Of a stretch of 64,000 bases of DNA, positions 1 to 64,000 are shown piece after piece. Source of the stretch: Anaerolineales bacterium. Its GTDB lineage: Bacteria > Chloroflexota > Anaerolineae > Anaerolineales > UBA4823. The notes beneath the pieces were generated by a model. The model searched no databases. It saw only the letters and a list, made by a program, of their open reading frames with translations, and had not been told where the DNA came from. Made by a program: the position numbers and the translations under genes. Within the stretch, counting starts at the first letter, position 1; each line of letters starts with the position of its first letter. The stretch is taken from NCBI GenBank assembly GCA_034430155.1, contig DAOUET010000001.1, forward strand, positions 342 to 64,341, read 5' to 3'.

Positions 1-225
1 TATCTAATCTTCTACCTCCATTCTTGAGTAAACCCTTGAAAAACCCAGGATGGCAACGGCGTTAACCGCCCATCCGCGCCGCCGTCCGCAACCAAGCCAC
101 TTCTCCGGTGGCGTAATCGATGTAGGCCAGCAGGCTCAGCCAGGGTACCGGTCCTTCCAGCCAGTCATGCCGGCTGCCATCCTCCAACAGCTATAATCTA
201 TCAATCCTGGGGTTTCGCTACGACT

Positions 226-1332
226 TTACCCTGATTTCTGTAAGGCTGGAAGAACGTATTGCTCGATTAACTGAAATATCGCCTCGTGACCCTCCATTTC
301 GGCTGTGGCGACGATGATTAAGTCAGACCCTGGCACCACCAAGATGGTCTGTCCATACAGCCCCAAGGCTGCATAAGCCTGCATGGAAGGAAAGGTCCAC
401 CACTGGTACCCATAGCTCAGGTCGCTGTCGGTCTCTGTGTGACTTTGCGTGGCGTTCTCCACCCAGCTGGTCGAGACGATTTGCCTTCCATTCCACTCTC
501 CATCCTGGAGGTACAGGTAACCCAGTTTTGCCATGTCACGGGGCGTAAGTTGCAATCCCCAGCCGCCGATGGGAATCCCGGTGGCATCGGTTTCCCATAT
601 CGCGTTCGAAATGCTGAGCGGCTTGAACAGATATTGCTCGGCGAAATCGCGGGTTTTCATGCCGGTGGTTTGCTGGAGGATGGCGGACAATAAATGGGAG
701 CATCCCGAACAATAGTTGAATTGGCTCCCAGGTGGTTGGGACATGGGTTTATCGAGCACGAACTTGACCCAATCCGGGCTTTGATACATGGCTCGATAAG
801 CAGGGTCTCCCTCCTCCCAATCTAAACCGGACCTCATGGTCAGCACGTCCTCCAGGGTCATGTCATCCTTTTGACGGCTGGTATTTGCAAACATACGATC
901 TGAGAAGAAATCTAATATTCGATGGTCAGTTCCGTCGATGTACCCTTTATCGATGGCGATCCCGATGAGGGTAGAAACGAAGCTCTTGGTGCAGGAATAT
1001 AACTCGTATCTTGTGTCCCGTTGATAAGACCCGAAATAGGTTTCGCTGACCAGATAGCCGTTCCGGATGACCAGCAGGCTGTGGAAATTCAAGTGCTTTT
1101 CTTGGATGGCGGCCAGCATCTGGTCCAGCTTCTGCGAGTCCATGCCCTGTTCTTCTGGGGTGGAGGTGCGCCAGGTTTCGGTTGGCCAGTATGTGCCGGT
1201 GGTCCGTGAAAGAGCTGGGAGGGTGGACGGTACAGCTGTGGCCGGGGGGCTTGAACAGCCCGCCAGAATCAGGATGAGTATGCCAAGCAGCGCCAGGAAT
1301 TGCGCAGAGCGGGTGGTGAGTTTGTTATTCAT
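226..1332 (-). CDS. Serine hydrolase / beta-lactamase-family lipoprotein
   Basis: 368-aa ORF with an N-terminal signal and lipobox (LILAGC). It has an SxxK active-site motif (YSCTKSF) and reads as class-C beta-lactamase/PBP-like throughout. Confidence 0.8.
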   Translation of the reverse strand: MNNKLTTRSAQFLALLGILILILAGCSSPPATAVPSTLPALSRTTGTYWPTETWRTSTPEEQGMDSQKLDQMLAAIQEKHLNFHSLLVIRNGYLVSETYFGSYQRDTRYELYSCTKSFVSTLIGIAIDKGYIDGTDHRILDFFSDRMFANTSRQKDDMTLEDVLTMRSGLDWEEGDPAYRAMYQSPDWVKFVLDKPMSQPPGSQFNYCSGCSHLLSAILQQTTGMKTRDFAEQYLFKPLSISNAIWETDATGIPIGGWGLQLTPRDMAKLGYLYLQDGEWNGRQIVSTSWVENATQSHTETDSDLSYGYQWWTFPSMQAYAALGLYGQTILVVPGSDLIIVATAEMEGHEAIFQLIEQYVLPALQKSG

Positions 1333-1463
1333 ACGGTTCCATCTCCAGTGAGTGAGGCGGACGCAGCCAGGCTAGGCAGTCCTGTGCAATTCCCCGGCGA
1401 TTGGCGTCATTTTATCTCCCCCTAAGCTAAGCGATATTCCGTGCTGATTGTGGTTGCCTAAAG

Positions 1464-1538
1464 TCGGGGCGGGCGGATTCGAACCGCCGACCTCACGGAC
1501 CCGAACCGTGCACTCTAACCGGACTGAGCTACGCCCCG
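1464..1538 (-). tRNA. tRNA-Pro (anticodon CGG)
   Basis: The reverse complement folds as a 75-nt cloverleaf. Acceptor is CGGGGCG/CGCCCCG, the anticodon stem is CACGG/CCGTG with loop TTCGGGT (CGG, G37), the T arm is GGCGG-TTCGAAT-CCGCC, and the discriminator is A. CCA is not encoded. Confidence 0.9.
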
Positions 1539-1855
1539 TGTTGATGGGATTATAATCTAGCCAAATGGCTTTTGCAAGCGTTTGGATCTCGCAGGATTTA
1601 TTGAGGATAAATTCCCTTCATCTGCCAAAGGTTCAGGATGAGCGCCACCATCCCCGGTATAATTAGGCGACGCTTTACATTTCACCTTTGAGGACATTTC
1701 CAGGCCAGTTCCAGGTAAATCGGATGGCCTCCTGGTGGCGAAAACGTGACCCACCGTCCTATCTTTAGAGAGGTTAGCTGATCCAGGGGAAGGTTTTCGA
1801 GGGTGTGAGGCTCGCGGATTTGCTGAAAAGGGCATAAACAATTAAGGAGACAACC

Positions 1856-2941
1856 ATGACAGATAACCAGAAGGTCCGGGTCGCTATTATTGGGGTTGGC
1901 AATTGCGCCTCTTCCCTGGTCCAAGGCGTCCATTTTTATCAAGAAGCCAAGCAAAATCAACAGGTGCCGGGGCTGATGCACGTCGATCTGGGGGACTACC
2001 ACGTGAGCGATATCGTGTTCAGCGCGGCTTTTGACGTGGTGGATACCAAGGTCGGGAAAGACCTTTCTGAGGCGATCTTCAGCTACCCAAACAATACCTA
2101 TAAGTTCCAACAGGTGCCACACCTGGACATACCGGTAGCGCGGGGTATGACCCATGACGGGTTGGGCAAGTACCTCTCCCAGATTTTGAAAAAATCGCCC
2201 GGCCCAACCGCTGACATCGTGGGCATTTTGAAAGAGACCAAAACCAACGTGGTGATCAATTTCCTGCCGGTTGGTTCAGAAATGGCGACCAAATGGTACG
2301 TGGAGCAGGTGTTGGATGCGGGTTGTGCATTTGTCAACGCCATCCCGGTGTTTATCGCCAGCCAGGATTATTGGGCCAAGCGTTTCCGTGAAAGGGGTCT
2401 GCCCATCATCGGGGACGATATCAAGAGCCAGGTGGGAGCCACCATCCTGCACCGCGTGCTAACCAGCCTTTTTGTTGACCGGGGCGTACGGCTCGACCAT
2501 ACCTACCAATTGAATTTTGGTGGCAACACCGATTTCCTTAATATGCTGGAACGCGAGCGCCTGGAATCGAAGAAAATATCCAAGACCGGGGCGGTGACCA
2601 GCATGCTGCCGTATGCCCTGCCCCAGGATGACGTGCACGTTGGCCCGAGTGATCACGTACCTTGGCTAACAGACCGGAAGTGGTGCTATATCCGCATGGA
2701 GGGCACCACTTTTGGGGATGTCCCCCTCAATTTGGAGGCAAAATTAGAAGTGTGGGACTCGCCCAACTCGGCTGGTGTGATGATCGACGCGGTGCGCTGC
2801 GCTAAGATCGGGCTGGACCGGGGGCTGAGCGGCCCATTAATCGCGCCTTCCTCCTATTTTATGAAAACGCCTCCCAAACAGTTCAATGATTCGGTCGCCC
2901 GTGAGATGGTGGAGGCTTATATCCGAGGGGAAGAGGCTTGA
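1856..2941 (+). CDS. ino1: myo-Inositol-3-phosphate synthase
   Basis: 361 aa. The N-terminus [23 protein letters not shown] is the characteristic bacterial/archaeal MIPS Rossmann motif. An AAGGAG RBS lies 7 nt upstream of the ATG. Confidence 0.9.
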
Positions 2942-2942
2942 A

Positions 2943-2951
2943 TGGTATAAT
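2943..2951 (+). promoter_or_regulatory. Extended -10 promoter element TGGTATAAT upstream of yebC
   Basis: Exact TGnTATAAT located 70 nt upstream of the yebC ATG, immediately after the ino1 stop codon. Confidence 0.4.
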
Positions 2952-3020
2952 TCTCATGCGCACTTGGTATATTAATGGAAGTGTGCCACTTTGTTTGTTG
3001 ATTTCTCAGGAGAGTGATCT

Positions 3021-3776
3021 ATGTCTGGACATTCCAAGTGGTCCACGATCAAGCGCAAGAAAGGTGCGGCCGACGCCAGACGAGGGCAGGTTTTCACCCG
3101 TTTGGCGCGGGAAATAGCCATCGCTGCCCGGGAAGGGGGCGGTGATCCGGATGCTAATTTTCGCTTACGGCTGACGGTTGACCGGGCTCGGGCGAATAAC
3201 ATGCCCAAAGATAATATCGAACGGGCCATCGCACGCGGTACGGGGGACAATAAAGACGGCAGCCAGTTGGAGGAAGTTTCCTACGAGGGCTATGGACCCC
3301 ATGGCATCGCTTTAATGATTGATTGTGTAACCGATAATCGCAACCGGGCTGTGGCGGATATCCGTCACATACTCACCAGGTTTGGAGGAAGTTTGGGAGA
3401 AGGGGGTTCGGTTGGCTGGCAGTTCAGCCGGTTGGCTTATTTTTCTTTCCCCGATGAAAATCACGACCACGATAAGTTGTTCGAAATCGCGGTGGACGCT
3501 GGAGCGGATGATATTACTTTCGAAGATGGTGAGGTGGAAATCGTTGGGCCGGTTGAAGCCTTCAAAGATATCAGCGATGGATTGCACGCCGCGGGTATCC
3601 AGCCGGAAGAGGCTGGGCTGCGGAGGGTACCCAATAACGAAATTGCCCTCAGGCCTGATGAGACCCTGCAGGTAATGCGAGTGATCGATAATCTTGAGGA
3701 TTTGGACGACGTACAGGAGGTTTTTTCCAACTTAAATATCTCAGACGAAGCCCTGGCTCAACTGGAGGCAGCCTGA
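3021..3776 (+). CDS. yebC: YebC/PmpR-family transcriptional regulator
   Basis: 251 aa. The N-terminus MSGHSKWSTIKRKKGAADARRG is diagnostic of the YebC family. The position upstream of ruvC is the classical arrangement. Confidence 0.9.
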   Translation: MSGHSKWSTIKRKKGAADARRGQVFTRLAREIAIAAREGGGDPDANFRLRLTVDRARANNMPKDNIERAIARGTGDNKDGSQLEEVSYEGYGPHGIALMIDCVTDNRNRAVADIRHILTRFGGSLGEGGSVGWQFSRLAYFSFPDENHDHDKLFEIAVDAGADDITFEDGEVEIVGPVEAFKDISDGLHAAGIQPEEAGLRRVPNNEIALRPDETLQVMRVIDNLEDLDDVQEVFSNLNISDEALAQLEAA

Positions 3777-3782
3777 GAGCGT

Positions 3783-4277
3783 ATGCTGGTAATTGGGATT
3801 GATCCTGGGACGGCTACCACAGGGTATGGTTTGGTTAGAGAAAATGAGGATGGCAGTCTAGCGCTGGTGGATTATGGGGTAATCCTGACTTCTGCGGATA
3901 ATCCCATGGCAAAGCGGCTCTTAGATCTGCACCACCGATTAAAAGAGGTCATACTTCTCCACCGGCCCCAAAGCGGTGCGGTGGAGAAGTTGTTTTTTCA
4001 ACGAAACGTACGTACCGCGCTTTCGGTGGGGCAGGGGCGCGGCGTGGCATTATTGGCTTTAGCGGAAGCGCAAGTGGGGGTGGCTGAATATACCCCCCTG
4101 GAAGTCAAACAGGCAGTGACAGGCTACGGTGGGGCTGATAAGAACCAGGTACAACAAATGGTGAGGGCCTTGCTGGGCCTGGAAGAGGTTCCAAAGCCTG
4201 ATGACGCCGCAGATGCGCTGGCGGTGGCAATTTGCCACTTACATAGCGCTCAGACGCGCCTGCTATTTGAGGATTAA
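3783..4277 (+). CDS. ruvC: Holliday junction resolvase RuvC
   Basis: 164 aa. MLVIGIDPGTATTGYG is the RNase-H-fold catalytic Asp motif, and the C-terminal PDDAADALAVAICH motif is present. Confidence 0.9.
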   Translation: MLVIGIDPGTATTGYGLVRENEDGSLALVDYGVILTSADNPMAKRLLDLHHRLKEVILLHRPQSGAVEKLFFQRNVRTALSVGQGRGVALLALAEAQVGVAEYTPLEVKQAVTGYGGADKNQVQQMVRALLGLEEVPKPDDAADALAVAICHLHSAQTRLLFED

Positions 4278-4354
4278 AAGGCATTTTCGTATAGCCATTG
4301 AATTATGGGCATTTTATTGGCATATTGGAACCCAAGTGGGAGAAGAATGGTGAT

Positions 4355-4933
4355 ATGATCGCCAGTTTGCGGGGAAAAGTCGTAGGACTAGATACGAACC
4401 GCGTTGTGGTGGAGGTGGGTGGGGTCGGCTTGCAGGTACATATCCCGGCTCCTCTAAAAGACCAGTTACGCCGGGGAGATACGGTTTCGTTTTTCACGCA
4501 TTTAGTCGTACGGCAAGATGCACTGACCCTTTACGGTTTCGATACTCCCGAAGCCAGGGATTTCTTCGTGATCTTGATGAGCGTGAATGGCGTTGGTCCC
4601 CGGCTTGCACTGGGCATGCTCTCCGTTTTAACCCCCGATAGCATGCGACGGGCGGTGTTCAACCAACAAGCGGAAGTATTCAGCAGGGTGCCGGGGGTAG
4701 GTAAAAAAACCGCCCAGAAGATCCTGCTTTATTTACAGGATCGTATCAAGGCGATTGAAGGGTTCGAACCGCTGGAAAGGATCAGCGATGTAGATAGTGA
4801 GGTGCTGAGCGCGCTGACTACCCTGGGTTACAGTGTAGTGGAAGCCCAGGCTGCCTTGCAGTGGCTGCCACGCGATACCCCGGAGGATGTTGAAACTCGC
4901 CTGAGACTGGCGTTGCAATATTTTTCCAAATAA
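4355..4933 (+). CDS. ruvA: Holliday junction DNA helicase subunit RuvA
   Basis: The ORF opens at 4298, but the canonical RuvA N-terminus MIASLRGKV starts at the internal ATG at 4355. HhH motifs (GVGPRLA, VPGVGKKTA) are present. No ruvB follows. Confidence 0.85.
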   Translation: MIASLRGKVVGLDTNRVVVEVGGVGLQVHIPAPLKDQLRRGDTVSFFTHLVVRQDALTLYGFDTPEARDFFVILMSVNGVGPRLALGMLSVLTPDSMRRAVFNQQAEVFSRVPGVGKKTAQKILLYLQDRIKAIEGFEPLERISDVDSEVLSALTTLGYSVVEAQAALQWLPRDTPEDVETRLRLALQYFSK

Positions 4934-4945
4934 GCGGAGGTGTTC

Positions 4946-5809
4946 ATGTTTACTAATCGTCAAATTGCCTTCATTGGTCCAGGCGTGATGGCCGAGGCTA
5001 TAGTTGCGGGATTAATCCACCAGAGTGTGGCTGCTCCGGAAAATATCATGGCATCCGGGCCCCGCCTGGAGCGGGTTGAAGAGCTACAAGGGCGGTATGG
5101 TATCAAGCCTTCGACAGATAATGTCGCAACAGCCCATCAGGCCGACGTGGTGGTATTATCGATCAAACCGCAACGGATGGGCCAGGTATTGGCGGGCTTG
5201 CGAGATGTGATCAAGCCGCAAGCGTTGGTGTTGTCTATTGTGGCTGGCGCAACCATCGAAAAGATCAGCACTGGATTGAACCAGGCCAACATTGTGCGAT
5301 CTATGCCCAACACCCCCGCGCAAATTGGAGAAGGCATTACGGTATGGACAGCAGCACCTTCGGTATCTTCTGAACAAAAGGAAATGGCTCGCCAGATCCT
5401 GGCAGCTCTGGGAGCGGAAATTTACATGGAGGATGAGTATTACCTGGATATGGCGACTGCTCTCTCCGGAACCGGACCGGCATATGTGTTCTTATTTATG
5501 GAAGCGATGGTCGACGCCGGCGTCCATCTGGGCTTCCCCCGCCGGGTGGCAGAAATGCTGGTTGCTCAGACCGTGCGTGGATCGGTAGATTATTATGAAA
5601 AACGAGACGATCCTGTGCATCTGGCACGGCTGCGTAATCAGGTTACCTCACCGGGAGGCACTTCTGCAGCAGCTTTGTATTATCTTGAAAAAGCGGGATT
5701 CCGGACGGCGATTTCTCGGGCAATCTGGGCTGCCTATGAGCGATCAATCGAGTTGGGACGGGGCGGAAAGGCTCACCCACCCGAAAAAAACGCAGGCAAG
5801 GAGGCATGA
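4946..5809 (+). CDS. proC: Pyrroline-5-carboxylate reductase
   Basis: IAFIGPGVMAEAI Rossmann motif and the C-terminal VTSPGGTS ProC signature. The ATG at 4946 sits 5 nt after GGAGG; the ORF track starts at GTG 4940. Confidence 0.9.
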   Translation: MFTNRQIAFIGPGVMAEAIVAGLIHQSVAAPENIMASGPRLERVEELQGRYGIKPSTDNVATAHQADVVVLSIKPQRMGQVLAGLRDVIKPQALVLSIVAGATIEKISTGLNQANIVRSMPNTPAQIGEGITVWTAAPSVSSEQKEMARQILAALGAEIYMEDEYYLDMATALSGTGPAYVFLFMEAMVDAGVHLGFPRRVAEMLVAQTVRGSVDYYEKRDDPVHLARLRNQVTSPGGTSAAALYYLEKAGFRTAISRAIWAAYERSIELGRGGKAHPPEKNAGKEA

Positions 5810-5823
5810 AACCGCCTCCTTTT
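5798..5823 (+). terminator. Intrinsic terminator overlapping the proC stop
   Basis: Stem AAGGAGGC / GCCTCCTT with loop ATGAAACC, running into TTTT. Confidence 0.55.
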
Positions 5824-6019
5824 CGATGAGGGCCTGCTCAGAAGCAGCATATTGTGAATAACTGGACAAGATAGGTGCTTTCAGGTATCATTTTAGCGTT
5901 TCAGCCTTTCACAGACATGAATTACCCTTATTTTCAGCAGAATTTTGATATAAGTCCGGGCGCAAGCGCACCGGCTGATTCACCTTAGTGAATAAATCCC
6001 CAAAAGGAAGGGTTCTTGG

Positions 6020-7090
6020 ATGGATGCCACCCAACAGCTTCTATCGGAATTGACCGAAGCCCATGGTGTGCCCGGATACGAAGCTCCTGTCCGGGCCATC
6101 GTTCGCAAGTATCTAGAGCCATTAGGGGAGCTCTCTCAGGACAAAATTGGTAGTGTGATATGCAAAAAAACCGGCAGCGCTTCCCAGCCGAAAGTGATGT
6201 TGGCCGGGCATATGGATGAGATCGGTTTTATGGTGAAGCACATCACCGATGAAGGCTTCATCAAGTTCATACCACTGGGAGGCTGGTTCGACCAGGTATT
6301 ACTGGGCCAAAGGGTAGTTATCAAGGCCAGCAGAAAGGATGTGGTGGGGGTGATTGGTGCGAAACCACCCCACCTGTTGCCAGCGGATGAGCGTGACAAA
6401 GTGGTTCCCAAAAAAGAAATGTACATTGATATTGGAGCCACAAGTAAGCAAGAAGTCGAAGAGGCTGGAGTACGTCCAGGAGACGCCATCATCCCCAGGG
6501 CTGATTTTGTACCCCTGGCGAATGGGAAAACATACCTGTCGAAAGCTTTTGATGACCGGGTAGGCACTGCTTTGGTCATTTCAGCCTTGCAAGGCTTGCA
6601 GGATCAGGAGCATCCTAATACGGTATTCGGTGTGGCGACGGTAATGGAGGAGGTAGGCGTACGAGGCGCCACCACCAGTGTCCGAGCGGTAGACCCGGAT
6701 GTGGCTATCGTTTTGGAATCTGACATTGCTGGGGATGTGCCTGGAATCAAGCCGGAAGAATCTTCAGTTAAACTCGGTGCAGGACCCACCCTGCTGATTT
6801 ACGACGCCCGTATGATCCCGAACTTGAAACTGCGCGATCTGGTTCTGGAGACCGCTAAGAAAATCGATGTCCCAGTACAGGTATCTTATGTGGAAGGGGG
6901 CGCTACTGACGGAAGCGCCATCCATCTTCATGGAATCGGGGTCCCCACAGTGGTGATTGGGGTGGCCGCCCGCCATATCCATTCTCATAGTTCTATCATT
7001 CACCGGGAAGATTATGATCGGGCGTTGAAATTAATTATAGAGCTGTTGAAAGGTCTAGATGCAGATAGCGTGGCCGGATTGACGGCCTGA
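6020..7090 (+). CDS. M42-family aminopeptidase (FrvX/YsdC/PepA-like)
   Basis: 356 aa. HMDEIGFMVKHITDEGFIKFIPLGGW and the DDRVG / MEEVG metal-ligand motifs are typical of peptidase M42. Confidence 0.85.
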   Translation: MDATQQLLSELTEAHGVPGYEAPVRAIVRKYLEPLGELSQDKIGSVICKKTGSASQPKVMLAGHMDEIGFMVKHITDEGFIKFIPLGGWFDQVLLGQRVVIKASRKDVVGVIGAKPPHLLPADERDKVVPKKEMYIDIGATSKQEVEEAGVRPGDAIIPRADFVPLANGKTYLSKAFDDRVGTALVISALQGLQDQEHPNTVFGVATVMEEVGVRGATTSVRAVDPDVAIVLESDIAGDVPGIKPEESSVKLGAGPTLLIYDARMIPNLKLRDLVLETAKKIDVPVQVSYVEGGATDGSAIHLHGIGVPTVVIGVAARHIHSHSSIIHREDYDRALKLIIELLKGLDADSVAGLTA

Positions 7091-7115
7091 ATTATTTATT
7101 GTTATGATTTAGTAA

Positions 7116-7197
7116 TTACGCAGTTCAGGGGAAAATCGGGGGTGTTTGGGCGGGCAACGCCCGCCCAAACACCCCCATCCTCCTACCAACTGCGTAA
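7116..7197. repeat. 82-nt composite palindrome (outer 10-bp stem + inner 17-18-bp GC stem)
   Basis: TTACGCAGTT (7116-7125) pairs with AACTGCGTAA (7188-7197). GGGGGTGTTTGGGCGGGC (7138-7155) pairs perfectly with GCCCGCCCAAACACCCCC (7159-7176). It lies between the M42 gene and atpA. Confidence 0.8.
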
Positions 7198-7236
7198 GTC
7201 CTATGATTATTATTCACCGGTCGGCACGGAGGCGAA

Positions 7237-8898
7237 ATGAGTGACCTGATAAAACAGATAACGGGGGATATACAGAAGCAAATAGACGCTTTTGAACCCG
7301 ATTTTGGCGTAAGAGATATCGGCAACGTCCTCGAATCTGGCGATGGCATTGCTTGGTTAAGCGGGTTATCAGATGTACGCGCTCAAGAATTGGTGCAGTT
7401 CGCTAACGGCGTAATGGGAATCGCCTTCAGCCTGGAACGAGACAAAGTCGGTGTAATTGTTATGGGTGATTCTTCCGGGGTCGAAGAAGGTATGGTCGTG
7501 CTCTCTACCGGCCGCATCGCTTCGGTGCCGGTGGGTGATGGGCTGATTGGTCGGGTGGTGGACGCTTTAGGCCAGCCCATCGATGGGAAAGGACCGATCA
7601 AGTTCGACCACTACCGGGCGATAGAGCGGATCGCTCCTGGGGTCGTTTCTCGCAAGGACGTGGATTCCCCGGTCCAAACCGGAATAAAAGCGATCGACGC
7701 CATGACCCCCATCGGGCGCGGCCAGCGCGAATTGATCATCGGAGACCGGCAGACCGGTAAGACAGCTCTGACAATCGACACCATCATCAACCAGAAGGGT
7801 AAAGACCTTCTGTGCATTTACGTAGCCATCGGGCAAAAGAAAGCTTCCATCGCACGCACTGTGGATGTGCTCGAGCGAAATGGCGCGATGGATTACACCA
7901 TCGTATTAATGGCTTCTGCGAATGAACCGGCGGCCTTACAATACTTCGCACCGTATGCCGGCTGCGCTATAGGCGAGGAGTTTATGGAGAACGGCCGGGA
8001 TGCACTGGTGGTGTATGATGATCTCACCAAGCACGCCTGGGCTTACCGGCAAGTATCCCTGCTGCTACGGCGCCCACCAGGACGAGAAGCTTACCCTGGG
8101 GATGTTTTTTACCTGCACTCCCGTTTGCTGGAACGCGCTGCACGCCTAGCGGATGAGTATGTTATCGTAGCGAAGGATTTCGATGGCGATCTGGCAACCC
8201 CTCCGGATGCGCTGGAAGGCCGCCTATTTTCAGGCCCGCTCGCCTTTCACGACGCAGGTAAAGCGCTCGAGGAAATGGAAAACCCTAAAGATTTCAAGGT
8301 GGTCAAGCGTAAGGGTTCCGGAGGTTCATTGACGGCCCTACCGATTATTGAAACACAATTAGGGGATGTGTCTGCTTATATCCCTACTAACGTGATTTCG
8401 ATCACAGATGGACAGATATACCTGGAAAGCAACCTGTTTTATGCAGGCATTCGACCGGCAATCAATGTGGGGCTCTCGGTTTCGCGAGTAGGTGGCGATG
8501 CCCAGACAAAAGCCATACGGCAGGTCGCAGGGCGTTTGCGCCTGGATATGGCCTCATTCCGTGAACTGGCGGCCTTCGCCCAATTCGGTTCCGACCTGGA
8601 TAAATCAACTCAGGCTCAGCTGAACCGGGGCCAGCACCTGCAAGAGATCCTGAAACAACCGCAATATTCTCCGGTATCCCTGGAGAACGAGGTCATAGCT
8701 ATCTTTGCCGGAACCAACGGATACTCGGATAAAATACCTCTGGAGCGTATGTTGAATTGGGAAGCCAGTTTATTGCGATTTTTAGAAACCTCCCATCCAG
8801 ACATCGGTAGAGACATCCGGGAAAAGAAGATACTCACGGATGAGACCCAAGCCAATCTACGCGAAGCGATTCAAACATTTAATTCCACCTGGCATTAA
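7237..8898 (+). CDS. atpA: F1 ATP synthase alpha subunit (with ~40-aa insertion)
   Basis: 553 aa. Walker A GDRQTGKT and conserved blocks [20 protein letters not shown] and [38 protein letters not shown]. Confidence 0.95.
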
Positions 8899-8930
8899 TA
8901 AAGAAGATAAAGCCCTGTATTGGATAGATT

Positions 8931-11305
<2,375 letters not shown>

Positions 11306-11400
11306 GCCAGACCAATCTTCAAGACTCACCAGTTTGGCGCTTCCCATGAGGCGGGTGTTAGGCAGCCAGGAAAGTTATGCTTGATGAATGAGAGTTAGCC

Positions 11401-11853
11401 ATGCCAGTACGTATTGAAATTGTCTCACAGGATCGCCTAGTATATGAAGGCGATGCGGATATTGTCATCATACCTGGAACCGCGGGAGAAATGGGTATCC
11501 TGCCGAACCACGCGCCATTACTCTCAACCCTGCAATTTGGCATTTTGAAGGTTCGTATCAAGGACCAGGAGGAGGTTTTCGCGGTTGCAGGGGGGATCAT
11601 TGAAGTACAGCCGAAACTGGTCACGGTATTAGCAGACAGCGCTGAAAATGTGCAGGATATTGATGTAGCCCGGGCTGAAGCTGCTCGCCAGCGGGCGCAA
11701 GAATTGCTGCAAAAAGGCCCAACCCCAGATAGCGAAGCGTATATGAAAATGGAAGCGGCATTACGACGATCTAACTTGCGCCTGGAAGCCGTCCAGCGTT
11801 ATCGTCGTGGTCAAAGATCCCGCCCTCCTGGAATGGGCGAACCGGAATCTTAA
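11401..11853 (+). CDS. atpC: F1 ATP synthase epsilon subunit
   Basis: 150 aa. The N-terminal beta-sandwich (GEMGILPNHAPLLSTL) and C-terminal helical hairpin are present, plus a short basic C-terminal tail. Confidence 0.9.
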   Translation: MPVRIEIVSQDRLVYEGDADIVIIPGTAGEMGILPNHAPLLSTLQFGILKVRIKDQEEVFAVAGGIIEVQPKLVTVLADSAENVQDIDVARAEAARQRAQELLQKGPTPDSEAYMKMEAALRRSNLRLEAVQRYRRGQRSRPPGMGEPES

Positions 11854-11859
11854 CAGCTT

Positions 11860-12873
11860 ATGGCAATGTTTTCTAAGGATTTGGGCATTGACCTAGGGAC
11901 GATCTTTACTCGGATCGCCGTAGGGAATACGGTTGTGCTTCAGGAGCCAACGGTCGTGGCGATTGCTGTTGAAGAGCAGAAAATTGTCGCGGTGGGTGAA
12001 GAAGCGCTAAATATGGTTGGTCGCGTGCCCGAATCGATCGAAGTCACCCGGCCATTGCAAAACGGGGTAATTGCCGATTACGAGATCACAGAAAAACTTC
12101 TTGAGTATCTGATAAGGAAAGTAAGCGGTCCAATGCGCTTCTTCAGACCGCGAGTGATGATCAGCGTACCTTATGGCGTCACCAGTGTGGAAAGTCGGGC
12201 AGTGCATGAGGCGGTGCTGCAAGCGGGCTCACGGGATGCTATCTTGATTCAACAACCTTTGGCAGCGGCATTAGGTGTGGATCTCCCTATTGGGACACCC
12301 ACCGGAAATATGCTGCTTTGCATGGGAGGCGGCACCGTTCAGGCAGCTGTCATGGCTATGTATGGCATTGTGGCTGCTGAGACCCTGAGAGCGGGTGGAA
12401 TGCATCTGGACGAGGCAATTGTTTCCTTTGTAAGAAGGAAATACGGTCTAATCATCGGGCAAAGCACCGCTGAACAGGTCAAGTTGAAGGTCGGTGCAGC
12501 GGTTCCACTCGAAGAAGAACAATCGGTTGAAATTCAAGGACAGGACCAAGTAACAGGTTTACCTAAACCATTAACGTTGACTAGCGATGATATCGTCGAA
12601 GCGATGAGAGACCCGTTAAAGGACGTGGTTGAGACCGCCCGCAGTGTGCTTGAAAAGACCCCACCAGAATTGGTCTCAGATATTATCGATCGGGGTGTGG
12701 CCGTGTGTGGCGGTATGGCATTATTGCGAGGAATTGATAAATTACTCACCAAGGAACTGGGAGTGCCCGTATACCTGGTGGATAATCCATTGACCTGCGT
12801 TGCCGAGGGGGCGGCAATATCTATGGAACCCGGCGTATATCCAAAAGTGAAAAGGAACTTACCACTGGCATAA
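11860..12873 (+). CDS. mreB: Actin-like rod-shape protein MreB
   Basis: 337 aa. Phosphate-1 motif DLGIDLGT and the MreB-type blocks (RPLQNGVIADYE, GGG.V). It starts 7 nt after the atpC stop. No mreC/mreD follow. Confidence 0.85.
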   Translation: MAMFSKDLGIDLGTIFTRIAVGNTVVLQEPTVVAIAVEEQKIVAVGEEALNMVGRVPESIEVTRPLQNGVIADYEITEKLLEYLIRKVSGPMRFFRPRVMISVPYGVTSVESRAVHEAVLQAGSRDAILIQQPLAAALGVDLPIGTPTGNMLLCMGGGTVQAAVMAMYGIVAAETLRAGGMHLDEAIVSFVRRKYGLIIGQSTAEQVKLKVGAAVPLEEEQSVEIQGQDQVTGLPKPLTLTSDDIVEAMRDPLKDVVETARSVLEKTPPELVSDIIDRGVAVCGGMALLRGIDKLLTKELGVPVYLVDNPLTCVAEGAAISMEPGVYPKVKRNLPLA

Positions 12874-12900
12874 AGTTTGAGCCAGTGATCGGAACCTCAG

Positions 12901-12930
12901 AAGCGCCTGCGAGAAAGCCTGCGGGCGCTT
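12901..12930. terminator. GC-rich hairpin between convergent mreB and rex
   Basis: AAGCGCCTGC ... GCGGGCGCTT, a 10-bp stem with one mismatch. There is no clear U-tract on either strand. Confidence 0.4.
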
Positions 12931-12932
12931 CC

Positions 12933-13553
12933 TTAATCCAGATAAAAAGTCATCCGTTGTAAGTGGTTTACAGGGTCGATATACTGTAAACGCACTTCTG
13001 GTGGGACGTTCAATGTGACAGGGGCGTAATTTAGAATTGCTCTCACGCCCGCTTCTACGAGTTTATCGGCTACTGCTTGGGCAGAATCTCCTGGAACGGC
13101 GATCATCGCAACCTTTATGTTGGATTCGCGAATCACCTGGACCAAATTGGCGCTATCCCAGACGTTGAAGCCACCCTCCACTTTACCAATCTTTTGAGAG
13201 TCGTTGTCGAAAAGCATGGCGACTCGAAAGCCGCGGTTGGCAAAGCCACCATAGCGGGCTAAGGCGCTACCAATGTCCCCGATACCGATCACAGCAACAT
13301 CCCATACATGATCGATATTGAGGATATGGCTGATTTGATCCCGCAGAAAATTTATATCATAACCGGTACCTTGCTTCCCAAATTCCCCAAACTGGGATAA
13401 GTCCTTGCGAATTTGAGCGGCGGATATCCCTAATCGCTCCCCTAGTTCCTGAGAAGAAGTCACCTGACGACCTTCTTGAGCCATGCTCTGCAAGGCTCTT
13501 AGATAGAGGGGCAGCCTACCGATGACAATGTCAGGAATTTGTTTTTGATCCAT
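12933..13553 (-). CDS. rex: Redox-sensing transcriptional repressor Rex
   Basis: 206 aa. Winged-helix N-terminus (IGRLPLYLRAL, SSQELGERLGISAAQIRKDLSQFG) plus an NADH Rossmann motif (VAVIGIGDIGSALA). Confidence 0.9.
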   Translation of the reverse strand: MDQKQIPDIVIGRLPLYLRALQSMAQEGRQVTSSQELGERLGISAAQIRKDLSQFGEFGKQGTGYDINFLRDQISHILNIDHVWDVAVIGIGDIGSALARYGGFANRGFRVAMLFDNDSQKIGKVEGGFNVWDSANLVQVIRESNIKVAMIAVPGDSAQAVADKLVEAGVRAILNYAPVTLNVPPEVRLQYIDPVNHLQRMTFYLD

Positions 13554-13599
13554 ATTATCTTCTCCTAAATAATGTGAGCGCTGTGATTTATTTTACATG

Positions 13600-13628
13600 A
13601 ATTTACCACAAGTTGTTTAATTGTGCAA
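13600..13628 (-). promoter_or_regulatory. Sigma-70-type promoter of rex (TTGCAC-17-TGGTAAATT)
   Basis: On the minus strand the -35 TTGCAC (13628-13623) is followed by a 17-nt spacer and an extended -10 TGGTAAATT (13608-13600). This leaves a ~40-nt leader with a TAGGAGAAG RBS before the rex ATG. Confidence 0.5.
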
Positions 13629-13638
13629 ACCTGCACAA
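13621..13638. promoter_or_regulatory. Candidate Rex operator (TTGTGCA-N4-TGCACAA)
   Basis: A perfect 7+4+7 inverted repeat, TTGTGCAAACCTGCACAA. It resembles the published Rex box TTGTGAA-N4-TTCACAA with one symmetric change per half-site, and it overlaps the rex -35. Confidence 0.55.
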
Positions 13639-13684
13639 GGAGATCACAACTATGGTACAAAGTGATGGGGGACAATTTTCAGGA

Positions 13685-13693
13685 TGGTATAAT
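13685..13693 (+). promoter_or_regulatory. Extended -10 promoter element TGGTATAAT upstream of obg
   Basis: Exact TGnTATAAT about 75 nt upstream of the obg ATG at 13768. Confidence 0.4.
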
Positions 13694-13767
13694 GATTAAG
13701 GGATTTATCGTGATTGAATAATTACTTGCTAAAAGTTAATAAGAAAAATCAAAATTTTGTTCAAGCC

Positions 13768-15027
13768 ATGTTTATTGATGATGTACAAATCCAAGTAAGC
13801 TCAGGAAAGGGAGGCGACGGTGTGGTCCACTTCCGCCGAGAGAAGTTTGTGCCTTTTGGAGGCCCGGACGGTGGAGATGGGGGAAAAGGGGGAGACGTGA
13901 TCCTGGAAGTATTGGCCACTCTCAATACGCTTTCATCTTTCCATCATAATGAAAGATTCCACGCACAAGATGGGTTAAAAGGTGGAAGCAATAACAAAAC
14001 CGGTCGTTCTGGGAAAGATCTGACCGTTTTCGTACCTCCAGGAACAGTTGTTTATGATGGCGAAGACGCTAAGATCATTGGCGATTTGCTCGAGCCTGGG
14101 CAGCGATTGGTGGTCTGCAAAGGTGGCCGGGCAGGGCGTGGTAATAGCCGTTTTGCAACCGCCCGAAACCAGGCGCCTCGCATGGCAGAACGAGGCGAGC
14201 CTGGAACGCAGAAATCCTTACGGCTGGAGCTCAAGCTTATCGCAGACATCGGAATTGTGGGAGTGCCTAATGCAGGGAAATCCACACTATTGGCAGCCGT
14301 GACCAATGCCAAACCGAAGATTGCAGCCTATCCATTCACGACACTAGAACCGAACCTGGGAGTGGCGGTCCTCGACGATGAAAATTCTTTGGTGTTGGCC
14401 GATATTCCGGGGTTGATTGAGGGAGCTCACCAAGGTATCGGGTTGGGCCATGGCTTCCTCCGGCACATCCAACGCACACGTGTCTTGATCCATCTGCTGG
14501 ATGGCTTGGCGGAAGATCCCTTGATGGATTTTGCCCAGATCAACAGCGAACTGGCGCTATTTGACCCTAATTTAGCGAAAAAACCCCAGGTAGTGGCATT
14601 AAATAAAATTGACTTGCTCGAGGTTCAGAAACGCTGGTCGCAAATCAAGGCAGATCTCGAAAAACGCGGTTACCATATCTTGGCGATCTCTGCGGTGGTT
14701 GGAACCAATGTGCGCGAATTACTCTACCATGTGGTAAGTCTCCTGGCTGGTTTACCTTCCCAGCCGGAACCGGTAGGAATGCCTGTTTATCGCCTGGAGA
14801 GCGACGCCGAAGATTATCAAATCCAGGCGACTCCGCAGGGTTATCGAGTATCAGGTAAAGCGATCGAACGTGCTGCTGCTATGACGTATTGGGAGTACGA
14901 CCAGTCAGTGAGAAGGTTCCAGCGCATCTTGCAGACCTTAGGTATCGAGCAAGCGCTGTTGGATGCCGGTGTCGAGCCGGGCGATACGGTCTTCATCGGT
15001 GAGCATGAACTTGAATGGCAGCCATAA
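13768..15027 (+). CDS. obg: GTPase Obg/CgtA
   Basis: The canonical N-terminus MFIDDVQIQVSSGKGGDGVVHFRREKF begins at ATG 13768; the ORF track extends to TTG 13714. G1 motif GVPNAGKST, G3 motif DIPGLIEGA, and a C-terminal OCT-like domain are present. Confidence 0.9.
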   Translation: MFIDDVQIQVSSGKGGDGVVHFRREKFVPFGGPDGGDGGKGGDVILEVLATLNTLSSFHHNERFHAQDGLKGGSNNKTGRSGKDLTVFVPPGTVVYDGEDAKIIGDLLEPGQRLVVCKGGRAGRGNSRFATARNQAPRMAERGEPGTQKSLRLELKLIADIGIVGVPNAGKSTLLAAVTNAKPKIAAYPFTTLEPNLGVAVLDDENSLVLADIPGLIEGAHQGIGLGHGFLRHIQRTRVLIHLLDGLAEDPLMDFAQINSELALFDPNLAKKPQVVALNKIDLLEVQKRWSQIKADLEKRGYHILAISAVVGTNVRELLYHVVSLLAGLPSQPEPVGMPVYRLESDAEDYQIQATPQGYRVSGKAIERAAAMTYWEYDQSVRRFQRILQTLGIEQALLDAGVEPGDTVFIGEHELEWQP

Positions 15028-15102
15028 AATCTACGGTAACCTTCTGGGTGCAAGCCTGGCGAAGCCTTGCGACCTTTGACCAGGGAGGGTATTAATTTTC
15101 TT

Positions 15103-15699
15103 ATGAAACTTGGGATCTTCGGAGGCACGTTTGACCCCCCACACCTGGCTCACTTGATCTTAGCTGAAGAAGCTTACTTCCAACTCGAGCTGGATGGCAT
15201 TTTGTGGGTGCTGACTCCCGTCCCGCCCCATAAAAATGCCGGGGCGATCACCCCTTGGCAACATCGCCTGGATATGCTGGAAGCTGCCATCGGAAACAAC
15301 CCAATTTTTAAGATCTCACGGGTGGATATTGAGCGCAAACCGCCTCTTTATGCAGTGGATACCATGCATATCCTGAGGCGAGACTATCCAACGACAGAGC
15401 TGGTGTATCTTATGGGGGGCGATTCGCTCAGTGATTTACCCACCTGGCAACACCCCCTTGAATTTGTCTCAGCCTGCCATGCCCTGGGTGTGATGCATCG
15501 AGTAGGGATCGATGATGATCTGCTCAACCTCGAGGAATACATTCCGGGGATTAGGGCGAAGGTCCAATTCGTGAAAGCGCCCTTGCTGGAAATCTCGGCC
15601 TCGAACATCAGAGAACGGGTAGCTGCTGGGATGCCTTTTCGATATTACTTGCCGGAAGCGGTCTTCAATATCATTCAGGAATTACAACTTTACCGGTGA
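15103..15699 (+). CDS. nadD: Nicotinate-nucleotide adenylyltransferase
   Basis: MKLGIFGGTFDPPHLAHL (the (H/T)xGH-type motif) begins at ATG 15103. The ISASNIR motif is near the C-terminus. obg-nadD synteny is classical. Confidence 0.9.
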   Translation: MKLGIFGGTFDPPHLAHLILAEEAYFQLELDGILWVLTPVPPHKNAGAITPWQHRLDMLEAAIGNNPIFKISRVDIERKPPLYAVDTMHILRRDYPTTELVYLMGGDSLSDLPTWQHPLEFVSACHALGVMHRVGIDDDLLNLEEYIPGIRAKVQFVKAPLLEISASNIRERVAAGMPFRYYLPEAVFNIIQELQLYR

Positions 15700-15857
15700 C
15701 AGCTTTATTAATCTGGCACGTTTCCGTATTTGATATGAGCAGTGAGAAGGAAAAAATGTTGCTCTACTTTATGAATGGGGATGACGTCAAAACAGCATTC
15801 ACAGGCTGCCTAACCCTGGTAACATTGGGAGGGTCAAGCCGTTTTATTTAGATAGAG

Positions 15858-18218
15858 GTGCGAATGCTTAGAATCAAGGTACTAATTAGCTTCCTTGTCC
15901 TTTTCGGGTCTATCATCCTTGGGTCGTGGAGGCTTGCAAGGGCCCAATCCTCTGGAAATTTGCGACCAGTTGATCTAATGATCGTAATCGATAATTCCTG
16001 CAGTATGTTTCCCAAGGCGCAGATATTGCCTGGTTGCACTACCTGGGGAAGCGATCCTGATTTTCTGAGGATAAAAGGAGCCGATTTGTTCATTGCCCGC
16101 CTTGGATTTGGCCAGGAAAATGAAGCTGATTATCACGTGGGCGTGGTTGACCTTGGTGACACCCCGATCCTGGTCAATCCATTGCAGGCTTCTATGGATG
16201 TGCGGGATAGTCTGGCTGGTAAGATCGCTAACCTGAGGGCAAAATCTGCGACCCGCTTCGTCCCGGCCATAGAGCTGGCCTATAAGGAACTGCGGGAATC
16301 TCCAAACACTAAAGAGACCAACCTAAGGGCAGTTGTCTTGATCACCGACGGGGTACCCTGGCCTCAGGAAGGGCAAAGCAACAACGATATTGAGGAGATC
16401 ATCAAGCAAAATGAAGATATACCACTTTTCCTGATGTTACTTCAGGGAGCTGAAGAACGAACGGGAGCTTATGAACAATACATCCAATTCTGGCAACAAA
16501 TGCAATTACGTTACAGCAATGTTTTTCTTTACTTGATCCAAGGGGCTGATCAAATCGAAGAAACATATAACCTGATCGTTTCTCAGTTACAGGACACAAT
16601 CCCAACTGAAGGAGGAACGCTTTCGCCAGGAACGCCGAGCCAATTTTTCGTCAGTGAATTTGTCGATAGGATCGTAGTAACCGCTATCCACCAATCGGAT
16701 AAGAGCACAGGATCTATCGAGATTATTGATCCTTATGGGCATCTGGTCACTGCCGATGAGCCTGGTGTGGCGTATTTTCGGGGCAAATATAACCCGGTAG
16801 AGGTGATTTCAATCTCAAACCCCAGATTAGATAAAAGCTTGAAGGAGCGCAATTGGTTTATAAAATCTGATGAGGTCATTGATGTATTTATCGACCGGGA
16901 GGGAGCCTATAAGATCAATATTCTGTCTCCTGACACCAGATTGACCGATGTAAACAACATCTATATCACCTCACAAAGGCAAAATTCAAGCGGTGAAATG
17001 GTCGTCCGCTTCAATTTGGTGCGCGAGGATGGTACCGTAGTAACCTCACCGCAAGAAATCAGGGGTGACTTGATATATCCCGATGGTACCAAAGACTTCC
17101 TGAAAGTACCTAGCGATCTCAGGCCAGATTCCAACGGGGTTTACGAATTGGCCATCGATTTCGCGGAGATGTATCCCATCCTCTACAATAATTCAGGTCG
17201 TTTGACATTCTTGATCAAGGCAGGGGTTGCGGACGTTCAAAGTGCCAACCAAATCCCTGTCGCCACGACTCAGTTATTGGTGGATATGGGTCCTGGTCCG
17301 GTAATCCAGGCGATCCATCCTACTAAACTGGAATGCAGCCCGGGCCAACCGGCCAATTTCTCTGTGACAATAAGAAATATCGAGACGGTTCGTGGAGACT
17401 CCATAAAGATAAAGGTTGCTTCTGGCAAATCAGAAGTACCGCTGGAAACTTCAAGTGAGGGGAAGTTCAGCGCTGATCTCTCCTCCCTATGCGCCCCACT
17501 CATTGAAGAATTGTCTTGTTCAGGACAGCTTGAAAAGGATTTCGACCTGTATTTTGAAGGGGAATTGGTGGGAGGTGCGCCGACAGTGGCATTCGACCTC
17601 AAAGTACCAGTACAGGTTTTCGCGCCTTCATGCACCCCGACCCCAATACCCCTGGTAGTGATCCCTGCTGCAACTCTTATACCGCAACAAACCGCTGTGC
17701 CAGATAGCGATAAAGACGGTTTGCTTGACCCAGAAGATGCCTGTCCATATGAGAGGGGGTGGAATCTTCTTAGAGGTTGCCCTCTACCTGCATGGTTTCT
17801 TGCTGTGGGTGGTGGAATTGTAGTAACCGCGCTGGCTTCTGTGATAATTTTTTCTTTCCCCTGGCTCAAGACCAAGACCTTTGCCAAACCCCCACAAGGA
17901 TATCTGTTGGCATATAGGCGAGGCAAGGTTTTTATGGAACCAGTCGATCTATACAAACTTGGCACAGCGCGCCGGAAGAATAAGATTTCGGTAGGAGGAG
18001 ATCCTAAGAAGGCGGATATCTATATTCAGGGTTTAAAAACGGTGGAATTTTTCGTAATGATGCAAGGTGAGAAAGTCGTGATTTCAGAAGCCCAATCAGG
18101 TAATGTGCGCGATACTTTTAAGAGCCTGTCAGTCCGGGAGGTGTCCACCAGCAATGCGGATATTACTATTGCCATCTGCTTGAACGAACAAGTCATAAAC
18201 AAGTGGACCTGCCCATAA
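15858..18218 (+). CDS. Secreted VWA-domain protein with a single C-proximal TM helix and a small cytoplasmic FHA-like tail
   Basis: 786 aa with a signal peptide. The MIDAS motif is DLMIVIDNSCSMF, with a later ITDG. An Asp-rich thrombospondin-type-3-like Ca motif (DSDKDGLLDPEDACP) and a TM helix (AWFLAVGGGIVVTALASVIIFSF) are present. The ~110-aa tail (KISVGGDPKKADIYIQGLKTVEFFV) is only weakly FHA-like. An alternative start lies at ATG 15864. Confidence 0.7.
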   Translation: MRMLRIKVLISFLVLFGSIILGSWRLARAQSSGNLRPVDLMIVIDNSCSMFPKAQILPGCTTWGSDPDFLRIKGADLFIARLGFGQENEADYHVGVVDLGDTPILVNPLQASMDVRDSLAGKIANLRAKSATRFVPAIELAYKELRESPNTKETNLRAVVLITDGVPWPQEGQSNNDIEEIIKQNEDIPLFLMLLQGAEERTGAYEQYIQFWQQMQLRYSNVFLYLIQGADQIEETYNLIVSQLQDTIPTEGGTLSPGTPSQFFVSEFVDRIVVTAIHQSDKSTGSIEIIDPYGHLVTADEPGVAYFRGKYNPVEVISISNPRLDKSLKERNWFIKSDEVIDVFIDREGAYKINILSPDTRLTDVNNIYITSQRQNSSGEMVVRFNLVREDGTVVTSPQEIRGDLIYPDGTKDFLKVPSDLRPDSNGVYELAIDFAEMYPILYNNSGRLTFLIKAGVADVQSANQIPVATTQLLVDMGPGPVIQAIHPTKLECSPGQPANFSVTIRNIETVRGDSIKIKVASGKSEVPLETSSEGKFSADLSSLCAPLIEELSCSGQLEKDFDLYFEGELVGGAPTVAFDLKVPVQVFAPSCTPTPIPLVVIPAATLIPQQTAVPDSDKDGLLDPEDACPYERGWNLLRGCPLPAWFLAVGGGIVVTALASVIIFSFPWLKTKTFAKPPQGYLLAYRRGKVFMEPVDLYKLGTARRKNKISVGGDPKKADIYIQGLKTVEFFVMMQGEKVVISEAQSGNVRDTFKSLSVREVSTSNADITIAICLNEQVINKWTCP

Positions 18219-18287
18219 TGTAGATTTCAAATGTCGATGAAGTCCAAATAACATTGGCTGACAAGCCACATCTCTTTTTATCATGAA

Positions 18288-18315
18288 AAAGGTCGCCAGC
18301 TATCAGGCGACCTTT
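18288..18315. terminator. Bidirectional intrinsic terminator
   Basis: Stem AAAGGTCGCC / GGCGACCTTT with an 8-nt loop. An A-run lies upstream and a T-run downstream, so it reads as a terminator on both strands. It sits between the convergent VWA and REC-ATPase genes. Confidence 0.65.
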
Positions 18316-18460
18316 ATGATTCGTAATGTAACAAATTCCTACCCACATCGTTCTAATATATGAATGGTTCTGTATAGGAGCCGTTCTATGTATTGTTGGA
18401 GTACCGGCACATTAACAAATCTATGCAGAAGATCGAGTTCGTGAGTGAGTTCGGGAGTAC

Positions 18461-19702
18461 CTAAGCGACTCCGAATAACCTGATCCGCTCCTCATTTCCT
18501 ACTTCGCTGATTTTTTCTCGAACCTTATTGGCGATTGCGAACATGCTTTTTGCAGCCAAAGTGTCTGTTTTCTCCAGCATGAATGGGATACCGAGGTTGG
18601 CAGCCCTGAAAAAGGTTTCATCCTCGGGGGAGACGGTCTCAACAACGGGGTGTTTCAGACTCTCACTGATCTTTTCTGGAGTGATATTCCTCTGTTTATT
18701 ATAGCGATTCAGGACAAGTAAAATCCTGTTGGGGCTCATATCGAGGCTGTCCCACAAATGTAGAAATGACCGGGTACTTCGAATAGCAGCAATTTCTTGA
18801 GTGGCCAACAAGACGATCACATCGCTAGCATCCAGAGCTGCCAGACAAGGATCACTGATAAAGGAGCTGGTATTAACGATTACATATGAGAACATCTTAC
18901 GCATAAATTCGAGAATCTCGCTGAAGTGATTTCCAGAGATCTGCTCGGCCAATTCGGGGCGAGGCGGCGCCGGTAAAAGGTGCAGGCCAGAAGATTTGTG
19001 AAAGATCATTACATCCTCAACGATCTTGGCATCCAAAGCCTGAACCCGAGGTACTAGATCGAGCACCGAGAACTTTCCGAGCTCATTGAAAAAGATGGGT
19101 ACGTCACCGTACTGGAGACTCGCATCTACAACTGCAACGATGGACTCTTTATCCTGTAAAGCTATCGCCAAATTAATTGCCAGTGAGGTGACACCTGCTC
19201 CACCTTTTGGGCTGTAGACGGAGACGATCTTGCCAGTTTGTTTACTCAATTCAGCCAATGTTGGTTCTATAGATTGCAGGCCGGTTGAGGTGCCAGGTTG
19301 GCTCTTGGTTTTTTCTGCATAAGCTTTTTCTGCAGCCCGGTTGACGGCGGTGCCTAAATCTTCCAAGGAGACATCATGGGTAAGGAAATCCGAAGCCCCA
19401 CTCCTCATCGCCCGTAACATGATGTTGTAGTCTTTATCCTGAGATATGATGATGACTTGTGTAACGGGAAAGTCTTTCCGGATTGGTTCAATAAGATTAA
19501 GCCCATTTGTATCAGGCAGATTGACATCGACGAGAGCGACTTCTGGTTTGGCTTCTTTGATTTTCTCGATGGCTTCCTGCCCTGTGGCTACAAACCCGAC
19601 AACCTCGATATCTGTAAGAAGGTTGAACAACTTCTCAAGGTTTCTTGTCATCTGTGGGATGTTTTCGACGATCAGTACCTTAATTCGCGCGCTAGGGTTC
19701 AT
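18461..19702 (-). CDS. Response-regulator receiver fused to a CpaE/MinD/ParA-like ATPase
   Basis: REC domain (IKVLIVEN ... VALVDVNLPDTNG ... IIISQ). Deviant Walker A (VYSPKGGAGVTSLAINLA) typical of the CpaE/TadZ-type AAA_31 family. ATG 19702 sits 5 nt after GGAGG; the ORF track starts at TTG 19714. Confidence 0.8.
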   Translation of the reverse strand: MNPSARIKVLIVENIPQMTRNLEKLFNLLTDIEVVGFVATGQEAIEKIKEAKPEVALVDVNLPDTNGLNLIEPIRKDFPVTQVIIISQDKDYNIMLRAMRSGASDFLTHDVSLEDLGTAVNRAAEKAYAEKTKSQPGTSTGLQSIEPTLAELSKQTGKIVSVYSPKGGAGVTSLAINLAIALQDKESIVAVVDASLQYGDVPIFFNELGKFSVLDLVPRVQALDAKIVEDVMIFHKSSGLHLLPAPPRPELAEQISGNHFSEILEFMRKMFSYVIVNTSSFISDPCLAALDASDVIVLLATQEIAAIRSTRSFLHLWDSLDMSPNRILLVLNRYNKQRNITPEKISESLKHPVVETVSPEDETFFRAANLGIPFMLEKTDTLAAKSMFAIANKVREKISEVGNEERIRLFGVA

Positions 19703-19957
19703 TGAATCCTCCAAATATGATCTAGAATATTGACGATTTCCCGGGACAAAGGTAAATATTAGAAAAGTGTCAACATTATAATAGCAAGCTTAACGATTTA
19801 TAAGGAGAAATCAACTTACATTTCTAATAATTCCGTAGCGTTATTAACGGTTTACAATCTGACCTAAGAAGAGCATAGATTATTAATTTAATCATGGCTA
19901 AATAAATCTTATTATTGGAATTCAAATCGCGGTGCATGAGAAAAAGGCGAGGCAGAT

Positions 19958-21586
19958 ATGATTGAACTCGAGGCTGTACGAGAAACACCAATTCGTGAGG
20001 GACAAAAGGAAGGAAAAACCAATCGAACGGGTTTAATAAGTGGTATTAAGAATAAATACCACAATATCACTTTTGAGGTTTCTGAGTGGAAGCGGCTGCA
20101 GCGAGAGATTAAAGGTTTCCCCAAACAGGTTGAGTCCAACCAGGTTGAGATCCTAGAAGCTCTCAGTGATTACCGCCTGGCCTTCACGCAATTGGATTAT
20201 AAATCTGAGAAAATCGACCAGGAAGTCTGGCAGAGATTTGAGGATATAGAATCGAAAATTCCAGTTCTCAATGGAGAAACTTTTAATCGATTACTGGTAT
20301 TACGCTCGCGATCCTGGCTCAGTGATACCTGGCAATCCTGGAAAGATTTGATCCAAAATCAGGAAGTTTTCATGGATTTCTTAGTCAAAGCGCCAGGCAA
20401 GCTGGAATTTTACAACAAGATGCAGACTGTCCGGGAGCAACGGAAAATAGATAAGCTCAAGGAGGAAGAAAACGCTCGAGCTGTGGCTGCTGCCCGCCAG
20501 ACTTTTGAGCATGTGATGAGCCAGATCGAAGAAAAAAATAGGGGCGTTGATGAAGTTACCTATGGTTCTAAAATCTTACGGCTAGATCAAGCTCAGAACT
20601 TCTGGAATACGAAGTTCGATGAATTCTTGCATGTGGACAAATTGGATGCCGAAAATACTGAAAAGGTCCTCAATAATATCCATTGGCTTCAAGAAATCGT
20701 GCGAGACGCGCCTGTTTTAGCCAGGGGTGTGCGAGCGGTTGAAGAAAAATATAGCCAATTGTTATCGACCCATGAGATGTTGATATCGTATGGTAGCAGC
20801 GTGATCCCTGCAAGCGAGATAACCCGGACTTCTGCAATGCTCAACCAGGAAATCCCACAACTATGGACTAGCGGTAAATTCGATGATTTAGACCGCGTGA
20901 TCCAAAGTCTGCACAATTTTATCGAATACTATGAGCTGAAAGTCCAGACTGAACTATCTCTGGCAGAAAGACGTAGACCTGGATTGACACAGGCTCTGAG
21001 CATGAAGGTGGAAACCAGGAAAAACGGATATTCCAGTTTGATTGCCATGGCTCGTTCCTTGGTTACAGCAGTTGACGCACGTGACAAATTCATGAAAGGT
21101 CACTCAAACTTGGTGACTGAGCTAGCTCTAAGAATCGCGAGCAAAATGGGATGGAATCAATCTGGCCTGAAACAGCTCGAGTTGGCAGCTTTACTCCACG
21201 ATGTCGGCAAGCTATCGATCCCCGAATCTATACTAACCAAAGAGGGTCCTCTCTCCCCGCACGAATGGACGGTTATCCAAATGCACCCGATTTACGGCGC
21301 AGAAATCGTCAAGTCTATTGAACCGTTGAGGGATATCATCCCATGGGTGTACCATCACCAGGAGCGGTGGGATGGAAAGGGGTATCCTGATAGGTTGTCC
21401 AAGGAAGATATTCCCCAAGGATCGAGCATCATCTCTCTAGCTGAGGCTTTCACGGTGATGAGAACGGGAATGCCGCATAAAAAAGCGATCACTGAAGATG
21501 AGGCTGTTGAGAATGTAAAAGAAGAGGTAAATCAGCAATTCAATCCCGAGGTAGTCGAAGCCTTTCTGGATGTTATGAGCACTTGA
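19958..21586 (+). CDS. HD-GYP domain protein (putative c-di-GMP phosphodiesterase) with a long coiled-coil N-terminus
   Basis: 542 aa. HD motif (AALLHDVGKLSIP) and HHQERWDGKGYPDRL (HHExxDGxGYP) are in the C-terminal ~180 aa. The N-terminal ~360 aa are helical and charged with no TM segment. Confidence 0.85.
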   Translation: MIELEAVRETPIREGQKEGKTNRTGLISGIKNKYHNITFEVSEWKRLQREIKGFPKQVESNQVEILEALSDYRLAFTQLDYKSEKIDQEVWQRFEDIESKIPVLNGETFNRLLVLRSRSWLSDTWQSWKDLIQNQEVFMDFLVKAPGKLEFYNKMQTVREQRKIDKLKEEENARAVAAARQTFEHVMSQIEEKNRGVDEVTYGSKILRLDQAQNFWNTKFDEFLHVDKLDAENTEKVLNNIHWLQEIVRDAPVLARGVRAVEEKYSQLLSTHEMLISYGSSVIPASEITRTSAMLNQEIPQLWTSGKFDDLDRVIQSLHNFIEYYELKVQTELSLAERRRPGLTQALSMKVETRKNGYSSLIAMARSLVTAVDARDKFMKGHSNLVTELALRIASKMGWNQSGLKQLELAALLHDVGKLSIPESILTKEGPLSPHEWTVIQMHPIYGAEIVKSIEPLRDIIPWVYHHQERWDGKGYPDRLSKEDIPQGSSIISLAEAFTVMRTGMPHKKAITEDEAVENVKEEVNQQFNPEVVEAFLDVMST

Positions 21587-21603
21587 GCCATTTGATGAAT
21601 TTT

Positions 21604-21635
21604 AAAGACCCTGGTTGGTTTACCAGGGTCTTTTT
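21604..21635. terminator. Intrinsic terminator (bidirectional) after the HD-GYP gene
   Basis: AAAGACCCTGGT / ACCAGGGTCTTT, a 12-bp perfect stem followed by TTTTT. The reverse strand also ends in TTTAAAATT. Confidence 0.75.
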
Positions 21636-21666
21636 GTATGTTTCAGCATCGCCTCGTGATAAGGTA

Positions 21667-24033
21667 TTAGGGAGAAAAATTGATTTGAACCTGATAATCC
21701 CCGAAAGCGTGCAGCTCTAATAAAGCCATGGGGAAGGGGAGAAAATGCCCAGGGGGGTAATCAGCATTAGGGTTCTCGGGGAGATTCAGCCATGTTCGGG
21801 AAGCAGTGAAAGGAGAAAACCCCAAATCCGATGAAGAGGTTATTTCCAGGCGCGGCCCATCTTGGTATCCCCAGGCCCATCCCCCCTCGATTTTTTCATA
21901 GAGCAATTGATTCCCCCAATTGGGGTCAAAGCGCCTCCAGGGATCAATGGCCAGGGGTATCTGGGATGTGACCCAAGAGGCGGAATGGTAGGTGACCTGA
22001 ATTCCCTGGTCAGTGAGTCGGAAGGTCTTAGTGAGTGAACTGTCGATATTTACGAACGAAATCCGATCAGTAGCCAGGGTGGGCGTGTATTGGTCTACTG
22101 GGTGGGGATATTCCGTGAAAGCGCCGGGCGAGCTGTTGGGGTCCTTTGGAGAAACCCCGGTAGTATCCCAGGCTGAAAGATCGCTTGTATTAATAAAGAA
22201 TTGGGTAGATGGCCCAACTAGTTGGTGAGCGCCGGTGGGTGAAAGCGCAAATAGATATGCCAAACGAGCCCCATCTAATTCGATGAGACCAAAAATGCTC
22301 TTTGAGGCAAGGATACATTCGGGTTGACCATCCTGGTCGGGGTCCACGTCACAGGTTATCTGAGGGACTGGGTCAGCAGCCCAACCAGCAGCAAACAGGA
22401 TTTCTTTGATCTGTCCAATGAAACCGGTTCGTATCGCGGGCGTTATCGGTGGGTTTTGGGGAAGCGAGGCAAACAGGGCGAGGTAAGCTTGCCAGGCAGC
22501 TTGGGTAATAGCATTGCGAGGAAAAGAACAGGAGGGATTGAGCTGATCTATGAGTGAGGAACAGGAAGGCACAAGTGCGGTTTGTGGCGATAGTTGAACT
22601 GGCAACACTTGTGGGGAAAAATCCATAACTTTTACGGTGTTTCGCATAGACATAAGATCGTCGATATTGAGGGGTTTAATCCAGGGGTGGTTAGCGATAT
22701 ACCGCAAAGTCATCTCGGCAGATTCGGGATCTCCCCAAGCACTTTTAGGAAGATCTCCCCCTAATATGATAAGAGGTGGGTTGCCAGGTTCTCCTGAGGC
22801 GGCATTTTCCAACATTGCCCGACGAAGGTCGATGGTGGGACCATCAATGCTGGGTTGGAATTGAGGCGCCATGGAGGGCAGCGGTATCAATATCCAGTCT
22901 TTCCAAAGGACCGGTTGGTTTTCATTGAGCGGGGTGAAGATTAGGGAGTATCTATCAGGCGGTTCAGAAGTTAAATAGGGCGTATACAGGATACGACCAA
23001 CCTGCAATCCAAAACGAAGGCTGATTTGGCGTCCCTCGGCAATGGCACGCGACTGAGCCCAATCGGGCAAGGAATTTTCATAGGATGGAAAACCCATCAC
23101 AGTAGATTCAGCTCCTGGCAAGGTCGTTGTCGCCGGCTGAAGAGTCTCAACTGGTAATTGGATCAATGAGTCAGGTACGGCATCGGGAAGGACCAATAAC
23201 TTATCATCTAGCAGTGCCCTGATTTTGGGAAAAGCTTCGATGTAATCCAATGCTGAAAGCGAGGCAGGCGATTTCAAATCGAGTAAGATGACCGGCACCT
23301 GGTTGCGTCGAACAGCTGACAACAGGACCTGCAGGCCATGCCGTTCGCCAAAGGGTCCGGTGTGAGCGCCATCCCATCTACGCAATGCCTGGGCTGGGGT
23401 AAATGCCGGAAATGTATTCCAGAATGCCAAGAGGACCGGTGTTTGGGGTGGCGGAAAAGCTTCTGAGCTGAGTGGTCCCAGGCTGTCAACAACTAGGTTT
23501 TCCCCCGCGGGAGCGACAAACACTTGCAAGTGATAAATAGGTTGGGGGGGAGCTAAGCTGGCCCTATTCAGGCTGACAACCACGTTATCCATATATGGGT
23601 CTCGCAAAATGCGCGGGATCAAATCGTGGCGGGGTTGCAGATCGCTAAGAGAAATGGGTGATTTACCGGGAGGTTTCAAGGCTTGGGGCGAACCGTCAGC
23701 AGCGAGTACGAGCAGAGTGTCCCATTGTAGGTCCGCTTTGATACCGAGAGGCAGCCAATCGGTCCCACCCACTTGAGTGTCCAAGGCAAGATATATATCA
23801 ACTTTTGGGGTTGAATCTAAATCTAAGAAATCTAGGCGAATCTGGAAGTCTGTCCCAGCATTGCGGGTATAAACCGCAATCAAATCGTAATAAGGAGGGA
23901 TATCCCCCGGCTTCGATAGTGAACGCAGATCGGCATAAGACCACTTCTGGCTTGGTGAAACGCCGCTAATCGGTATGCAAGCGCTCAGGAGTTGACTGAT
24001 GATGATTATAAAGATAAACTTTTTTAGAAACAT
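21667..24033 (-). CDS. Large secreted lipoprotein, function unknown
   Basis: 788-aa ORF with a lipobox (LLSACIP). Composition is non-repetitive and coding-like. I recognise no motif with confidence. Confidence 0.65.
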   Translation of the reverse strand: MFLKKFIFIIIISQLLSACIPISGVSPSQKWSYADLRSLSKPGDIPPYYDLIAVYTRNAGTDFQIRLDFLDLDSTPKVDIYLALDTQVGGTDWLPLGIKADLQWDTLLVLAADGSPQALKPPGKSPISLSDLQPRHDLIPRILRDPYMDNVVVSLNRASLAPPQPIYHLQVFVAPAGENLVVDSLGPLSSEAFPPPQTPVLLAFWNTFPAFTPAQALRRWDGAHTGPFGERHGLQVLLSAVRRNQVPVILLDLKSPASLSALDYIEAFPKIRALLDDKLLVLPDAVPDSLIQLPVETLQPATTTLPGAESTVMGFPSYENSLPDWAQSRAIAEGRQISLRFGLQVGRILYTPYLTSEPPDRYSLIFTPLNENQPVLWKDWILIPLPSMAPQFQPSIDGPTIDLRRAMLENAASGEPGNPPLIILGGDLPKSAWGDPESAEMTLRYIANHPWIKPLNIDDLMSMRNTVKVMDFSPQVLPVQLSPQTALVPSCSSLIDQLNPSCSFPRNAITQAAWQAYLALFASLPQNPPITPAIRTGFIGQIKEILFAAGWAADPVPQITCDVDPDQDGQPECILASKSIFGLIELDGARLAYLFALSPTGAHQLVGPSTQFFINTSDLSAWDTTGVSPKDPNSSPGAFTEYPHPVDQYTPTLATDRISFVNIDSSLTKTFRLTDQGIQVTYHSASWVTSQIPLAIDPWRRFDPNWGNQLLYEKIEGGWAWGYQDGPRLEITSSSDLGFSPFTASRTWLNLPENPNADYPPGHFLPFPMALLELHAFGDYQVQINFSP

Positions 24034-24521
24034 GAGATAAACCAGGGCTTCTTTTTTGAGAGAATATATTTTACTCCACCAACTTTTTTATCTTATGGTT
24101 CTCACGAAACCACTGCAAAGCTTACAAAAGTGTTTATAGTGGGCTGGGACTCTGGGTGTACAATAAAATTGAAAAGTGAGAGTATGGAAGGCACCCCCAT
24201 TCCAATACGATGGTATTTTTTGGTTTGTTAAAAGATTAAACGGATGGTGATCTGGAATCACCGGTTTTTTTCTCTCACTTCTCTCAATCGAAATCTGGCA
24301 AGATGTAGCTATTTGGGGGGCCAAATAGAAGCGTGATGATGATTTGTCTCAAATGAAAGAATCATCGCTAATTATGCGATAGTAATTAATGAAGGGTGTG
24401 CAATAAATCAATAAGGAAATAGTCGTTGGTGGGAATATTTTTGTTACATTCCGGTTTCTTATCAGGTCTGTCTATTTTACCTCTCCTACGTAAATTATAA
24501 TCGCGCAGAGATCGCAGAGTC

Positions 24522-26033
24522 ATGATGCAAAAAATAATCCTAAAATTGATCTTGTTGGGACTCTCGCTGGTCATTAGTAGCGCATGTGTGAGGACCGGGA
24601 GTTACTCAGGGATACCCGATATTTTTAGCGAAAAGATACCAACAAGCGATGAGTTATCCCAAGTGAATACCACGGGAGAGGGTGCAAGCCTCGAAAGCGA
24701 TTCATTGAATGTTTATTTCCCCGTGGATGCAATTTTCCAAAGCTTCTATAGCTTCCTCGGTGGACGAGAAATACTCGGTCCGGCGATCTCTCCCCTGGAA
24801 GAACTAGGTGATGTTAAGAGGCAATATGTCGAAGCCGGAATGATGGTTTTTAACCCCAATGCCATTGGAAGTGAACGGTACCAATTATCACCTTTAGGGT
24901 TGGACTTTGGTGTAGCTACCCCAGGGATGCACTCGGCTTCGGATGGTGAAGCCAGGATTATCGATGGACATGTGATATTCAGTAAGTTCATACCGATGTA
25001 TGATAAATTAGGTGGCGCTCGTTTTGTGGGACGGCCGATCACGGAAGCACGCTATGATCCTGAAAATGGTCGTTTTCTCCAATATTTTGAAAATTTAGGG
25101 TTTTATATCCTCGATAGCGATAAGACTGAAAGCATTCGACTATTGGCATATGGCGCCTCATCCTGCGACCAGACTTGCCGTTACAAATCCCCTCCTGAAA
25201 GTATCATAATTCGAAAGCCCTTGCTAACTGAACCATTCGCCTCTATGGTGGACTCAATGGGCCTCCCATTCGTGGGGCGAACCCTGACTGATCCAACCTA
25301 TGCTTATGATGGCAAATCTGAAATTATTTTTGAAAATTTAGTGCTTGTTGAGGATGGGGCTAACCCTCATGGAGTCCTGGTCAAATCGATTGTGAAGATG
25401 CTTGGCTTTCAAGCGAAACCATTGGAGGCCAACCAGAACGATCCCTTGATGGTTTTTTATCCAATCGACGGGGATAAAGGCTACAATGTTCCGGTCTATT
25501 TCGATTCTTATTTACGTTCACACGGAGGATTAGAGGTCTCAGGATTACCTATCAGCGGAGTTTACCAATTAAGAACTGGGGGCTTCCGCCAATGTTTTGA
25601 GAATCTTTGCCTTGATTTCGAGCCTGACTCCCCGGAAGATACCCGCTTGAAACCAGCATCATTGGGGGTGGCGTATAAAAAAGCCTTTTTTAGCCGAGGG
25701 GGCATCTCGTTATCTCTTGATAATATCCAAATATACGTTTGGGAACGAAATCCGGTGGTTATTTCCAGCGACCCCCAAGAGATCTTCGTAGCGATTTTGG
25801 AACATAACAAACCGCTTAAAAATCGGGAACCTATCTTGACTTTGATACTACCCGATGGAGCGCAAGAGACTTATAGATTTCCACCCACGAACGATAGGGG
25901 GCAAACTTCTTTGAAGGTGCCTTCAGTTTCAGCTCCAAACGGCACCTTGATAGCTTACCAGGTCTGCCTACCAGGCGCGGGGGAGGAAAGTCAGTGTGTT
26001 GGGGATAATTACATGATTTGGAAGATCCCTTAA
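24522..26033 (+). CDS. Lipoprotein with four LGFP-like repeats (paralog A)
   Basis: 503 aa with a lipobox (VISSAC). It carries repeated units of the type F..Y..LGG...LG.PI(S/T)...........QYFE.G (for example FIPMYDKLGGARFVGRPITEARYDPENGRFLQYFENLGFY). Confidence 0.7.
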   Translation: MMQKIILKLILLGLSLVISSACVRTGSYSGIPDIFSEKIPTSDELSQVNTTGEGASLESDSLNVYFPVDAIFQSFYSFLGGREILGPAISPLEELGDVKRQYVEAGMMVFNPNAIGSERYQLSPLGLDFGVATPGMHSASDGEARIIDGHVIFSKFIPMYDKLGGARFVGRPITEARYDPENGRFLQYFENLGFYILDSDKTESIRLLAYGASSCDQTCRYKSPPESIIIRKPLLTEPFASMVDSMGLPFVGRTLTDPTYAYDGKSEIIFENLVLVEDGANPHGVLVKSIVKMLGFQAKPLEANQNDPLMVFYPIDGDKGYNVPVYFDSYLRSHGGLEVSGLPISGVYQLRTGGFRQCFENLCLDFEPDSPEDTRLKPASLGVAYKKAFFSRGGISLSLDNIQIYVWERNPVVISSDPQEIFVAILEHNKPLKNREPILTLILPDGAQETYRFPPTNDRGQTSLKVPSVSAPNGTLIAYQVCLPGAGEESQCVGDNYMIWKIP

Positions 26034-26219
26034 GATTGATATTGTATTTCAAATCCCAGGTTGTGTGATGCTCACTGCATAGTGTGTGGGTCTAGGATAA
26101 ACGCTTATCAGGGACTTCGAGTTTTAAAGCGATATTGTTTGCCTTATCATTGAAAAGGGAATCTGGAAAATGAGAGGCATTGGCCTTTATCGGGGTATAC
26201 TTGAAGCAATGAGTGGGAT

Positions 26220-27905
26220 ATGACCCAGATTTCACTGTCGAGAATATCTGCTTTCGTCAGCCTTATTCTCTTAACCCTTCTCGTGGGAGCTTGTGAGCGT
26301 CTCCAAAGTCTGATGGCGGCTCCAGATTCAACGACACCCTCCATTGATTCATTGAATGTTACCTACCCCGTTGATACAGTATTCGGCGATTTCTACGATT
26401 ACCTAGGTGGAGAGAAATTGCTTGGTCCAGCAATTTCTACTGTACAAGAGTCGGGGGAGGTTATGAGACAGTACGTTGAAGCGGGTTTGCTGGTTTACGA
26501 CCCCCACGCACGACCAGGAGAGAAATTCCATCTCGAGCCGCTGGGGTTGTTATTTGAGATCGAGGAACCACCGGTCCCAAATCCAAACCGGCCGAACGAA
26601 GTAAATATCAACGGTCATATCATCTATGAGCAATTCTTGGCACTTTATCGAAAATTGGGGGGCGCTAGATTTGTCGGACGGCCGATCACCGAAGTGCACT
26701 ATAACCCAGGTAAAAGACGAACGGAGCAATATTTTGAAAACCTAGGTTTTTACATCCTGGATAGCGACCAGACTAAGTCGGTATACCTGCTGGCCTACGG
26801 GACTTTTGTATGCGACCAACAATGCCGGTATAGACGTGATCCCAACAACCTGCCTGCTTCCAAACCTTTTCTACCCACACCGTTCAATGATGAAGTAGCT
26901 CGCTTAGGCTATGACTTTGTGGGGCGTCCACTGACAGAGCCATATAGGCAAACCAGCGGAATGGAAGAAATTATCTTCGATAACCTGGTTATGGTTTACG
27001 AGACTGAACCGCAGATGAATATCATCGAAACACCTGCTAATCTTTGGCTGCCATTAATCTTGAGGACCGGGGCTGATGATCTTCTTAGTGAAAACGGACA
27101 GAGCGGTTTTCTAATATGGCTACCGCAGGTATTATTTACTTTCCCCGACAAATCTGCAAAACAGAAGCAGGATGAATCTTTCAGCTTGATGGTCCCACTT
27201 GTACTGACAAAAGAATCTGCAACATCCTCGAAAGTTTGGATCCGACCGATCGTCGAAATGGTTGGTATTAAACCACAACCACCGGTATCCCCACTGGATG
27301 ATCCCCTCATGGTGTTTTACCCAACCGATGGAGACCTTGGTCACAATGTACCCCTTTACTTCAACGATTTCATTCATCTGCATGGGGGATTGGAGGTCTC
27401 GGGCGAACCGATCACGGAGGTGTTCCGGGTTAATGAAGGGATTTATCGGCAGTGTTTTACGAACCTGTGTCTTGACTTTGATCTCAAAGCACAAAACGGA
27501 GAAAGATTATATCCTGTGTCGTTAGGTGAGGTTTATAAAGAAAAATATTATCCAGGACCAAATGATCAATTCGGAAAACAAAACCTGGAAAACATTAAAA
27601 TTACAGTCTGGGAGGACAAACCTTATGTAACTTCCAGCGAATCTCAGGTGGTCAATGTTTTGATCCGTGAGAACGGAGTGTCATTGAAAAACTGGGAGCC
27701 GGAATTGATCCTGATAATGCCCGATAACCAAGTGGTGAATTACTACTTTCCACCTTCCGATGAGGACGGTAAGAGTTCGGTGCGAATCCCCCCCGTGGCA
27801 GCTCCCAGTGGGACCTTGATCCCTTACCGCGTTTGCCTGAGAGGCGTGAGGGGCGACACTATCTGTGAAGAAAACAACTACCTGATCTGGAATATCCCTA
27901 AATAA
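26220..27905 (+). CDS. Lipoprotein with four LGFP-like repeats (paralog B, with a ~70-aa insertion)
   Basis: 561 aa with a lipobox (LLVGAC). It is colinear with paralog A over the whole length, with many identical blocks (KLGGARFVGRPITE, QYFENLGFYILDSD, DPLMVFYP.DGD.G.NVP.YF, HGGLEVSG.PI). Confidence 0.7.
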   Translation: MTQISLSRISAFVSLILLTLLVGACERLQSLMAAPDSTTPSIDSLNVTYPVDTVFGDFYDYLGGEKLLGPAISTVQESGEVMRQYVEAGLLVYDPHARPGEKFHLEPLGLLFEIEEPPVPNPNRPNEVNINGHIIYEQFLALYRKLGGARFVGRPITEVHYNPGKRRTEQYFENLGFYILDSDQTKSVYLLAYGTFVCDQQCRYRRDPNNLPASKPFLPTPFNDEVARLGYDFVGRPLTEPYRQTSGMEEIIFDNLVMVYETEPQMNIIETPANLWLPLILRTGADDLLSENGQSGFLIWLPQVLFTFPDKSAKQKQDESFSLMVPLVLTKESATSSKVWIRPIVEMVGIKPQPPVSPLDDPLMVFYPTDGDLGHNVPLYFNDFIHLHGGLEVSGEPITEVFRVNEGIYRQCFTNLCLDFDLKAQNGERLYPVSLGEVYKEKYYPGPNDQFGKQNLENIKITVWEDKPYVTSSESQVVNVLIRENGVSLKNWEPELILIMPDNQVVNYYFPPSDEDGKSSVRIPPVAAPSGTLIPYRVCLRGVRGDTICEENNYLIWNIPK

Positions 27906-28039
27906 AGTTTGAATTGGTAGGAGGAAACGGGGAAGGATTGCGGTTAGGTACCGTAGAGAGGCATGGTTAGCAGAGGGGAAAATATCCGGAATGATTGATT
28001 CACAACCAGAAGAATAACAGGAGAATTAAGTAAGAACGT

Positions 28040-28075
28040 CAGAGAGCAGGCAGCTGATTTGCCACCTGCTCTCTG
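28040..28075. terminator. Stem-loop between convergent genes
   Basis: CAGAGAGCAGG / CCTGCTCTCTG, an 11-bp perfect stem with a 14-nt loop and no strong U-tract. Confidence 0.4.
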
Positions 28076-28094
28076 AGCGGTTGGTACATCACGA

Positions 28095-30869
28095 TTATCT
28101 CGAAACTGCTAGCTTAACTAAGTTCCCCTGATCATCGAGGGTAATACGGGCAAAGTGTTGGTGCAGGTGAAATATTTCCGTTTGAGCAGCACTCAGCGTA
28201 TCAGGGTCTGACTGGTCGATGGCTGAGGCTCCTCTTACGGGCACTTGGATTTGTTTGCTCAAGGTAATCACGCTGCGGTTGGGTTTGCGAAGAGGTAGAG
28301 ATTTCGCGCCAAATTGGGATGTCGGGCAATTGTGATCGCCACCTTTACAACCGGCATGCTCCTGACTGCATAGTATCTTGGCGTCGGTCATGCCAGGCAG
28401 ATATTGTTCCACCAGCTGTTTGATCTGACCTAATTTCTCGTCGGACAAGGTGGATGGAGATTGGAACGAGTGATTTTCGCCCTCTACACGATCGCAAATC
28501 GTTCGGATGCGAGCTGGTCGGTGTGTGGAGCGGTAAACTTGGTTTGATCGAACGTCATTTTCCTTGGTTTGGACAAGAGGGTCGCCATAAAGGACAAAAG
28601 AAATCAAGGTCTTTTGATCTTCTCCGTCTAAATATCCCTGGCGACGGAGCATTTCGCGAGCTGTATAGATTTTAGCGCGCCTGAGAGCTTCACCAGCCGG
28701 CAGGGCTTCCCGCAAATATTTCCAAAATGTCTGACCAAGCAGGTCAGCGGCGATGAGAGGAGAGCTGATGGAGCCATAAGACGTGCAGGTCGACCCGACC
28801 ACGACTTGTGCTCCGGAGGAAAGGAATTTTAGCGAAAGGGCTTTTTCGACGGTTTTGTTCAAGATATGGGCACCATAGCAGGCTTCTGTAAAGATTACCT
28901 GAGGCGCACGCCCACCATTGATCACGTCTCGAGGGCGTAAAGCCACTGGATAATCCGGGTCGTTTCCTGGTTCGGTTGGGTCGCGTTGACCATACCATTC
29001 ACTGGCATCCTGCAAGCCATGTAGGTTGAAGTAACCCAGGCGGGCTGATGGTAAAAGATCGTTCTTCTGCGTCCGACCGGGGTGACCGGTGACCTGTACG
29101 GGGGGAGACACCAACATAGCATGGGGTTGCCCGATAGGGCGGAAGACTGAAAGCGAAGCCCGCCGCCAGACTGCCGCGGTATATCCCCAACTAGGACGAG
29201 AGCGGCGAATTGATAATCCTGAAAAAAGCTTCTTCAACCATCGAATCAGCCAGGATCTTGGAGGTAAGATGTTTTGATGGCGAGAGGTGATATCACGCAG
29301 CATACGCAGGAGGGGTTCAGCGTTATACTGGGCGCCACCTGGCAAGCGACCGACAGTCCATTCGGGGATGAAATAATTTTCATCCGAGGATGCGTAGGGG
29401 TTGTCTGAAGGCACATCGATATCAGCATCGTCAACCGGATTCGGCAAGTGATGGAACGGCACCACCTCCGGACCGCCAACGATCAACACAGCCCCAATCA
29501 TTTCACCCTTTCTCGCCAGGGCAGCGTCCAGATCAGCCAAGGTCAGTTTGAGCTCCCAGGCATCATCCGGACGGGCAGGCACCAGTCCAAAAGCACCTGT
29601 GCTGCGGGGGTCATCCGCGTATAGGAGAATTGCTCTCCAATCCGGCCGGGTATCTATGGTTTTTACCAATCGTTTCATCTCGGATTCAATAGCCGTGAAT
29701 TGCCGTCCATAGTGGGTTTCCAAGCCTTTTTTGGTCGTAAATAGCACATAAACCGGGAAACGTCCGTCGGAGTGAGCCAGATAGTTATGTTTTAGGCGAC
29801 CTGCCAGACGCTGCAGCTCCTTTTGAACTGAGCGCAATGATTTGGGAATCTTTGGAAGGGGAGGTGAAGGCCGGTGGGATCTCCGAAGAGACGGATGGCT
29901 GCCTCCTTCTGCGGTTTTGGCATTCATGCAGGTGACTTGCGGTTGCTGCCGTTTGGTTGGACGAGTAAGTTCACCAGCCGGGTCACTTTTTGCGATCACT
30001 TCATCTGTATTCGAACTTTCTGGTGTAGTTGAATCTGTATGGGTGGGAGCTTTTCTGCCAGCTGGGAGCTGGTTCCATCCCAAAACGGCAGCAACATCAG
30101 CGGGGATGGGTATTTCCCAAATGACCTTCAGATCAGACGGCCAGAGTCTAATGTACCGGTGATCTTGACCCCAAAGACGAGTGGACACCTGGGCGGTAAT
30201 ATCCAATGAGGCTGCCTGGTGTAAAAGAGCCACCGCTTTTTCTGACTCGCCACCTTCCAAGAGCGATTCTGCCAGTATCAATTTACAAACCAAACAACCA
30301 GGCCAGCGTTCGTGGTAAAGTTCTGCAAGATCCCTCAGGGCAAATCCGGGCAGGTTTCTCCGGGCACTTATCTGCAAGTGGGTAACGGCGATTATGGGGG
30401 TTATTTGTGCTTCGATCAAGGTTTGGTGAATATATTCTTCGGCTGTCTCCAAAATGCCATCTACAAGTGCCTTACGGGCGGCGTAGAGAGCACTAGCCCA
30501 GTAGGGTTTGGGTTCACCGGGATAAAGATTATCCCCTATGGCAAATAGTTGAGCTTTGGCGTCAGCGATGTTTGGTGAACCGGTCAGGTCATAAACTTGC
30601 AGAAGTAACTTTTGAGCTTCGATATCCTCTGGGTCAGCCAGTAAAAGCTCTTCTAAGACTTGTCTGGCTTGATTTACAGCGCCGGATTGGATCAGGGAGC
30701 GGGCGTGCAGCCCTCGAACTGGTAAATCTCCGGGATAATAAGCCAACCATGCTAATGCAACCCGACGGGCAAAGCGGTCAGCACCGACAGAAAGGGCAGT
30801 ACGCATCAAAACCAAGAAATCGGAACGAGAGACGTATTGTCTAGGAGAGATCATAGTAACAGCACTCAT
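28095..30869 (-). CDS. TPR-like N-terminal domain + clan-CD cysteine peptidase (gingipain C25 / caspase-like) protein
   Basis: 924 aa. The N-terminal ~230 aa are helical-repeat. The middle is a Pro/Ser/basic linker. The C-terminal half has the C25-type block VLIVGGPEVVPFH...DVPSDNPYAS...EWTVGRLPG. The catalytic-type His sits in YFNLHGL (codon 29019-29021) and the Cys in VIFTEACYG (codon 28878-28880). Its ATG overlaps the upstream gene's stop (ATGA). Confidence 0.65.
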   Translation of the reverse strand: MSAVTMISPRQYVSRSDFLVLMRTALSVGADRFARRVALAWLAYYPGDLPVRGLHARSLIQSGAVNQARQVLEELLLADPEDIEAQKLLLQVYDLTGSPNIADAKAQLFAIGDNLYPGEPKPYWASALYAARKALVDGILETAEEYIHQTLIEAQITPIIAVTHLQISARRNLPGFALRDLAELYHERWPGCLVCKLILAESLLEGGESEKAVALLHQAASLDITAQVSTRLWGQDHRYIRLWPSDLKVIWEIPIPADVAAVLGWNQLPAGRKAPTHTDSTTPESSNTDEVIAKSDPAGELTRPTKRQQPQVTCMNAKTAEGGSHPSLRRSHRPSPPLPKIPKSLRSVQKELQRLAGRLKHNYLAHSDGRFPVYVLFTTKKGLETHYGRQFTAIESEMKRLVKTIDTRPDWRAILLYADDPRSTGAFGLVPARPDDAWELKLTLADLDAALARKGEMIGAVLIVGGPEVVPFHHLPNPVDDADIDVPSDNPYASSDENYFIPEWTVGRLPGGAQYNAEPLLRMLRDITSRHQNILPPRSWLIRWLKKLFSGLSIRRSRPSWGYTAAVWRRASLSVFRPIGQPHAMLVSPPVQVTGHPGRTQKNDLLPSARLGYFNLHGLQDASEWYGQRDPTEPGNDPDYPVALRPRDVINGGRAPQVIFTEACYGAHILNKTVEKALSLKFLSSGAQVVVGSTCTSYGSISSPLIAADLLGQTFWKYLREALPAGEALRRAKIYTAREMLRRQGYLDGEDQKTLISFVLYGDPLVQTKENDVRSNQVYRSTHRPARIRTICDRVEGENHSFQSPSTLSDEKLGQIKQLVEQYLPGMTDAKILCSQEHAGCKGGDHNCPTSQFGAKSLPLRKPNRSVITLSKQIQVPVRGASAIDQSDPDTLSAAQTEIFHLHQHFARITLDDQGNLVKLAVSR

Positions 30870-33800
30870 GATGACACATTTATAGATATGGGGCGGCGGT
30901 TGTGGACTAGGTTGAGAGCAACAATAGCTCCTAGCTGGCGGTGGATTGTTAAATCCTCCGGAGCCAAGTCAGCGGCTCTACGCAGCATATCCTCAGCCGC
31001 CTGGTAGTCACGGATTTCTTTTAGCACAAGGCCAGATTGATAATAGGCACGCGGGTCTTTAGGGGCGATGGATATGGCCTGGTGGTAGGTATTCAGGGCG
31101 AGATCGTACTGGCGTCGTTCTTGATAGGCTGAGCCTAATTCGAGATAGGGCTTGAGGTCCTCGGTAAGCAGCTGGATGGCTTCGCTTAGGTGGTGTATGG
31201 CCTGGTCAAGTTGGCCAGATTGATGAAGCAAGCTACCTAATAAGTAATGGGCGTGTCCCTGAACATCGGGATCCAAGGCGCTGCTCTTGCCGTGCAAGGC
31301 TCGTTGAGCTGCATGGATTGCAGCCTCCCTTTGTCCGGCAGCCGCCAACGCAGTCGCTAATGGGGCGAGTATTGCTGGTTCATCCGGATAATCCTCGGCA
31401 AGATCTTGCAGGGCAGCAAAGGCAGCTTGAGAACCCTGACTTTTTTCAAGAAAATCTACCCGTTCGACCAACAATGGCAGTGGGTCGGAAGAATTCTTAA
31501 TGGCTTGTTCCACCGTTGAAAGGGCATCACTATAGCGTTCAAGACCATCCAGGGCACGAGCCAGATAGTGCAAAGCCTCGGGATCATCAGGTTTAATTTT
31601 AAGAGCCGCTTGAGCCCGCTGGTAAGCACCTCTGGGGTCAGCGGCCTTCAAAGCAACCTCACAACGAAGGAGGAGAGGATCTATCTTATCGGGCTCTAGG
31701 GAAATGGCGTTTTCGACAAGCAAAGCTGCCTTAGCGATATCGCCCTCGGCAATATAAACCTTAGCTAAGGCCATATAAATCTCATAATCCCGGGGCGCAA
31801 GTCGTTGAGCGCCTTCAAGTACCTGAAGTGCACGATCAAGATCACCAGCCTGCATAAGGGCTTCCCCCAAAATGAGATGATGGGTGACATTTTCAGGCTC
31901 CAATTCCGCGGCTTGTTCCAAGTGGGTGATGGCAGCGATGGGGTCACCGGTTTCAAGGTGCAATTGTGCTGCCTGGCTATGCCAACGCGGTTCGTTAGGC
32001 CAGAAGGATAAGGCTGTTTGAAGGGCTTTGAGCGCACTGGGATAATCACCAGTTCGGTGGGCTATGTCAGCATAAAGCACGTGATAAAGCGGTTGATTGG
32101 GTTCCTTATCGACAGCTGATTTGGATTTATTTTTCGCTTCCAGGATATCCTCCTGGCGGCGTCCACGGTAGCCTAATGAGAGGGCTTGCTGGATGAGGAC
32201 ATTGGCATTATATGAGTAAGGATTAGATCTATGAATATCGGTATCAATAGCAAGAGGCGTCTCTGCAAAATCACCTAATTCACGTGCTGTCGCGATACGA
32301 GCCGCGATATCATCGGGTTGAGATGAAAGCGCATCCAAGGCGTGGAGATTTTCTGGGTTAGGCTGAAAAACTGCTTCACCACGTGCTCTCCAACGCTGAA
32401 TCATCAAAGGGAGATTTACCTGTTCATACTGATGTGAAACTGGAAAGCACTCAGTAGCTTTACGCATGCATTCATCGAACGATTGATAAGTTCGTTGGGT
32501 TAATGAAACGGGTCCAGGTGCGTGTTTAATAACATCTGCTGTTTCGCATATGCGTTGATATTCGCCGCGTAAAACCAAGGTACGTGCTAGCTGGAGATGG
32601 CTATAGGGTTCTGAGGGAGCAAGGTTGATAGCTCTGCGCAGGAGGTATAAAGCCATATCCCACTGAGAGAGATCAAGGGCCGCGGCAGCCAGGGCATTTA
32701 GATCTTGAATTTCTGCATAAAGAGCAATTAATGATGAAGTCGGAGAATCGGTCTTGAATGAAATAGCGTGAGGTTCATCACCACTCTCGCTTTGGTCAAT
32801 GTTAAGGGACCCTGCGCTTGCCTCAAAATTCTCCAATCCCAATTTGAGGGTCTCAAAGGCCGTGGGGTTATCACCCCGTGGCTGGGTAAGCCGAGCTTGT
32901 AAAGCGATAATGCGAGGGTGGTTGGGATCAATGCCGATAGCTTTGGTCAGTGCCTCCGCAGCAGCAATCTCCTCACCCTCATCCAGAGCCAATTCAGCGG
33001 AAAGAGCGTAGTAAAGGAAAGCAGCAGTATCCTGTGGGTCATTATTCTCATCCGGTTTAGCATCTGCATAGGAATTTTGATCGCCTGATATGATTTCGCT
33101 CAAAAACCTGCGAGCTTTACCAGGCTGTAGTAAAGCGCGAGACAAGTCTCCAGCGAATGCGCGTGCCAGAAATGCATTCGAACTACCTGTCGTCTGGCTG
33201 CAAGAAGAAACCATTTGTTCAGCGTGAGAAAGGGCCTCAATAAGATCTCCACTAGACCTCAGGATCAGAGCAAGTCTGTGGTGTAAGGTGAGATCGCTGG
33301 GGTTATCCTGTAAGGCATGCTCCAAGGCAGCTTGAGCTGCCTGGGGACGATCCAAATAAAGCAGTAGATCAGCCTTAGAGATATGCAAAGCAGAATCTTG
33401 CGGATTGAGTGTAATGGCACGATTGATAGCTTCCAGGGCACTGTCGTGCTCTCCAGCGTACTTATAGGCAATCGAAAGATCATGAAGCATGCTCGCATCT
33501 GGCTCTGGAAGCAGATTAAGCGCCCGTTCCAGGCATGCGATCGCGCCAGAGGTATCGTTCAGGTTAAGCAATCCCTGGGCAGCTTGTGATAAATCTCCTG
33601 TTTGCGTATGTTCAGAAGAGAGCACTTGATGAAAAGCCTTACGGGCGGCGGTGGTGTCCCCGGTTTGAGTCTGGATGGAGGCCAGCTGCACCAATAAGCT
33701 CGTATCGGCAGGGTTGAGTTGTACGGCGCGACCGAGAGCCTGGAGCGCCTGTGAGTGAGCATCGAGCAGCAGGGCATGCTTCGCGAACCAGGAAAGCGTT

Positions 33801-36490
33801 TCAATATCATCGGGAGCCAGATGGATGGCGTTTTGGGCTGCTGCCAAGGCTTCCTTTGGCAATTGTAGTTTGAGGTACGCCTCAGCCATCAAGCGTTGAA
33901 TATCGGAGTTCTTTGGGTCCAGAAGGGCGCTTTCTTGCAAGATTGCGATGGCAACTTCAGGTTTTTCCAGAGCGAGGGCGGTGCGACCCAAGCCTGTAGC
34001 CAAACGGTTGTGCCAGAATGGGTCGTTGACCAAATCACTATCGAATACATTGAAATAGGATTGCAGAGCGGGGAGCAGCTCGCCATTAGCTGCCATGGCT
34101 TCAGCCAGATATGCTTGACCTAAGGTATTTTCAGGGGAAAGAGTCAAGGCATGACGGGCAGCTTGCAGAGCTTCTTCTGGATGGTCCCCGGTTTCTAAGA
34201 GTGCGAAGGCGTAATCCAGGTGCGGGAAGGGATCGGTCGGTTGTGTCTGCATTGCGACGACTAACGGGGAGATGGCTGCATTAGGTTCATTGAGAGCCAG
34301 TAAGGATTTTGCATAAGCGTGGGCGAGTCCTGGATATGCGGGATTGGTCTGGTAGGCTTCCGCTAAGATTTTGCGCGCCTCGTTCAAATGACCAAGTTCA
34401 TGCAAAGTCTCTCCTAATCGGGTTGCGATATGGGCAGATTGATCCTGATGAGCTAATAAGCTTCGCTCCCCAGGAAGGCCCTTGGCGTTCTTTTTAAGAA
34501 GCGGTGCTAGGGTATGAGGGCGCGAGGCTTGATAAGCCTGCTGTAAGCTGTGTAACGCCTGGGTTGGGGCATTCTGCCTTAGATATATTTCTGCAAGTTC
34601 CAGGTGAACAAGGGGATCGCTGGCGACGGCATGAGTAGCTGATCGCAGGGTGTCGATAGCTTTATCTAAATGACCTGCTCGCTGGTGGGCGTGCGCCAGT
34701 GCCAACCAAGGGGTAGATTGGTAAGGCGTGAATTGGGTAGCTTGTTGGAGATGGTCAAAGGCAGCTTGAGTGTCTCCAAGCGCTTCTAATGCCTCGCCAA
34801 AAGCTGTATGAGCTAAACCATCGGCTGGGCTTTCCCGCAGGATTTGCTGGCAAATGTCTGCAGCGCGCTGAGGTTCACCAGCATGTAAAGCACAGGTAGC
34901 CAGAGCATAATAATGATCATAAGAGGGCCAGGGTAAATCTGGGCTGGGGGTAAAACGCTTTTCCAGTAATTGGGTGCGTTCTTTGAGAGCGTCAGACCAA
35001 TTCCCATTCATCTCGAGGTATTCAACCAGGACAAAGCGCAAGTCGGTGCGCTGAGGGGAAAGCGTAACCGCCATTTGCGCAGCTTCTACGGCAGCGGAAA
35101 GATCCCTAGAGATACGAAACAAGTTTGCCATGGAAGCGTAAAGATCGGGGTCATTGGGCTGTGAGGCGACGGCAAAATGAGCAGCCTTAATAGCTTCATT
35201 AGGCAAACCCAGATCAGCGAATAAATTCATGAGATTGCGGCTAAGACCAGCAGCAACAGAAGCGGATAGCCGGCTGTGTTCCTCACCGATAGTCGTGAGG
35301 GGCTTAACCTGTACTTCTAAAATTTTTAAAGCATGTCGAGCGTTTTTACAAGCCTTATCGAAATTTCCTTGCGATACCGCCAACCGGGCGATGGCCAATA
35401 GATAGGCGGCATCATTAGCGCTTTCTTGATCTTCATCAATAGATGGAAATAAGGCAAGGGCATCGGCCGGTTGGTCTGCTTCCAGCAAGGCTAATATTAA
35501 ACCGGGGGGGGGAAAACTCTCAATGGTAGAACCATATCCATTGGTATGCGGGCGTAATTGCTTCCAGGTTGTCAGGGCTGTGTCAATATTCCCATTTCTG
35601 GCGATCGCCTCGGAGATCTGATCAGCGATCTGGGTCTGCAGCCGTTGGCTGGCTTGAAACGCCATAGTCTCCAAGGAGGCCGATTGTGATATCTGTCCGC
35701 CAATGAAGTTGAGATCAGCCTGAGAGATCAGGTGCACAATTTGATCTATTTGTTCAGCATAATTTCTGTATATCTGACGATTAGGTACGGTAGGTCCCTC
35801 ATTGAGGGTCGACAAGGCTATTGTTGAGGCCAATGCTGGATTGGCGCTTTGAAGGATCCTAAGAAATGTTACCAGATCGTTCAATCGTAAGTCACGCAAG
35901 GCTCCTTCAAGAATGTCTACCTGTTTAGAAGGAGGGATGGGGTTACTTAGAAGGGCATGGGTGGCAAGTTTGAGGTTAGTTATGGGAGCATTGGGATAGA
36001 TGAGGGAACGAAGCAGATCGCTTTGATCCTCAGCAAGACCCAATAAGCATGCCAATGGCGTGTACCAATTGGTCAGGTGAGATGCAAACAAGTCTGCGGT
36101 TAATCCATTCCAGGAACCTATCTTTTGGCGGCGTTCTGCCAAAGCGATGGCTAACAAACCTGCATGAGCCAGGGTAAGTTTATCTGGTAATCCAGAGGAA
36201 TCATCATTAAGGAGGGTCTGGTATGTGCGGACAGCGCGTTGGCGCAGTTTTTCTTCCAATTTATCAAATTCAAGGGGATACGGGTAATCCAGATCAATCA
36301 AGGCCAAAACCGCCGGGGACCATGCCTCAGGATTATTGCCGATTTTGCTAATCGCGCCCTTTCTTTTTTCTTCCTCTTGGAGGGTTTCCCAAATGAGGGC
36401 ATCCTGTCTCAAGGCCGCGATAACCCACGACCAGCTGGTTTCAGGTAAAAGTTCCTTTAATTCGACGACAAGGGATGGGGTCACATTCAT
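30866..36490 (-). CDS. Giant tetratricopeptide-repeat (TPR) protein
   Basis: ~1875 aa from ATG 36490; the ORF track extends to 36544 and would overlap the upstream gene. It contains dozens of 34-aa A/L/Y-rich repeats (...A...Y..AL.L.P....A...LG..), with no other recognisable domain. Confidence 0.8.
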   Translation of the reverse strand: MNVTPSLVVELKELLPETSWSWVIAALRQDALIWETLQEEEKRKGAISKIGNNPEAWSPAVLALIDLDYPYPLEFDKLEEKLRQRAVRTYQTLLNDDSSGLPDKLTLAHAGLLAIALAERRQKIGSWNGLTADLFASHLTNWYTPLACLLGLAEDQSDLLRSLIYPNAPITNLKLATHALLSNPIPPSKQVDILEGALRDLRLNDLVTFLRILQSANPALASTIALSTLNEGPTVPNRQIYRNYAEQIDQIVHLISQADLNFIGGQISQSASLETMAFQASQRLQTQIADQISEAIARNGNIDTALTTWKQLRPHTNGYGSTIESFPPPGLILALLEADQPADALALFPSIDEDQESANDAAYLLAIARLAVSQGNFDKACKNARHALKILEVQVKPLTTIGEEHSRLSASVAAGLSRNLMNLFADLGLPNEAIKAAHFAVASQPNDPDLYASMANLFRISRDLSAAVEAAQMAVTLSPQRTDLRFVLVEYLEMNGNWSDALKERTQLLEKRFTPSPDLPWPSYDHYYALATCALHAGEPQRAADICQQILRESPADGLAHTAFGEALEALGDTQAAFDHLQQATQFTPYQSTPWLALAHAHQRAGHLDKAIDTLRSATHAVASDPLVHLELAEIYLRQNAPTQALHSLQQAYQASRPHTLAPLLKKNAKGLPGERSLLAHQDQSAHIATRLGETLHELGHLNEARKILAEAYQTNPAYPGLAHAYAKSLLALNEPNAAISPLVVAMQTQPTDPFPHLDYAFALLETGDHPEEALQAARHALTLSPENTLGQAYLAEAMAANGELLPALQSYFNVFDSDLVNDPFWHNRLATGLGRTALALEKPEVAIAILQESALLDPKNSDIQRLMAEAYLKLQLPKEALAAAQNAIHLAPDDIETLSWFAKHALLLDAHSQALQALGRAVQLNPADTSLLVQLASIQTQTGDTTAARKAFHQVLSSEHTQTGDLSQAAQGLLNLNDTSGAIACLERALNLLPEPDASMLHDLSIAYKYAGEHDSALEAINRAITLNPQDSALHISKADLLLYLDRPQAAQAALEHALQDNPSDLTLHHRLALILRSSGDLIEALSHAEQMVSSCSQTTGSSNAFLARAFAGDLSRALLQPGKARRFLSEIISGDQNSYADAKPDENNDPQDTAAFLYYALSAELALDEGEEIAAAEALTKAIGIDPNHPRIIALQARLTQPRGDNPTAFETLKLGLENFEASAGSLNIDQSESGDEPHAISFKTDSPTSSLIALYAEIQDLNALAAAALDLSQWDMALYLLRRAINLAPSEPYSHLQLARTLVLRGEYQRICETADVIKHAPGPVSLTQRTYQSFDECMRKATECFPVSHQYEQVNLPLMIQRWRARGEAVFQPNPENLHALDALSSQPDDIAARIATARELGDFAETPLAIDTDIHRSNPYSYNANVLIQQALSLGYRGRRQEDILEAKNKSKSAVDKEPNQPLYHVLYADIAHRTGDYPSALKALQTALSFWPNEPRWHSQAAQLHLETGDPIAAITHLEQAAELEPENVTHHLILGEALMQAGDLDRALQVLEGAQRLAPRDYEIYMALAKVYIAEGDIAKAALLVENAISLEPDKIDPLLLRCEVALKAADPRGAYQRAQAALKIKPDDPEALHYLARALDGLERYSDALSTVEQAIKNSSDPLPLLVERVDFLEKSQGSQAAFAALQDLAEDYPDEPAILAPLATALAAAGQREAAIHAAQRALHGKSSALDPDVQGHAHYLLGSLLHQSGQLDQAIHHLSEAIQLLTEDLKPYLELGSAYQERRQYDLALNTYHQAISIAPKDPRAYYQSGLVLKEIRDYQAAEDMLRRAADLAPEDLTIHRQLGAIVALNLVHNRRPISINVSS

Positions 36491-36512
36491 TTTTTCACCA
36501 ATTAGGAATTCA

Positions 36513-36833
36513 CTAGAAACGAAAAACCAACCAGCTGGCCGCAATCATCAGACCAACGCCTAGCAAAGTCAAAAATACTCCGATCCCTGCAGAGGTGCGG
36601 ATCAAATCATTGGTGGCATTGAGCAGGGCGGAGGCATTGCCGACCAGTCCTGCAACCTCTTCTGCCAGACCTTTTTTCACGAGAAGGGAAGTTTGTTTGG
36701 CTATCGAGCGGACCTCCGCTCCCAATGTACGACGAACCAGGATAATCACTCCGATGATGAAAGAGATGATTCCTATGATGAAAAAACCCAGGATGATGCC
36801 CATTTGAAGATCAAGCAAAGTGATGTTAACCAT
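36513..36833 (-). CDS. Small two-TM membrane protein
   Basis: 106 aa with two clear hydrophobic helices flanking an amphipathic segment. It is tightly packed in the operon, with a 10-nt gap upstream and a 22-nt gap downstream. Confidence 0.5.
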   Translation of the reverse strand: MVNITLLDLQMGIILGFFIIGIISFIIGVIILVRRTLGAEVRSIAKQTSLLVKKGLAEEVAGLVGNASALLNATNDLIRTSAGIGVFLTLLGVGLMIAASWLVFRF

Positions 36834-36843
36834 ATGTCACTCC

Positions 36844-37671
36844 TCAAGGTGCTAAAACGCCAATTAGCGGAAATTCACAATCCAGGTGATTTCCGGTTGA
36901 GATGAGTTGGAGCCAGTTTTGAACAGCTTCAGAGACATCCATATCCGTTCGGATGTGATTTGGTACCAATCTTAAGATTTTATTGATATCTGATGATGAC
37001 GATGAGGGCCTGCCTATTTGTTGACAAAGACCTTGAAGCAAGCTGGTCTGCCCCTGGAGGGCTGAGCCTCGATCTACCCAAGGTAGGGGTAGGGCACTAA
37101 TAACTCTATCACCCTCAAAAGAATCTATGCCGCTTCGCAAGCCTCCGAAGAAATTTATGATTTCAATCAATCCGGTCTCGTCTAGTAGGACATAATGGTT
37201 CCACCAAACATCTCCAGAGTGCAGTATTTCGAAGAATTCTTCAGATAGAAGTCCTTGCTGGTTAATCTTCATGATCTGCGTGAAAGAGGTGGATGCAACT
37301 GGATTCTGATCGAAGGGTGTTGGGTAGATCGGAACTAAGTTGAGATGAAATCTACTTGGAAGGTAGATCATTAGCCAGATACTTTCGAGGCGAGGACTTT
37401 GGGATTTGAAATGATCGACGCCAATGAATAAGATATTCTGCTGCGCAGTGGCAGGGCTGGCCTGGAAAGTACTCTCATCCTGAGAAAGGGACTCGTTCCT
37501 TGGGTGGTGAGGATCACCGGCCAGAAGACCAGCGATCAAGCCTAGCAACAGGCATAACCCAAAAACGAAAAGGTAAACGCTCAGCTGCGGGCTTTTCACC
37601 AGGCTAGTAAAGAATGCCCTTATTTGGTTATCAGGTTGGATATGCCAACGCCTGAGAATAAAGTCTTTCAA
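36844..37671 (-). CDS. Membrane-anchored protein with a degenerate LytR/CpsA/Psr-like motif
   Basis: 275 aa with an N-terminal TM anchor. NILFIGVDHFKSQSPRLESIWLMIYLP resembles the LCP-family NILLLG.D....R.DTIML block, but the conserved Arg/Asp positions are partly lost. Confidence 0.45.
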   Translation of the reverse strand: MKDFILRRWHIQPDNQIRAFFTSLVKSPQLSVYLFVFGLCLLLGLIAGLLAGDPHHPRNESLSQDESTFQASPATAQQNILFIGVDHFKSQSPRLESIWLMIYLPSRFHLNLVPIYPTPFDQNPVASTSFTQIMKINQQGLLSEEFFEILHSGDVWWNHYVLLDETGLIEIINFFGGLRSGIDSFEGDRVISALPLPWVDRGSALQGQTSLLQGLCQQIGRPSSSSSDINKILRLVPNHIRTDMDVSEAVQNWLQLISTGNHLDCEFPLIGVLAP

Positions 37672-37681
37672 GGAAAATCCT

Positions 37682-37906
37682 TTAGTGGAGGATTTGTGAA
37701 CCGAATATCCCGATGATGAAACCGAGGAAAAGCCCTGAAAGCGACCAAAACAGTGTCATGCTGCGGGTCAATGACTTGAGACGCGCTTCATAAAGGTCGT
37801 AACTCCATCGGACTAAGCCTTGTACTAGGGAGGACCTACTTAACAACCAAACCGCCAGGTCCCAAAAATTAATTTCTAAGCGGGTCGTAAGGTCTTGAAT
37901 GTTCAA
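37682..37906 (-). CDS. Small C-tail-anchored membrane protein
   Basis: 74 aa with a C-terminal TM helix (LFWSLSGLFLGFIIGIFG). Operon spacing supports the call; I see no recognisable homology. Confidence 0.4.
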   Translation of the reverse strand: MNIQDLTTRLEINFWDLAVWLLSRSSLVQGLVRWSYDLYEARLKSLTRSMTLFWSLSGLFLGFIIGIFGSQILH

Positions 37907-37927
37907 CAGTAATTTCCTTATGACAGA

Positions 37928-38173
37928 TCAACGCGAGGTAGTGATCTTCAGGATCTTGCCGTTTGAGTTTGCGGTCACCCTCACCAAGCGAGGGATATTC
38001 TTCCCGTTTTGAGCTTGAACGGTGCCTTTATATGTGAGCAGATATTTGGTGGGCGCTGATATAGATTTCGCTTGGGAGGTAGGTTGCATGGTGACCTTTG
38101 GTTGGTGACCTGCCAGTTCGGGGAAGCGTTGATAAACCTGGGAGGATATAGATTTAATCAGTTTTGTATCCAT
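37928..38173 (-). CDS. Small soluble protein, unknown function
   Basis: 81 aa, lying 47 nt downstream of ftsZ on the same strand. No motif recognised. Confidence 0.4.
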   Translation of the reverse strand: MDTKLIKSISSQVYQRFPELAGHQPKVTMQPTSQAKSISAPTKYLLTYKGTVQAQNGKNIPRLVRVTANSNGKILKITTSR

Positions 38174-38220
38174 ATTTATTCTGACAAAACGAACCTTTGA
38201 AAATGTGAGGGTGAAAGTAA

Positions 38221-39375
38221 CTAATTTTGGCGAGCCCGGCGACGTAAGAAAGCAGGTATGTCTAGGTTGGTGGATGTGCTTGCCATGACAGGAAGAGGGC
38301 TGGCTTCAACAGCCTGTACCTCAGTTTGAGACCGTGGCCGGGAAACGACTGCATGACGTGGCATCACTTCGTCTAAGGCTGTGCCACCCAAACCTGTGAC
38401 CACAAGAATAACCTGAGCACGGTCGCCCATACATGGATCCTGGATAAAGCCCATGACAATTTCTGTATCAGATTTAGCCTGAGCCTGAAGGTGATTTAGA
38501 GCATCACTCACTTCTAACAAGCTGAGGTCATCTCCCCCGGTAAAGTTGGCGATTATCCCGGCAGCGTTTTCTATGGAAACGGCTTCTAAGAGCGGGTGGT
38601 TTAGCGCTTGTTCGACAGCTTGCAGGGCTTTGCCGTCGCCGTGTCCTTGACCGATGGACATCAACGCTCCCCCGCCCAGTTGCATGAGCCGGCGAATATG
38701 GGCAAAATCAACATTGATCAAGCCAGGCTCGGTAATCAGTTCGGTGACGCCCTGAACAGCCTGCCGTAGAACATCGTCAGCCACGCGAAAAGCTACTTCT
38801 AGAGATAGATCAGTGGGTGCAACGCAAAGCAGGCGATCGTTGGGAATGGAAATGAGTGTGTCGGTTTGAGGTTGCAAGCGCTGTAGACCTTCGCTGGCGT
38901 TCCGTTGGCGACGGCCCATTTCAAAAGAGAAGGGGGTGGTGACAATCGCTATTGTGACGGCGCCTAAACTGCGGGCGATTTTGGCTGCTACCGGTATAGC
39001 GCCAGTGCCTGTACCGCCTCCCATCCCGGCAGTGAGAAAAACCATGCTGGCACCAGCTAATGCAGCTGCCAGTTCTCGGTGGCTTTCCTCGGCTGCTTTA
39101 TATCCGATTTCCGGATTACCGCCTGCCCCCAAACCCCGGGTGACATGTTGACCGAGCTGGATCTTATAGGGGGCGATGCTTGTCTGAAGAGCCTGGTAAT
39201 CGGTATTGGCTGCAATAAATTCAACACCCTGCATACCTAGTTCGATCATACGGTTGACAGCGTTGCAACCACCACCACCCAATCCGATCACCTTCAGGAC
39301 GGGTTGTGGGGTTGATAATGGGGACGAAGAATGTATGTCTCTCATAATTTCCTTCTCTGGATAATGGCGTATCAT
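38221..39375 (-). CDS. ftsZ: Cell division GTPase FtsZ
   Basis: IKVIGLGGGGCNAVNRMI and the tubulin signature GGGTGTGA are present, with the C-terminal peptide DIPAFLRRR. The in-frame ATG at 39345 (MRDIHSS), preceded by AAGGA, is the more likely start. Confidence 0.95.
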   Translation of the reverse strand: MIRHYPEKEIMRDIHSSSPLSTPQPVLKVIGLGGGGCNAVNRMIELGMQGVEFIAANTDYQALQTSIAPYKIQLGQHVTRGLGAGGNPEIGYKAAEESHRELAAALAGASMVFLTAGMGGGTGTGAIPVAAKIARSLGAVTIAIVTTPFSFEMGRRQRNASEGLQRLQPQTDTLISIPNDRLLCVAPTDLSLEVAFRVADDVLRQAVQGVTELITEPGLINVDFAHIRRLMQLGGGALMSIGQGHGDGKALQAVEQALNHPLLEAVSIENAAGIIANFTGGDDLSLLEVSDALNHLQAQAKSDTEIVMGFIQDPCMGDRAQVILVVTGLGGTALDEVMPRHAVVSRPRSQTEVQAVEASPLPVMASTSTNLDIPAFLRRRARQN

Positions 39376-39424
39376 CGGGATATATGCTTCCGGAGTTTCA
39401 AACAGTTTGCTTCAAGATTCCTGT

Positions 39425-39440
39425 TGCAATTCTCATGCCA
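39425..39440 (-). promoter_or_regulatory. Sigma-54 (-24/-12) promoter candidate upstream of ftsZ
   Basis: The minus strand reads AG-TGGCAT-GAGAA-TTGCA-AC. This fits YTGGCACGrNNNTTGCW with a single C-to-T change. The -24 element overlaps the last codons and stop of the upstream gene. It lies 50-80 nt upstream of the candidate ftsZ starts. Confidence 0.6.
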
Positions 39441-40791
39441 CTAAATCAAGGTGTTCAACATCACAACCAGCAGATTCCAGGTTTTTCTTTAATTTTTCTG
39501 AAAATGCTTCTTTTTTCCCGGCAATCGTGACGAGCTTGGCCAGAGCAGCTTCTTCAGTTGAGAAACCAATGGTAGGTTTGTATTTTTTCACATAAGGCTG
39601 GATGGCTTGAAGGTACCAATCGGGGATACCCCACTCGTATGAGGGTAGCAAGAGATAATGGGAAATAGGGTGTTGGGAATGCACTTTTTCATTTGAAATC
39701 AAGTCCTTTGAGTCGCCGGGAGACTGAGGGCGCCTCAGCGAAGATCTCTCTTGGGATTTAGGGGCAACCTGATGGCCGCTGAACCATTGGCGTAAGGTCG
39801 AGACGATAGGGAGCGTGCTGCCATCTGGTTTGTACCAGGCATCTGGCAGATCCGGGCTATGATGATCGGCGGTGATCAACCAAAAATTACCAGCCAGGAC
39901 TTCCTGGGGAACGGTTTCCAGTGGGTCTGCCATGTAAGGCTCGAGCGTGTCTCCGGCCATACGCCTGGCGATGGTTAGGGTCCGCAGGGTCCGGGCAGTA
40001 TCATCGATTGAGTCTGGAGCGCTGTTACCAGGAGAACGCTGGTGGCTGCCGACTCCCAACAAAAGGATCCCCGTTGATCTACCGGTTACAGCTCGAATGA
40101 TGGCAAGGTACCAGTCAAAGATGCGAAAGCCACGCTGATCCTCGCTCCTGGGCGGTGTGAAATATGGCCGGGCACCTGGCCAGCTTTCGGGTCCACCATA
40201 TCCCCAATTTAAAGGTCGTTCACCAGCGCGAGCGTAAGCTGCCAAAACTAGAACCTCAAGCAAATCATGTAAGCCGCGCCGCTTTAATGCCTGGAAAGCT
40301 GCCCGTAAGAAAGCGGTATCCCAATAATCGCCTCCGGGTTCCAATGGTGGAAAAATAGGGATCAATCCAGCTTGCCTGGCTGATTCGGCAAGCGGTACGA
40401 AATGGTCGAGGAATCTCTCGACCAGCTCATTCTGTACCCATCCCCCCATAGGCCAGGCTGTGCGGGTATTCGGGCAATCGAACAGGATAACATAATGGAT
40501 GCCCCAACGTGCGTAGGTGGAAAATAACAACGCCAAATCAGTTTGTGAATGAGGGATTCCCAAAGGCAGATGGAAGTGCAATACCGGTTCGATGTGCGCC
40601 CGGGCTAATCCGCGTAGAAATTGTTCAGGGATGGCGCGATCCGTAGGCGCAACCAGAATTAACCAATTGGCTCCCAGGGCGCGTAATTCAGGCAACCAGG
40701 CGCGCAAATCGCTTTGCCGGAAGTGCTCAGTATCAGGGAAATAATGAAATCCCAAACGGGTGTTATTTTTTGGAGTAGGGAAATTGAGCAT
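39433..40791 (-). CDS. Hypothetical protein, possibly TIM-barrel glycoside-hydrolase-like
   Basis: 452 aa with no signal peptide. The alternating beta/alpha pattern with WVQNELV and FPPLEPGG resembles clan GH-A acid/base and nucleophile positions, but the similarity is weak. The C-terminal ~80 aa form a separate small domain. Confidence 0.6.
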   Translation of the reverse strand: MLNFPTPKNNTRLGFHYFPDTEHFRQSDLRAWLPELRALGANWLILVAPTDRAIPEQFLRGLARAHIEPVLHFHLPLGIPHSQTDLALLFSTYARWGIHYVILFDCPNTRTAWPMGGWVQNELVERFLDHFVPLAESARQAGLIPIFPPLEPGGDYWDTAFLRAAFQALKRRGLHDLLEVLVLAAYARAGERPLNWGYGGPESWPGARPYFTPPRSEDQRGFRIFDWYLAIIRAVTGRSTGILLLGVGSHQRSPGNSAPDSIDDTARTLRTLTIARRMAGDTLEPYMADPLETVPQEVLAGNFWLITADHHSPDLPDAWYKPDGSTLPIVSTLRQWFSGHQVAPKSQERSSLRRPQSPGDSKDLISNEKVHSQHPISHYLLLPSYEWGIPDWYLQAIQPYVKKYKPTIGFSTEEAALAKLVTIAGKKEAFSEKLKKNLESAGCDVEHLDLVA

Positions 40792-40814
40792 TCATTCTCT
40801 CCTGGCAGTAATGG

Positions 40815-40830
40815 TGCAAGAGGTATGCCA
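40815..40830 (-). promoter_or_regulatory. Sigma-54 (-24/-12) promoter candidate upstream of the 452-aa gene
   Basis: The minus strand reads CC-TGGCAT-ACCTC-TTGCA-CC, in the 71-nt gap after the activator gene. It is followed by a GGAGAG RBS and the ATG at 40791. Confidence 0.55.
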
Positions 40831-40862
40831 GGAAAGATGAAGCAAGGTAGCCGGTTGGATTT

Positions 40863-42038
40863 TTAAGAATCAGGGTGGATGATTTCCCTGGGAAGATGGG
40901 GTAAATCGATGGCCGGATCATCGCAGAACAGCATGGCTCTTTCGATGATGTTTTGAAGTTCGCGTATGTTGCCAGGCCAATCATGATTCATCAAAGCCTG
41001 CATTGCGCGGGGGGTTACCTCGGAGATATTTAACCCCATCCTGGGGTTATTTTTTCTCAAGAACAGGCCGATAAGTTCGGGGATATCCTGTTTGCGTTCC
41101 CGTAGAGGTGGCAGGTGTAGATCGACCACTTTCAGCCTATAGTACAGGTCTTCCCGGAATTCAGCGGCTTTGATTAATGAAGGCAAGTCCCTGTTTGAGG
41201 CAGCGATGATTTGCACATCGACGCGCAGCATGTTAGTGCCACCAACCCGGCGAATGGCACCCTCCTCGAGAGCGCGCAGAAGTTTGGCTTGCATTTCTAC
41301 TGGCATAGACGAGATCTCATCGAGGAAAAGGATGCCCTCGTCGGCGATTTCCATCAATCCGGGCTTGCGTTTATCCGCGCTGGTGAATGCACCTGCCTCA
41401 TGCCCAAATAGCTCTGTTTCGAGCATAGTGCTCTGGAGGGCGGCGCAATTCACGGCAATAAACGGTTTTCCAGCCCGAGTTCCCATCTGGTGAAGGGCAT
41501 GGGCTAATACTTCTTTGCCCGTGCCGGTCTCACCGGTAATTAACACAGAGACTGATGCAGTGGCAGCCCGTTGTGCCTGGTTTAGCAAGGATTGCATCGC
41601 CTGGCTGTTACCCACCACAAAATCGAGATGCTTATATTGGGTTTCACGCAGATGGTTTAGCTCACGCTGCATGGAAACCTGTTCTACGGCTCTTTCGATG
41701 GATTTTTCTAATACGTTCAATTGAATCGGTTTCTGTAGAAAATCAAGGGCACCATTCTTCATGGCATCAACCGCCATGTCGATATCGCCATAAGCGGTGA
41801 TCAAAATGATGGGAGGTCGAACAGGGAGATGGGTAGTCTCTTCCAGCAGGGAAGGGCCATAACCATCTGGGAGCAATACATCCAGCAGAATAATATCCGC
41901 TTCACCACGGCGGACATAATTCCGGGCGTCTTCTAAGGTGGCGACTCCATGGACCTCGTAGCCTCGAGAAACTAGAAAGGTGGAGATGTTCTCGCGAGCG
42001 TTATCTTCATCATCAACAATCAAAATAGTTGCGGTCAT
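40863..42038 (-). CDS. Sigma-54-dependent response regulator (REC + AAA+), lacking a C-terminal HTH domain
   Basis: 391 aa. REC domain (ILIVDDE ... IILLDVLLPDG). AAA+ domain with Walker A GETGTGKE, ELFGHEAGAFTSA (a GAFTGA variant) and sensor II GNIRELQN. The protein ends ~25 aa later with no Fis-type HTH. Confidence 0.9.
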   Translation of the reverse strand: MTATILIVDDEDNARENISTFLVSRGYEVHGVATLEDARNYVRRGEADIILLDVLLPDGYGPSLLEETTHLPVRPPIILITAYGDIDMAVDAMKNGALDFLQKPIQLNVLEKSIERAVEQVSMQRELNHLRETQYKHLDFVVGNSQAMQSLLNQAQRAATASVSVLITGETGTGKEVLAHALHQMGTRAGKPFIAVNCAALQSTMLETELFGHEAGAFTSADKRKPGLMEIADEGILFLDEISSMPVEMQAKLLRALEEGAIRRVGGTNMLRVDVQIIAASNRDLPSLIKAAEFREDLYYRLKVVDLHLPPLRERKQDIPELIGLFLRKNNPRMGLNISEVTPRAMQALMNHDWPGNIRELQNIIERAMLFCDDPAIDLPHLPREIIHPDS

Positions 42039-42046
42039 AATCTTCT

Positions 42047-43999
42047 CTAGGTCTCGTTTCGTTCAGCGGCCGGGAAGCGGGCTTGAAAGACCGTTCCTCC
42101 AGGTACGCTGGCAACTTCGATAGTACCCTTGTGAGCAGTGATAATGCGTTTGGCTATCGCCAGACCCAGACCGGTGCCTTCACTATTTGTAGTGAAGAAG
42201 GGCTCAAAAATGTGCTCGCGAATGTCTTCCGGGATACCTGGACCGTTATCCGCTACACTGACCTCGATATGCCGGCGTTCTCCTGGCCGGGTGATCGAAC
42301 GCAAGTGCACGGTGAGCATACCACCTTTTTCTCCCATAGCCTGGATAGCGTTACTGATCAGATTAGTAAAAACCTGTTCCAAGGCGCGAGAATCGCCGAT
42401 TACGAGGGGATTTTTGGCGGTGACGGTAAGTTTATGCTCTATGTTTACGCGTGCCATCCTGGGACGCCAACGTTCTAGTAAGCGGTGAACCAACAAACCG
42501 AGATCAACTTTATCCATCCTGGATTGGGATGGATGCGAGAAGGATAAAACGGATTGCATCAAATGAGCCAGGCGTTCGCAATCGGTTCCTAAACGAGCGA
42601 TGATCTCTTGATTGGGATCATCTTCGGGTAAATTGTAAGCGATGAGTTGAAGGCCAGTGCTGATATTATTGATCGGGTTTCGCACTTCGTGGGCAAAAAT
42701 TGCGGTGATTTCGCCTAGAAGGGCGCGTTGTTCTAACTGTTGGTTACGAACCTGATATTGTTCGCGCTCGCTTAAATCTCGGAGAAGGAGGATGGCGCGA
42801 TGAAATTTGTCTTTGTAAAAGACTGGCAGAATGCGGATGAGGGCCAGAAAAGCGCCCCCATCTCGACGATGTATCCGGACGTTACCTAAATTGTGGGTGG
42901 GTATCCCCTGTTGAGCTGCCTGGAGTGCAGGTATCAGGTTTTCCGCGCCAATGATGACGTTTTCGATCGGTTGACCGTTTACTTCGCGGGTGGCATATCC
43001 AAGAATCCACTCAGCAGAAGGATTCATTTCTATTATTTTTTGATCGGGCCCAATGATGATGACACCTTCCCGCACAGATTCCTTGATGGTATCGGCGAGT
43101 GTAAGACCGATTGATTGTATTTCAATTTGTTCGAACAAGTTGGACGTCAGGGATTTTTGCTGGACGATAGCCATGATTGCGGCTGCTATTATTTGAAGGA
43201 CCGGTAGAATGTTGGTAGTCGGACTTGATGCGGGGTCAGCGATGACGATCAATCCCGAAAATTTTCCAGGTTGGCCGAGGGGCGCTGAAGCCAGGTAGGT
43301 GAATTTTGCCGCTCGAGCTGCTCGCAGTAAACCGCAGGTGGCGCGTTTACCCGGGATCCAGAGGCGGGGATCCAAAATTTGGCTGACATCTGAAGGGGGG
43401 ATGCGTTCAGGCAACTCCGCAGCAGTCCCCCAGTTAGCGATTCGTTTAAGACCCGGTGAGCGAGGGTCGACAACATAGATCGCCAGGATGGCGGCGCCTG
43501 AAAGCGTGTGTCCAGTTTGCAGGGCGGATTGGATGGCCTGTCGAAAGTCGCTTTCCTGGGTGGATAGAATTAATTTGTAGAGAAGGTCTAAAAGTCTGTT
43601 ATGTCGTTGTTTTTCAGCTTGTTGTAAGCGATGAAGCTGCTCTTGCTCCAGGACGACCAGAGCGATCGAGCTTGGGGAGTTGAGGCGGTTTAAAGTTAAG
43701 AACACCTCAACTTTTGTGCCTCGGCGGGCATTAATACTGGTTGTGAAACTTGTGATCGCATTTCCTATGCCTTGAGGGTGATCCATCACCCCCAAAGCTG
43801 GTATCAAGGAGTCCAGGTTGAGATCTATCAATTCGCTCCGTGTAAAAGAAGTCAGTTCGGTAGCTTGGGCATTCGCAAGCAGTATCTCGTTTCCCTGCAA
43901 ATCGACGAGCAAAGCTGCCTGAGGGAAAACGTCGAGAAAACTCTCAATCTCAGTAAGGGACAGCTGCCGACGCCGTAAAAATGACAATGAGGGGAGCAT
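42047..43999 (-). CDS. Cytoplasmic PAS/GAF/PAS sensor histidine kinase
   Basis: 650 aa with no TM segments. H-box [12 protein letters not shown], plus N, G1 and G2 boxes ([26 protein letters not shown]). The gaps to both neighbours are 8-11 nt. Confidence 0.9.
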
Positions 44000-44010
44000 G
44001 TGTGAAAAAT

Positions 44011-45438
44011 CTATGCGGGTTTAGGGGATTCCTTAACCTGACGAAGATGGGATGGCAGGATACCTTCCATGGATCTGTATTTTGCTACCGTACGTCTGGC
44101 GACGTGAAAACCCTGCTCGTTGAGCAGACTGACAATTTCATTGTCGCTTAGAGGTTTTTTTTCGTTGTCGATGATCTCTTTGATCACGCTGCGTATATGG
44201 AGACTGCGATCGAAGAATTTTGAGAGCGGGATAATGTGTCCATTGGGCAGCTGTGCAGCTTTGCTGGAAACTGCTCGTGAAATGGTTGATTCGTGAACAT
44301 CCAGCTCCTCCGCCAATTTGGCCCGGGTGTAAGGACGAAGGTAACAATCACCATGAAGGATAAATTCACGTTGTAATTTGGTGATCCGGCGCATCAAGCG
44401 TACCATAGTATTGGCGCGTTGTTGAATACACTTTACCAGCAAATCTGCACGTTCCAAATCCGATTTCCACTGTTCGACTTTATCGGCAGGAGCTTGCCCG
44501 AGCGCCTGGCGGAAGAGTGGGTTGACTTGAAGCAACCCCAGGAAGGGTGAAACGATTTCCACGACCAGGGGGGCATTAGCGTTGCCCTGGAGTAAAGAGA
44601 TGATCACATCCGGATTATTGTAAACTCTCGGGCTTTCGGCGGTCCCTTGACGGATATCGCCCCAATAAGCACGCCCCGGATATGGATTCAAGTTGTCGCT
44701 GATAAAACGGGCAATCTCCCTAACCTTACGGCTGGATATCCCTAGTAAACGACCTAGTTCGGTATATTGGTGACGGCTGAGTAATTCAAGCCCTGATTTG
44801 ATGGCTTCATCTGCCAGTGGAGGCACGGGGAAATTTTCTGCCAGCAATTCCAATTGTACCAATAAGGCTTCCCGGGGGGAGGAGGAGCCAACACCTACAG
44901 GATCCGCCCGCTGGATAATGTTCAGGATTTTCTCAACCTTCCCAAGCGAAACGTGGTGGTATCGGGCGACTTCCAGAGGGGTGGTGTCCAGCAAACCATC
45001 CTCATCTAAATTGGTAAGCAGATGAGCAGCCAGGCGGCGGTCATCTGGATCAAGATCTGGGGCGATCTGGCGTAATACAAAAGTAGGTAGTTCCTCTTTT
45101 GCAGGTGTAAGGTTTTCCCCGGAGAACTCTTCAGCCGAAGATCTTCTGGATACATAAAAATCCTGGCGAGGAGAAACGAATATGATCGGTTCTTCCATGG
45201 AAAGTGATTTTGGTGTGCTGCAGCGTGGGCAGGGTTGCGAACCGATCAGAGGGCGATGGCAGGTGGGACAACGACGCTCCTCTCTTAACTCTAATGCTGG
45301 ATTTTGTGACAGTTCTGTTTCGATTTTTTGATTTAGTTCAACCGCAGTAAGTTCGAGAAGCGACATGGTTTGAGCCAGGTGCGCGGTGGTGAGCGGACGT
45401 AATGTAGTTGCTGGACGGAGGATCTGAACTTGTAACAT
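44011..45438 (-). CDS. rpoN: RNA polymerase sigma-54 factor with a Zn-ribbon insertion
   Basis: 475 aa. Region I (LTTAHLAQTMSLLELTAVELNQKIETELSQNPALE) and a C-terminal HTH plus RpoN box (ARRTVAKYR). CPTC-x9-CPRC occurs at residues 57-73. Confidence 0.9.
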   Translation of the reverse strand: MLQVQILRPATTLRPLTTAHLAQTMSLLELTAVELNQKIETELSQNPALELREERRCPTCHRPLIGSQPCPRCSTPKSLSMEEPIIFVSPRQDFYVSRRSSAEEFSGENLTPAKEELPTFVLRQIAPDLDPDDRRLAAHLLTNLDEDGLLDTTPLEVARYHHVSLGKVEKILNIIQRADPVGVGSSSPREALLVQLELLAENFPVPPLADEAIKSGLELLSRHQYTELGRLLGISSRKVREIARFISDNLNPYPGRAYWGDIRQGTAESPRVYNNPDVIISLLQGNANAPLVVEIVSPFLGLLQVNPLFRQALGQAPADKVEQWKSDLERADLLVKCIQQRANTMVRLMRRITKLQREFILHGDCYLRPYTRAKLAEELDVHESTISRAVSSKAAQLPNGHIIPLSKFFDRSLHIRSVIKEIIDNEKKPLSDNEIVSLLNEQGFHVARRTVAKYRSMEGILPSHLRQVKESPKPA

Positions 45439-45540
45439 AATGATGAAATCCTTTGATGCTGCTTATCAAAATGAAGGAATCTTAAAATTGAGAATTAAAC
45501 TCATGGAATTTTCTTCTCAGTAGAGACATATACACTCGTT

Positions 45541-45556
45541 GCAAGTTCCGTGCCAG
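45541..45556 (-). promoter_or_regulatory. Sigma-54 (-24/-12) promoter upstream of rpoN
   Basis: The minus strand reads C-TGGCAC-GGAAC-TTGCA-A, a perfect match to TGGCACG-N4-TTGCW. It lies ~100 nt upstream of the rpoN ATG. Confidence 0.7.
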
Positions 45557-45636
45557 CTGTTATTGAGAACCACCCCCTGATTAGATGTTTATAGCCCTGC
45601 TGACTAACCAGGGGGTGTAGTAAATCTTCTCATTTC

Positions 45637-45665
45637 AATTATCGCGAAAAATCCGAGCGAGTCAA
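45637..45665 (-). promoter_or_regulatory. Sigma-70-type promoter upstream of the rpoN sigma-54 promoter
   Basis: The minus strand reads TTGACT (45665-45660), a 17-nt spacer, then ATAATT (45642-45637). Confidence 0.45.
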
Positions 45666-45694
45666 GCGAATTGCATAATTGTTAGGTTTTCTGG

Positions 45695-46195
45695 TCATGG
45701 CTGGTCAGGAGCAGGGGCGACTTGAACCATAGTAGTAGACCCATCGGGGGCAGTAAGCATCACGGCGATGTGCTGCGCTCCCGATCTCGGAATTAAGATA
45801 TAGCCAGAACAGCTGCCTACCCACTGGTTCTTAACCCCAGAATGGGGGTATAGGGTGCAGTCTTCGGGTATATCTTGTTTATTTGTATCTAATGGTTGAT
45901 CGCTGATAGCCCAACCCGAGGATTTCCATAACTCTGCGACCAGGTCTGTGGTGGCCACGAACACCTGACCTTCAAATTCTGCCATTCCCTGGGGTATTTG
46001 GGAGGGGTTTGAAGAGGACTGAGACTTAGACGAAATCGGTGCACCGGCTTCTCCTGCTGGATTGATGGAGGAGGCTGAGTCTGGGACTTGTGCGGCATCT
46101 GTGAGGATGGATGCTGAGGAGATTTGCACAGGAGAACAAGCGGATGAAAGACTTAAAATGAACAACAATACCGGGATAAAAATAATTTTGCCCAT
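45695..46195 (-). CDS. Small lipoprotein, unknown function
   Basis: 166 aa with a lipobox (LSLSSAC). A Ser/Pro-rich linker is followed by a ~90-aa globular part. Confidence 0.6.
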   Translation of the reverse strand: MGKIIFIPVLLFILSLSSACSPVQISSASILTDAAQVPDSASSINPAGEAGAPISSKSQSSSNPSQIPQGMAEFEGQVFVATTDLVAELWKSSGWAISDQPLDTNKQDIPEDCTLYPHSGVKNQWVGSCSGYILIPRSGAQHIAVMLTAPDGSTTMVQVAPAPDQP

Positions 46196-46262
46196 CTTTA
46201 CGCGGGCCTCCGATCTACTCTAAGGGGGGAGGTTAATTCTTTAATCTCCTTGCGGGTGAAGA

Positions 46263-46278
46263 TGCAAGATTGGGGCCA
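46263..46278 (-). promoter_or_regulatory. Weaker sigma-54-like element upstream of the lipoprotein gene
   Basis: The minus strand reads TT-TGGCCC-CAATC-TTGCA-TC. GG-N10-GC spacing and the full -12 TTGCA are kept, with one mismatch in the -24 hexamer. It lies 68 nt upstream of ATG 46195. Confidence 0.3.
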
Positions 46279-46344
46279 AAATCGAACGAAGAGCCAATTA
46301 GCTGCAGTGCAATGGACAAAGGCTATCCTGCTTGAGATGACTCA

Positions 46345-46530
46345 TCACCAGGTATCAAAGTATTCAAGCCCATGATACCAAGACAGGGTATTCGGGTCGA
46401 AGCCCATACGTTGACAATAACGTTCTTCAATCCCTCGACCGCGCAACCCCGGCGATACAAAGAAAGGCAACAAGAACTCGTGGAAAGGATCGCTAAACCC
46501 AGCGTTCTCAAAATCGATGATGCCTGCCAA
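46345..46530 (-). pseudogene. 3' remnant of an APH/choline-kinase-type phosphotransferase gene
   Basis: Only the last ~60 codons are present (IIDFENAGFSDP...). This corresponds to the Mg-binding DFE/DFG segment onward. The catalytic-loop region and everything N-terminal are absent, because the tRNA-Arg terminator abuts it. Confidence 0.5.
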
Positions 46531-46536
46531 CTAGCG

Positions 46537-46562
46537 AAATCGGTCGCAATTGCGACCGATTT
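46537..46562 (-). terminator. Perfect 26-nt palindrome just 3' of tRNA-Arg
   Basis: AAATCGGTCGCAATTGCGACCGATTT, an 11-bp stem with an AATT loop. It starts 8 nt after the tRNA 3' end and its 3' arm ends in TTT on the minus strand. Confidence 0.6.
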
Positions 46563-46569
46563 TGAGTCA

Positions 46570-46641
46570 TACCCCCACCGCGACTCGAACGCGGGTATCT
46601 GCCTCCGGAGGGCAGCGCTCTATCCACTGAGCTATGGGGGC
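46570..46641 (-). tRNA. tRNA-Arg (anticodon CCG)
   Basis: The reverse complement is GCCCCCATAGCTCAGTGGATAGAGCGCTGCCCTCCGGAGGCAGATACCCGCGTTCGAGTCGCGGTGGGGGTA. The anticodon stem is CTGCC/GGCAG with loop CTCCGGA (CCG). The T arm is CCGCG-TTCGAGT-CGCGG. There is a G1-U72 wobble, and CCA is not encoded. Confidence 0.88.
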
Positions 46642-46677
46642 AAACAGCGACTAGATTTTACCATGAGTTCATAGAGG

Positions 46678-47313
46678 TCACTTGAGTATCAGTTTTGTTC
46701 GGGTCAGAGAGACTGAATGCGATGAGATCCCCAGGGCATCCAGGACTTCTTCAGGTCGCCCGGTGGCGCCTTCCCTGGCGGAAAGGCGCATGGACAGGCG
46801 TTGGCAGCCTGCAGCGGTATCGGGTAGCCTGGAGAGGTTTTCGATTAACGGACGAAGGTCATAGCCTCTACCGCGGCGCTCACGGTTAAGGTGATCCTCA
46901 GAAAGCAAGATTGCGAGCCGGTTATCAAGGTCGATAACAGACTCTAAGATTTCAGCAGCATACTCCGCAGCAGTGATCTGGGTTGGAAGGGCGGCTTCTT
47001 GTAAACCGACTTGCTCGAGATGGTAAATTGTAACCCCTGGGGGCAGAGTACTCTGAAGGGCGCTGAGAACTTCAGAAATTGGCATTCCTTTCTCCAACCA
47101 GACATCAAGGATTTCACCCAGACTAGTTATGCCCAGAGGAAGAGCGCAGGCTAGAATAATTTTTGGGCGGGGATTATATCCCTGGCTGTAGGCGAGAGGC
47201 AAACCTGCCCGACGGAAAGTACGTTCCCAAGTACGGTGGAGATCCAGATGGCTGGTATATCGCATCGCTTCGGTTTTGGAAAAGGTGATGCGCAGTCGGA
47301 TTTGGTTGGTCAT
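46678..47313 (-). CDS. TIGR03936-family (DUF2344) radical-SAM-associated protein
   Basis: 211 aa. IRLRITFSKTEAMRYTSHLDLHRTWERTFRRAGLPLAYSQGYNPRPK is the family's signature N-terminus. It lies directly downstream of its usual radical SAM partner. Confidence 0.85.
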   Translation of the reverse strand: MTNQIRLRITFSKTEAMRYTSHLDLHRTWERTFRRAGLPLAYSQGYNPRPKIILACALPLGITSLGEILDVWLEKGMPISEVLSALQSTLPPGVTIYHLEQVGLQEAALPTQITAAEYAAEILESVIDLDNRLAILLSEDHLNRERRGRGYDLRPLIENLSRLPDTAAGCQRLSMRLSAREGATGRPEEVLDALGISSHSVSLTRTKLILK

Positions 47314-47349
47314 GGATGGCAGGCGGTTTGGATGGCTCGATCTTAGAGG

Positions 47350-49236
47350 TTAATCAAGGACTGCGACTTGCTCGATGAGGATGGTGTTGGACTTATCCCC
47401 TTTCCTCCTTGATTTAACCTCGGGACATCCCCAGGCTTTGCCAGGATGTTCGCGGCGAATATCAGCGAAGGTAGGCAAGATGCCACAGGCGAAGCATTGA
47501 TTACGGCAATCAACCCGGGTATCTCCGGCTTGGCTCCAGAGATAATCCTCGGTGAGGAATTTCTTCCGGATGGTCGTACTGATATGTTCCCAAGGAAAGG
47601 TTTCGTCGATTGGGCGCTGGCGGTGGGTATAAAAGGCGGGATCGAGTCCCAAGGCTGTAAATGCCTCCCGCCAGGCCTGGAAGTTAAAATGCTCATGCCA
47701 GGCGTCGAATTTAGCGCCGTTCATCCAAGCCTGGTAGATGACTTGAGCCAGGCGCCGGTCTCCCCGTGACAGCCAGGCCTCTAACATGGTCTCTTCTGGA
47801 TTGTTCCAATTGAGTTTAAGACCTTTGCCACGCAGTTGACGCTTCAATAAATCTTGTTTGGCACGGATGTTCTCGACGGTATCACACGATACCCATTGGA
47901 AAGGGGTATGAGGTTTAGGGACAAATGTGCTGACACCGGCATGGACTTTTGCGCGGTTCCCAAGGACTTTTCGTCCTTCAGCGAGGACGGCTTTACACAA
48001 ATCAGCAATAGCCTGGACGTCATTTATAGTTTCAGAGGGGTGACCGATCATAAAATAAAGCTTGATGGTCGTCCAGCCGCGCGAATAGATTTCACGGGCG
48101 GTATCCAGGAGCTGGGGAGTACTCACCGGTTTATTGATGATCTCGCGCATCTTTTCGGTGGCGGCTTCAGGCGCCAGGGTAAAACCAGCGCGGCGACCGT
48201 CTTTTAGGGCGTCCATGAGATCGACGGAAACGGTCTCGATGCGCAATGATGGCAATGATATAGTGAGGTGCTGGCCCGTGAAACGTTCACTGATGGCACG
48301 AACCAAGTCAACCACATGGGTGTAATCTGATGAAGAGAGAGATAATAGGCCTACTTCTTCAAAACCAGTCTGCGCCAAAGCTCCTTCGATGGCTGTCACC
48401 ACCTCCTCAACAGAACGCTCGCGCACCGGCCGGGTGACCATGCCAGCATGACAGAAGCGACAGCCGCGCGTGCATCCTCGCATGATTTCAATCGGAACGC
48501 GGTTGTGCACCGTGTTGATATATGGCACGATGAAGCGAGTAACCGGCGGGGGTAGCTGGGGGACAATGCGTTTGGTGACAGGCAAGGGCGCGGCCTCGAG
48601 CTGCTTGGTCAGATGGGAAAAGGTGCCGTCGGGATGATAATGGGCTTCGTAAAAGGCTGGCACATATACTCCCCAGAGGTTTGCTAATGCTTCAAGTAAT
48701 TCGGGGCGAGGAGCAGCGCTGCGCCGCCACTCCTGGTAAGTGTCAACGATCTCGTGGATAACTTCTTCACCCTCACCGATCACAAAGGCGTCGATGAAAG
48801 CATGCATTGGCTCCGGATTGAAAGTGGCGTGACCACCAGCAATTATTAAGGGATGCTGGGTAGTACGTTCAGCCGAGAACAGGGGAATACCAGCCAGATC
48901 TAGCGCATTTAGGGTGTTGGTGAATAAGGTTTCGTATGGTAAGGAAAAACCGATGATGTCGAAATCAGCGAGAGGGTGTTTGGTTTCTAGTGAATAAAGG
49001 GGTATAGCAGCTGCCCGCATGGCGTTTTCCATGTCAGACCAGGGGCAAAAAGCGCGCTCAGCCAGGGTGTCATGGCGCTGGTTCAGCTGGTCGTAGAGGA
49101 TGGCCAGGCCCAAGTTGGACATTCCTAGATCGTAGATTTCGGGAAACACTAGAGCCACACGAGTTTCGGTAGCGTCCCAATTTTTTACGATTTGATTGAG
49201 TTCTCCACCGGTATAACGACCCGGTTTTTGAACCAT
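47350..49236 (-). CDS. TIGR03960-family B12-binding-domain radical SAM protein
   Basis: The family N-terminus (V.KPGRYTGGELN) begins at ATG 49236. The radical SAM cluster motif is RGCTRGCRFCHAGM. The 5' ORF extension to 49521 overlaps ndk and is rejected, although a non-ATG start a few codons upstream of 49236 is possible. Confidence 0.85.
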   Translation of the reverse strand: MVQKPGRYTGGELNQIVKNWDATETRVALVFPEIYDLGMSNLGLAILYDQLNQRHDTLAERAFCPWSDMENAMRAAAIPLYSLETKHPLADFDIIGFSLPYETLFTNTLNALDLAGIPLFSAERTTQHPLIIAGGHATFNPEPMHAFIDAFVIGEGEEVIHEIVDTYQEWRRSAAPRPELLEALANLWGVYVPAFYEAHYHPDGTFSHLTKQLEAAPLPVTKRIVPQLPPPVTRFIVPYINTVHNRVPIEIMRGCTRGCRFCHAGMVTRPVRERSVEEVVTAIEGALAQTGFEEVGLLSLSSSDYTHVVDLVRAISERFTGQHLTISLPSLRIETVSVDLMDALKDGRRAGFTLAPEAATEKMREIINKPVSTPQLLDTAREIYSRGWTTIKLYFMIGHPSETINDVQAIADLCKAVLAEGRKVLGNRAKVHAGVSTFVPKPHTPFQWVSCDTVENIRAKQDLLKRQLRGKGLKLNWNNPEETMLEAWLSRGDRRLAQVIYQAWMNGAKFDAWHEHFNFQAWREAFTALGLDPAFYTHRQRPIDETFPWEHISTTIRKKFLTEDYLWSQAGDTRVDCRNQCFACGILPTFADIRREHPGKAWGCPEVKSRRKGDKSNTILIEQVAVLD

Positions 49237-49429
49237 TGGTAAGATCCTTTGTAGGTGGAGATTGATTTCTTGGGGAGAGGACACCGTTAAATCCTTTGAC
49301 TGGCTACTAGAATAACCGAATGGAAGAAAGAGGATATTAGGAGAGATTATATCAAAATAATTAAAAGGGTTTGGAGGCTTACTCAGCTGATCCAAACCCG
49401 GGGTGAAAAGCGCTGAAAACTCTAGAAGA

Positions 49430-49879
49430 TCATTCAAATATCCATGGATCGAGTGAACGTTGCCAGGAAACCAATTCCTCGTTCTTGAACCATAGGGATA
49501 CTTCAGCCTTCCCATTTTCAAGTGAATCGGAGGCGTGGGTTAAATTACGTCCCACTTCCAGAGCAAAGTCGTGCCGGATGGATCCTGGGGAAGCTTCGGT
49601 CGGTCGAGTCGACCCCATCGTCTGGCGAACGGCGGTGATGGCGTTAGGACCTTCCCAAACCATGGCCATCACCGGCGCAGAGGTGATGTACCTGATCAAG
49701 CCGTTATAAAAAGATTTTCCTTTATGAATAGCATAGTGGGTTTCGGCTAAATCCTGGCTGACATTCATGAATTTTCCTGCGACGAGCCGTAATCCCCGCC
49801 GCTCGAGCCGTGAGACGATTTCTCCGATCAGTCCCCGCTGAACACCATCAGGTTTCACAAGCACCAGAGTACGTTCCAA
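49430..49879 (-). CDS. ndk: Nucleoside diphosphate kinase
   Basis: 149 aa. MERTLVLVKPDGVQRGLIGEI is present, with the active-site block N.THASDS. Confidence 0.95.
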   Translation of the reverse strand: MERTLVLVKPDGVQRGLIGEIVSRLERRGLRLVAGKFMNVSQDLAETHYAIHKGKSFYNGLIRYITSAPVMAMVWEGPNAITAVRQTMGSTRPTEASPGSIRHDFALEVGRNLTHASDSLENGKAEVSLWFKNEELVSWQRSLDPWIFE

Positions 49880-49967
49880 GTTTTCCTCCAGAGATCCTCG
49901 GGATTGATGAGGCGTGTATTTGTTTCTCCAGACATGGATATCACTATCTCTTCTTCACTAAACGCTT

Positions 49968-52900
49968 CTATTGAAGCAGCTCTTCTGCTTTCGTATAGGC
50001 ATCCAGGGCTTTCTGGAGATGGTCGCCACGCAAGTAAGCATCTCCCAATAATTGTAAAATATCCAGGTTCTGAGGTTGATGAGCAACCATTTCCTCTAAA
50101 TCGGGAATGATATCATCTAAGAGTTTACCTTCCTCAACCAGACCGGCATAGCAATCCAAAGCCTCATGGAGGTTTTCCTCTACGAGAGCGTTGCGAGCTT
50201 CGGCCAGGCGTTGGAGAGCCGGGTCCTGAGTAATGGCTTGCTCTTCTTCCACCACATCCACTTCGAGCCAGTTTTTAAAGTTTTCCAGGATAACCGGACC
50301 AATTCCAGGTACGTTCTGCAATTGCTCAAGGCTGGTAAAGGGACCATTAGTCTGGCGATAAGTGACGATGCTTTTAGCAGTAACGCTGCCTATGCCAGGG
50401 ATATGTTCCAATTGGGAAAATGAGGCTGAATTAATTGGGATGTGAGGGATTGATTCGGGAATAGCTGCCACAGGTGGCTCTTCCTCTTCTGGCTCTTCGG
50501 GCTGTACTTCAATCTCGGTGACCTCTTCAACTTCGATGATCTCTTCCGGGGGAACCTCTAGCTCCTCAAGAACAGCAGTAGGTGGGTACTCTTCCGGTTC
50601 TTCTTCTTCGAATTCCTGTAACCATTCAGGGATCTGCTCCAATTCCTCGATTTCTTCCGCTTCGGTGGTTGGTACTATTGGAGGCTCTTGTGGAGCTGGC
50701 TCAATGCTTTCTTCGCCAACCCATTCGGGCGTTTCAATGGATTCCGGGACAGACCCGGTGATAGCGGGGGTCTGTGGTTCAACTTCCTCTTCGAAGGGCA
50801 CTTGTTCGGCTTGAATTTCTGTTTCAACTTGGGGAGCAAATGGTTCTACAACTTCTAAGGGTTCAGCTGAGACGATTTCATCTTCGCTCCAACTGGCCTC
50901 TTCTTCTGGTATTTCAGGTGTGACCCGGACAGGCTGGGTATCACCTTCAATCATTTCAGTGACTTGGTAAATTGTTCCGGATTCCGGGGTGGAAGTAAGC
51001 TGCGGGGCGATCTCTTCCATACTTGGAACTTCCTGATCGGCTTCAGTCGTCCAATCACCAATTTCGAGCTCACCACTCTCGGCTTCCTCTCCTATACCGC
51101 TCAGCCATTCGGGGATATCGAAATCTCCAGGGGGTTCTGTCGAGACGCTTTCGGTTTCTAGGTCTGCTTCCAAAGGTGTGCTTTCAATAGGTTCCTGGAT
51201 GCCTTCCGGGGGAGATTCCCCTTCCATAGCAGACAACCATTCTGGGAGACTCTCTGCTTCTTCATCAGATTCGACTTCTGTCAAGGATGCAGCTTGTAAC
51301 CAGTCGTGAAGTGGTTCTTCTTCGATTTCCCCAGCTTCTAAGGGGGATGGTTCCTCGGAAAATTCACCTGCAACCATCTCCTGAGAAAATTTCGACAACC
51401 ATTCAGGTGGTGTTTCGAAACGCTCTTCAGGAGAGCTGAACAGCTCTTCTTCTGGGGCACCCTGTTTAGCTGCTAAACCCTCCAACCATGCCAGGGCAGA
51501 TTCTTGATCTTCACGATCAAGATCAGATATCGAAGCTGTTTCGATTTCAGGGGGTTCAGCGGTCTCGGAATCGAAGGTCTCTACCAGTTCGGGTTCTGGT
51601 ACTGGTGGTTGTTCTTCTTTGGCGGATTCATCGCTCATGCTTTGTAACCACTCTGGGGTTTCAAATTCCTCTCCAGATTGATCGGCTTCTTCTTGCATCC
51701 ATTCCGGGATTTGCTCTTCTTCGGGCTGTTGGCCAAGATCCTCGACCTCAGGTAATTCAGCCGCGACCTGCGGGGTTTCATCAGCAGTTGCTTCGACCTC
51801 CTCTTCGGGTGTTGGCTCACTTTCCTCTTGAGATGCCTCACTCATTTGCTTTAACCATTCTGGGACTTCGGGACTTTCTATCGCACCACTGGTCTCAGTC
51901 GACAACCATTCGGAGAGCTGCTCCTCGTCGGCTTCAAAGGGAGTTGCATCTACCAGGATTTCTTCTTCTTCAGGAATTTGCTCCTCAATGTCTCCAGGCA
52001 CACCAGCGCCAATATCTTGCAGCCAGGCAGGCATTTCTGGTTCACCTTCTGGAGTTTCCCCTGTAAAGAGGTCAGATTGATCATCGACCGGCTGACCCTC
52101 GCCTATTTCTTGAAGCCACCCAGGAATTTCTTCTCCTTGTTCGGGAGCTTGCTCTTTCAGAAAATCGGGTTGGTAAGCAGCTTGATCGCCCTCAGCACCA
52201 GCTTTTGGAGGCGCCATCGAACGCAACCATTCTGGAATTTCACCGGGTTCCAACCCTTCTGGGCTTTCACCTTCAAAATCAAATGGGATAGGAGATTCTC
52301 CTTCTTCACCAGTACCATCTTCGCTTATCGTCTCTTCAGCTCCTTCCATCTTTATTTCAGGTTCTAATTCACGCTCAGGTTCAACAAAACTAGTGTCTTC
52401 CTGCGTAGCAGGAGTGCCCTCGAAAGATCCAACCTCACTTTCGAAGGGTGGGGTCTCACCAAGGGGCGAAGAAAGCCATTCTGGTAAACCTTTACCCACA
52501 GGAGTAAGGTCGGAAACGTCAACCCCGAGCGAAGTAGCCCAATCAGGTTGCTCCGATATGCTGGGAATCTGTTCCTGGATGGATCCATCGTACTTATCGA
52601 TACTGATGGCAGCATCCGGAACCTGGTCGGCAGCTGGAATCTGGGGAGAGGTGAAGGCTGCGTACGGATCGAGAGCTTGCACCCGTTGTAAATATGCCTG
52701 CGCATCACCAGCACGTTCAGTTCCTGGCAAGATTTGAGCCAGGATTTGGTTGGCTTCCAGGCAGTAGGGCAGCTTGCTGAGCAGGGTACTGCAAGTCTCA
52801 GCGGATTCCAAGCGTTGACCTGTCTGGAGGTACATACGGGCAAGAAGGACTTGGAGATCAGGCCTTTGGGGATCTTCAGCCAGGGCAGCACGCAACTCTG

Positions 52901-53351
52901 AGATAGCTTGTTGATAAAGGCTCCCTCTGGCATACATGCGAGCGAGAGCACCGCGGGTCAGATGGATTTTTGGAGGTTGTATGCCATCTCGCCGGCCGTA
53001 AAGACGTTTGAGTTCATCTTGAATGGTTAGGTTTGAAGGCTGACTCTCAAAAGCACGTTCCATATGCCAGATGGCGGCATCCAGATTACCCTCGTCCTCT
53101 CGGATGATGCTCATCCCGATATGAGAAACGAAATCATCGGGCACCGAGGATAGCACCCGCTGAAGAATATCAGCGGCGTCAGCGTATCGTTTCTTCTCCA
53201 GGTACGCTTTCCCGAGGAGACGGTAGGTTGCTACCTCCTTGGGATAGATTTGTAAGATATAGCGACAATGAGCGATAGCTTCATCTATACCAGCGCTATC
53301 GATTAGATGATCAATCTCACGTAGATATGCTCTCAAAGAAATTTTTGCCAT
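49968..53351 (-). CDS. TPR / acidic PEWL-repeat / ComEA-type helix-hairpin-helix / TPR protein
   Basis: 1127 aa. N-terminal TPRs span ~residues 1-250. A ~650-aa Glu/Pro-rich region carries 15 (I/L)PEWL-type motifs. The tandem HhH is LEHIPGIGSVTAKSIVTYRQTNGPFTSLEQLQNVPGIGPVILENF. A C-terminal TPR pair follows. Confidence 0.8.
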   Translation of the reverse strand: MAKISLRAYLREIDHLIDSAGIDEAIAHCRYILQIYPKEVATYRLLGKAYLEKKRYADAADILQRVLSSVPDDFVSHIGMSIIREDEGNLDAAIWHMERAFESQPSNLTIQDELKRLYGRRDGIQPPKIHLTRGALARMYARGSLYQQAISELRAALAEDPQRPDLQVLLARMYLQTGQRLESAETCSTLLSKLPYCLEANQILAQILPGTERAGDAQAYLQRVQALDPYAAFTSPQIPAADQVPDAAISIDKYDGSIQEQIPSISEQPDWATSLGVDVSDLTPVGKGLPEWLSSPLGETPPFESEVGSFEGTPATQEDTSFVEPERELEPEIKMEGAEETISEDGTGEEGESPIPFDFEGESPEGLEPGEIPEWLRSMAPPKAGAEGDQAAYQPDFLKEQAPEQGEEIPGWLQEIGEGQPVDDQSDLFTGETPEGEPEMPAWLQDIGAGVPGDIEEQIPEEEEILVDATPFEADEEQLSEWLSTETSGAIESPEVPEWLKQMSEASQEESEPTPEEEVEATADETPQVAAELPEVEDLGQQPEEEQIPEWMQEEADQSGEEFETPEWLQSMSDESAKEEQPPVPEPELVETFDSETAEPPEIETASISDLDREDQESALAWLEGLAAKQGAPEEELFSSPEERFETPPEWLSKFSQEMVAGEFSEEPSPLEAGEIEEEPLHDWLQAASLTEVESDEEAESLPEWLSAMEGESPPEGIQEPIESTPLEADLETESVSTEPPGDFDIPEWLSGIGEEAESGELEIGDWTTEADQEVPSMEEIAPQLTSTPESGTIYQVTEMIEGDTQPVRVTPEIPEEEASWSEDEIVSAEPLEVVEPFAPQVETEIQAEQVPFEEEVEPQTPAITGSVPESIETPEWVGEESIEPAPQEPPIVPTTEAEEIEELEQIPEWLQEFEEEEPEEYPPTAVLEELEVPPEEIIEVEEVTEIEVQPEEPEEEEPPVAAIPESIPHIPINSASFSQLEHIPGIGSVTAKSIVTYRQTNGPFTSLEQLQNVPGIGPVILENFKNWLEVDVVEEEQAITQDPALQRLAEARNALVEENLHEALDCYAGLVEEGKLLDDIIPDLEEMVAHQPQNLDILQLLGDAYLRGDHLQKALDAYTKAEELLQ
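50550..52515 (-). repeat. In-frame coding repeat region: 15 copies of acidic spacer + x-P-E-W-L-x motif
   Basis: The motifs, in order, are LPEWLSS, IPEWLRS, IPGWLQE, MPAWLQD, LSEWLST, VPEWLKQ, IPEWMQE, TPEWLQS, ALAWLEG, PPEWLSK, LHDWLQA, LPEWLSA, IPEWLSG, TPEWVGE and IPEWLQE. Variable-length E/P/S/T-rich spacers separate them. Coordinates are approximate. Confidence 0.7.
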
Positions 53352-53548
53352 TTTTATACTCCCTATCCTTGGTGGTAAGGGGATATTCAGGGTGTGTCGC
53401 TCTTAAATATATCCATTCATTAGTATGCCCTATTCTACATGAAGATGCAAGGAAAATTTTAATAATTTTCGCGAATCTTTATTTCAGATGCACGAAATAT
53501 ACCAAACTGGCAAATCACAATTTCTAAACACATCCAAATCCTTGTGTA

Positions 53549-53584
53549 TAAAAAAGGCTCCCCGCAGGTTCTTTCAGGGAGCCC
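53549..53584 (-). terminator. Intrinsic terminator of hppA
   Basis: On the minus strand, GGCTCCC ... GGGAGCC forms a stem followed by TTTTTTAT, ~45 nt after the hppA stop. Confidence 0.7.
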
Positions 53585-53629
53585 TTCAATGGCCGCAAAT
53601 CAGGAAGACAGGATTAAGTGAATCAAGAG

Positions 53630-55996
53630 CTAGTCGCCGATTGCAGGAGAGGCTTTTGTAATTTCAGGTGCAGTTCTTTTGCTTTGCATAATCGCCCAGA
53701 CGAGTCCAGCAATTAAAAGCAAGATGGCGATCCATCCGATCAGTCCAAGGTTATCATAAGTTACCACGATTGGGGAAATAATCAGGGCAACCAGGTTCAC
53801 TACTTTTATCATGGGGTTAAGAGCTGGACCGGCGGTGTCCTTGAAAGGGTCACCAACTGTGTCGCCCACAACGCTAGCTTTATGTCGTTCAGAACCTTTA
53901 CCAAGGTTATTCGCAGGATCCCCCGGTTCATCTTCGATCAGCTTCTTGGCGTTGTCCCAGGCCCCTCCAGAGTTGTTTAAGAAAACTGCCAGAAGCTGCC
54001 CAGATAATATGATACCTGCCAGGAAGCCTCCGAGCGCTTCAACCTGCAGTACCAGACCCACGACGATAGGAGTCAGAACGCCAATGAGGGCTAGAGGAAT
54101 CAATTCCTTTTGGGCTGCGCTGGTAGACAAGGCTACGGCTTTGCCGTAATCTGGTTTGACTGTGCCTTCTAAAACGCCTAGCTTAAACTGGCGACGAACT
54201 TCTTGAATGATCAGCGAAGCTGCCCGGCTGACTGCTTGAATTGTGAAAGAAGAGAAGAGCCAGGGAACCGCGCCACCCACCAGCATGCCGACAAAGACGC
54301 GCGGCGCAGAAATGCGGATGCCATAAGCCAGAGCGAGCGGATCGACCCGGCTCACATCCGTAATAAACGATCCAAAGAGGGACACAGCCGCGATAACAGC
54401 TGAACCGATGGCAATACCCTTAGTGATGGCTTTCGTGGTGTTGCCGACCGCATCCAGATCGGCCATGATTTGTTGGGCAGCTTTTGTATCTTCATCCTCC
54501 TGGTCGTGCCAGGCCATTTGCCCAATACCATTGGCATTATCAGAAATCGGTCCGAAAGAATCCATGGCAACGTTATTGCCAGTGAGCGTAAGCATGCCAA
54601 TTCCGGTCAGAGCTACACCATAGAGTATAAAGGTGAATTGGGTTAACGGTTCAGAGGAAACGCTGCCAAAGATGAGAATTGAAGCGAAGATAGTGGCAGC
54701 GATCACGATGATCGACCAGACCGATGATTCAAAACCTGTCGAGACACCGGTGAGAATAAGGGTAGCGGTGCCTGTGTCAGCAGATTTCTTAATTTCTTTG
54801 ACTGGTTTGCTGTGCGTGCCGGTGAAATAATCCGTCAGTCGGTCGATCATGATAGCGAGCAGCACGCCCGCCGAAGTAGCCAGAAATGGCCGCCACCAAC
54901 CTCCCGTTACCCCCTGCATATAATACAACCCAATAGCGCCAAATAGAATTACCGAGATGCCAGCTGAAGAAAGGAAACCCGTGAAAATAGCTCGCATGGC
55001 ATCACCGCTTTTACCAGCACCTCCCCGAACCAGGTATGTGCCGAATATCGAGGCCACAACCCCGATGCCGCGCACAAGCAGGGGATAAATGATCCACTCC
55101 AGGCGACCGGTCAGCGTCGTTAACGCCACCCCTAATATCAGGCTGGAGACGATAGTCACTTCGTAGGATTCGAAGATATCAGCGGCCATCCCCGCACAGT
55201 CGCCGACGTTATCACCAACCAAATCAGCAATCACTGCTGGGTTGCGGGGGTCATCTTCGGGAATGCCGGCTTCGACTTTGCCGACCAAATCAGCACCGAC
55301 ATCGGCCGCCTTGGTAAAGATACCGCCACCTACTCGCATGAAGAGAGCCAGCAAGGTACCCCCGAAGCCAAAGCCTAGCAGGGCGTCTGGAGCGGCAATC
55401 CCAAATATGATGAAAATAATGGTGCCTCCAAATAATCCCAACCCATCCGTCAACATGCCCGTGATCGTGCCAGCGCGATAAGCGATTCGCAAAGCATCAC
55501 CGAAAGAATGACGAGCAGCAGAAGCAACCCGCACATTAGCCTGGACTGCCATGCGCATACCGATTTGGCCAACAGCCAGAGAGAAACCCGCCCCCATGAC
55601 GAAGGCCAATGCCCGGCCAATGCCAATAATCAAACGAATCTGGGTTTGTTCTGCAGCGATGAGAGCGTTCCCGCAAGTTGTTGCGATTTGTAGGGTAGCA
55701 CCCTTGAAGGCCATACAATACCATTCTGAGGCTTCTGGGGTGGGAGGCACGATAAAAACCGATGCAAACAAGGCGAGAGTGAGGATGGCTATCAAGGGTA
55801 AGATTGAATTGAGCTGCGATCGCAGGTATGCGTCAGCACCCTCCCTGATAGCATTCCAGACATCCAGCATAGCCCGGGTGCCTTTGTCTTCCTTCAAGAT
55901 CTGGTTCCGTAAGAATAGTGCATAGAGCAGACCCAAGACGGCAATTCCTAGCACGCTAAAAATTGCCACTCTCTCAAATTGCGATAGCCCAAACAT
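53630..55996 (-). CDS. hppA: Membrane-integral H+-translocating pyrophosphatase (K+-independent type)
   Basis: 788 aa and polytopic. GDNVGDCAGMAADIFESY and VGDTVGDPFKDTAGPALNPMIKV motifs are present. GNTTKAITKG carries the Lys associated with K+-independence. GGGAGGA RBS. Confidence 0.95.
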   Translation of the reverse strand: MFGLSQFERVAIFSVLGIAVLGLLYALFLRNQILKEDKGTRAMLDVWNAIREGADAYLRSQLNSILPLIAILTLALFASVFIVPPTPEASEWYCMAFKGATLQIATTCGNALIAAEQTQIRLIIGIGRALAFVMGAGFSLAVGQIGMRMAVQANVRVASAARHSFGDALRIAYRAGTITGMLTDGLGLFGGTIIFIIFGIAAPDALLGFGFGGTLLALFMRVGGGIFTKAADVGADLVGKVEAGIPEDDPRNPAVIADLVGDNVGDCAGMAADIFESYEVTIVSSLILGVALTTLTGRLEWIIYPLLVRGIGVVASIFGTYLVRGGAGKSGDAMRAIFTGFLSSAGISVILFGAIGLYYMQGVTGGWWRPFLATSAGVLLAIMIDRLTDYFTGTHSKPVKEIKKSADTGTATLILTGVSTGFESSVWSIIVIAATIFASILIFGSVSSEPLTQFTFILYGVALTGIGMLTLTGNNVAMDSFGPISDNANGIGQMAWHDQEDEDTKAAQQIMADLDAVGNTTKAITKGIAIGSAVIAAVSLFGSFITDVSRVDPLALAYGIRISAPRVFVGMLVGGAVPWLFSSFTIQAVSRAASLIIQEVRRQFKLGVLEGTVKPDYGKAVALSTSAAQKELIPLALIGVLTPIVVGLVLQVEALGGFLAGIILSGQLLAVFLNNSGGAWDNAKKLIEDEPGDPANNLGKGSERHKASVVGDTVGDPFKDTAGPALNPMIKVVNLVALIISPIVVTYDNLGLIGWIAILLLIAGLVWAIMQSKRTAPEITKASPAIGD

Positions 55997-56617
55997 TAGG
56001 TTCTGGTCCTCCCGTGATATTTTCTATTCTAATTGACGAATCAGACTGAAGTCGTACAATTGACATGGCAAGGTGTCATTCTGAGGGAGCAAAGCAACCG
56101 AAGAATCCCTGAATTGCTCGATTAAAACAGTCGTAACATGGACTCTTCGCTTCCTTAGGCGGTTTAGAGTGACATTAATATAGCAAATTGTCCGACTTTG
56201 TTTTGGTTGCTCCATAAGTAAAGATTTATTCGGTGAATTGCAGGAATAAGGCACGCTTCCATCCTCTCCGCTTTCCTCCAACGAGCGAGTTTCAGAAATA
56301 GGTTAGTTACATGCCCTCCTGTAAAGTGTTGGTGAGAGAAATGGATTGTGTACGCTTTCGCGTACAGAGAAGCGCAGGAAAACCATCTATCCAGCATCAA
56401 TACACCCGTCCTGAATAAAGGTTTCCATTCCGTGGTATAGCGGTCATCTGTGAGGGTTTAATCTGTCTCCAGACCATCATAGATACCCCTTTTATACTTC
56501 TTGCTGAACTTTTATCGGTAAACTCGACATATTGGACATTTTGATTTTACAAGCGAGAAGCAAAAGTGTCAAGAAGCGCAAATTAGATTAGCATTGTATT
56601 AGAACTAATTTTCACGC

Positions 56618-56647
56618 TTGACTTTGCTATCCCCTTTGTTGTATATT
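56618..56647 (+). promoter_or_regulatory. Sigma-70-type promoter candidate for the ABC operon
   Basis: TTGACT, an 18-nt spacer, then TATATT, ~200 nt upstream of the ABC ATPase start. Confidence 0.35.
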
Positions 56648-56725
56648 GATACTCGGAAATCGGTAGTGAAAGAGATAGAAGGAATTTCCTCAGAGTAGCT
56701 TGGCTACCAATAAACGCACAATAAG

Positions 56726-56765
56726 AGCACTGCCCTCCGTTGACGGGTGCCGTGCTTTTTGTTGT
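56726..56765 (+). terminator. Terminator-like hairpin inside the ABC-operon leader (possible attenuator)
   Basis: AGCAC..GCCC / GGG..GTGCT forms an imperfect stem followed by TTTTTGTTGTT, ~90 nt upstream of ATG 56852. Confidence 0.35.
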
Positions 56766-56851
56766 TAGCTTAATCGGACAAGTATAAAATTCTCAATTTC
56801 AGATGAAAGTGGATCAAGCAAATGGATAACAGCATCAAGGAGAGTAATTTA

Positions 56852-57829
56852 ATGATCCAGGTGGAAGGATTAACCAAGGATTATGGCATTCGACGGGCTA
56901 TCAATAATCTCACCTTTAACGCCGAGAGGGGTGAAATTCTGGGTTTCTTAGGCCCAAATGGGGCAGGTAAAACCACAACACTGCGAATTCTTTGCGGTTA
57001 TATGCCTCCTACCCTGGGGGTGGCTAAAGTGGCAGGTTTTGATGTGGTCGATGAATCGATTGAGGTGAGAAAGCGAGTCGGGTATTTACCCGAGACAGTA
57101 CCGCTTTATCCGGATTTGACGGTCTATGAATATCTGATGTACATGGCTGATTTACGCCACTTAGGGGATGCTGAAGATCGTATTGATGAGGTATTGGAAA
57201 TTGTCCACATGGAAGAACGGGCTGACGGTTATATTTCAAATTTGTCCAAGGGAATGCGCCAGAGAGTGGGTTTGGCACAGGCCCTGTTGCACGAGCCAGA
57301 GGTGCTGATCCTGGACGAACCTACCATCGGTCTTGACCCGGCTCAAATTCGCGATGTTCGTAACTTGATACAAGAGATTGGCAAGGAGCGTACCGTTCTG
57401 CTTTCAACGCATATATTGTCCGAAGCCCAGCAAGTATGCGATCGGGTTTTGATCATCAACAAGGGTCGCATTGTCACCGAAGATACCCCCCAACGATTGC
57501 AGGGGCGATTGACAGGCGCCCAACGGGTGATCCTGAAGATCGGTGGTGATGCAGATGGAATTGAAAAGCTTTTAGATAAAATCCCGGGGGTGGCGCGAGT
57601 AAGTAATGACTCAGAGGGTGAATTTGAGTTGGAGACAGCTCCCGGTCAGGACGCTCGCTCAGAGGTCGCCCGGGCGATTGTTGAAGGTGGGTACGATCTA
57701 TTGGAGATGAGGCCAGTAGGATTAAGCCTGGAAGATGTCTTCCTAGAGCTGACGCGGGAGGAGCCTACACCACCGGAGGTGGCAGAGGGTCTTATGGAAG
57801 AAGAGATTAGCGAAGAAATAGGAGAATAA
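56852..57829 (+). CDS. ABC transporter ATP-binding protein (GldA/ABC-2 type)
   Basis: Walker A GPNGAGKTT, signature LSKGMRQR and Walker B LILDEP. ATG 56852 is preceded by AAGGAG; the ORF track starts at 56822. The C-terminus has an acidic tail. Confidence 0.9.
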   Translation: MIQVEGLTKDYGIRRAINNLTFNAERGEILGFLGPNGAGKTTTLRILCGYMPPTLGVAKVAGFDVVDESIEVRKRVGYLPETVPLYPDLTVYEYLMYMADLRHLGDAEDRIDEVLEIVHMEERADGYISNLSKGMRQRVGLAQALLHEPEVLILDEPTIGLDPAQIRDVRNLIQEIGKERTVLLSTHILSEAQQVCDRVLIINKGRIVTEDTPQRLQGRLTGAQRVILKIGGDADGIEKLLDKIPGVARVSNDSEGEFELETAPGQDARSEVARAIVEGGYDLLEMRPVGLSLEDVFLELTREEPTPPEVAEGLMEEEISEEIGE

Positions 57830-57840
57830 GGGAAACTCTC

Positions 57841-58572
57841 ATGCGCAATATTTGGATTATTGGAAAGCGCGAATATAATTATTATTTCGCTTCGCCGGCT
57901 GCTTATATTGTGGCTTTTATTTTTCTGCTGGTCTTAGGCGTTATTTTTTATGCCAACGTGGCCGCAGCGTCGTTGCAACAACAAGCTCCTGGCGTGGATA
58001 TCGTGATTGGACCGATGATTACTTTACTCCTGTTTGGGACAGCTGCTATTACCATGCGCCTAATCGCTGAGGAGCAACGCATGGGCACGATCGAGTTATT
58101 GTTAACTGCCCCTATTCGAGATTATGAATTAATCATCGGCAAGTGGTTCGGTGGCTTTTTGTTTATGCTCACCCTGGTAGCGATCACATGGATTTTTCCT
58201 CTGATCTTGAATTTCCTGATAGATCCCGGCATTGATCAAGGTCCATTGATTTCGGGTTATCTGGGGGTGATACTTATCTGTGCGTCGCTTGTATCGATTG
58301 GGGTGGCGATTTCTTCTCTTTTTAGCAACCAAATCGCAGCCTTTTTCGCTACACTCGGAGTATTCCTGATCTTGTGGTTGGTCAATTTACCATCTCAAGC
58401 TATGGGCTCAACCGGAGGAAATTTGCTTTCATACCTGGATTTTAGCGAGCACTTTTTTAGCACCCTCTATCTGGGCGTGATCGATTTGAGAGATGTTGTT
58501 TATTATTTGAGCTTGACTGCTTTGTCGCTCTTCTTGGGTTCGGTTATCGTAGAAACAAGGAGGTGGCGATAA
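57841..58572 (+). CDS. ABC-2 type permease (GldF-like)
   Basis: 243 aa with six hydrophobic helices. EQRMGTIELLLTAPI is the ABC-2 family motif. Confidence 0.8.
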   Translation: MRNIWIIGKREYNYYFASPAAYIVAFIFLLVLGVIFYANVAAASLQQQAPGVDIVIGPMITLLLFGTAAITMRLIAEEQRMGTIELLLTAPIRDYELIIGKWFGGFLFMLTLVAITWIFPLILNFLIDPGIDQGPLISGYLGVILICASLVSIGVAISSLFSNQIAAFFATLGVFLILWLVNLPSQAMGSTGGNLLSYLDFSEHFFSTLYLGVIDLRDVVYYLSLTALSLFLGSVIVETRRWR

Positions 58573-60137
58573 TGAAAGGTCAATGGCGTAGATTTGCTCC
58601 GGCCGGTTTGTATATTGCGGTTCTGGCAGGATTGGTTTCTTTTGGGTTATATATCGTGCTTCGTAAGTTCACCCTGCCCCTGCAAATCAGCCTGGGGATG
58701 GTTGTAGTCGGTGTGGCCTTGTTCGCAATCCTGGACCCGGAACGGGTGCGGATAGCCCTGACCGGTCGCCAGGCGCGTTACGGAAGCAATGCACTGGTAA
58801 TGACGCTGGCGTTCACCGGAATCTTGGTGGTGGTCAATTATCTGGTATATGGCCACCCGCAACGTTGGGATTTAACCGAGAACAAGCAGTTCACCTTGGC
58901 GCCAGAATCGATTGCAACCCTCGCGGAATTGCCTCAGAAGGTCCAGGCGCTGGCGTTCTTTACACCGCGTTTCAATTCCGAAACAGCTCAGGGGCTGCTC
59001 GACCAGTATAAATTCCGCGGTAACGGAAATTTCGATTATATATTTGTAAATCCGGAGGCTGATCCTATCCTTGCTCAGCAGAATAATATCACCCGTGACG
59101 GAACAATTGTTCTGCAAATGGGAACTAAACAAGAGCAAGTTACGTTAATAACTGAACGGGAGCTCACTGCGGGGTTGGTGAGGTTGATCAGCACCGGACC
59201 AAGAACGATTTATTTTCTAACTGGACATGGCGAATATAGCCCGGATGAAAGTGGTGATCGCTCATACAGTCAGGTCAAGACCATCCTAGAATCCAAGAAC
59301 TATACTGTTAAATCTTTTAACTTGTTGGCTGAGAATAAGATCCCTGAGGATGCCCAGGTAATTGTGATCGCCGGACCCATGAAGCCGGTGTCCCAGGCTG
59401 AGGTTGAGCAATTGAAGTCTTTTGTGGATGGCGGTGGTAAATTGACCGTGATGGAAGAGCCCTTGCCGGTGACGGACTTTGGTCAGGAACCTGATCCACT
59501 GGCGGCTTATTTAACTCAGAGTTGGGGTATTACTTTAGGTAAGGACATCGTGGTAGATCTGACCTCCAACCAGCCCTTTTTTGCAGTAGCTAACCAGTAT
59601 GGAGATCATCTCATTACGCAAAAGATGCAAGGGATAGTGACTTTCTTCCCAACCGCACGCAGCGTGACAATTGATACGGATCAGTCCGGCAGTAACGATG
59701 TGGAATTGGTATTTACTGCTGACCAATCTTGGGCAGAGACGGATCTGGCAGCGCTGGCTGATAACTCTCAAGCCGGTCAATCTCTCCAGGTTAATCCTGA
59801 CCAGGGAGTGGATTTGATGGGCCCGGTTTCGATTGCGGTGTCAGGTGAAAACCTGAGTAATAACAGCCGGGTGGTAGTATTTGGCGACGCGGATTTTGCC
59901 TCCGATAATTTTTATAACCAATATGGAAACGGTGATCTGCTGGTAAATGCGATAGATTGGGTGGATGAACAAGAGAATCTGATCAACCTGACACCTAAGG
60001 ATAATGTCCAGAGGTTATTGATACCACCTCAACCGTACGCCATGAACCTTATCTTGTTAGGGTCGGTATTTATTTTGCCAGGCTCAGTATTACTGGCAGG
60101 TGTTGTGGTCTGGATCCAACGGCGACGAAGAGGATAA
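58572..60137 (+). CDS. GldG-like ABC transporter auxiliary protein
   Basis: N- and C-terminal TM anchors flank a large extracytoplasmic domain (ABC_transp_aux-like: DLTENKQFTL...FLTGHGE). ATG 58572 overlaps the permease stop (TAATG) and is preceded by AAGGAGG. Confidence 0.8.
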   Translation: MKGQWRRFAPAGLYIAVLAGLVSFGLYIVLRKFTLPLQISLGMVVVGVALFAILDPERVRIALTGRQARYGSNALVMTLAFTGILVVVNYLVYGHPQRWDLTENKQFTLAPESIATLAELPQKVQALAFFTPRFNSETAQGLLDQYKFRGNGNFDYIFVNPEADPILAQQNNITRDGTIVLQMGTKQEQVTLITERELTAGLVRLISTGPRTIYFLTGHGEYSPDESGDRSYSQVKTILESKNYTVKSFNLLAENKIPEDAQVIVIAGPMKPVSQAEVEQLKSFVDGGGKLTVMEEPLPVTDFGQEPDPLAAYLTQSWGITLGKDIVVDLTSNQPFFAVANQYGDHLITQKMQGIVTFFPTARSVTIDTDQSGSNDVELVFTADQSWAETDLAALADNSQAGQSLQVNPDQGVDLMGPVSIAVSGENLSNNSRVVVFGDADFASDNFYNQYGNGDLLVNAIDWVDEQENLINLTPKDNVQRLLIPPQPYAMNLILLGSVFILPGSVLLAGVVVWIQRRRRG

Positions 60138-60141
60138 CGAG

Positions 60142-60726
60142 ATGATACGCCGGACTACCTGGATACTGGTAGCGATATTCGTGGTGTTAATCGCGGTGGC
60201 CTGGATTTTGCAACGATCTTCGAACAGCAGCGAGGCAGGAGCAACTCCCACTAGCGAGGTTTCCTATTTATTCAATACAGGAGATCACTCTATTGTGGAG
60301 ATGAGAATCTCTAATGCTGCAGGAGATGCTGTCGAGATGAAAATGAACCCTGATGGGTCGTGGAATCTGGTCCAACCGCAGGATAAAGAAGCTGATACCA
60401 GCCGAATCGAGTCGGGCATTTCTCAATCTGAGGGCTTACAAGTTGTATCCAGCCTGGATACTGGACTTTCCTTGGATGTGATCGGTCTTGATCCCGCTGC
60501 TTATGAGATATCGGTGATATATGAGGATGCCAGTAGCCAATTGGCATTGATAGGCGACAAAACACCCACTGGAAGTGGCTATTACGCCAAATTGGTTGAT
60601 GGACCCATTCAAATTGTAAGCCCTTTCAGTATGGATGGAATCCTCGATCTATTGAAGGATCCGCCTATCCAGCCTACTCCTACCCCTTCCACTGAACCAG
60701 GGGCTACGCCATCAATGGAACCTTAA
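60142..60726 (+). CDS. DUF4340-like membrane-anchored protein
   Basis: ATG 60142 (MIRRTTWILVAIFVVLI) gives an N-terminal anchor. The position right after gldG is the usual DUF4340 context. The C-terminal tail is Pro/Thr-rich. Confidence 0.6.
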   Translation: MIRRTTWILVAIFVVLIAVAWILQRSSNSSEAGATPTSEVSYLFNTGDHSIVEMRISNAAGDAVEMKMNPDGSWNLVQPQDKEADTSRIESGISQSEGLQVVSSLDTGLSLDVIGLDPAAYEISVIYEDASSQLALIGDKTPTGSGYYAKLVDGPIQIVSPFSMDGILDLLKDPPIQPTPTPSTEPGATPSMEP

Positions 60727-60920
60727 TTTTAAGAAAAGGAAATCATAAGAAATTGGGTATTGATTTTCGATATAAAATCATGTATTCTGAGAGGGATTAA
60801 GGGTGAATTGGGTAATTAATTTGCAGACAATCCATGTGAACTCCTTCAAAAATCCCATGGTGTGGTCACAAATTAGTTATGGGTTACTAGCTCCTGGACG
60901 TATGGGGCTATGGAGATAAG

Positions 60921-62138
60921 ATGATAGACGAAGAATTATTGGATGCAATAGATGAACGAGATGATGAATATCCTGCCATAGCCCGGTTGATTGAAATGGG
61001 CAGGCAGAAATCTTATGTGACGATTGATGATATTCTTCGCTTCTTCCCAGAAGCCGAGCGAGATGTAGATCAGTTAGAAGAGGCTTTTGCTGCACTGATA
61101 AGCGCCGGTATCCCCTATGTAGATGATGCCACCATTGGCGGTCCCTCAGACGAGGAATTAGCTGAGGAGGAAGAGGCTGAAGAAGAATCTCAGCCCGATC
61201 TTTCAATCGACGACAATTACCTGTCGAATATTGACACAGACGACACGATCGGTTTGTATCTCAAAGAAGTTGGACGAGTACCTTTGCTCACAGCACAGGA
61301 AGAGGTCGAGCTGGCTCAAAGGATCGAACAGGGCCGCTTTTCGCGCGAGGAGCTGGCTCGAGGCAATGTCAGCTACAGACGGCGACGTGAGTTGCAGATC
61401 ATGATAGAGGATGGCTGGGCAGCCCGTGAGCATCTCATCACGGCCAACTCGCGATTGGTTATCAGCGTGGCTAAGAAGTATATGGGCCGGGGTGTGCCTT
61501 TCCTGGACCTGATCCAGGAAGGCAACATCGGTTTGATACGCGCCTCCAAGAAGTTTGATTACCGGCGGGGACACAAATTCAGCACGTACGCCACCTGGTG
61601 GATACGGCAGGCAGTTACGCGGGCGATTGCCGATCAGGGTCGCACGATCCGCGTGCCGGTGCATATGGGCGACCAGATCAACAAGCTCCTGCGCATTCAA
61701 CACCAGCTTACCCAAAAACTGGGACGTGACCCTACCGTGGAAGAGCTGGCAGGGGCCTTGGACGTTACCCCTCAAAAAGTGGAAAATATGATCCAGGTGG
61801 CGCGGCGACCGCTTTCCTTGGAAACCCCCACCGATGACGAGGAAGATTCAGTGCTTGGGGATTTCATCCAGGATGAGGAAATTCCCGCACCTGACGATAC
61901 CGCCACCTATAACCTGTTACGTGAACACCTCGAGAGTGTGTTAGATGGTCTGCCGCCGCGTGAAGTTCGTATACTACAACTGCGCTACGGGCTTCTCGAC
62001 GGGCAGGCTTACACTTTGGAAGAAGTAGGGCGCAAGATGGGCGTTACCCGTGAGCGCGTTCGCCAGATCGAAGCGCAAGCGCTCAGCCGCTTGCGGCACC
62101 CGACCATACGCCGCAAATTGCGAGAATATCTGGGGTAA
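60921..62138 (+). CDS. sigA: Primary RNA polymerase sigma factor (sigma-70 family, group 1)
   Basis: 405 aa. Acidic region 1, region 2 ([40 protein letters not shown]), region 3, and region 4.2 ([28 protein letters not shown]). Confidence 0.95.
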
Positions 62139-62162
62139 TTCGGAAGAATCGAAGCCATGTCT

Positions 62163-62193
62163 AAAAAGGGCAGCCTTAAAAGCTGTCCTTTTT
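62163..62193 (+). terminator. Intrinsic terminator of sigA
   Basis: AAAAAGGGCAGC - loop - GCTGTCCTTTTT, a 7-bp GC stem with one G-U pair followed by a T-run. Confidence 0.7.
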
Positions 62194-62345
62194 GTAATTA
62201 ATTTCCTTTACCTCAGACTTTATAATTAATTTTCATGGATTCCCGGGAAAGATACCCCTGGAGAGCAAAAAGGGGTAGGTTTGGGAATTGTGGGATATTT
62301 CTATGGTGGTCTGCGCCAGGTTGATCAGCCAGGGAGCAACACCCC

Positions 62346-63938
62346 ATGCAGGATAAGCGCGTATCATGGGGGGGCTTCGCCTTGCCGTCTTTGCAGGATG
62401 TCGTGTTTATCAGCTTGTTCCTGGGAGTGGTGGGATTGGGACCGGGCTTGCTGAACATCGACGGCGACCTCGGCCGCCACTTGACGATCGGCAATTATAT
62501 CCTCACCAACCATACCATCCCAACCATTGACTCCTTCTCGCATAGCATGGCTGGACAGGCCCTGACCCCGCACGAATGGCTGGCGCAGCTAGCCATGGCG
62601 CTGGCCTACAGGGCAGGGGGATTGAACGGCGTGGTCTTGTTTTCAGCTTTGCTGATCGCTATTACCTTTACGATGACTTTCCGGCAATGCCTTAAGCGCT
62701 CGCGATATTCCTCCATCTCTTTGGGTTTGACAATTCTGGCAGCGGCTGCCGCCAGCTTGCATTGGTTGGCGCGCCCCCATTTATTCACCCTGCTGCTGGT
62801 AGTCCTATGGACCGGCAACCTGGAGCGCTTGCGCCGGGGCCAGGGATTCCGCTGGTGGATAGCGCCCTTGTTGATGATCTTGTGGGCCAACCTGCATGGC
62901 GCTTTTCTGGCTGGTTTTGTCTTGTGGGGGATTTATCTGTTGGGCGAACTGTGGGACGGCTGGCTCAAACGGGCAGTCCGCATGGATGGGTTGGGAGGTC
63001 CCCAAAACGAGGAGGTGGGCACATCTGGGGATCAGTATCTTCGACCGGATTTCAATGCGCTAAAAGTCAAAAGTCAGTTGAAGGATTACCTGCTCCTGGG
63101 AGTTTTATCGTTCGCGGTGACGTTCCTCAACCCATCGGGATGGCATTTGTGGGGCACCAGCCTGGGCTTCTTGCAGAACCGCTACCTGGTCAGCCACACA
63201 GCCGAGTATCTACCCCCTAATTTTCAGGAACCCAGTAGCTGGCCTTTCTTGGGGTTGATCGTGTTGTCGATCCTGGTGGTGGGCAGGGCGGGAAAATCTA
63301 TCAACGGGGCGCATCTATTGCTATTGGGCGCCTGGACGGCCATGGGGCTATTCAGCGCCCGTAACATCCCGATCTACGCCGTGCTGGCGGCGCCGGTTCT
63401 GGCAGAAGCAGCTGGTGATCGTTTAAGCCAGGCGCATGGGTTTGCCGGAATAAAAAACCTCGAGGGGCGCATAGCCACTATTCAAGCCAGTCTGCATGGT
63501 TATGCCTGGCCGGTGATGGCGGTTTTGGGGGTGGCGCTGGCGCTCTCCAATGGGGTGCGCTTGGATTTCAGCCGGCAGGGAAACCGATTTTCACCCCAGG
63601 TCTTCCCGGTCGAAGCGGTGGATTATCTGGAAAACCACCCGGTAAGCGGGCGCATGTTCAATTACTTCCCCTGGGGCGGCTATTTGCTCTACCGGCTGTG
63701 GCCAGACCAGAAAGTATTCATCGACGGGCAGACCGACTTCTACGGCGAGGCGCTGACGCGCCAGTACGAGCAGGTGATCACGCTTTCGCCGGGCTGGCAG
63801 GAAGTGTTGGAGCAGTACCAGGTGGAATGGGTAATAATGCCTGCGGATTCGGAATTGGGGAGGGCGCTCCTTGATGAAGCGGGATGGCGGGAACTGTACG
63901 GAGACGAAACGGGGAAGATTTTGGGTAAAAACCAGTAG
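62346..63938 (+). CDS. Polytopic membrane protein, possibly a GT-C-type glycosyltransferase
   Basis: 530 aa with ~11 predicted helices in the first 380 aa and a soluble ~150-aa C-terminal domain. An Asp-containing first loop (NIDGDLGRH) is reminiscent of GT-C enzymes. The functional call is weak. Confidence 0.55.
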   Translation: MQDKRVSWGGFALPSLQDVVFISLFLGVVGLGPGLLNIDGDLGRHLTIGNYILTNHTIPTIDSFSHSMAGQALTPHEWLAQLAMALAYRAGGLNGVVLFSALLIAITFTMTFRQCLKRSRYSSISLGLTILAAAAASLHWLARPHLFTLLLVVLWTGNLERLRRGQGFRWWIAPLLMILWANLHGAFLAGFVLWGIYLLGELWDGWLKRAVRMDGLGGPQNEEVGTSGDQYLRPDFNALKVKSQLKDYLLLGVLSFAVTFLNPSGWHLWGTSLGFLQNRYLVSHTAEYLPPNFQEPSSWPFLGLIVLSILVVGRAGKSINGAHLLLLGAWTAMGLFSARNIPIYAVLAAPVLAEAAGDRLSQAHGFAGIKNLEGRIATIQASLHGYAWPVMAVLGVALALSNGVRLDFSRQGNRFSPQVFPVEAVDYLENHPVSGRMFNYFPWGGYLLYRLWPDQKVFIDGQTDFYGEALTRQYEQVITLSPGWQEVLEQYQVEWVIMPADSELGRALLDEAGWRELYGDETGKILGKNQ

Positions 63939-64000
63939 AATGTAGTTTCACTCAATGAAAGGATTAATCATTTCGGGTAATATCATGAAAAATAATTCTA

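Follow-up and report, generated by a model that had tools for sequence, protein, structure and literature searches.

A candidate self-contained sigma-54 circuit with ftsZ among its predicted targets in Anaerolineae

The locus carries, within one run of genes on the same strand, rpoN, a histidine kinase, a sigma-54 activator and the division gene ftsZ. Are ftsZ and its neighbors transcribed from promoters that are read by the sigma-54 encoded beside them? The initial annotation proposed such a circuit from the nucleotide sequence. Here the proposal is followed in the window, i.e., the whole 64 kb stretch of DNA, and in a comparison set of 80 Anaerolineae genome loci (L001-L080, 1.41 Mb).

Gene organization

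Eleven co-directional ORFs are on the minus strand from 45438 down to 28095, and the ORF list confirms the eleven consecutive genes of the initial annotation:

44011-45438, minus strand: rpoN, sigma-54, 475 aa (Sigma54_AID, Sigma54_CBD and Sigma54_DBD above cut-off)
42047-43999, minus strand: cytoplasmic PAS-(GAF-like)-PAS histidine kinase, 650 aa (PAS 305-413, HisKA, HATPase_c)
40863-42038, minus strand: REC-AAA+ sigma-54 activator, 391 aa (REC, Sigma54_activat and AAA lid)
39433-40791, minus strand: p452, cytoplasmic (beta/alpha)8 TIM barrel with a C-terminal alpha/beta domain (AlphaFold, pLDDT 83.8)
38221-39375, minus strand: ftsZ (TIGR00065, 383.9 bits, cut-off 295.2)
37928-38173, minus strand: s81, small soluble protein with a conserved C-terminus, ...KI(I/L)KITTSR (present in 61/80 loci)
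37682-37906, minus strand: s74, small protein with a C-terminal membrane anchor (ORF list, topology)
36844-37671, minus strand: m275, bitopic membrane protein with an extracytoplasmic domain of ~220 aa (in 45 loci)
36513-36833, minus strand: s106, two-TM protein heading the s106-TPR-peptidase unit (locus comparison, topology)
30866-36544, minus strand: giant cytoplasmic TPR protein, longest ORF 1892 aa (TPR matches; orthologue in 31 loci)
28095-30869, minus strand: p924, N-terminal TPR and a putative clan-CD (C25/CHAT-like) peptidase domain (family matches, precomputed PF01364)

Starting from rpoN, the gaps are 11, 8, 71 and 57 nt, followed by 47, 21, 10 and 10 nt. The last two junctions are overlaps of 32 and 4 nt, the latter between the TPR gene and p924. 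The p452/ftsZ gap of 57 nt becomes 87 nt with the ftsZ start at 39345, an ATG that is preceded by GAAGGA and is the likely start codon. From ftsZ to p924 the gaps do not exceed 47 nt, and there is no sigma-54 site or good terminator until 28076-28039.

Profile searches recover the identities first proposed for rpoN, the kinase, the activator without an HTH, ftsZ and the TPR protein. The 452-aa protein had been described as TIM-barrel-like, and its AlphaFold model is a (beta/alpha)8 barrel. For the 924-aa protein, the TPR part is found in p924 itself, but the peptidase assignment comes from members of its family.

Sigma-54 elements

The pattern TGGCAYNNNNNTTGCA (TGGCAY-N5-TTGCA) has exactly three matches in the 64 kb window, all on the minus strand. 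A weaker element is found by position weight matrix:

45540-45555, minus strand: P(rpoN), predicted sigma-54 promoter cTGGCACGGAACTTGCAa (pattern match; matrix 24.2 bits)
40815-40830, minus strand: P(p452), predicted sigma-54 promoter cTGGCATACCTCTTGCAc (pattern match; matrix 26.8 bits)
39425-39440, minus strand: P(ftsZ), predicted sigma-54 promoter gTGGCATGAGAATTGCAa (pattern match; matrix 21.6 bits)
46263-46278, minus strand: weaker sigma-54-type element TGGCCCCAATCTTGCA with one mismatch, 83 nt upstream of orf166 (14.0 bits)

Dinucleotide-preserving shuffles give a mean of 0.04 matches per window, and none of 100 shuffles reaches three. The matrix, which was built from related sites and applied to both strands of the whole window, finds the three sites at 21.6-26.8 bits and one weaker site at 14 bits. 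The positions initially given for the p452 and ftsZ motifs are correct, but the third had been placed one base too high. There is no other full match, as had been stated, but the fourth, weaker site upstream of orf166 was overlooked. The measured gaps bear out that the three perfect motifs are at the three largest junctions, all on the coding strand. The observation of motifs and gene run in the window is thereby confirmed.

In P(rpoN) the GG is at 45553-45554 and the GC at 45541-45542, with a start predicted near 45529. P(p452) is followed by a Shine-Dalgarno sequence, AGGAGA, and by the ATG at 40791. The p452 stop codon TGA (39433-39435) lies inside the P(ftsZ) element.

The initial annotation had raised the possibility that full matches are scattered at random. 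On both strands of the 1.41 Mb of related DNA, 140 of the 145 strict matches (a hand count from the match listing) immediately precede rpoN, p452, ftsZ or the s106-TPR unit. The five off-target matches compare with ~2.7 expected by chance, by our own calculation, and with a more permissive matrix threshold ~7-10 matches stay unassigned, against ~7 expected. Off-target sites are at the chance rate, and the element is nearly absent elsewhere in the examined DNA.

Conservation of the promoters

The motifs are conserved in syntenic relatives, a point on which the first reading of the locus had been made to depend. The element precedes ftsZ in 76/76 loci, p452 in 79/80 and rpoN in all 25 loci having upstream DNA; the last is also found in L081-L083. 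By sequence comparison, the predicted ftsZ, p452 and rpoN promoters are kept in about 100 related genomes. p452 adjoins ftsZ in 76/80 loci, and the remaining four contigs stop before ftsZ. The -24/-12 elements of p452 and ftsZ are kept even without rpoN nearby. The circuit is supported, and the arrangement is not restricted to this locus. The predicted promoters of p452 and ftsZ occur throughout the class, and relatives show at least three arrangements, the full supercluster being one of them.

The -12 C precedes the start codon by a median of 33-38 nt, and the leaders would accordingly be short and include the Shine-Dalgarno sequence. The spacing is kept among loci: element, ~12 nt, Shine-Dalgarno, ATG. 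As a negative control, 200 nt were scored in front of s81 in 61 loci, of m275 in 45 and of the TPR gene in 31, and no score exceeds 2.5 bits.

The ftsZ element is within the last codons of the p452 coding sequence in 77/79 loci, and codon usage there agrees with conservation of the promoter. GGC is used in 70/77 cases (91%, background 33%), ATT in 66/66 (100%, background 36%) and GCA in 76/77 (99%, background 22%); Ser is encoded by AGT in 100% against a background of 9%. The C-terminal peptide of p452 over P(ftsZ) differs among loci, e.g., DGTSIA, DGMNIA and DGTEIA. Synonymous codons that are fixed to the promoter letters, together with variable amino acids, point to selection on the DNA and not on the peptide.

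The rpoN-kinase-activator cassette

The rpoN product carries the RpoN box ARRTVAKYR and a region II insertion, CxxC-N13-CxxC, that is kept in 26/26 orthologues. No convincing membrane segment is present in the kinase sequence, and its orthologues show further weak PAS/GAF matches. The activator has no HTH or other DNA-binding domain and stops at residue 391 after the AAA lid. All 32 orthologues also end 0-12 aa past the AAA lid without a DNA-binding domain. The activator loop reads GAFTSA in the window and in 19 orthologues, and has the canonical GAFTGA in 11; GAFTSA in place of the canonical form counts against the proposed circuit.

In every context retrieved, rpoN, kinase and activator form one unit, and the module first recognized in the window is a conserved cassette in relatives. 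It is immediately upstream of p452-ftsZ in most cassette-bearing loci. About 31 loci have the promoters without rpoN or the activator within 10 kb, and these genomes presumably contain sigma-54; the best 120 sigma-54 matches are all from cassette-linked contexts. In L001-L080 (1.41 Mb), no further protein has a Sigma54_activat-like match with more than 36% identity.

p452, ftsZ and downstream genes

p452 has no Pfam match. Its homologues number >1500, all named hypothetical, and structure comparison gives generic TIM-barrel matches only. The ftsZ gene is canonical, with the GGGTGTG signature and the C-terminal peptide DIPAFLRR (conserved anchor-binding peptide); ftsA and ftsQ are not adjacent to it within the window. 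s81, which has no family match, is the third member of a class-wide p452-ftsZ-s81 trio. Genes of similar size occupy the s74 position in L085 and L086, and m275 and five homologues are without a Pfam match.

The giant TPR protein likely starts near 36493 and has no signal peptide or TM segment. p924 alone gives TPR matches only and lacks a signal peptide; within its family, 17/34 members match Peptidase_C25 and 11/34 match CHAT, with His617-Gly and Cys664 invariant. The predicted model is poor in the catalytic part, and the putative clan-CD fold is drawn from sequence.

The TPR/peptidase pair had been named as a target, and this is strengthened by relatives in which s106 does not abut the preceding gene and gains its own sigma-54 site. 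In L083, L134, L135 and L136 the s106-TPR-peptidase unit comes next after the cassette, and the gap between them contains a site of 20.9-25.8 bits. The unit also has its own site in L130, L162, L117, L014, L023, L037 and L063, where it is likewise not packed closely behind ftsZ. A cassette upstream and a TPR unit downstream are both present in 19 loci, both absent in 31, the TPR unit alone is present in two and the cassette alone in none, in counts that are uncorrected for phylogeny; the co-occurrence may reflect shared ancestry.

Flanking elements

45695-46195, minus strand: orf166, predicted lipoprotein (signal peptide and LSSAC lipobox)
45638-45665, minus strand: sigma-70-like promoter TTGACT-16-GATAAT, 10/12 matches (best-scoring in the region; consensus match only)
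45571-45617, minus strand: hairpin with a 14-bp stem (-27.4 kcal/mol, z = -3.4, 0/200 shuffles as stable)
28039-28076, minus strand: 16-bp hairpin just past the p924 stop (strongest stem in the region; without a T tract)
24522-27905, plus strand: p503 and p561, two paralogous lipoproteins, convergent to p924 (sequence comparison)

The sigma-70-like site is a candidate basal promoter of the rpoN operon, and the 14-bp hairpin stands between it and P(rpoN). Read-through from this site could provide sigma-54-independent ftsZ expression. orf166 has no Pfam or NCBIfam match. Its orthologue is upstream of rpoN in seven loci, and TGGC[CT]-N6-CTTGCA is found 67-89 nt upstream of the orthologue in 5-6/6 loci; orf166 is likely a minor regulon member. 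The hairpin at 28039-28076 is likely the end of the long transcription unit. Homologues of p503 and p561 travel with the cluster in relatives, and neither gene has a sigma-54 site.

Proposed circuit and alternative explanations

It is probable that the locus encodes a self-contained sigma-54 circuit whose output is ftsZ and division-associated partner genes, and each computational test on which the initial annotation had staked this reading came out in its favor. The cytoplasmic PAS/GAF kinase would sense an intracellular signal and phosphorylate the REC domain of the activator. Lacking a DNA-binding domain, the activator would work from solution on any sigma-54 holoenzyme parked at the -24/-12 promoters, as has been proposed for CtcC and FlgR. 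Four or five units would be behind such promoters. The rpoN-kinase-activator unit would exert feedback, of either sign, on the module itself, with basal sigma-54 probably coming from the sigma-70-like promoter upstream of the rpoN site. p452 would be a separate unit. Transcription of ftsZ probably continues through s81, s74, m275, s106, the TPR protein and the peptidase to the hairpin at 28039-28076. The lipoprotein gene orf166 would be the weakest unit. We infer that this activator, and not another, serves the p452 and ftsZ promoters.

The sigma-54 sites may instead be real but give a conditional boost, adding ftsZ, p452 and TPR/peptidase transcription under a particular condition, with housekeeping ftsZ expression from sigma-70 read-through or internal promoters. 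This is possible though doubtful. In Bacillus subtilis sigma-H drives an extra ftsAZ promoter, and it is rare for an essential gene to rely entirely on a sigma factor that is gated by an activator. In addition, there is a good sigma-70-like promoter upstream of rpoN with no strong terminator before ftsZ, and by our own reading the rpoN site overlaps TTGGCA-N17-TATAAT in some relatives. However, minimal-type loci have a divergent gene upstream of p452, and in the DNA preceding p452 and ftsZ there, no promoter-like element other than the sigma-54 ones is conserved. Within the locus, sigma-70-like matches are near the shuffle level (30 against 18.6 +/- 4.2). The ftsZ element is retained in all 76 loci despite the constraint on codon choice, which speaks for a major role. 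That the 16-mer is not a promoter at all, but a coding constraint of p452, a site for another protein or a docking site for sigma-54 as roadblock or repressor, is very improbable. The ftsZ element does lie in coding sequence in nearly all loci, and in enterobacteria some sigma-54 sites within genes are known to be non-productive, but the letters of the ftsZ element are fixed at synonymous positions over variable amino acids, and in the window the reading frame stops within an intact element. The element is also the sole conserved block in the non-coding DNA before p452 and rpoN, its geometry relative to the Shine-Dalgarno and ATG is kept, and a sigma-54 gene is physically linked.

It is unlikely that the adjacent kinase and activator serve only rpoN and s106-TPR-peptidase and that another enhancer-binding protein drives ftsZ. 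By analogy with CtcC and FlgR (PMC3162934), an activator without a DNA-binding domain would have no means of choosing among sigma-54 promoters; no second protein with a Sigma54_activat-like match above the 36% level was found in L001-L080, and the cassette is mostly immediately upstream of p452-ftsZ. The p452 and ftsZ promoters in the ~31 loci without a cassette within 10 kb fit that alternative nonetheless, as do cassettes that adjoin the TPR unit directly, without an intervening ftsZ. ftsZ could also be a specialised paralogue in a developmental or conflict/programmed-death module outside housekeeping division. The Anaerolineae are filamentous, ftsZ is not beside ftsA or ftsQ in the window, and the pairing of TPR with clan-CD/CHAT peptidases is typical of conflict systems in multicellular prokaryotes (PMC7159879). 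FtsZ/tubulin domains do occur, though rarely, as effectors in such NTP-dependent conflict systems (PMC7159879). The FtsZ equivalog model is passed (383.9 bits, cut-off 295.2) and the signature and anchor-binding peptide are intact, the p452-ftsZ pair, in 61/80 loci with s81, is kept in Anaerolineae with or without the TPR unit, and the cluster has no STAND or other conflict-type NTPase sensor, all of which make the specialised paralogue improbable.

Relation to known systems

Promoters outside housekeeping control are known for ftsZ, i.e., ftsAZ P2 (sigma-H) in B. subtilis, ftsZ2p in Streptomyces and the gearbox promoters of ftsQAZ in E. coli, and they tie septation to physiological or developmental state. 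These use sigma-70-family factors, which need no help in promoter opening. A sigma-54 promoter stays silent until an activator hydrolyzes ATP, so control would be switch-like, and here it appears conserved across a whole class. Caulobacter FlbD and TacA are similar in that they couple sigma-54 transcription to morphogenesis and the progress of the cell cycle, but both have DNA-binding domains, and Caulobacter ftsZ is controlled by CtrA/DnaA and not by sigma-54.

Chlamydia CtcB/CtcC (AtoS/AtoC-like) also combine a PAS-type kinase with a REC-AAA+ activator that has no DNA-binding domain, and their small regulon serves a cell-state transition and not nitrogen or flagella. The differences are that rpoN is here in the same cassette with its own predicted sigma-54 promoter, that the targets would be ftsZ, a TIM-barrel protein and a TPR/peptidase unit, and that the phylum is the monoderm-type Chloroflexota; Chlamydia is not known to have ftsZ. 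CtcC is classed as type Ic, and FlgR is likewise without a DNA-binding domain (PMC3162934). FlgS/FlgR of Helicobacter and Campylobacter are a cytoplasmic kinase and an activator that needs no enhancer binding, which allows one activator to serve all sigma-54 promoters in the cell. Their targets are flagellar, rpoN lacks autoregulation through a sigma-54 site and no link to ftsZ transcription is reported. One report (PMC3228812) links flagellar regulators to division-site placement. p924 resembles gingipain C25, CHAT proteins and separase in its predicted helical/TPR scaffold and clan-CD core (His-Gly ... Ala-Cys); it differs from gingipains in the lack of a signal peptide and from CHAT conflict systems in the lack of an associated NTPase sensor.

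No description of a sigma-54 link to division-gene transcription in this class was found in the literature. For a system like CtcB/CtcC or FlgS/FlgR, the predicted target set of ftsZ, p452 and TPR/peptidase is new and surprising. Since the predicted sigma-54 promoters are kept in relatives, transcription of division genes in the Anaerolineae appears to be gated by an ATP-dependent activator.

Sigma-54 elements and gene order in the window

The window was searched with the pattern TGGCAY-N5-TTGCA, a sigma-54 promoter being expected to have GG and GC exactly 10 nt apart within TGGCAC-N5-TTGCW. Three full matches are present and there are no others in the 64 kb:

39425–39440, minus strand, candidate sigma-54 promoter P(ftsZ), upstream of ftsZ
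40815–40830, minus strand, candidate sigma-54 promoter P(p452), upstream of p452, a 452-aa TIM-barrel gene that precedes ftsZ
45540–45555, minus strand, candidate sigma-54 promoter P(rpoN), upstream of rpoN

The three sites score 21.6–26.8 bits with the weight matrix and are upstream of, and co-oriented with, genes at a distance that accommodates a leader and a ribosome-binding site. Dinucleotide-preserving shuffles gave a mean of 0.04 matches each, and three matches were found in 0 of 100. Three other sites in the window have one mismatch, and of these only 46263–46278 precedes a co-oriented gene. The lipoprotein gene before rpoN (orf166) has a weaker but conserved site, TGGC[CT]-N6-CTTGCA.

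The ORF map displays eleven minus-strand genes in succession, from 45438 down to 28095, and the three largest junctions of this run hold the three motifs. Domain scans identify rpoN, a PAS/HisKA/HATPase kinase, a REC-Sigma54_activat protein without a helix-turn-helix (HTH), ftsZ and a giant TPR protein, which is 1892 aa by ORF map and domain scan. The number, rarity and placement of the motifs, the gene run and these gene identities are thus as proposed in the initial annotation, except that its coordinate for the rpoN-side motif was off by one base.

Conservation of the predicted promoters in related loci

A scan of one genome per species yielded 377 loci, of which 80 were kept (1.41 Mb, with up to 10 kb on each side) and compared with the window proteins by tblastn. 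p452 and ftsZ are adjacent in 76 of the 80, and the remaining four contigs stop before ftsZ; the gene s81, for a small protein of 81 aa, is usually next. The full supercluster is found in about 30 loci in the order rpoN-kinase-activator-(lipoproteins, other strand)-p452-ftsZ-s81-(s74)-m275-s106-TPR-p924, where s74, m275 and s106 are small or membrane-protein genes and p924 encodes a TPR protein with a putative clan-CD peptidase domain. With phylogeny ignored in the counts, the 52 loci that extend far enough in both directions comprise 19 with the rpoN-kinase-activator cassette upstream and the s106-TPR-peptidase unit (TPR unit) downstream, 31 with neither, 2 with the TPR unit alone and 0 with the cassette alone.

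In the 1.41 Mb the strict pattern is matched 145 times, and 140 of these matches are just upstream of rpoN, p452, ftsZ or (once) s106. Random scatter, which would have undermined the promoter assignment, is not seen: the five off-target matches compare with about 2.7 expected by chance. Loci that lack a strict match all have near-matches that keep GG-N10-GC, e.g., CGGCAC...TTGCA and TGGTAT...TTGCA. A weight matrix built from the sites was used for counting at a threshold of 13 bits.

Weight-matrix matches of at least 13 bits, by gene downstream
p452: 76
ftsZ: 76, plus 3 at contig ends
rpoN: 24
s106: 4
orf166: 3
other positions: about 7 (shuffles predict about 7 by chance)

The sites are also conserved in syntenic position, as the initial annotation had predicted for true promoters, with a site before ftsZ in 76/76, before p452 in 79/80 and before rpoN in 25/25 loci that have upstream DNA. 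The p452 and ftsZ elements are both present in L068, the locus of the Leptolinea isolate HRD-7. As negative controls, the 200 nt upstream of s81 (61 loci), m275 (45) and the TPR gene (31) gave a best score of no more than 2.5 bits. Outside the p452 element, the surrounding intergenic DNA shows no conservation. Across loci, the -12 C is a median of 33–38 nt from the start codon, so the predicted leaders are short and start just before the Shine-Dalgarno sequence.

A separate observation concerns Leptolinea-type loci (L016, L031, L033, L041, L057, L078 and similar), where a gene divergent from p452 is seen about 60–90 nt upstream of it. Its N-terminus, MILVTGG as translated by eye, reads as Rossmann-type and epimerase-like. 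A TATAAT box stands about 7 nt ahead of its ATG, an arrangement that resembles that of a leaderless transcript.

The ftsZ element within p452 codons

The ftsZ element falls within the last codons of p452 in 77 of 79 loci, and the peptide encoded there is most often D-G-T-S-I-A. A constraint on the protein was considered as the source of motif conservation, and codon usage was compared between the element and the rest of the same genes.

Codon choice at the ftsZ element and elsewhere in the same genes
Gly as GGC: 70/77 at the element; 33% background
Ile as ATT: 66/66 at the element; 36% background
Ala as GCA: 76/77 at the element; 22% background
Ser as AGT: 41/41 at the element; 9% background

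The Thr wobble base, which lies in the spacer of the element, is variable, and the encoded peptide is variable too. On this codon evidence, selection is on the predicted promoter DNA, with codon choice locked to the promoter letters, and coding constraint is ruled out as the source of motif conservation. The window itself excludes a protein-level explanation, since its p452 frame ends in the spacer of the element (TGA, 39433–39435), with no read-through, and the element is intact. P(ftsZ) represents a clean natural case of a predicted promoter within the final codons of the upstream gene, where the dual protein and promoter constraint is measurable.

The TPR/peptidase unit

In the window, none of s106, the TPR gene and p924 is preceded by a sigma-54 site. 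Between ftsZ and p924 successive genes are 47, 21, 10 and 10 nt apart, after which come two overlaps, and the sole strong hairpin is just past p924 (28076–28039). Because the gaps are short and the hairpin comes only after p924, the simplest reading is that ftsZ through p924 would be co-transcribed from P(ftsZ). The proposal that the TPR/peptidase pair is a target is supported independently of the window by relatives that have their own s106 sites. In L083 and in three metagenome contigs (L134, L135 and L136) s106-TPR-peptidase comes straight after the cassette, without an intervening p452 or ftsZ, and a sigma-54 site of 20.9–25.8 bits is present in the activator-s106 gap. In seven other loci (L130, L162, L117, L014, L023, L037 and L063) a site precedes an s106 that is set apart from its upstream neighbour. 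An s106 that directly adjoins m275, the arrangement seen in the window, lacks such a site.

The protein p924 carries a TPR domain at its N-terminus and lacks a signal peptide. Its assignment as a putative clan-CD peptidase is drawn from Pfam matches at the level of the family and from invariant His and Cys residues; the window copy gives no match even at E ≤ 10. FNLHG (H617, G618) and SEACYG (C664) do not vary across 34 sequences and have the clan-CD arrangement of a catalytic His block followed by a Cys block. Homologues at about 50% identity match PF01364 (Peptidase_C25) in 17/34 cases (best 3.9e-14) and CHAT in 11/34, and precomputed PF01364 matches are listed for nearly all p924 homologues. 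The AlphaFold model has strands at 611–614 and 658–661, just before the His and Cys blocks, in a low-confidence region (pLDDT below 50 over most of 549–706). Foldseek matches to the model are TPR proteins only, with no caspase-hemoglobinase fold among them, and a sequence comparison with solved structures found nothing relevant.

The rpoN, kinase and activator cassette

The window rpoN has the region I activator-interacting domain (PF00309, 28.9 bits, cut-off 23.8), the core-binding domain (PF04963, 102.5 bits) and the DNA-binding domain (PF04552, 120.3 bits), with the RpoN box ARRTVAKYR. The kinase has PAS-like, GAF-like and PAS domains, and its sequence has no convincing membrane segment. 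The AAA+ domain of the activator (PF00158, 228.3 bits) contains GETGTGKE and DEISS as Walker A/B motifs. The loop predicted to contact sigma-54 reads GAFTSA in the window activator; among 32 orthologues it is GAFTSA in 19 and GAFTGA in 11. The activator receiver (PF00072, 86.2 bits) has a predicted phospho-acceptor Asp in ...IILLDV...

The activator is 391 aa, finishes 3 aa past the AAA lid and has no HTH. All 32 orthologues end within 12 residues of the lid, and the absence of a DNA-binding domain is thus ancestral to the group. The activator would then work from solution on the sigma-54 holoenzyme and need no upstream activator sequence. At P(p452) no conserved block was found within 30 nt upstream of the -24 element.

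The rpoN-kinase-activator genes form one unit in five independently retrieved sigma-54 homologue contexts, all cassette-type, drawn from the best 120 sigma-54 homologues, which are all at least 60% identical. For the 31 minimal-type loci (p452-ftsZ-s81), we infer the presence of sigma-54 solely from the conserved promoters.

The sigma-54 protein also has a zinc-ribbon-like CxxC-N11-13-CxxC insertion in region II (CPTCHRPLIGSQPCPRC; window 45220–45270, rpoN residues ~57–73). It is kept in 26/26 orthologues (L001–L076), and we know of no such insertion in characterised sigma-54 proteins.

The region upstream of rpoN

Features in this region are as follows:

45665–45638, sigma-70-like promoter TTGACT-16-GATAAT upstream of the rpoN sigma-54 site, rated good
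45571–45617, minus strand, hairpin with a 14-bp stem between the sigma-70-like and sigma-54 promoters, -27.4 kcal/mol, z = -3.4
46569–46642, minus strand, tRNA-Arg(CCG), upstream of orf166
46678–47313, minus strand, DUF2344 protein
47350–49521, minus strand, B12-binding radical-SAM protein

The promoter sequences may be read as a basal sigma-70 input to rpoN combined with sigma-54 feedback, the sign of the feedback being presumed. In six relatives (L014, L020, L027, L034, L070 and L076) the rpoN sigma-54 element is inside [TA]TGGCA-N17-TA[TC]AAT. A sigma-70-type -35 would overlap the -24 element there, which suggests competition between the two holoenzymes. An overlapping TTGGCA-N17-TATAAT promoter is absent at the window rpoN, where the sigma-70-like site is 85–110 nt upstream.

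The hairpin could be an orf166 terminator or an attenuator. L001 and L007 also have a CCAGGGGG block upstream of their rpoN site, and the order radical-SAM/DUF2344/orf166/rpoN recurs in L006 and L030.

ftsZ, p452 and the small proteins

The ftsZ product scores 383.9 bits against the TIGR00065 equivalog cut-off of 295.2, and has the tubulin signature GGGTGTG and the C-terminal anchor-binding peptide LDIPAFLRRR (conserved DIPAFLRR).

The protein p452 has no sequence match in Pfam, NCBIfam or the PDB. Its homologues, at about 50% identity, number more than 1500; none of these proteins is named, and where a source is named it belongs to Anaerolineae/Chloroflexota. A profile search of 1.84 billion representatives delimits a family of 1008 representatives at E ≤ 1e-3, with no bridge to a named family among the 150 matches listed, all at E ≤ 1e-93. 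The AlphaFold model (pLDDT 83.8) displays eight strand-helix units that make up a (beta/alpha)8 barrel at 13–340, and a small alpha/beta domain at 376–448. The best Foldseek matches (aldolase, GH42 and GH5; query TM-scores ≤ 0.44) are only generic TIM barrels, and p452 is therefore given no family. Membership of glycoside hydrolase clan A was considered and is not supported. The clan has a catalytic Glu after strand 4 (Asn-Glu motif) and a nucleophile Glu after strand 7; p452 has FDRPN and GAG at these places, and no conserved catalytic Glu is seen. The many invariant Trp, Asp and Glu residues prompt a guess that p452 may be a sugar-acting enzyme.

Of the small proteins, s81 is predicted to be soluble and s74 to be anchored by its C-terminus, while m275 is bitopic and s106 spans the membrane twice; orf166 and two further proteins, p503 and p561, are predicted lipoproteins. 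No Pfam or NCBIfam match was found for s81, s74, s106, orf166, p503 or p561. The idea that m275 is a degenerate LytR-CpsA-Psr (LCP) protein was dropped, as neither m275 nor five homologues have a Pfam match.

The paralogous p503 and p561 (503 and 561 aa; 24522–26033 and 26220–27905, both plus strand) are convergent to p924. In about 20 relatives their homologues are found on the opposite strand, between the activator gene and p452, and in others they directly follow p924. The two genes thus accompany the cluster, but they have no sigma-54 site.

Other features of the window

The rest of the window is ordinary chromosome, with ruvCA, ATP synthase, mreB, obg, a primary sigma-70 and an H+-pyrophosphatase. 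Several genes are recorded here:

11860–12873, plus strand, mreB, directly downstream of the ATP synthase epsilon gene; a Rex-like redox repressor adjoins on the other strand
18461–19714, minus strand, receiver fused to a ParA/MinD-type ATPase
19958–21586, plus strand, adjoining HD-GYP-like (HD_5) protein
60921–62138, plus strand, primary-type sigma-70 (regions 1.1 to 4), at a distance of about 15 kb from rpoN

The receiver-ParA/MinD and HD_5 pair may be another signalling input to cell organisation.

Proposed mechanism and significance

The sequence features, their conservation, the selection on them and their linkage suggest a mechanism, each biochemical step of which is proposed. The kinase would phosphorylate the activator, which would oligomerise and, having no DNA-binding domain, remodel any sigma-54 closed complex from solution. 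Such complexes would be found at P(rpoN), P(p452) and P(ftsZ), plus P(s106) and P(orf166) where these are present. As a result, sigma-54, the kinase and the activator would be made in one coordinated burst together with p452, FtsZ, the small envelope proteins and the TPR/peptidase pair. Sigma-70-driven read-through may also reach ftsZ.

The ftsZ gene is central to division and is normally constitutively available. Alternative-sigma promoters are known for ftsZ of Bacillus and E. coli; these use sigma-70-family factors, unlike the predicted sigma-54 promoter here. A literature search found no description of sigma-54 control of ftsZ. Sigma-54 has been reported in only "some Chloroflexi", and cell-division genes showed no over-representation in the neighbourhood of sigma-54, its activators or its promoters (PMC3162934). 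A 2025 survey of sigma-54 regulons mentions neither Chloroflexota nor ftsZ as a target (PMC12316311). In mechanism the module is like the type Ic activators without a DNA-binding domain, CtcC of Chlamydia and FlgR of Helicobacter (PMC3162934). Its predicted targets are new.

A more far-reaching reading, which we regard as unlikely, is that sigma-54 of Anaerolineae would be a near-dedicated division factor, with a regulon of rpoN, p452, the ftsZ operon and the TPR/peptidase unit, and with no sigma-70 promoter for ftsZ. Septation of the multicellular filaments would then be all-or-none and gated by a signal and ATP, the decision being made by a single PAS/GAF kinase together with a single enhancer-independent activator that feeds back positively on the sigma factor. 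The cytoplasmic TPR/clan-CD peptidase, made alongside FtsZ, would have a separase-like action on the division machinery.

A sigma-54 promoter has no basal activity and requires an ATP-hydrolysing activator, so class-wide sigma-54 control of ftsZ would be an unusually strict division gate. Anaerolineae are slow-growing and filamentous, and are abundant in digesters, sludge and sediments. The findings nominate p452 and s81 as division-linked, along with the giant TPR protein and the putative clan-CD peptidase that accompanies it, and define a compact rpoN-kinase-activator cassette with defined promoters that is open to reconstitution. They offer a concrete handle on when filamentous Anaerolineae septate.

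Follow-up and report, generated by a model that had tools for sequence, protein, structure and literature searches.

What does a giant TPR protein, paired with a peptidase, have to do with the division gene ftsZ? The question is raised by a locus in the window (the whole 64,000-nucleotide stretch of Anaerolineales DNA analysed here), which an initial annotation had interpreted as a TPR scaffold and a TPR-fused clan-CD peptidase, produced in stoichiometric amounts and possibly engaged in division-linked proteolysis. Proteases of clan CD, including family C25, are familiar from secreted virulence factors, from the eukaryotic cell cycle and cell death, and from CRISPR effectors. The present locus would offer a new setting for this fold: apparently cytoplasmic, order-wide, accompanied by a TPR partner of ~1900 aa, and placed under the type of sigma-54 promoter that is predicted for ftsZ. 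To our knowledge, this TPR-peptidase module has not previously been described. Our overall reading, to which we assign a probability of about 0.5, is of an Anaerolineales sigma-54 module in which a scaffold-docked, gingipain-like peptidase cuts a protein linked to division or the envelope. The features on which the analysis draws are collected in Table 1.

Table 1. Annotated features of the locus, numbered by position in the window
Feature	Position	Strand	Basis or remark
Terminator-like hairpin, 16-bp stem, 9 G-C pairs	28039..28076	-	19 nt after peptidase stop
TPR-C25 peptidase gene, 924 aa (919 from Met6)	28095..30869	-	ORF, motifs, homolog alignment
Peptidase residues 805-924, C-terminal alpha/beta domain	28098..28457	-	Alignments, model; homologous to 81-aa ORF
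Peptidase residues 343-766, predicted clan-CD gingipain-like (C25) catalytic domain	28572..29843	-	Foldseek, PF01364 in orthologs, dyad
Cys664 codon	28878-28880	-	Codon checked
His617 codon	29019-29021	-	Codon checked
Peptidase residues 266-342, linker, predicted disordered	29844..30074	-	pLDDT <50; indel-filled alignment columns
Peptidase residues 1-265, N-terminal TPR domain, about 13 helices	30075..30869	-	Pfam TPR_19, TPR_14; AF2 pLDDT mostly 85-96
Giant all-TPR protein, 1875 aa from ATG	30866..36493	-	Only TPR-type Pfam models along length
106-aa protein, two predicted TM helices around conserved ~40-aa loop	36513..36833	-	First module gene
275-aa protein, N-terminal TM segment, no family match	36844..37671	-	Accessory
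74-aa protein, C-terminal TM segment	37682..37906	-	Accessory; locus survey, hydrophobicity
81-aa soluble protein directly 3' of ftsZ, ends ...TTSR	37928..38173	-	Homolog of peptidase C-terminal domain
ftsZ	38221..39375	-	Canonical: Pfam-type Tubulin, FtsZ_C; GGGTGTG motif; C-terminal peptide DIPAFLRRR
Candidate sigma-54 -24/-12 motif TGGCATGAGAATTGCA	39425..39440	-	49 nt 5' of ftsZ ATG
452-aa protein without assigned family	39433..40791	-	Conserved directly 5' of ftsZ; locus surveys
Candidate sigma-54 -24/-12 motif TGGCATACCTCTTGCA	40815..40830	-	23 nt 5' of 452-aa gene
Sigma-54 activator, 391 aa, REC, AAA+ sigma-54 interaction domain and lid	40863..42038	-	Domain matches
PAS-HisKA-HATPase sensor histidine kinase	42047..43999	-	Domain matches
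rpoN (sigma-54)	44011..45438	-	Domain matches
Candidate sigma-54 -24/-12 motif TGGCACGGAACTTGCA, perfect	45540..45555	-	101 nt 5' of rpoN

The module genes and their junctions

The two reading frames had been described correctly: on the minus strand their junction reads ...ataaatgtgtcatcATGAgtgct, in which the TGA of the all-TPR gene overlaps the ATG of the peptidase gene by 4 nt (ATGA). The TPR frame can be extended to 30866-36544, giving 1892 aa from a TTG instead of 1875 aa from the ATG at 36493. A second in-frame ATG of the peptidase gene lies 15 nt downstream of the one in the overlap, at Met6, and this is the start used by the database version P0001 (919 aa) and by its 78% relative; both ATGs are conserved in that relative and homolog N-termini are too variable to favour one of them, so that either may be the true start.

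Overlaps of 4 nt are common in bacterial operons, so this one is by itself unremarkable; it is the conservation of the TPR-peptidase adjacency that exceeds chance. The ATGA overlap recurs in 19 of 71 scorable junctions, and in most of the others the first in-frame start codon falls no more than about 70 nt from the TPR stop. These junctions bear out the tight coupling of the two genes that the initial annotation had proposed, but the further step to stoichiometric synthesis reads too much into an overlap that only about one orthologous locus in four possesses. We also considered whether scaffold and peptidase are ever fused, and set the idea aside: the family members listed, of 545-1122 aa, include no such single polypeptide.

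The conserved unit comprises three genes, not two: those for the 106-aa two-TM protein, the giant TPR protein and the peptidase. In 75 of 80 species loci the gene directly 5' of the peptidase encodes a giant TPR protein; none is visible in L012, L014, L044, L048 and L063, where the peptidase match starts no more than about 200 bases from the end of the contig. Directly 5' of the TPR gene there is a 106-aa-type gene in 57/57 loci that reach that far. In the window its product is hydrophobic over residues 1-41 and 77-106. The TPR orthologs range from 1461 to 2042 aa, and the C-terminal ~125 aa of the giant protein are its most conserved part. At E <= 1e-30 the peptidase family extends to 425 species genomes (425 clusters at 50% identity), and every surveyed locus that reaches far enough holds the full module; all belong to Anaerolineales or to unclassified Chloroflexota. 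Across loci, peptidase similarity is correlated with TPR similarity (Spearman rho 0.71) and shows no correlation with FtsZ similarity.

In the window the module continues a series of closely spaced genes that begins with ftsZ, the successive gaps from ftsZ to the peptidase gene being 47, 21, 10, 10 and 19 nt, followed by the 4-nt overlap. The co-orientation with ftsZ and small membrane proteins that had been noted earlier is evident, as is the position of the pair at the distal end of a unit started by ftsZ: the gaps are short, a sigma-54 motif lies 5' of ftsZ, no such motif occurs in the gaps between ftsZ and the peptidase gene, and a hairpin follows the latter. This hairpin has the longest stem in the list of terminator-like structures for 27700-46500 and likely closes the transcription unit; since its tail is not rich in T, a role as terminator is something that we infer. 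The 275-aa gene occurs in 24 of 80 species loci, every one of which has ftsZ upstream, and the 81-aa gene is found behind ftsZ at 27 species loci, as it is at most of the metagenomic ftsZ loci of Anaerolineales type.

The peptidase domain and its relatives

When the window peptidase was scanned against Pfam and NCBIfam, the only matches were to TPR models at its N terminus, with no C25, CHAT or C14, and PF01364 (Peptidase_C25) found no match in its C-terminal 576 aa even at E <= 10. We therefore scanned orthologs (about 50% identity), and there C25 emerged: 13 of 26 match PF01364 at E up to 1 (best 3.9e-14), and 5 of 10 orthologs tested score 37-53 bits against a curated threshold of 23 bits, one of the matches covering profile positions 68-372. 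Pfam CHAT (PF12770, threshold 24 bits) does not match the window peptidase; it does match 10 of 26 orthologs at E up to 1, but always below threshold, and the best of these matches (0.002, 18 bits, in P0024) overlaps a stronger C25 match. For Peptidase_C14 there is no match in the Pfam tables shown, nor do the 50 listed fold matches include a caspase or metacaspase. When profiles of the full-length and catalytic-domain alignments were searched against PDB sequences, no peptidase was matched.

Structural comparison was made with a second AF2 model, of residues 341-924, built from 120 sequences (pLDDT 72.8, pTM 0.68); it replaced a first, full-length model from 26 sequences that was unusable in the catalytic region (pLDDT <50). 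The best Foldseek match in the PDB is RgpB (1cvr; E 1.4e-7, probability 1.0, 448 aligned columns), and the top four are all RgpB or Kgp (E 1.4e-7 to 2.6e-6, probability 1.0). Csx29 and human separase follow (best E of the two 3.9e-4), and SAVED-CHAT after them; all nine matches at E <= 1e-3 are clan-CD proteases. The TM-scores of the model are only 0.34-0.48 (0.37 and 0.48 to gingipain), and its confidence around the active site is moderate, with loop pLDDT of about 40-60.

The putative catalytic dyad consists of H617, within 'YFNLHG', and C664, within 'VIFTEACYG'; in the model each of the HG and AC motifs is preceded by a beta-strand (611-614 and 658-661). Among 120 homologs, His617, Gly618, Glu662, Ala663 and Cys664 are invariant (H617 and C664 also in the set of 26), and acidic and aromatic residues such as D480, D481, D483, D489 and Y492 are invariant in the 26-sequence alignment A1, most of them also in the larger set. 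The view of the pair as a TPR scaffold with a TPR-fused clan-CD peptidase is upheld by these residues and by a C-terminal half whose top fold matches all fall in clan CD. As to the family, for which C25, CHAT and C14 had been suggested, the modelled gingipain fold and the Pfam matches in orthologs indicate that the catalytic domain is of the gingipain/C25 type, and the CHAT and C14 assignments fall away.

The likeness to the Porphyromonas gingivalis gingipains RgpB and Kgp (MEROPS C25, clan CD) extends over about 450 columns in each of the best fold matches (1cvr, 4ief, 6i9a and 4rbm), and it includes a His/Cys dyad set in HG and AC motifs that follow beta-strands, together with Pfam C25 scores above threshold in orthologs. 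A conserved 'GG.E..P......SDNPY....E..VGR.P' stretch also resembles, by eye, what we take to be a gingipain catalytic-domain motif. Nevertheless, no more than 11-13% of residues are identical in the structural alignment, and the overall architectures differ. Gingipains serve in virulence as secreted proteases and have a prodomain at the N terminus, an Ig-like domain and a C-terminal domain for type IX secretion, whereas the peptidase described here has an N-terminal TPR domain, another C-terminal domain, a giant TPR partner and no hydrophobic transmembrane-like segment. A hydrophobicity scan found no such segment in the giant TPR protein either, and on this basis both proteins appear to be cytoplasmic.

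The linker ahead of the catalytic domain varies in length and is rich in Pro, Ser, Thr and basic residues. The C-terminal domain contains conserved Cys and His residues (C841 and C848 invariant and H846 at least 90% conserved in an alignment of 26 homologs) and has an invariant end, ...VSR-COOH. Another observation to emerge from this domain is its relationship to the 81-aa protein encoded next to ftsZ: hhalign aligns the two over 80 columns (probability 91%, E 1e-6) and reciprocal HMM searches are specific. A BLASTP comparison of the 81-aa protein with the peptidase gave nothing, the homology being visible only by profile-profile comparison and reciprocal HMMs. On these profiles, the 81-aa protein is a stand-alone copy of the peptidase C-terminal domain, a relationship that is new here.

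Sigma-54 motifs and linkage to ftsZ

The strongest link between the module and ftsZ, and one that the initial annotation had missed, is provided by sigma-54 motifs, which we scored as GG-N10-GC consensus matches, not as mapped transcription starts. In the window, TGGCATGAGAATTGCA is the presumed promoter of the unit from ftsZ to the peptidase gene. A motif with <=1 mismatch lies upstream of ftsZ in 18/18 species loci with enough upstream sequence; the background in random 265-nt windows is 0.6% at <=1 mismatch and 4.3% at <=2. Upstream of the module's small gene a motif with <=2 mismatches occurs in 32 of 55 loci, and the loci without ftsZ upstream have a motif of their own at this stringency in 25 of 25 cases. 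The motif forms a conserved block in the upstream alignments A4 (ftsZ) and A5, and is the sole block 5' of the small gene. As judged from these matches, a sigma-54 motif always precedes the unit that contains the module, be it the module's own or that 5' of ftsZ, which is also new here. An ftsZ gene flanked by 452-aa or 81-aa orthologs keeps the motif even when there is no module within 10 kb, compared with only 1 of about 55 other ftsZ loci; the motif 5' of ftsZ is a trait of this lineage only.

Three gene orders recur, not previously recognized: ftsZ followed by the module, rpoN-kinase-activator followed by the module, and the module followed by ftsZ. In L095 and L104 the order is permuted to activator, motif, module, 452-aa gene and ftsZ. 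Where full upstream sequence is available, 35 of 54 species loci are linked to ftsZ or rpoN genes, so the association with ftsZ and sigma-54 genes outlives a wider survey of orthologous pairs; the other 19 have neither gene within 10 kb upstream. At some unlinked loci tblastn matched NtrC or kinase sequences 3' of the peptidase gene, and since these are generic receiver or kinase domains (27-36% identity) and not orthologs, they were excluded from the linkage counts.

A domain search detected no DNA-binding domain in the 391-aa activator, and its orthologs are likewise 391 aa. In having rpoN, a kinase and a REC-AAA+ activator of this kind beside apparent target promoters, the locus resembles the FlgR (Helicobacter) and CtcC (Chlamydia) systems. 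FlgR and CtcC are activators without a DNA-binding domain, and their systems control flagellar or late developmental genes; in the present case, the predicted motif-bearing targets are instead ftsZ and the TPR-protease module. Sigma-54 dependence of ftsZ through such an activator would be unusual if confirmed, and would make division conditional on a two-component signal. We consider it highly probable that the parts have been identified correctly and that they share sigma-54 control with ftsZ.

Possible roles of the module

We envisage that the histidine kinase and the activator trigger transcription from the sigma-54 promoters, so that ftsZ and the module are expressed jointly. The TPR giant would serve as a scaffold, perhaps held at the membrane by the two-TM protein, and the peptidase could dock on it by contacts between the TPR regions of the two proteins or by way of its own C-terminal tail with the invariant ...SR; from there it would cleave, to a limited extent and at specific sites, a cytoplasmic protein connected with division or the envelope. 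The C-terminal domain may be a docking or auto-inhibitory module, like the C-terminal prodomain of legumain, and the 81-aa copy beside ftsZ might play the same role in trans. Membrane tethering, tail docking and auto-inhibition are suggested by analogy. Co-regulation of the module with ftsZ is well supported by the distribution of the motifs; a role in division-linked proteolysis is our inference. We lean towards an active protease on a scaffold, and put forward only tentatively that its substrate is division-linked. Anaerolineales are abundant filamentous bacteria, for the most part uncultured, that live in sludge, sediments and soils; in them the module may hint at cell-cycle or filament control of a kind not yet explored.

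In separase (C50, clan CD) a helical-repeat region of very large size is joined to a clan-CD protease at the C terminus, and the enzyme acts in step with the cell cycle; it is among the fold matches (9hvy and 9hma; E 4e-4 to 6e-4, probability 0.99). The likeness is at fold level only and is weaker than that to gingipains. Moreover, separase, a eukaryotic enzyme, is one continuous chain that cuts cohesin under the control of securin and Cdk, whereas here most of the helical-repeat mass is a separate gene product and no cohesin-like substrate is known. A bolder version of the mechanism would have the sigma-54 switch fire ftsZ together with a separase-like machine, a membrane-tethered TPR giant carrying the cytoplasmic gingipain-type protease; by regulated cleavage of a protein of division, of the septum or associated with the chromosome, it would control when cells separate or these multicellular filaments break up, with the 81-aa protein as a securin-like trans-inhibitor or as a decoy of the protease's own C-terminal domain. 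We regard this version as improbable.

The complex and its sigma-54 control might also be just as described and yet serve a general envelope, stress or differentiation programme, for example in remodelling of the cell exterior, sheath or filament; adjacency to ftsZ would then reflect common membership in a small regulon clustered around rpoN. Should sigma-54 control many envelope genes in these bacteria, control shared with ftsZ need not mean a shared process, and the cell exterior is reportedly a frequent theme of sigma-54 regulons (Francke et al. 2011). Consistent with this alternative, at 19 of 54 loci the module is a sigma-54 operon of its own, next to an upstream gene that runs divergently, and further motifs in the window precede function-unassigned genes, namely the 452-aa gene and a 166-aa gene at 45695-46195. 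On the other hand, linkage to ftsZ recurs in two orders, with the module either after or before it, and the 81-aa neighbour of ftsZ has a domain in common with the peptidase; we hold a role apart from division to be somewhat unlikely. That the peptidase domain is catalytically dead or only a binding module, leaving a purely structural TPR assembly, is very unlikely in our estimation: it would accord with the weak sequence similarity to characterised C25 proteases, the missing Pfam match in the window protein and the low model confidence in loops near the active site, but a dead enzyme would be expected to lose its catalytic residues, and those around His617 and Cys664 are invariant in 120 homologs, as are the acidic and aromatic positions in 26.

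Least credible of all is a defence or conflict effector that, once activated by a sensor, would cleave host proteins and abort infection in the manner of TPR-CHAT (Craspase) or of the caspase-like death effectors known from multicellular bacteria. TPR fused to a clan-CD protease does recall Csx29 of type III-E CRISPR systems, whose activity is controlled by a large partner, and both Csx29 (8eex_B and 7y9x_B; E 4e-4 to 8e-4) and SAVED-CHAT are among the fold matches. However, the Csx29 matches span only about 170-180 columns, and Csx29 belongs to the CHAT family, not to C25; the peptidase here has no Cas7-11 or CRISPR context, and its partner is a TPR scaffold. PADLOC models match neither the peptidase nor five other neighbours, and the giant protein receives a generic TPR match only. 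CRISPR, NTPase or nuclease partners were not seen; instead, the neighbours are of housekeeping type, such as ftsZ and rpoN. The recurrence of three gene orders in the 54 full-flank loci and the 40-55% identity across a family present in 425 species genomes are in keeping with a set of core genes under conservation, and not with a variable defence island.

A gingipain-like peptidase with an intact His/Cys pair

The initial annotation had assigned the C-terminal domain of the 924-aa protein to peptidase clan CD, with C25, CHAT and C14 as the families to search. In the window peptidase itself, Pfam and NCBIfam detect the N-terminal TPR alone, and C25, CHAT and C14 give no match in these collections even at E <= 10. 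Orthologs do match Pfam Peptidase_C25: 13 of 26 family members are hit (best E 3.9e-14), and five of the ten orthologs tested score 37-53 bits (cut-off 23 bits). CHAT was also considered; its matches to orthologs are weaker than those of C25, sub-threshold and overlapping. A homolog search returned >1100 proteins; identity is 47-78% for the top 120, and the few proteins that bear an organism name come from Anaerolineales or Chloroflexota MAGs. In alignments of 26 and 120 sequences, H617 (in ‘YFNLHG’) and C664 (in ‘F-x-EAC-x-G’) are invariant, as are many acidic and aromatic residues.

The catalytic part was poor in our first AF2 model of the peptidase. A model of residues 341-924 built with 120 sequences has a pLDDT of 72.8 and a pTM of 0.68, and places H617 and C664 directly after strands 611-614 and 658-661. 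We searched this model against the PDB with Foldseek. The matches are Gingipain R (1cvr; E 1.4e-7, 448 aligned columns), RgpB and Kgp (4ief; 6i9a and 4rbm; E 1.5e-7 to 2.6e-6, 459-464 columns), the TPR-CHAT protease Csx29 (8eex_B and 7y9x_B; E 4e-4 to 8e-4, 169-183 columns), human separase (9hvy, 9hma and 9hn5; E 4e-4 to 7e-4, 417-464 columns) and SAVED-CHAT (8tl0_C; E 4.1e-3, 466 columns). All matches at E <= 1e-3 are clan-CD proteases, with modest TM-scores of 0.34-0.48, and the clan-CD reading of the C-terminal half is borne out. The protein is gingipain-like, with its catalytic residues intact and no predicted membrane segment; from the modelled fold and the Pfam scores of its orthologs, we predict that it works like, and belongs near, family C25.

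The C-terminal ~115-aa domain of the peptidase has a stand-alone homolog, the 81-aa ORF that directly follows ftsZ, which aligns with it end-to-end (hhalign probability 91%, E 1e-6). BLASTP alone found nothing between the two; in reciprocal HMM searches of 13,574 ORFs, the outside-family matches of each were almost exclusively to its counterpart (best E 0.002-0.003). The two families share a ...(T/V)SR C-terminus, and the final Arg is present in 120/120 peptidases. The C-terminal region of the peptidase also has conserved Cys and His residues (C792, C841, H846 and C848), which suggest a metal-binding site; their ‘C-x-G-x-G-H-x-C-P-T-S’ loop is missing from the 81-aa paralog.

Features of the peptidase module and its surroundings (window positions; peptidase domains in residues)
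Feature	Position	Strand	Remark
788-aa gene	21667-24033	-	
503-aa gene	24522-26033	+	
561-aa gene	26220-27905	+	
Peptidase ORF	28095-30869	-	924 aa
Peptidase, TPR	residues 1-265		Pfam; pLDDT mostly 85-96
Peptidase, linker (predicted disordered)	residues 266-342		rich in indels; alignment and model
Peptidase, C25-like catalytic domain (predicted)	residues 343-766		model, Foldseek, ortholog Pfam scores
Peptidase, alpha/beta domain	residues 805-924		C-terminal Arg invariant; alignments and model
Candidate metal-binding region	28098-28500		residues ~790-924
Giant TPR ORF	30866-36544	-	1892 aa from TTG; 1875 aa from ATG at 36493
106-aa ORF	36513-36833	-	two TM segments either side of conserved loop
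81-aa ORF	37928-38173	-	
Sigma-54 motif	39425-39440	-	49 nt upstream of ftsZ start codon
452-aa gene	39433-40791	-	
Sigma-54 motif	40815-40830	-	23 nt upstream of 452-aa gene start codon
Activator gene	40863-42038	-	391 aa
Sigma-54 motif, perfect match	45540-45555	-	101 nt upstream of rpoN start codon
166-aa ORF	45695-46195	-	first in the minus-strand gene order
Sigma-54 motif	46263-46278	-	67 nt upstream of 166-aa gene start codon
DUF2344 gene	46678-47313	-	
B12-binding radical-SAM gene	47350-49521	-	
Sigma-54 motif	62437-62452	+	<=1 mismatch, TGGGACCGGGCTTGCT; near 5' end of ORF 62346-63938

A conserved three-gene module

We scanned one genome per species for peptidase relatives; 425 species were positive, and the 80 best loci were retained. 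All but one of these carry an Anaerolineales, Anaerolineae or Chloroflexota label; the exception is called simply ‘uncultured bacterium’. In 75 of the 80, the gene immediately preceding that of the peptidase is a giant TPR gene (1461-2042 aa); in the remaining five the peptidase match begins close to or at the end of a contig. Every one of the 57 loci that extend far enough past the TPR gene has an ortholog of the 106-aa gene as the next gene upstream. The divergence of the peptidase is correlated with that of the TPR protein across loci (rho 0.71). A search with the catalytic and C-terminal part of the peptidase gave 425 clusters at E <= 1e-30 (50% clustering); the matched region begins near residue 300-400 in most listed proteins, and no peptidase-scaffold fusion occurs among them. 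By synteny, the giant TPR protein is an obligate partner of the peptidase, and the small membrane protein is a further partner. Among the orthologous loci, L058 (Leptolinea) and L075 (Anaerolinea) suggest that the module is present in cultured Anaerolineaceae.

The initial annotation had also described an overlap of the two large ORFs. The minus-strand junction, ...aatgtgtcatcATGAgtgct, confirms it: the TPR ORF, at its stop, and the peptidase ORF, at its start, overlap by 4 nt. Another in-frame ATG, the alternative candidate start, lies 15 nt downstream of the first, where public gene calls start the protein (919 aa), and both ATGs are kept in the closest relative (78% identical). Of 71 scorable junctions, 19 have the ATGA overlap; in most others the first in-frame start codon is within ~70 nt of the TPR stop. 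In Pfam, TPR-type models alone match the giant, from about residue 450 to the end, and among the models shown none matches its N-terminal ~430 aa. Judged by hydrophobicity, neither the giant nor the peptidase has a transmembrane-like segment, so both proteins are probably cytoplasmic.

Sigma-54-type motifs and linkage to ftsZ

On the minus strand, the 166-aa ORF is followed by rpoN, a PAS histidine kinase, a REC-AAA+ activator, the 452-aa gene and ftsZ, and then by the 81-, 74-, 275- and 106-aa ORFs, the giant TPR gene and the peptidase gene. From ftsZ onward the gaps are 47, 21, 10, 10 and 19 nt, and the last two genes share the 4-nt overlap, with a 16-bp hairpin 3' of the peptidase stop. The 74-aa ORF has a C-terminal TM segment and the 275-aa ORF an N-terminal one. 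The activator consists of REC, AAA+ and lid, with no DNA-binding domain detected in its 391 aa, and its orthologs are equally long; it recalls FlgR and CtcC-type activators, which work without enhancer binding. It is separated from the next gene by 71 nt. The 452-aa protein is without a family match, has its own sigma-54 motif and is conserved directly upstream of ftsZ, a position often occupied by ftsA.

Scanning the 64-kb window with the consensus TGGCAC-N5-TTGCW (<=1 mismatch) gave five matches, four of them on the minus strand within the rpoN-ftsZ cluster; none falls in the short gaps from ftsZ to the peptidase gene. These four are intergenic, ahead of ftsZ, the 452-aa gene, rpoN and the 166-aa gene, and suggest a local sigma-54 regulon that covers ftsZ and rpoN itself. 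Across species, the motif (<=1 mismatch) precedes ftsZ in 18/18 loci with enough upstream sequence, and (<=2 mismatches) the 106-aa gene in 32/55 loci, including all 25 that lack ftsZ upstream; the background in random 265-nt windows is 0.6% and 4.3%, respectively. The block GGCAC-N5-TTGCA is conserved in alignments of both upstream regions, and before the 106-aa gene it is the sole conserved island ahead of the ribosome-binding site and ATG. At the level of sequence, then, the module and ftsZ have sigma-54-type promoter motifs in common.

The linkage to ftsZ or rpoN that had been proposed from the window alone recurs in other species. Among 54 species loci with a full 10 kb upstream, an ftsZ block is found in 29, the rpoN-kinase-activator cluster directly upstream of the 106-aa gene in six, and neither in 19; for six of these 19 the upstream ORFs are listed, and the adjoining one is on the opposite strand in all six. 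In an ftsZ-centred survey of 80 metagenome loci, the motif occurs in 17 of 23 scorable loci where ftsZ is flanked by 452-aa or 81-aa orthologs, and in 1 of ~55 other ftsZ loci. The motif-bearing loci include L086, L090, L096 and L097, which have no module within 10 kb downstream. A third order is seen in L095:453-11071 and L104:436-11362 (activator, motif, 106-aa, TPR, peptidase, 452-aa gene, ftsZ), where the sole <=1-mismatch motif on that strand precedes the module. We conclude from the two surveys that ftsZ and the module are predicted to be either one unit, in either order, or separate units each with the same promoter type.

A possible role, and the flanking genes

We propose that the TPR giant serves as a scaffold, possibly tethered to the membrane, which would position or restrain the peptidase. 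The kinase-activator pair would switch sigma-54 on, and the peptidase would then carry out limited cleavage of a target linked to division or to the envelope. Its C-terminal domain and the 81-aa copy may serve docking or inhibition: C-terminal tails are frequent ligands of TPR domains, and in legumain a C-terminal prodomain acts as a cap. The peptidase is unlike gingipains in its regulation, its domain partners and its apparent location. In Csx29 and separase, too, a clan-CD protease is combined with helical repeats, but the peptidase belongs to neither family.

The main rival to a division-linked role is that the same machine serves a sigma-54 envelope programme unrelated to division. A role in defence is unlikely, given the conserved synteny and the lack of PADLOC matches, and the invariance of the His/Cys dyad makes a catalytically dead enzyme unlikely as well.

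The adjacent, paralogous 503- and 561-aa genes converge on the peptidase gene and adjoin the 788-aa gene. None of the three has a Pfam match, and their synteny is kept in closer relatives (9-11 of 80 loci). On the other side, the sigma-54 cluster is immediately preceded by the DUF2344 and B12-binding radical-SAM genes. In one surveyed locus, L094, the cluster likewise has a DUF2344 ortholog upstream.

Follow-up and report, generated by a model that had tools for sequence, protein, structure and literature searches.

The locus raises the question of whether ftsZ, a core cell division gene, can be transcribed from a sigma-54 promoter. Transcription of ftsZ has so far been described via promoters of the sigma-70 family, and a sigma-54 promoter stays silent until an AAA+ activator spends ATP. 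Escherichia coli reads ftsQAZ from sigma-70 and sigma-S promoters, and developmental ftsZ promoters occur in Streptomyces and Bacillus; all of these belong to the sigma-70 family. In the window, that is, the whole 64-kb stretch of DNA that was analysed, a sigma-54-type motif (gTGGCATgagaaTTGCAac, 39425-39440, minus strand) lies in front of ftsZ. This element, PftsZ, is likely a genuine sigma-54 promoter for ftsZ that is conserved class-wide and belongs to a small local sigma-54 regulon, a judgement reached without transcript, ChIP or genetic data for any Anaerolineae. The start site, the dependence on the adjacent activator and the physiological role are inferred.

The minus strand from 39444 to 39421 reads ttagTGGCATgagaaTTGCAacag, and the element itself (39440-39425) reads TGGCATgagaaTTGCA, flanked by g...ac. 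It comprises a -24/-12 pair, TGGCAT-gagaa-TTGCA, with the GG at 39439-39438 and the GC at 39427-39426. The preceding gene, p452, ends in GTG GCA TGA, and the T of its stop codon (39435-39433) is the sixth and last base of the -24 hexamer. The first-pass annotation, made before any database search, had described a near-perfect sigma-54 motif overlapping the stop of the preceding gene, which both the minus-strand reading and the end of the open reading frame bear out. It had also counted a single C-to-T change from the consensus YTGGCACGrNNNTTGCW, and this count was wrong; there are two deviations, the C-to-T change and a G where Y is specified. Both invariant dinucleotides, GG and GC, are intact with their 10-nt spacing, one helical turn apart within TGGCAC-N5-TTGCW as is required of a sigma-54 promoter, and the element scores 23.8 bits with a position weight matrix (PWM) built from orthologous sites. 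PftsZ meets all the criteria for a sigma-54 promoter that can be tested in sequence; an activator- and rpoN-dependent 5' end is inferred.

If the C at 39426 is taken as -12, sigma-54 promoter geometry predicts a start at about 39414 (±2), such that transcription of ftsZ would begin approximately 12 nt downstream of the GC. The predicted leader (39346..39414, minus strand) is then about 69 nt long and carries an AAGGA Shine-Dalgarno sequence 7 nt before the ATG. A leader of roughly 40 to 70 nt had been proposed by the first-pass annotation, and this holds, with about 39 nt to ATG 39375 and about 69 nt to ATG 39345. The former, an in-frame ATG, would lengthen ftsZ by 10 codons. The conserved start is ATG 39345: the preceding AGAAGGAAATT is identical in two close relatives (L081 and L084), and in L081, where the called ftsZ has 374 aa, an in-frame TAA blocks the upstream ATG. 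Measured from this codon PftsZ lies 95 nt away, compared with the usual 40-50. The gene (38221..39345, minus strand) encodes 374 aa with the Pfam domains Tubulin and FtsZ_C and a canonical tail, DIPAFLRRR, and its membership of the FtsZ family is met by a full-length match to the equivalog TIGR00065 (383.8 bits, cut-off 295.2). The check for a second ftsZ that had been suggested at the outset found none in the 64-kb window; the rest of the genome was not covered, and a copy elsewhere is not excluded. A known RNA element or structured leader was considered and dropped, as Rfam returned no family match near PftsZ and the predicted leader has no significant RNA fold (z = +0.5).

Orthologous loci were collected by an FtsZ scan with one genome per species, from which the best 80 FtsZ relatives (58-72% FtsZ identity) were retained. 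All 80 are labelled Anaerolineae or Chloroflexota, the labels being those of the records, and most are MAGs; since the loci are phylogenetically related, counts do not represent independent events. The p452 gene lies directly upstream of ftsZ in 79 of the 80. Within 400 nt upstream of ftsZ the motif is found at no more than one mismatch in 73 loci, at no more than two mismatches with GG/GC intact in 76, and by PWM in 78. Conservation of the motif upstream of orthologous ftsZ genes had been set beforehand as a test able to refute the promoter reading, and it held strongly (73-78 of 80 loci). PftsZ is absent from four loci (L032, L033, L065 and L067). In these p452 and ftsZ are separated by only about 10 nt and Pp452, the sigma-54 site in front of p452, is kept; it is therefore inferred, from sequence alone, that ftsZ rides on this upstream promoter.

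A short degenerate pattern may match by chance, and this one spans 16 nt with only 11 specified bases, so that single shuffled windows occasionally contain it (mean 0.21). Against this, TGGCAY-N5-TTGCW matches exactly three times in the 64-kb window where 0.21 matches are expected, and none of 100 window shuffles reaches three. All three matches are on the minus (gene) strand, directly upstream of rpoN, p452 and ftsZ, and their PWM scores (23.0-26.5 bits) compare with a maximum of 16.3 in 20 window shuffles. Across the 80 loci (1.17 Mb) there are 133 exact matches as opposed to 2-8 in Markov-1 simulations. All but one of these (132 of 133) fall on the ftsZ strand, hence in sense orientation, and they occupy fixed positions relative to the genes. 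Coincidence can be all but dismissed as an explanation.

The other two sites of the window share the features of PftsZ. Pp452 (40815..40830, minus strand; cTGGCATacctcTTGCAcc, 26.5 bits) is a -24/-12 element in the 71-nt gap between the activator gene (EBP) and p452. Its predicted start falls about 13-15 nt before the p452 ATG, just ahead of an AGGAG, and it is identical in L081 and L084. PrpoN (45540..45555, minus strand; cTGGCACggaacTTGCAac, 23.0 bits) is a consensus element approximately 100 nt upstream of rpoN, a perfect cTGGCACggaacTTGCA that is conserved in L081. In the 80 loci, the PftsZ class numbers 62 exact matches and 78 by PWM, and the Pp452 class 57 and 73, respectively; the Pp452 motif is present in 66 of 69 loci. 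The PrpoN class is found by PWM in 14 loci, and sites occur upstream of p106-TPR1892 in 11 of 33. Upstream of p275, which serves as an internal negative control, PWM sites were found in none of 57 loci.

The position of PftsZ inside an open reading frame required that a coding constraint be weighed seriously. In this rival reading, selection preserves the C-terminal peptide of p452, DGTSIATQLAER; the DNA is conserved only in consequence, and its likeness to a sigma-54 promoter is coincidental. It draws support from the fact that in most orthologues (65 of 80 loci) the motif lies within the p452 coding tail in one constant frame, gaT GGC ACa agT aTT GCA, translated as D-G-T-S-I-A or more generally D-G-T-x-I/L-A, with the stop typically 34 nt past the start of the motif. 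The codons speak against it. The Gly codon of the motif is GGC in 58 of 65 loci against 36% usage in the same genes, the Ala codon is GCA in 64 of 65 against 22% usage, and xTT occupies its codon in all 65, whereas the Gly codon one position upstream takes all four forms (GGA 19, GGG 9, GGT 5, GGC 5) and codons flanking the motif are free to vary. The encoded residues at variable motif positions change freely (T/M/I at one; S/D/E/N/T/V/L/F at another) while the motif bases stay.

The motif is also retained where this frame is not. In six loci (L011, L056, L060, L068, L069 and L078) p452 ends 5-6 nt short of the motif, and the motif persists although the DNA there is non-coding. In the two closest relatives of the window (L081 and L084, whose p452 proteins are 74-78% identical) the motif is gTGGCACAgGAATTGCA and is read in a different frame, GTG GCA CAG GAA TTG CAA; in the window, a C-to-T change within the motif creates the p452 stop. 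Between the window and these relatives the leader is otherwise poorly conserved, and the motif and the block from Shine-Dalgarno to ATG are identical. The same motif also occurs in purely intergenic DNA before p452 and rpoN. Because synonymous positions are fixed and the motif survives both in non-coding DNA and in a second frame, selection very likely acts on the DNA and not on the overlapping p452 protein, and the peptide explanation is as good as excluded. In most species, the probable promoter and the ftsZ Shine-Dalgarno sequence are simply translated as the final dozen or so p452 codons, with the stop TGA inside GAGAGGTGA. Placement of a promoter and Shine-Dalgarno sequence within the coding tail of the upstream gene makes this a clean natural example of dual coding.

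A site selected for binding sigma-54 holoenzyme need not be a promoter. It could instead be bound unproductively, and the closed complex would then hold back transcription entering ftsZ from Pp452, as a roadblock or insulator. Closed complexes of sigma-54 persist in the absence of an activator, the site is intragenic within the p452 tail in most orthologues, and widespread conserved intragenic sigma-54 binding has been documented in E. coli, where mapped sites act in this manner (PMC4591121). The geometry is difficult to reconcile with this idea. In all 76 loci, at least 25 nt separate the -12 C from the ftsZ ATG, most often 26 (13 loci) or 36 (7 loci), and the Shine-Dalgarno sequence always lies between the predicted start and the ATG and so stays in the transcript. 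Such a minimum and a downstream Shine-Dalgarno sequence are requirements of a promoter but not of a site that is merely bound. Moreover, the sense orientation is constant, the quality of PftsZ equals that of the intergenic Pp452 and PrpoN, and its loss coincides exactly with tight coupling of p452 and ftsZ. The roadblock is very improbable.

A further alternative accepts the sigma-54 promoter as real and regards it as auxiliary. In that case most ftsZ mRNA would come from unrecognised sigma-70-type promoters or from read-through, sigma-54 would only boost or tune ftsZ under particular conditions, and the activator would not be needed for division. It is uncommon for an essential gene to be entrusted only to a sigma factor that requires an activator. 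In the window, rpoN, the histidine kinase gene (HK), EBP, p452 and ftsZ are co-directional with short gaps, and no terminator was predicted between p452 and ftsZ or between the upstream genes. A good sigma-70-like promoter, TTGACT-16-GATAAT (45638..45665, minus strand), lies upstream of PrpoN; it is the best sigma-70 match between 36 and 46.6 kb (10 of 12 positions) and is identical in L081. Inferred from its sequence only, it is likely the basal promoter of the rpoN-HK-EBP operon, and read-through from it could possibly feed ftsZ independently of PftsZ in this genome. The scan itself is crude, a simple consensus test that does not exclude weak or atypical promoters, and it is limited further by the poor characterisation of Chloroflexota housekeeping promoters.

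Several observations nevertheless count against an auxiliary role. In 57 of 69 loci p452 is preceded by a divergent gene, from which transcription cannot read through into p452-ftsZ. Sigma-70-like sites (at least 9 of 12 positions) show no enrichment on the gene strand, either upstream of p452 (15 of 71 loci against 15.3 in shuffles, two of them with at least 10 of 12) or upstream of ftsZ (9 of 78 against 12.8, none with at least 10 of 12). The same scan detects them upstream of rpoN (5 of 8 against 1.4, four with at least 10 of 12) and on the divergent strand upstream of p452 (21 of 71, with no separate shuffle figure; ten with at least 10 of 12). An enriched -35/-10 pair upstream of ftsZ, which would mark sigma-70 control of the kind seen in the dcw cluster, was thus not met in the consensus scan. 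In the window no sigma-70-like site was found on the minus strand between 39345 (ftsZ) and 40520, and in the isolate Longilinea arvoryzae KOME-1 (L048) there is no gene-strand match across the whole p452-ftsZ unit. Two sigma-54 promoters stand in tandem, and the short intergenic DNA conserves no alternative element. A merely auxiliary promoter is considered unlikely.

The machinery that a sigma-54 promoter demands is encoded next to it. Sigma-54 itself is the product of rpoN (44011..45438, minus strand), in which the activator-interacting, core-binding and DNA-binding Pfam domains all score above cut-off and the RpoN box reads ARRTVAKYR; the match to TIGR02395 (260 bits) is slightly under the cut-off of 277. 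With three regions and an RpoN box, the requirement for a sigma-54 factor is satisfied. The HK gene (42047..43999, minus strand) abuts the rpoN stop with its start and the EBP start with its end, and specifies a histidine kinase of the arrangement PAS ... PAS-HisKA-HATPase_c. Pfam assigns it no membrane-associated domain, and by eye it looks soluble. The activator (EBP; 40863..42038, minus strand) is a 391-aa bEBP consisting of REC, AAA+ and AAA lid, without a C-terminal HTH. Its AAA+ domain (Sigma54_activat, 228 bits) has a Walker A motif, GETGTGKE, and a GAFTSA loop, which is GAFTGA in most orthologues, so the need for an AAA+ activator with a GAFTGA-type loop is likewise met. No second sigma-54 activator was found in the 64-kb window.

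The absence of a DNA-binding domain places the activator in a particular class. The REC domain (Response_reg, residues 5-114, 86 bits) shows the DD pair at 9-10 and D53 (ILLDV), and the protein ends at residue 391 directly after AAA_lid_14 (313-388), covering positions 1-381 of 463 in the NtrC model and 5-393 of 461 in AtoC. Among 28 orthologues, 24 are 388-397 aa long and the other four are called as ORFs of 399-447 aa; all align only as far as the end of the AAA lid, and one has an internal stop. With a phospho-acceptor Asp in REC and no Fis-type HTH, EBP meets the architectural criteria of a group-5 bEBP, which does not imply orthology to FlgR or CtcC. In Helicobacter and Campylobacter (FlgS-FlgR) and in Chlamydia (CtcB-CtcC), activators of this group likewise combine REC and AAA+ without HTH and stand beside a histidine kinase. 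They activate a small sigma-54 regulon from solution, independently of enhancers (PMC7175178, Table 1; PMC7482065), and the same is presumed here by analogy, from architecture only. FlgR and CtcC act on flagellar genes or on late developmental, membrane and T3SS genes, whereas the targets here would be ftsZ and its conserved neighbours. A further difference is that rpoN, kinase and activator form one operon beside the targets, and rpoN itself has a sigma-54 site.

From these elements a mechanism may be proposed. Sigma-54 holoenzyme would form closed complexes at Pp452 and PftsZ. The PAS histidine kinase encoded next door would phosphorylate D53 in the REC domain of the activator, which would then oligomerise and, lacking a DNA-binding domain, act from solution with no need of an enhancer, in the manner of FlgR and CtcC. 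Its ATP hydrolysis would open the complexes at both promoters, and the output of ftsZ and p452 would be gated by the intracellular signal that the kinase perceives. The sigma-54 site downstream of the sigma-70-like promoter at rpoN may add autoregulation, either positive when the activator is on or by occlusion when it is off. The regulon would be clustered locally and include p166, rpoN-HK-EBP, p452, ftsZ and, in some lineages, p106-TPR. Only about 23-30 of the 80 loci have rpoN-HK-EBP in the 8 kb upstream of ftsZ, and EBP is paired with PftsZ and Pp452 by association. The first-pass annotation had named a REC-AAA+ protein and a sensor kinase and had made ftsZ output dependent on them; both proteins were found by Pfam, with sigma-54, in the cluster. 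The dependence is supported, yet its strict form is inferred, without 5'-end data and with read-through possible.

A bolder reading would make sigma-54 of the Anaerolineae a dedicated cell division sigma factor. Its regulon would extend barely beyond p166, rpoN-HK-EBP, p452, ftsZ and p106-TPR, ftsZ would have no sigma-70 promoter at all, and septation would proceed only when an activator without a DNA-binding domain, itself controlled by a cytoplasmic PAS kinase, hydrolyses ATP. The balance tips slightly against this version. If true, rpoN, the kinase and the activator would be essential, and the p452 TIM-barrel protein, p106 and the giant TPR proteins would be lineage-specific divisome components of these filamentous bacteria.

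The arrangement can be set against known systems. Like the canonical sigma-54 promoters glnAp2 and pspA of Enterobacteria (TGGCAC-N5-TTGCW), PftsZ has the same GG/GC, spacing and extended consensus, and its orientation and distance to the gene fit. It differs from them in that its target is a core division gene, that in most orthologues it lies within the end of the preceding coding sequence and that no enhancer is expected. In model bacteria with multiple ftsZ promoters, a dedicated promoter likewise lies in or at the end of the upstream gene and is supplemented by transcription from further upstream. Here, in contrast, both recognisable promoters are of the sigma-54 type, closed without ATP hydrolysis by an activator, and ftsZ is found outside the dcw cluster, after an uncharacterised TIM-barrel gene. 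Cell division was not over-represented around sigma-54, EBPs or promoters in an earlier survey (COG D '- - -', Table 2), which noted sigma-54 in only 'some Chloroflexi' (Francke 2011; PMC3162934). In a PSSM-based regulon survey from 2025, ftsZ is not named among the sigma-54 targets and Chloroflexota go unmentioned (PMC12316311). A search of the full-text literature returned no report of sigma-54 control of ftsZ or of an Anaerolineae sigma-54 regulon. The parts themselves are ordinary. The novelty lies in the target and in how it is wired, an arrangement that has gone unreported and is shared across a class.

Should the promoter reading be correct, division in an abundant filamentous class of anaerobic digesters, sediments and soils would be gated by a two-component signal and would not simply track growth. 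It would supply a concrete reason for the possible essentiality of sigma-54 in some lineages, extend to septation the idea that sigma-54 controls the cell exterior, and add a third, free-living case in which an activator with no DNA-binding domain serves a compact regulon. The co-regulated uncharacterised proteins would become candidate division factors in Chloroflexota, whose division machinery has hardly been studied.

Of these proteins, p452 (39433..40791, minus strand) is a conserved hypothetical of 452 aa with more than 1500 homologues, all unnamed, and without a sequence match in Pfam, NCBIfam or the PDB. Its AF2 model (pLDDT 81) combines a TIM-barrel with a small alpha/beta domain and gives weak Foldseek matches (TM 0.3-0.4) to aldolase, GH5 and GH10 barrels. 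Pfam, NCBIfam, PDB, AF2 and Foldseek together yield only a generic TIM-barrel, and a functional assignment was abandoned. The order on the minus strand is p166, rpoN, HK, EBP, p452, ftsZ, an 81-aa ORF, p275, p106 and TPR proteins. The 81-aa ORF downstream of ftsZ is small and conserved, p275 and p106 have no family match, and the TPR proteins measure 1892 aa and 924 aa. In Longilinea the p452-ftsZ pair is flanked by an NAD-dependent epimerase-like protein, a GH57-like protein and unknowns; none of the flanking genes is ftsA, ftsQ or mur.

Two minor features lie at the upstream end of the cluster. A hairpin upstream of PrpoN was rejected as a general feature and left outside the core system, being present only in the window, L081 and L006. 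Ahead of p166 (45695-46195), which encodes a lipoprotein-like product, there is a weaker sigma-54-like element (46263..46278, minus strand; TGGCCCcaatcTTGCA) at about 68 nt from the gene. Its score of 13.9 bits is within the shuffle range. The element forms an identical island in otherwise diverged DNA of L081, and similar sites are found upstream of p166 in four of the five loci that have this gene.

The 452-aa protein encoded immediately upstream of ftsZ, p452 (window 39433-40791, minus strand; orthologues at about 6600-7950 in L001-L080, the 80 Anaerolineae and Chloroflexota loci around orthologous ftsZ), belongs to a family of more than 1500 homologues, none of which is annotated. Structure modelling predicts a TIM-barrel joined to a small alpha/beta domain. 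In Anaerolineae, ftsZ invariably has p452 as its immediate upstream neighbor, and a predicted sigma-54 promoter also precedes p452 itself. Because of this unvarying association and the promoter of its own, p452 may be considered a candidate lineage-specific factor for division or the cell wall.

The end of p452 is a clear case of a protein terminus dictated by a promoter. In most orthologues the sigma-54 promoter and the ftsZ Shine-Dalgarno sequence are translated in frame as the C-terminal tail, DGTSIATQLAER followed by the stop, which takes up the last ~12 codons (L001-L080; e.g., L013 4312-4348), and the TGA stop codon falls within GAGAGGTGA. Orthologues whose reading frame ends ahead of the motif lack the tail.

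Sigma-54 sites also recur upstream of rpoN, where tandem promoters (window 45540-45665, minus strand) place a good sigma-70-like -35/-10 pair, or a TATAAT box, directly 5' of a consensus sigma-54 site. The same arrangement is found in L001, L003, L005, and L079. These tandem promoters suggest that the sigma-54 operon could be autoregulated, either through feedback activation or through occlusion by the closed complex. Lying between the two promoters is a 14-bp hairpin, ACACCCCCUGGUUAG...CUAAUCAGGGGGUG (window 45568-45617, minus strand; z = -3.8). In L081, a close relative of the window, the stem is kept and the loop altered, and L006 carries a similar hairpin, CCCCCTGG...CCAGGGGG; no such structure was found upstream of rpoN in loci more distant than these two. 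The hairpin might act as a leader attenuator or an operator.

About 68 nt upstream of p166, a lipoprotein-like gene, is one more sigma-54-like site, TGGCCCcaatcTTGCA (window 46263-46278, minus strand), the fourth in the window and weaker than the other three. All 16 nt of this site are identical in L081, in surrounding DNA that has diverged, and similar sites of the TGGCC/TGGCG type stand ahead of p166 in L001, L003, L005, and L079. A tRNA gene (window 46570-46641, minus strand; Rfam RF00005, 64 bits) is located upstream of the p166/rpoN cluster.

On the 3' side of ftsZ, a sigma-54 motif precedes the genes p106-TPR1892(-p924) in 11 of 33 loci (L012 10340, L014 3173, L017 11810, L022 11739, L023 10611, and six more), raising the possibility that the giant TPR proteins belong to the same sigma-54 regulon. 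No such motif was found before p106 in the window, where p275 is directly followed by p106. Just downstream of ftsZ is an 81-aa ORF without a family hit (window 37928-38173, minus strand); L081 also has a gene call for it in the corresponding place.

Elsewhere in the window, reading the ORF list by eye picked out two adjacent, apparently paralogous genes on the plus strand (24522-26033 and 26220-27905) for secreted or lipoprotein-like proteins of 503 and 561 aa, which have long conserved blocks in common, such as GGARFVGRPITE and QYFENLGFYILDSD.

Follow-up and report, generated by a model that had tools for sequence, protein, structure and literature searches.

The window, by which we mean the whole stretch of 64,000 nucleotides analysed here from an Anaerolineales bacterium of the phylum Chloroflexota, carries on its minus strand a compact set of genes for sigma-54, a sensor kinase and a sigma-54 activator. 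rpoN (44011–45438) encodes a sigma-54 factor of 475 aa with the Pfam domains Sigma54_AID, Sigma54_CBD and Sigma54_DBD, an RpoN box (ARRTVAKYR) and, in region II, an invariant CxxC-N9-CxxC motif. Eleven nucleotides past its stop codon begins the gene for a PAS histidine kinase of 650 aa (42047–43999; H-box FAHEVRNP), which appears to be cytoplasmic since no transmembrane segment was seen on reading its sequence. After a further gap of 8 nt follows a response-regulator sigma-54 activator of 391 aa (40863–42038) with a receiver domain (D53), a Sigma54_activat AAA+ domain whose loop reads GAFTSA, not the canonical GAFTGA, and a lid. The protein ends at this AAA+ lid (residue 388 of 391) and lacks a C-terminal helix-turn-helix (HTH): Pfam returned no HTH_8 match, and residues 5–380 align with 1NY5, a construct of NtrC1 without its DNA-binding domain. 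Among relatives with enough flanking sequence, activator orthologues are 388–403 aa long, all without the HTH, and each of these loci keeps the order rpoN, PAS kinase, REC-AAA+ activator. The rpoN-kinase-activator operon proposed in an earlier, sequence-only reading of this DNA is therefore a tightly packed and conserved unit.

Upstream of rpoN and on the same strand lies a predicted sigma-54 (-24/-12) promoter element, CTGGCACGGAACTTGCAA (45539–45556), called from its perfect consensus and its conservation. The minus-strand stretch reads acagCTGGCACGGAACTTGCAAcgag / aataacagCTGGCACGGAACTTGCAAcgagtg, with its first C at 45556 and its last A at 45539; within CTGGCACGGAACTTGCAA, GG at 45554–45553 and GC at 45542–45541 form an exact GG-N10-GC. 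The sequence-only reading had described a perfect element at 45556–45539 about 100 nt upstream of the rpoN ATG, and we found the same coordinates, a match at 12 of 12 positions of the consensus TGGCACG-N4-TTGCW and a distance of 101 nt, on the coding strand, from the end of the 16-mer to the ATG. The perfect motif TGGCAC-N5-TTGCW occurs once on the two strands of the 64-kb window (0.06 expected), and the element is the top weight-matrix match there, with 25.8 bits. Transcription from it is predicted to start near 45530, about 12 nt past the GC, and neither a gene nor a called terminator intervenes between the element and rpoN. The predicted leader of about 92 nt (45439–45529, minus strand) is poorly conserved (37% invariant among close relatives), apart from an AAAGGA Shine-Dalgarno sequence at 45454–45449. 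The possibility that this leader is structured or holds a riboswitch was considered and rejected, as the poorly conserved segment folds no better than its shuffles (z = 0.03).

The comparison of related rpoN upstream regions that the sequence-only reading had suggested as a check covered 19 non-redundant Anaerolineales rpoN loci with RpoN identities of 44–100%: the window, L085 (88%), L087 (86%), L001 (66%), L098–L103 (62–66%) and L005–L013 (44–61%). A genome-collection scan with a single protein gave one close locus only; in a metagenome scan with generic patterns, 9 of 80 loci were close relatives and the others served as a cross-phylum comparison set. Counting as a site any GG-N10-GC with a score of 9 of 12 or better in the 150 nt that precede rpoN, we found the -24/-12 element on the coding strand in 18 of the 19 loci, every one of the 18 aimed at rpoN, and an opposite-strand site in the same region in 1 of 19. 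Over 1.45 Mb of fetched sequence such sites have a background frequency of 0.088 per 350 nt, giving P about 2e-18. Aligned on the GG, the rpoN sites have the consensus TGGCAcaaa.CTTGCAAC, and among the window, L085 and L087 (86–88% relatives) 14 of the 16 positions of the 16-mer are invariant. On this evidence, the conserved element at rpoN very probably is a real sigma-54 promoter element. Sites also turned up in the cross-phylum set, where 17 of 60 rpoN loci had one with a score of 9 of 12 or better in the preceding 350 nt (about 5 expected, P about 1e-5), some of them recurring at similar positions in related loci; sigma-54 sites at rpoN may thus be commoner than textbooks suggest.

A sigma-54 promoter in front of the sigma-54 gene requires a sigma-54-independent input, since the product of rpoN is needed to read it. 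A candidate for this input is a predicted sigma-70-type promoter further upstream on the minus strand (45637–45665), which a promoter scan called with 10 of 12 matches: a -35 box TTGACT (45665–45660) and a -10 box GATAAT (45643–45638), separated by a 16-nt spacer. The sequence-only reading had given TTGACT-17-ATAATT at 45665–45637; this is the same site one base over, with the -10 box taken as ATAATT at 45642–45637 and a 17-nt spacer. With the scan's pairing, transcription is predicted to begin near 45631, which precedes the sigma-54 start by about 100 nt. Among the sigma-70-like matches in 9.5 kb, TTGACT/GATAAT ranks in the top two, but this stretch holds 15 of them against 8.7 expected, so that taken alone the site is statistically unremarkable. 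The case for it comes from conservation, which for both this promoter and the hairpin described below rests on three distinct close sequences (the window, L085 and L087): the -35 and -10 boxes are invariant at 6 of 6 positions each, variation being found in the spacer's 5' half, with TTTTTCGC directly before the -10 box likewise invariant in L085 and L087. These three loci have the sigma-70-like and sigma-54 elements in tandem, 85 nt apart, and no -10 box near the -24/-12 element itself (-40 to +60), except a weak AATAAT in L087.

More distant relatives place their sigma-70 signals on or next to the -24/-12 element. In 14–15 of the 15 distant loci that bear the element, a -10 box overlaps or abuts it, as a perfect TATAAT in 12, TATACT in L100 and TATAAA in L012. 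The -24 element doubles as a -35 box in seven relatives (xTGGCA-N17-TATAAT; L005, L006, L009, L099, L101, L102 and L103), and the -12 element does so in four (TTGCAA-N16-18-TATAAT or TATACT; L007, L008, L013 and L100); TATAAT lies about 20 nt upstream of the GG in L001 and L098, and TATAAT or TATAAA falls within the -24/-12 spacer in L010 and L012. Beyond the window's own subclade, 11 of 15 loci had a perfect TATAAT within -40 to +60 of the rpoN site, against a background of 0.02 per 100 nt (P about 4e-16). The neighbouring sigma-54 promoters described below, those of ftsZ and of the 452-aa and 166-aa genes, almost never have such a -10 box; its presence at rpoN, the one gene of the row that regularly has it, supports sigma-54-independent priming there. 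The single locus of the 19 without GG/GC, L011, keeps TTGCCA-N17-TATACT in the same register as the xTGGCA-N17-TATAAT geometry. It looks like a natural variant that has lost the sigma-54 determinants and kept those of sigma-70, and the survival of its -35 and -10 boxes would indicate that the sigma-70 reading functions by itself. The separate sigma-70-type promoter postulated in the sequence-only reading thus has a conserved counterpart both in the subclade, as TTGACT/GATAAT, and in the distant loci, as a -10 box at the element. We consider it somewhat more probable than the contrary that the upstream sigma-70-like element primes rpoN in the window.

Between the two promoters lies an inverted repeat, CACCCCCTGGTTAG-N19-CTAATCAGGGGGTG (45571–45617, minus strand), that is conserved in the window's subclade. 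As RNA it forms a hairpin with a 14-bp stem, extendable by the flanking GAGAA/UUCUC (-30.2 kcal/mol, z = -1.95), and folding the initial ~69 nt of the RNA predicted from the sigma-70 promoter gives a single closed hairpin (-30 kcal/mol). Across the three close sequences, 13 of 14 positions of one arm, 12 of 14 of the other and 10 of 19 of the loop are invariant. Three identities for it were rejected. It is not a known RNA family, as Rfam matched nothing in 45300–46800 except a tRNA-Arg; it is not a dispersed repeat, its own two arms being the only copies in the window; and it does not look like an intrinsic terminator, lacking a U-tract (U occupies 3 of the 8 positions that follow the stem) and going uncalled by the terminator scan. 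The hairpin might stabilise the sigma-70 RNA or attenuate it, terminate the transcript of the upstream gene or bind a protein. Were termination at it efficient, the upstream promoter would not prime rpoN.

The rpoN element is part of a local set. A weight matrix trained on 35 sites of relatives, the window excluded, gave four matches at or above a cut-off of 18 bits in the window (25.8, 24.0, 22.4 and 20.1 bits; 0.06 expected from shuffles), all on the minus strand and all in intergenic gaps of one gene row that comprises a 166-aa lipoprotein-like gene, rpoN-kinase-activator, a 452-aa gene and ftsZ. Besides the rpoN element, these are the predicted promoters TGGCCCCAATCTTGCA (46263–46278; 20.1 bits) before the lipoprotein-like gene (46195–45695), TGGCATACCTCTTGCA (40815–40830; 24.0 bits) before the 452-aa gene (40791–39433) and TGGCATGAGAATTGCA (39425–39440; 22.4 bits) before ftsZ (39375–38221). 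The first of these is conserved in L001, L012, L085, L087 and L098, the second has a site at the same position in eight relatives, and the third is conserved in L001, L012, L098, L099 and L102. Pfam searches at E <= 0.1 returned no match for the 452-aa, 166-aa, 81-aa and 275-aa neighbours, and a PDB sequence search returned none for the 452-aa protein. As predicted promoters, the four sites have the marks of a local sigma-54 regulon and not those of a motif standing alone.

Together, these features suggest a circuit in which sigma-54 raises its own expression. Basal sigma-54, kinase and activator would come from the TTGACT-16-GATAAT promoter about 100 nt upstream, in a transcript that crosses the conserved hairpin. 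The cytoplasmic PAS kinase would sense a signal and phosphorylate the receiver domain of the activator, whose AAA+ domain would then work from solution and without enhancers on each sigma-54 holoenzyme in a closed complex. Without a DNA-binding domain the activator has no means of choosing among promoters and should fire any bound holoenzyme, that at rpoN included. It would thus fire the promoters of the lipoprotein-like gene, the 452-aa gene and ftsZ along with that of its own operon, so that all three components would be amplified; with the activator inactive, bound sigma-54 holoenzyme would be transcriptionally silent. In relatives whose elements overlap, the silent complex may also compete with sigma-70 holoenzyme and damp basal expression, adding a negative, homeostatic component.

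From sequence we infer that sigma-54 binds here, where transcription begins, that the activator is required, and how strong and of which sign the feedback is; the positive autoregulation and the feed-forward or bistable behaviour named in the sequence-only reading are of the same kind. On balance we favour the reading that 45556–45539 is a functional sigma-54 promoter transcribing rpoN-kinase-activator, with positive feedback through these steps. The sign taken by itself is likewise probably positive, and a positive role is likelier in the window because its two promoters do not overlap; the overlap of sigma-70 and sigma-54 signals in most relatives fits occlusion or repression equally well as activation. 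GAFTSA in place of the canonical GAFTGA counts against the proposed mechanism. The hairpin between the promoters could stop sigma-70 transcripts short of rpoN, though it has no U-tract, and another, DNA-binding activator, or none, may act at the rpoN promoter.

Could the element be a chance match without function? Six of 100 shuffles of the window hold one perfect match, so that a single perfect motif can arise by accident, but accident would hardly keep the element in place and facing the same way in 18 of 19 loci whose RpoN identities fall as low as 44%, place three further conserved sites in the same gene row and leave a footprint in close relatives that covers the element. Conservation, orientation and the weight-matrix matches effectively refute this explanation, to which we give almost no credence. 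A more serious alternative is that the -24/-12 element mainly limits rpoN, the closed holoenzyme occluding an overlapping promoter or, in the window, acting as a roadblock. The geometry of the relatives is what occlusion would predict: the -24 doubles as a -35 box in seven and the -12 in four, with TATAAT about 20 nt upstream of the GG in two more and TATAAT/TATAAA inside the spacer in another two. At -91 to -94, three Pseudomonas-like loci (L045, L074 and L083) have AGGCATATAATTTGCT, whose spacer contains TATAAT. Negative autoregulation is, moreover, reported for rpoN of Rhizobium leguminosarum and rpoN1 of Rhizobium etli, and rpoN of Pseudomonas putida is reportedly controlled in the same way. 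In those systems, too, sigma-54 acts on its own gene, and the window's relatives show the geometry expected for occlusion; in the window, however, as in L085 and L087, the sigma-70-like promoter lies 85 nt upstream without overlap, which makes occlusion inapplicable, and the sigma-54 element is perfect and aimed at rpoN. To our knowledge, roadblocking by closed sigma-54 complexes is not established. Pure occlusion would also not require an orientation, yet 18 of 18 sites face rpoN, and a cognate activator lacking a DNA-binding domain would presumably be unable to skip a promoter. We therefore regard a mainly negative role as unlikely.

The sigma-54 promoter could, alternatively, be real while TTGACT/GATAAT and the hairpin form a separate unit that does not prime rpoN: an RNA of ~70 nt, an attenuator, the 3' end of the transcript of the 166-aa gene or a protein-binding upstream region. 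Basal rpoN would then come from elsewhere, for example by read-through from the promoter of the lipoprotein-like gene or by weak initiation at TGGCAC-N17-TATATG. Such a unit would account for the block from the -35 box to the sigma-54 element being roughly 0.55–1.0 invariant against 0.37 for the leader, for the ~69-nt start of the sigma-70 transcript being a closed hairpin of -30 kcal/mol, and for the upstream promoter being present only in the three closest sequences, the distant relatives having their -10 box elsewhere. It fits less well with a hairpin that has no U-tract, is not called as a terminator and matches no Rfam family, or with invariant hexamers flanking a spacer whose 5' half varies, a pattern typical of promoters. 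All other lineages retain a sigma-70-type -10 box at rpoN, and this one would be the exception had it lost every sigma-54-independent input. This division into two units seems to us improbable, and priming of rpoN by the upstream promoter, followed by sigma-54-dependent amplification, remains the reading we prefer.

A stronger form of that reading, which we offer as speculation and think doubtful, would treat sigma-54, the cytoplasmic PAS kinase and the activator without a DNA-binding domain as one self-amplifying, enhancer-independent module governing a small regulon with ftsZ and envelope genes. The absence of promoter discrimination, combined with feedback on all three components, would be expected to produce bistable behaviour, and the module could serve as an all-or-none switch for cell division or filament development, with turnover of sigma-70 promoters around a fixed sigma-54 element tuning its threshold.

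Autoactivation of rpoN has precedents, and the premise of the sequence-only reading that rpoN is not read from a sigma-54 promoter in well-studied systems is not correct, its claim that the present arrangement would be unusual being overstated: nifU2-rpoN of Rhodobacter capsulatus and rhizobial prxS-rpoN2 are both autoactivated. In the R. capsulatus superoperon (Cullen et al. 1994, as summarised in PMC6925177), two promoters serve rpoN, a weak constitutive, sigma-54-independent one that is required for basal expression and a sigma-54- and activator-dependent one that amplifies expression under induction. The logic of priming and positive feedback proposed here for the window has been established by experiment in R. 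capsulatus. The wiring described there differs in that the sigma-54 promoter precedes nifU2 and the constitutive one is proximal, whereas in the window the sigma-54 promoter is the proximal one, directly before rpoN. Its activator, NifA, is described there as DNA-binding, dependent on an upstream activator sequence (UAS) and encoded elsewhere; the window's activator lacks a DNA-binding domain and is encoded in the operon with rpoN and the kinase. By eye, we identified no NifA-type UAS upstream of rpoN in the window. R. capsulatus, furthermore, is a member of the Pseudomonadota and its system concerns nif, whereas the window is from Chloroflexota and its system is not nif.

In R. etli and Mesorhizobium loti, prxS-rpoN2 is NifA/RpoN-dependent; the M. 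loti prxS -24/-12 element, ATGGCACGGCGCTTGCG, drives the operon with rpoN, and a weak additional promoter or basal expression has been invoked as the starter of the loop (PMC3538637). As in the window, a -24/-12 promoter feeds an operon bearing rpoN. The rhizobial rpoN2, however, is an additional copy specific to symbiosis, which RpoN1 can prime; it depends on NifA and a UAS, and no kinase or activator is encoded in its operon.

For the activator, a close parallel is FlgR of Helicobacter pylori, which lacks a DNA-binding domain and activates sigma-54 holoenzyme without enhancers; the H. pylori genes rpoN (HP0714), flgR (HP0703) and flgS (HP0244) are not neighbours (PMC9696931). FlgS/FlgR and the window's pair share a REC-AAA+ protein without C-terminal HTH and a cytoplasmic kinase, and by this analogy the window's activator would be enhancer-independent. 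We know of no description of the FlgS/FlgR system as driven by its own sigma-54 promoter. CtcB/CtcC of Chlamydia likewise includes an enhancer-independent type of activator without a DNA-binding domain. For the promoters, Escherichia coli glmY has overlapping sigma-54 and sigma-70 promoters, and L006, L009, L099 and L101–L103 similarly superimpose both types on the same ~35 bp. The window differs from glmY in that its promoters are in tandem without overlap and the gene they control is the sigma factor itself.

The design principle has thus been known since 1994, and the window's arrangement is wired differently: it differs from the known cases in its phylum, in a sigma-54 promoter adjoining rpoN, in a kinase and activator within the operon, in an activator without a DNA-binding domain and in composite or tandem promoters. 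What appears to be new, judged from the predicted features, is a Chloroflexota module with such an activator, a natural series of promoter geometries and a putative sigma-54 promoter at ftsZ. Sigma-54 is usually described as constitutive, with regulation left to many promoter-specific, enhancer-binding activators. If the proposed circuit is correct, the amount of the whole sigma-54 machinery would be the regulated variable, and the autoactivated-rpoN design of alphaproteobacterial nif and symbiosis systems would extend to Chloroflexota, perhaps as a single-activator regulon. The relatives provide overlap at -24, overlap at -12, abutting, nested and tandem arrangements, and one variant without the sigma-54 element, a series suited to testing how the basal level and threshold of a sigma-factor feedback loop depend on rivalry between the sigma-70 and sigma-54 holoenzymes. 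Should the putative ftsZ promoter be confirmed, cell division would be tied to sigma-54 in a filamentous phylum.

Among the Anaerolineales relatives whose rpoN loci were fetched (L-numbers), a sigma-70-type promoter is superimposed on or abuts the rpoN sigma-54 element in four different geometries, which group L005, L006, L009, L099 and L101-L103; L007, L008, L013 and L100; L001 and L098; and L010 and L012. The first of these groups has the overlap about 50 nt upstream of rpoN. One example geometry is TTGGCA-N17-TATAAT with TTGCAAC inside the spacer. Across the relatives the -10 box shifts in position and the sigma-54 element stays fixed. L011 is the sole relative in which a GG-N10-GC site is absent upstream of rpoN (L011:4860-4957). 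The same interval retains a TTGCCA-N17-TATACT that is in register with the TTGGCA-N17-TATAAT class; judged from its bases, L011 thus offers a naturally occurring rpoN promoter that is 'sigma-54-blind'. In the window, a conserved 14-bp inverted repeat (45571-45617, minus strand) separates the sigma-70-like promoter from the sigma-54 promoter; its hairpin loop is variable apart from a conserved AGCAGGG, which could pair alternatively with the 5' arm.

Upstream of rpoN in other phyla, -24/-12-like sites are enriched, occurring at 17 of 60 loci versus about 5 expected. Examples lie at -47 to -66 from rpoN in L034, L053, L060, L066 and L024, and at -91 to -94 in L045, L074 and L083. One recurrent form is CGGCGCG-N4-TTGCT; another sequence, AGGCATATAATTTGCT, recurs in Pseudomonas-like rpoN loci and contains TATAAT in its spacer.

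In L099 (interval 8001-8066), the public gene call for RpoN (491 aa, P0052) begins upstream of the gene's own promoter, and the TGGCATAAATCTTGCA-TATAAT element at 8012-8039 falls within the called ORF. Translation probably begins at the ATG at 8064 or at that at 8067, and several RpoN entries of 490-518 aa may likewise be over-extended at the N terminus. In this clade, RpoN has a CxxC-N9-CxxC motif (residues 57-73, ~45270-45220, minus strand) after region I and before the core-binding domain, in the place of the acidic region II of E. coli sigma-54; C57, C60, C70 and C73 are invariant in all 30 aligned orthologues. This motif may form a zinc ribbon; we know of none in characterised sigma-54 proteins. 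In the activator (40863-42038, minus strand), the sigma-54-contacting loop at residues ~215-220 reads GAFTSA in place of the canonical GAFTGA.

The gene row is preceded, after the DUF2344/radical-SAM genes, by a tRNA-Arg(CCG) gene (46569-46642, minus strand) and then a terminator-like hairpin, aatcggtcgcaattgcgaccgatt, which together probably shield it from upstream transcription. Within its 8 kb are four sigma-54 promoters, all on the minus strand: that of rpoN, that of ftsZ and two further conserved ones, at 46263-46278 before the gene for a 166-aa lipoprotein-like protein (a signal peptide, then Cys) and at 40815-40830 before the gene for a 452-aa protein, for which no Pfam or PDB relative was found. 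A weak match to the weight matrix, TGGTATATTTCGTGCA (53489-53504, minus strand), lies about 140 nt upstream of a 1127-aa ORF (49968-53351); its 13.2 bits are below the training range of the matrix. Downstream of the sigma-54 module, a few genes away, a gene for a giant TPR protein of ~1850-1890 aa recurs (30866-36544, minus strand, in the window; from L098:17045 and L100:13047). A 107-aa ORF precedes it in L100, where a sigma-54 site directly follows the activator gene, upstream of this ORF.

Directly upstream of ftsZ (38221-39375, minus strand), the near-consensus sigma-54 promoter TGGCATGAGAATTGCA (39425-39440, minus strand) overlaps the preceding gene's stop codon. No TATAAT adjoins this site, and it is kept in five relatives (L001:13945, L012:12923, L098:14010, L099:16135 and L102:15826). 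Such a conserved site, so placed and lacking an adjacent TATAAT, suggests that the cell-division gene ftsZ is under sigma-54 control in these filamentous bacteria.
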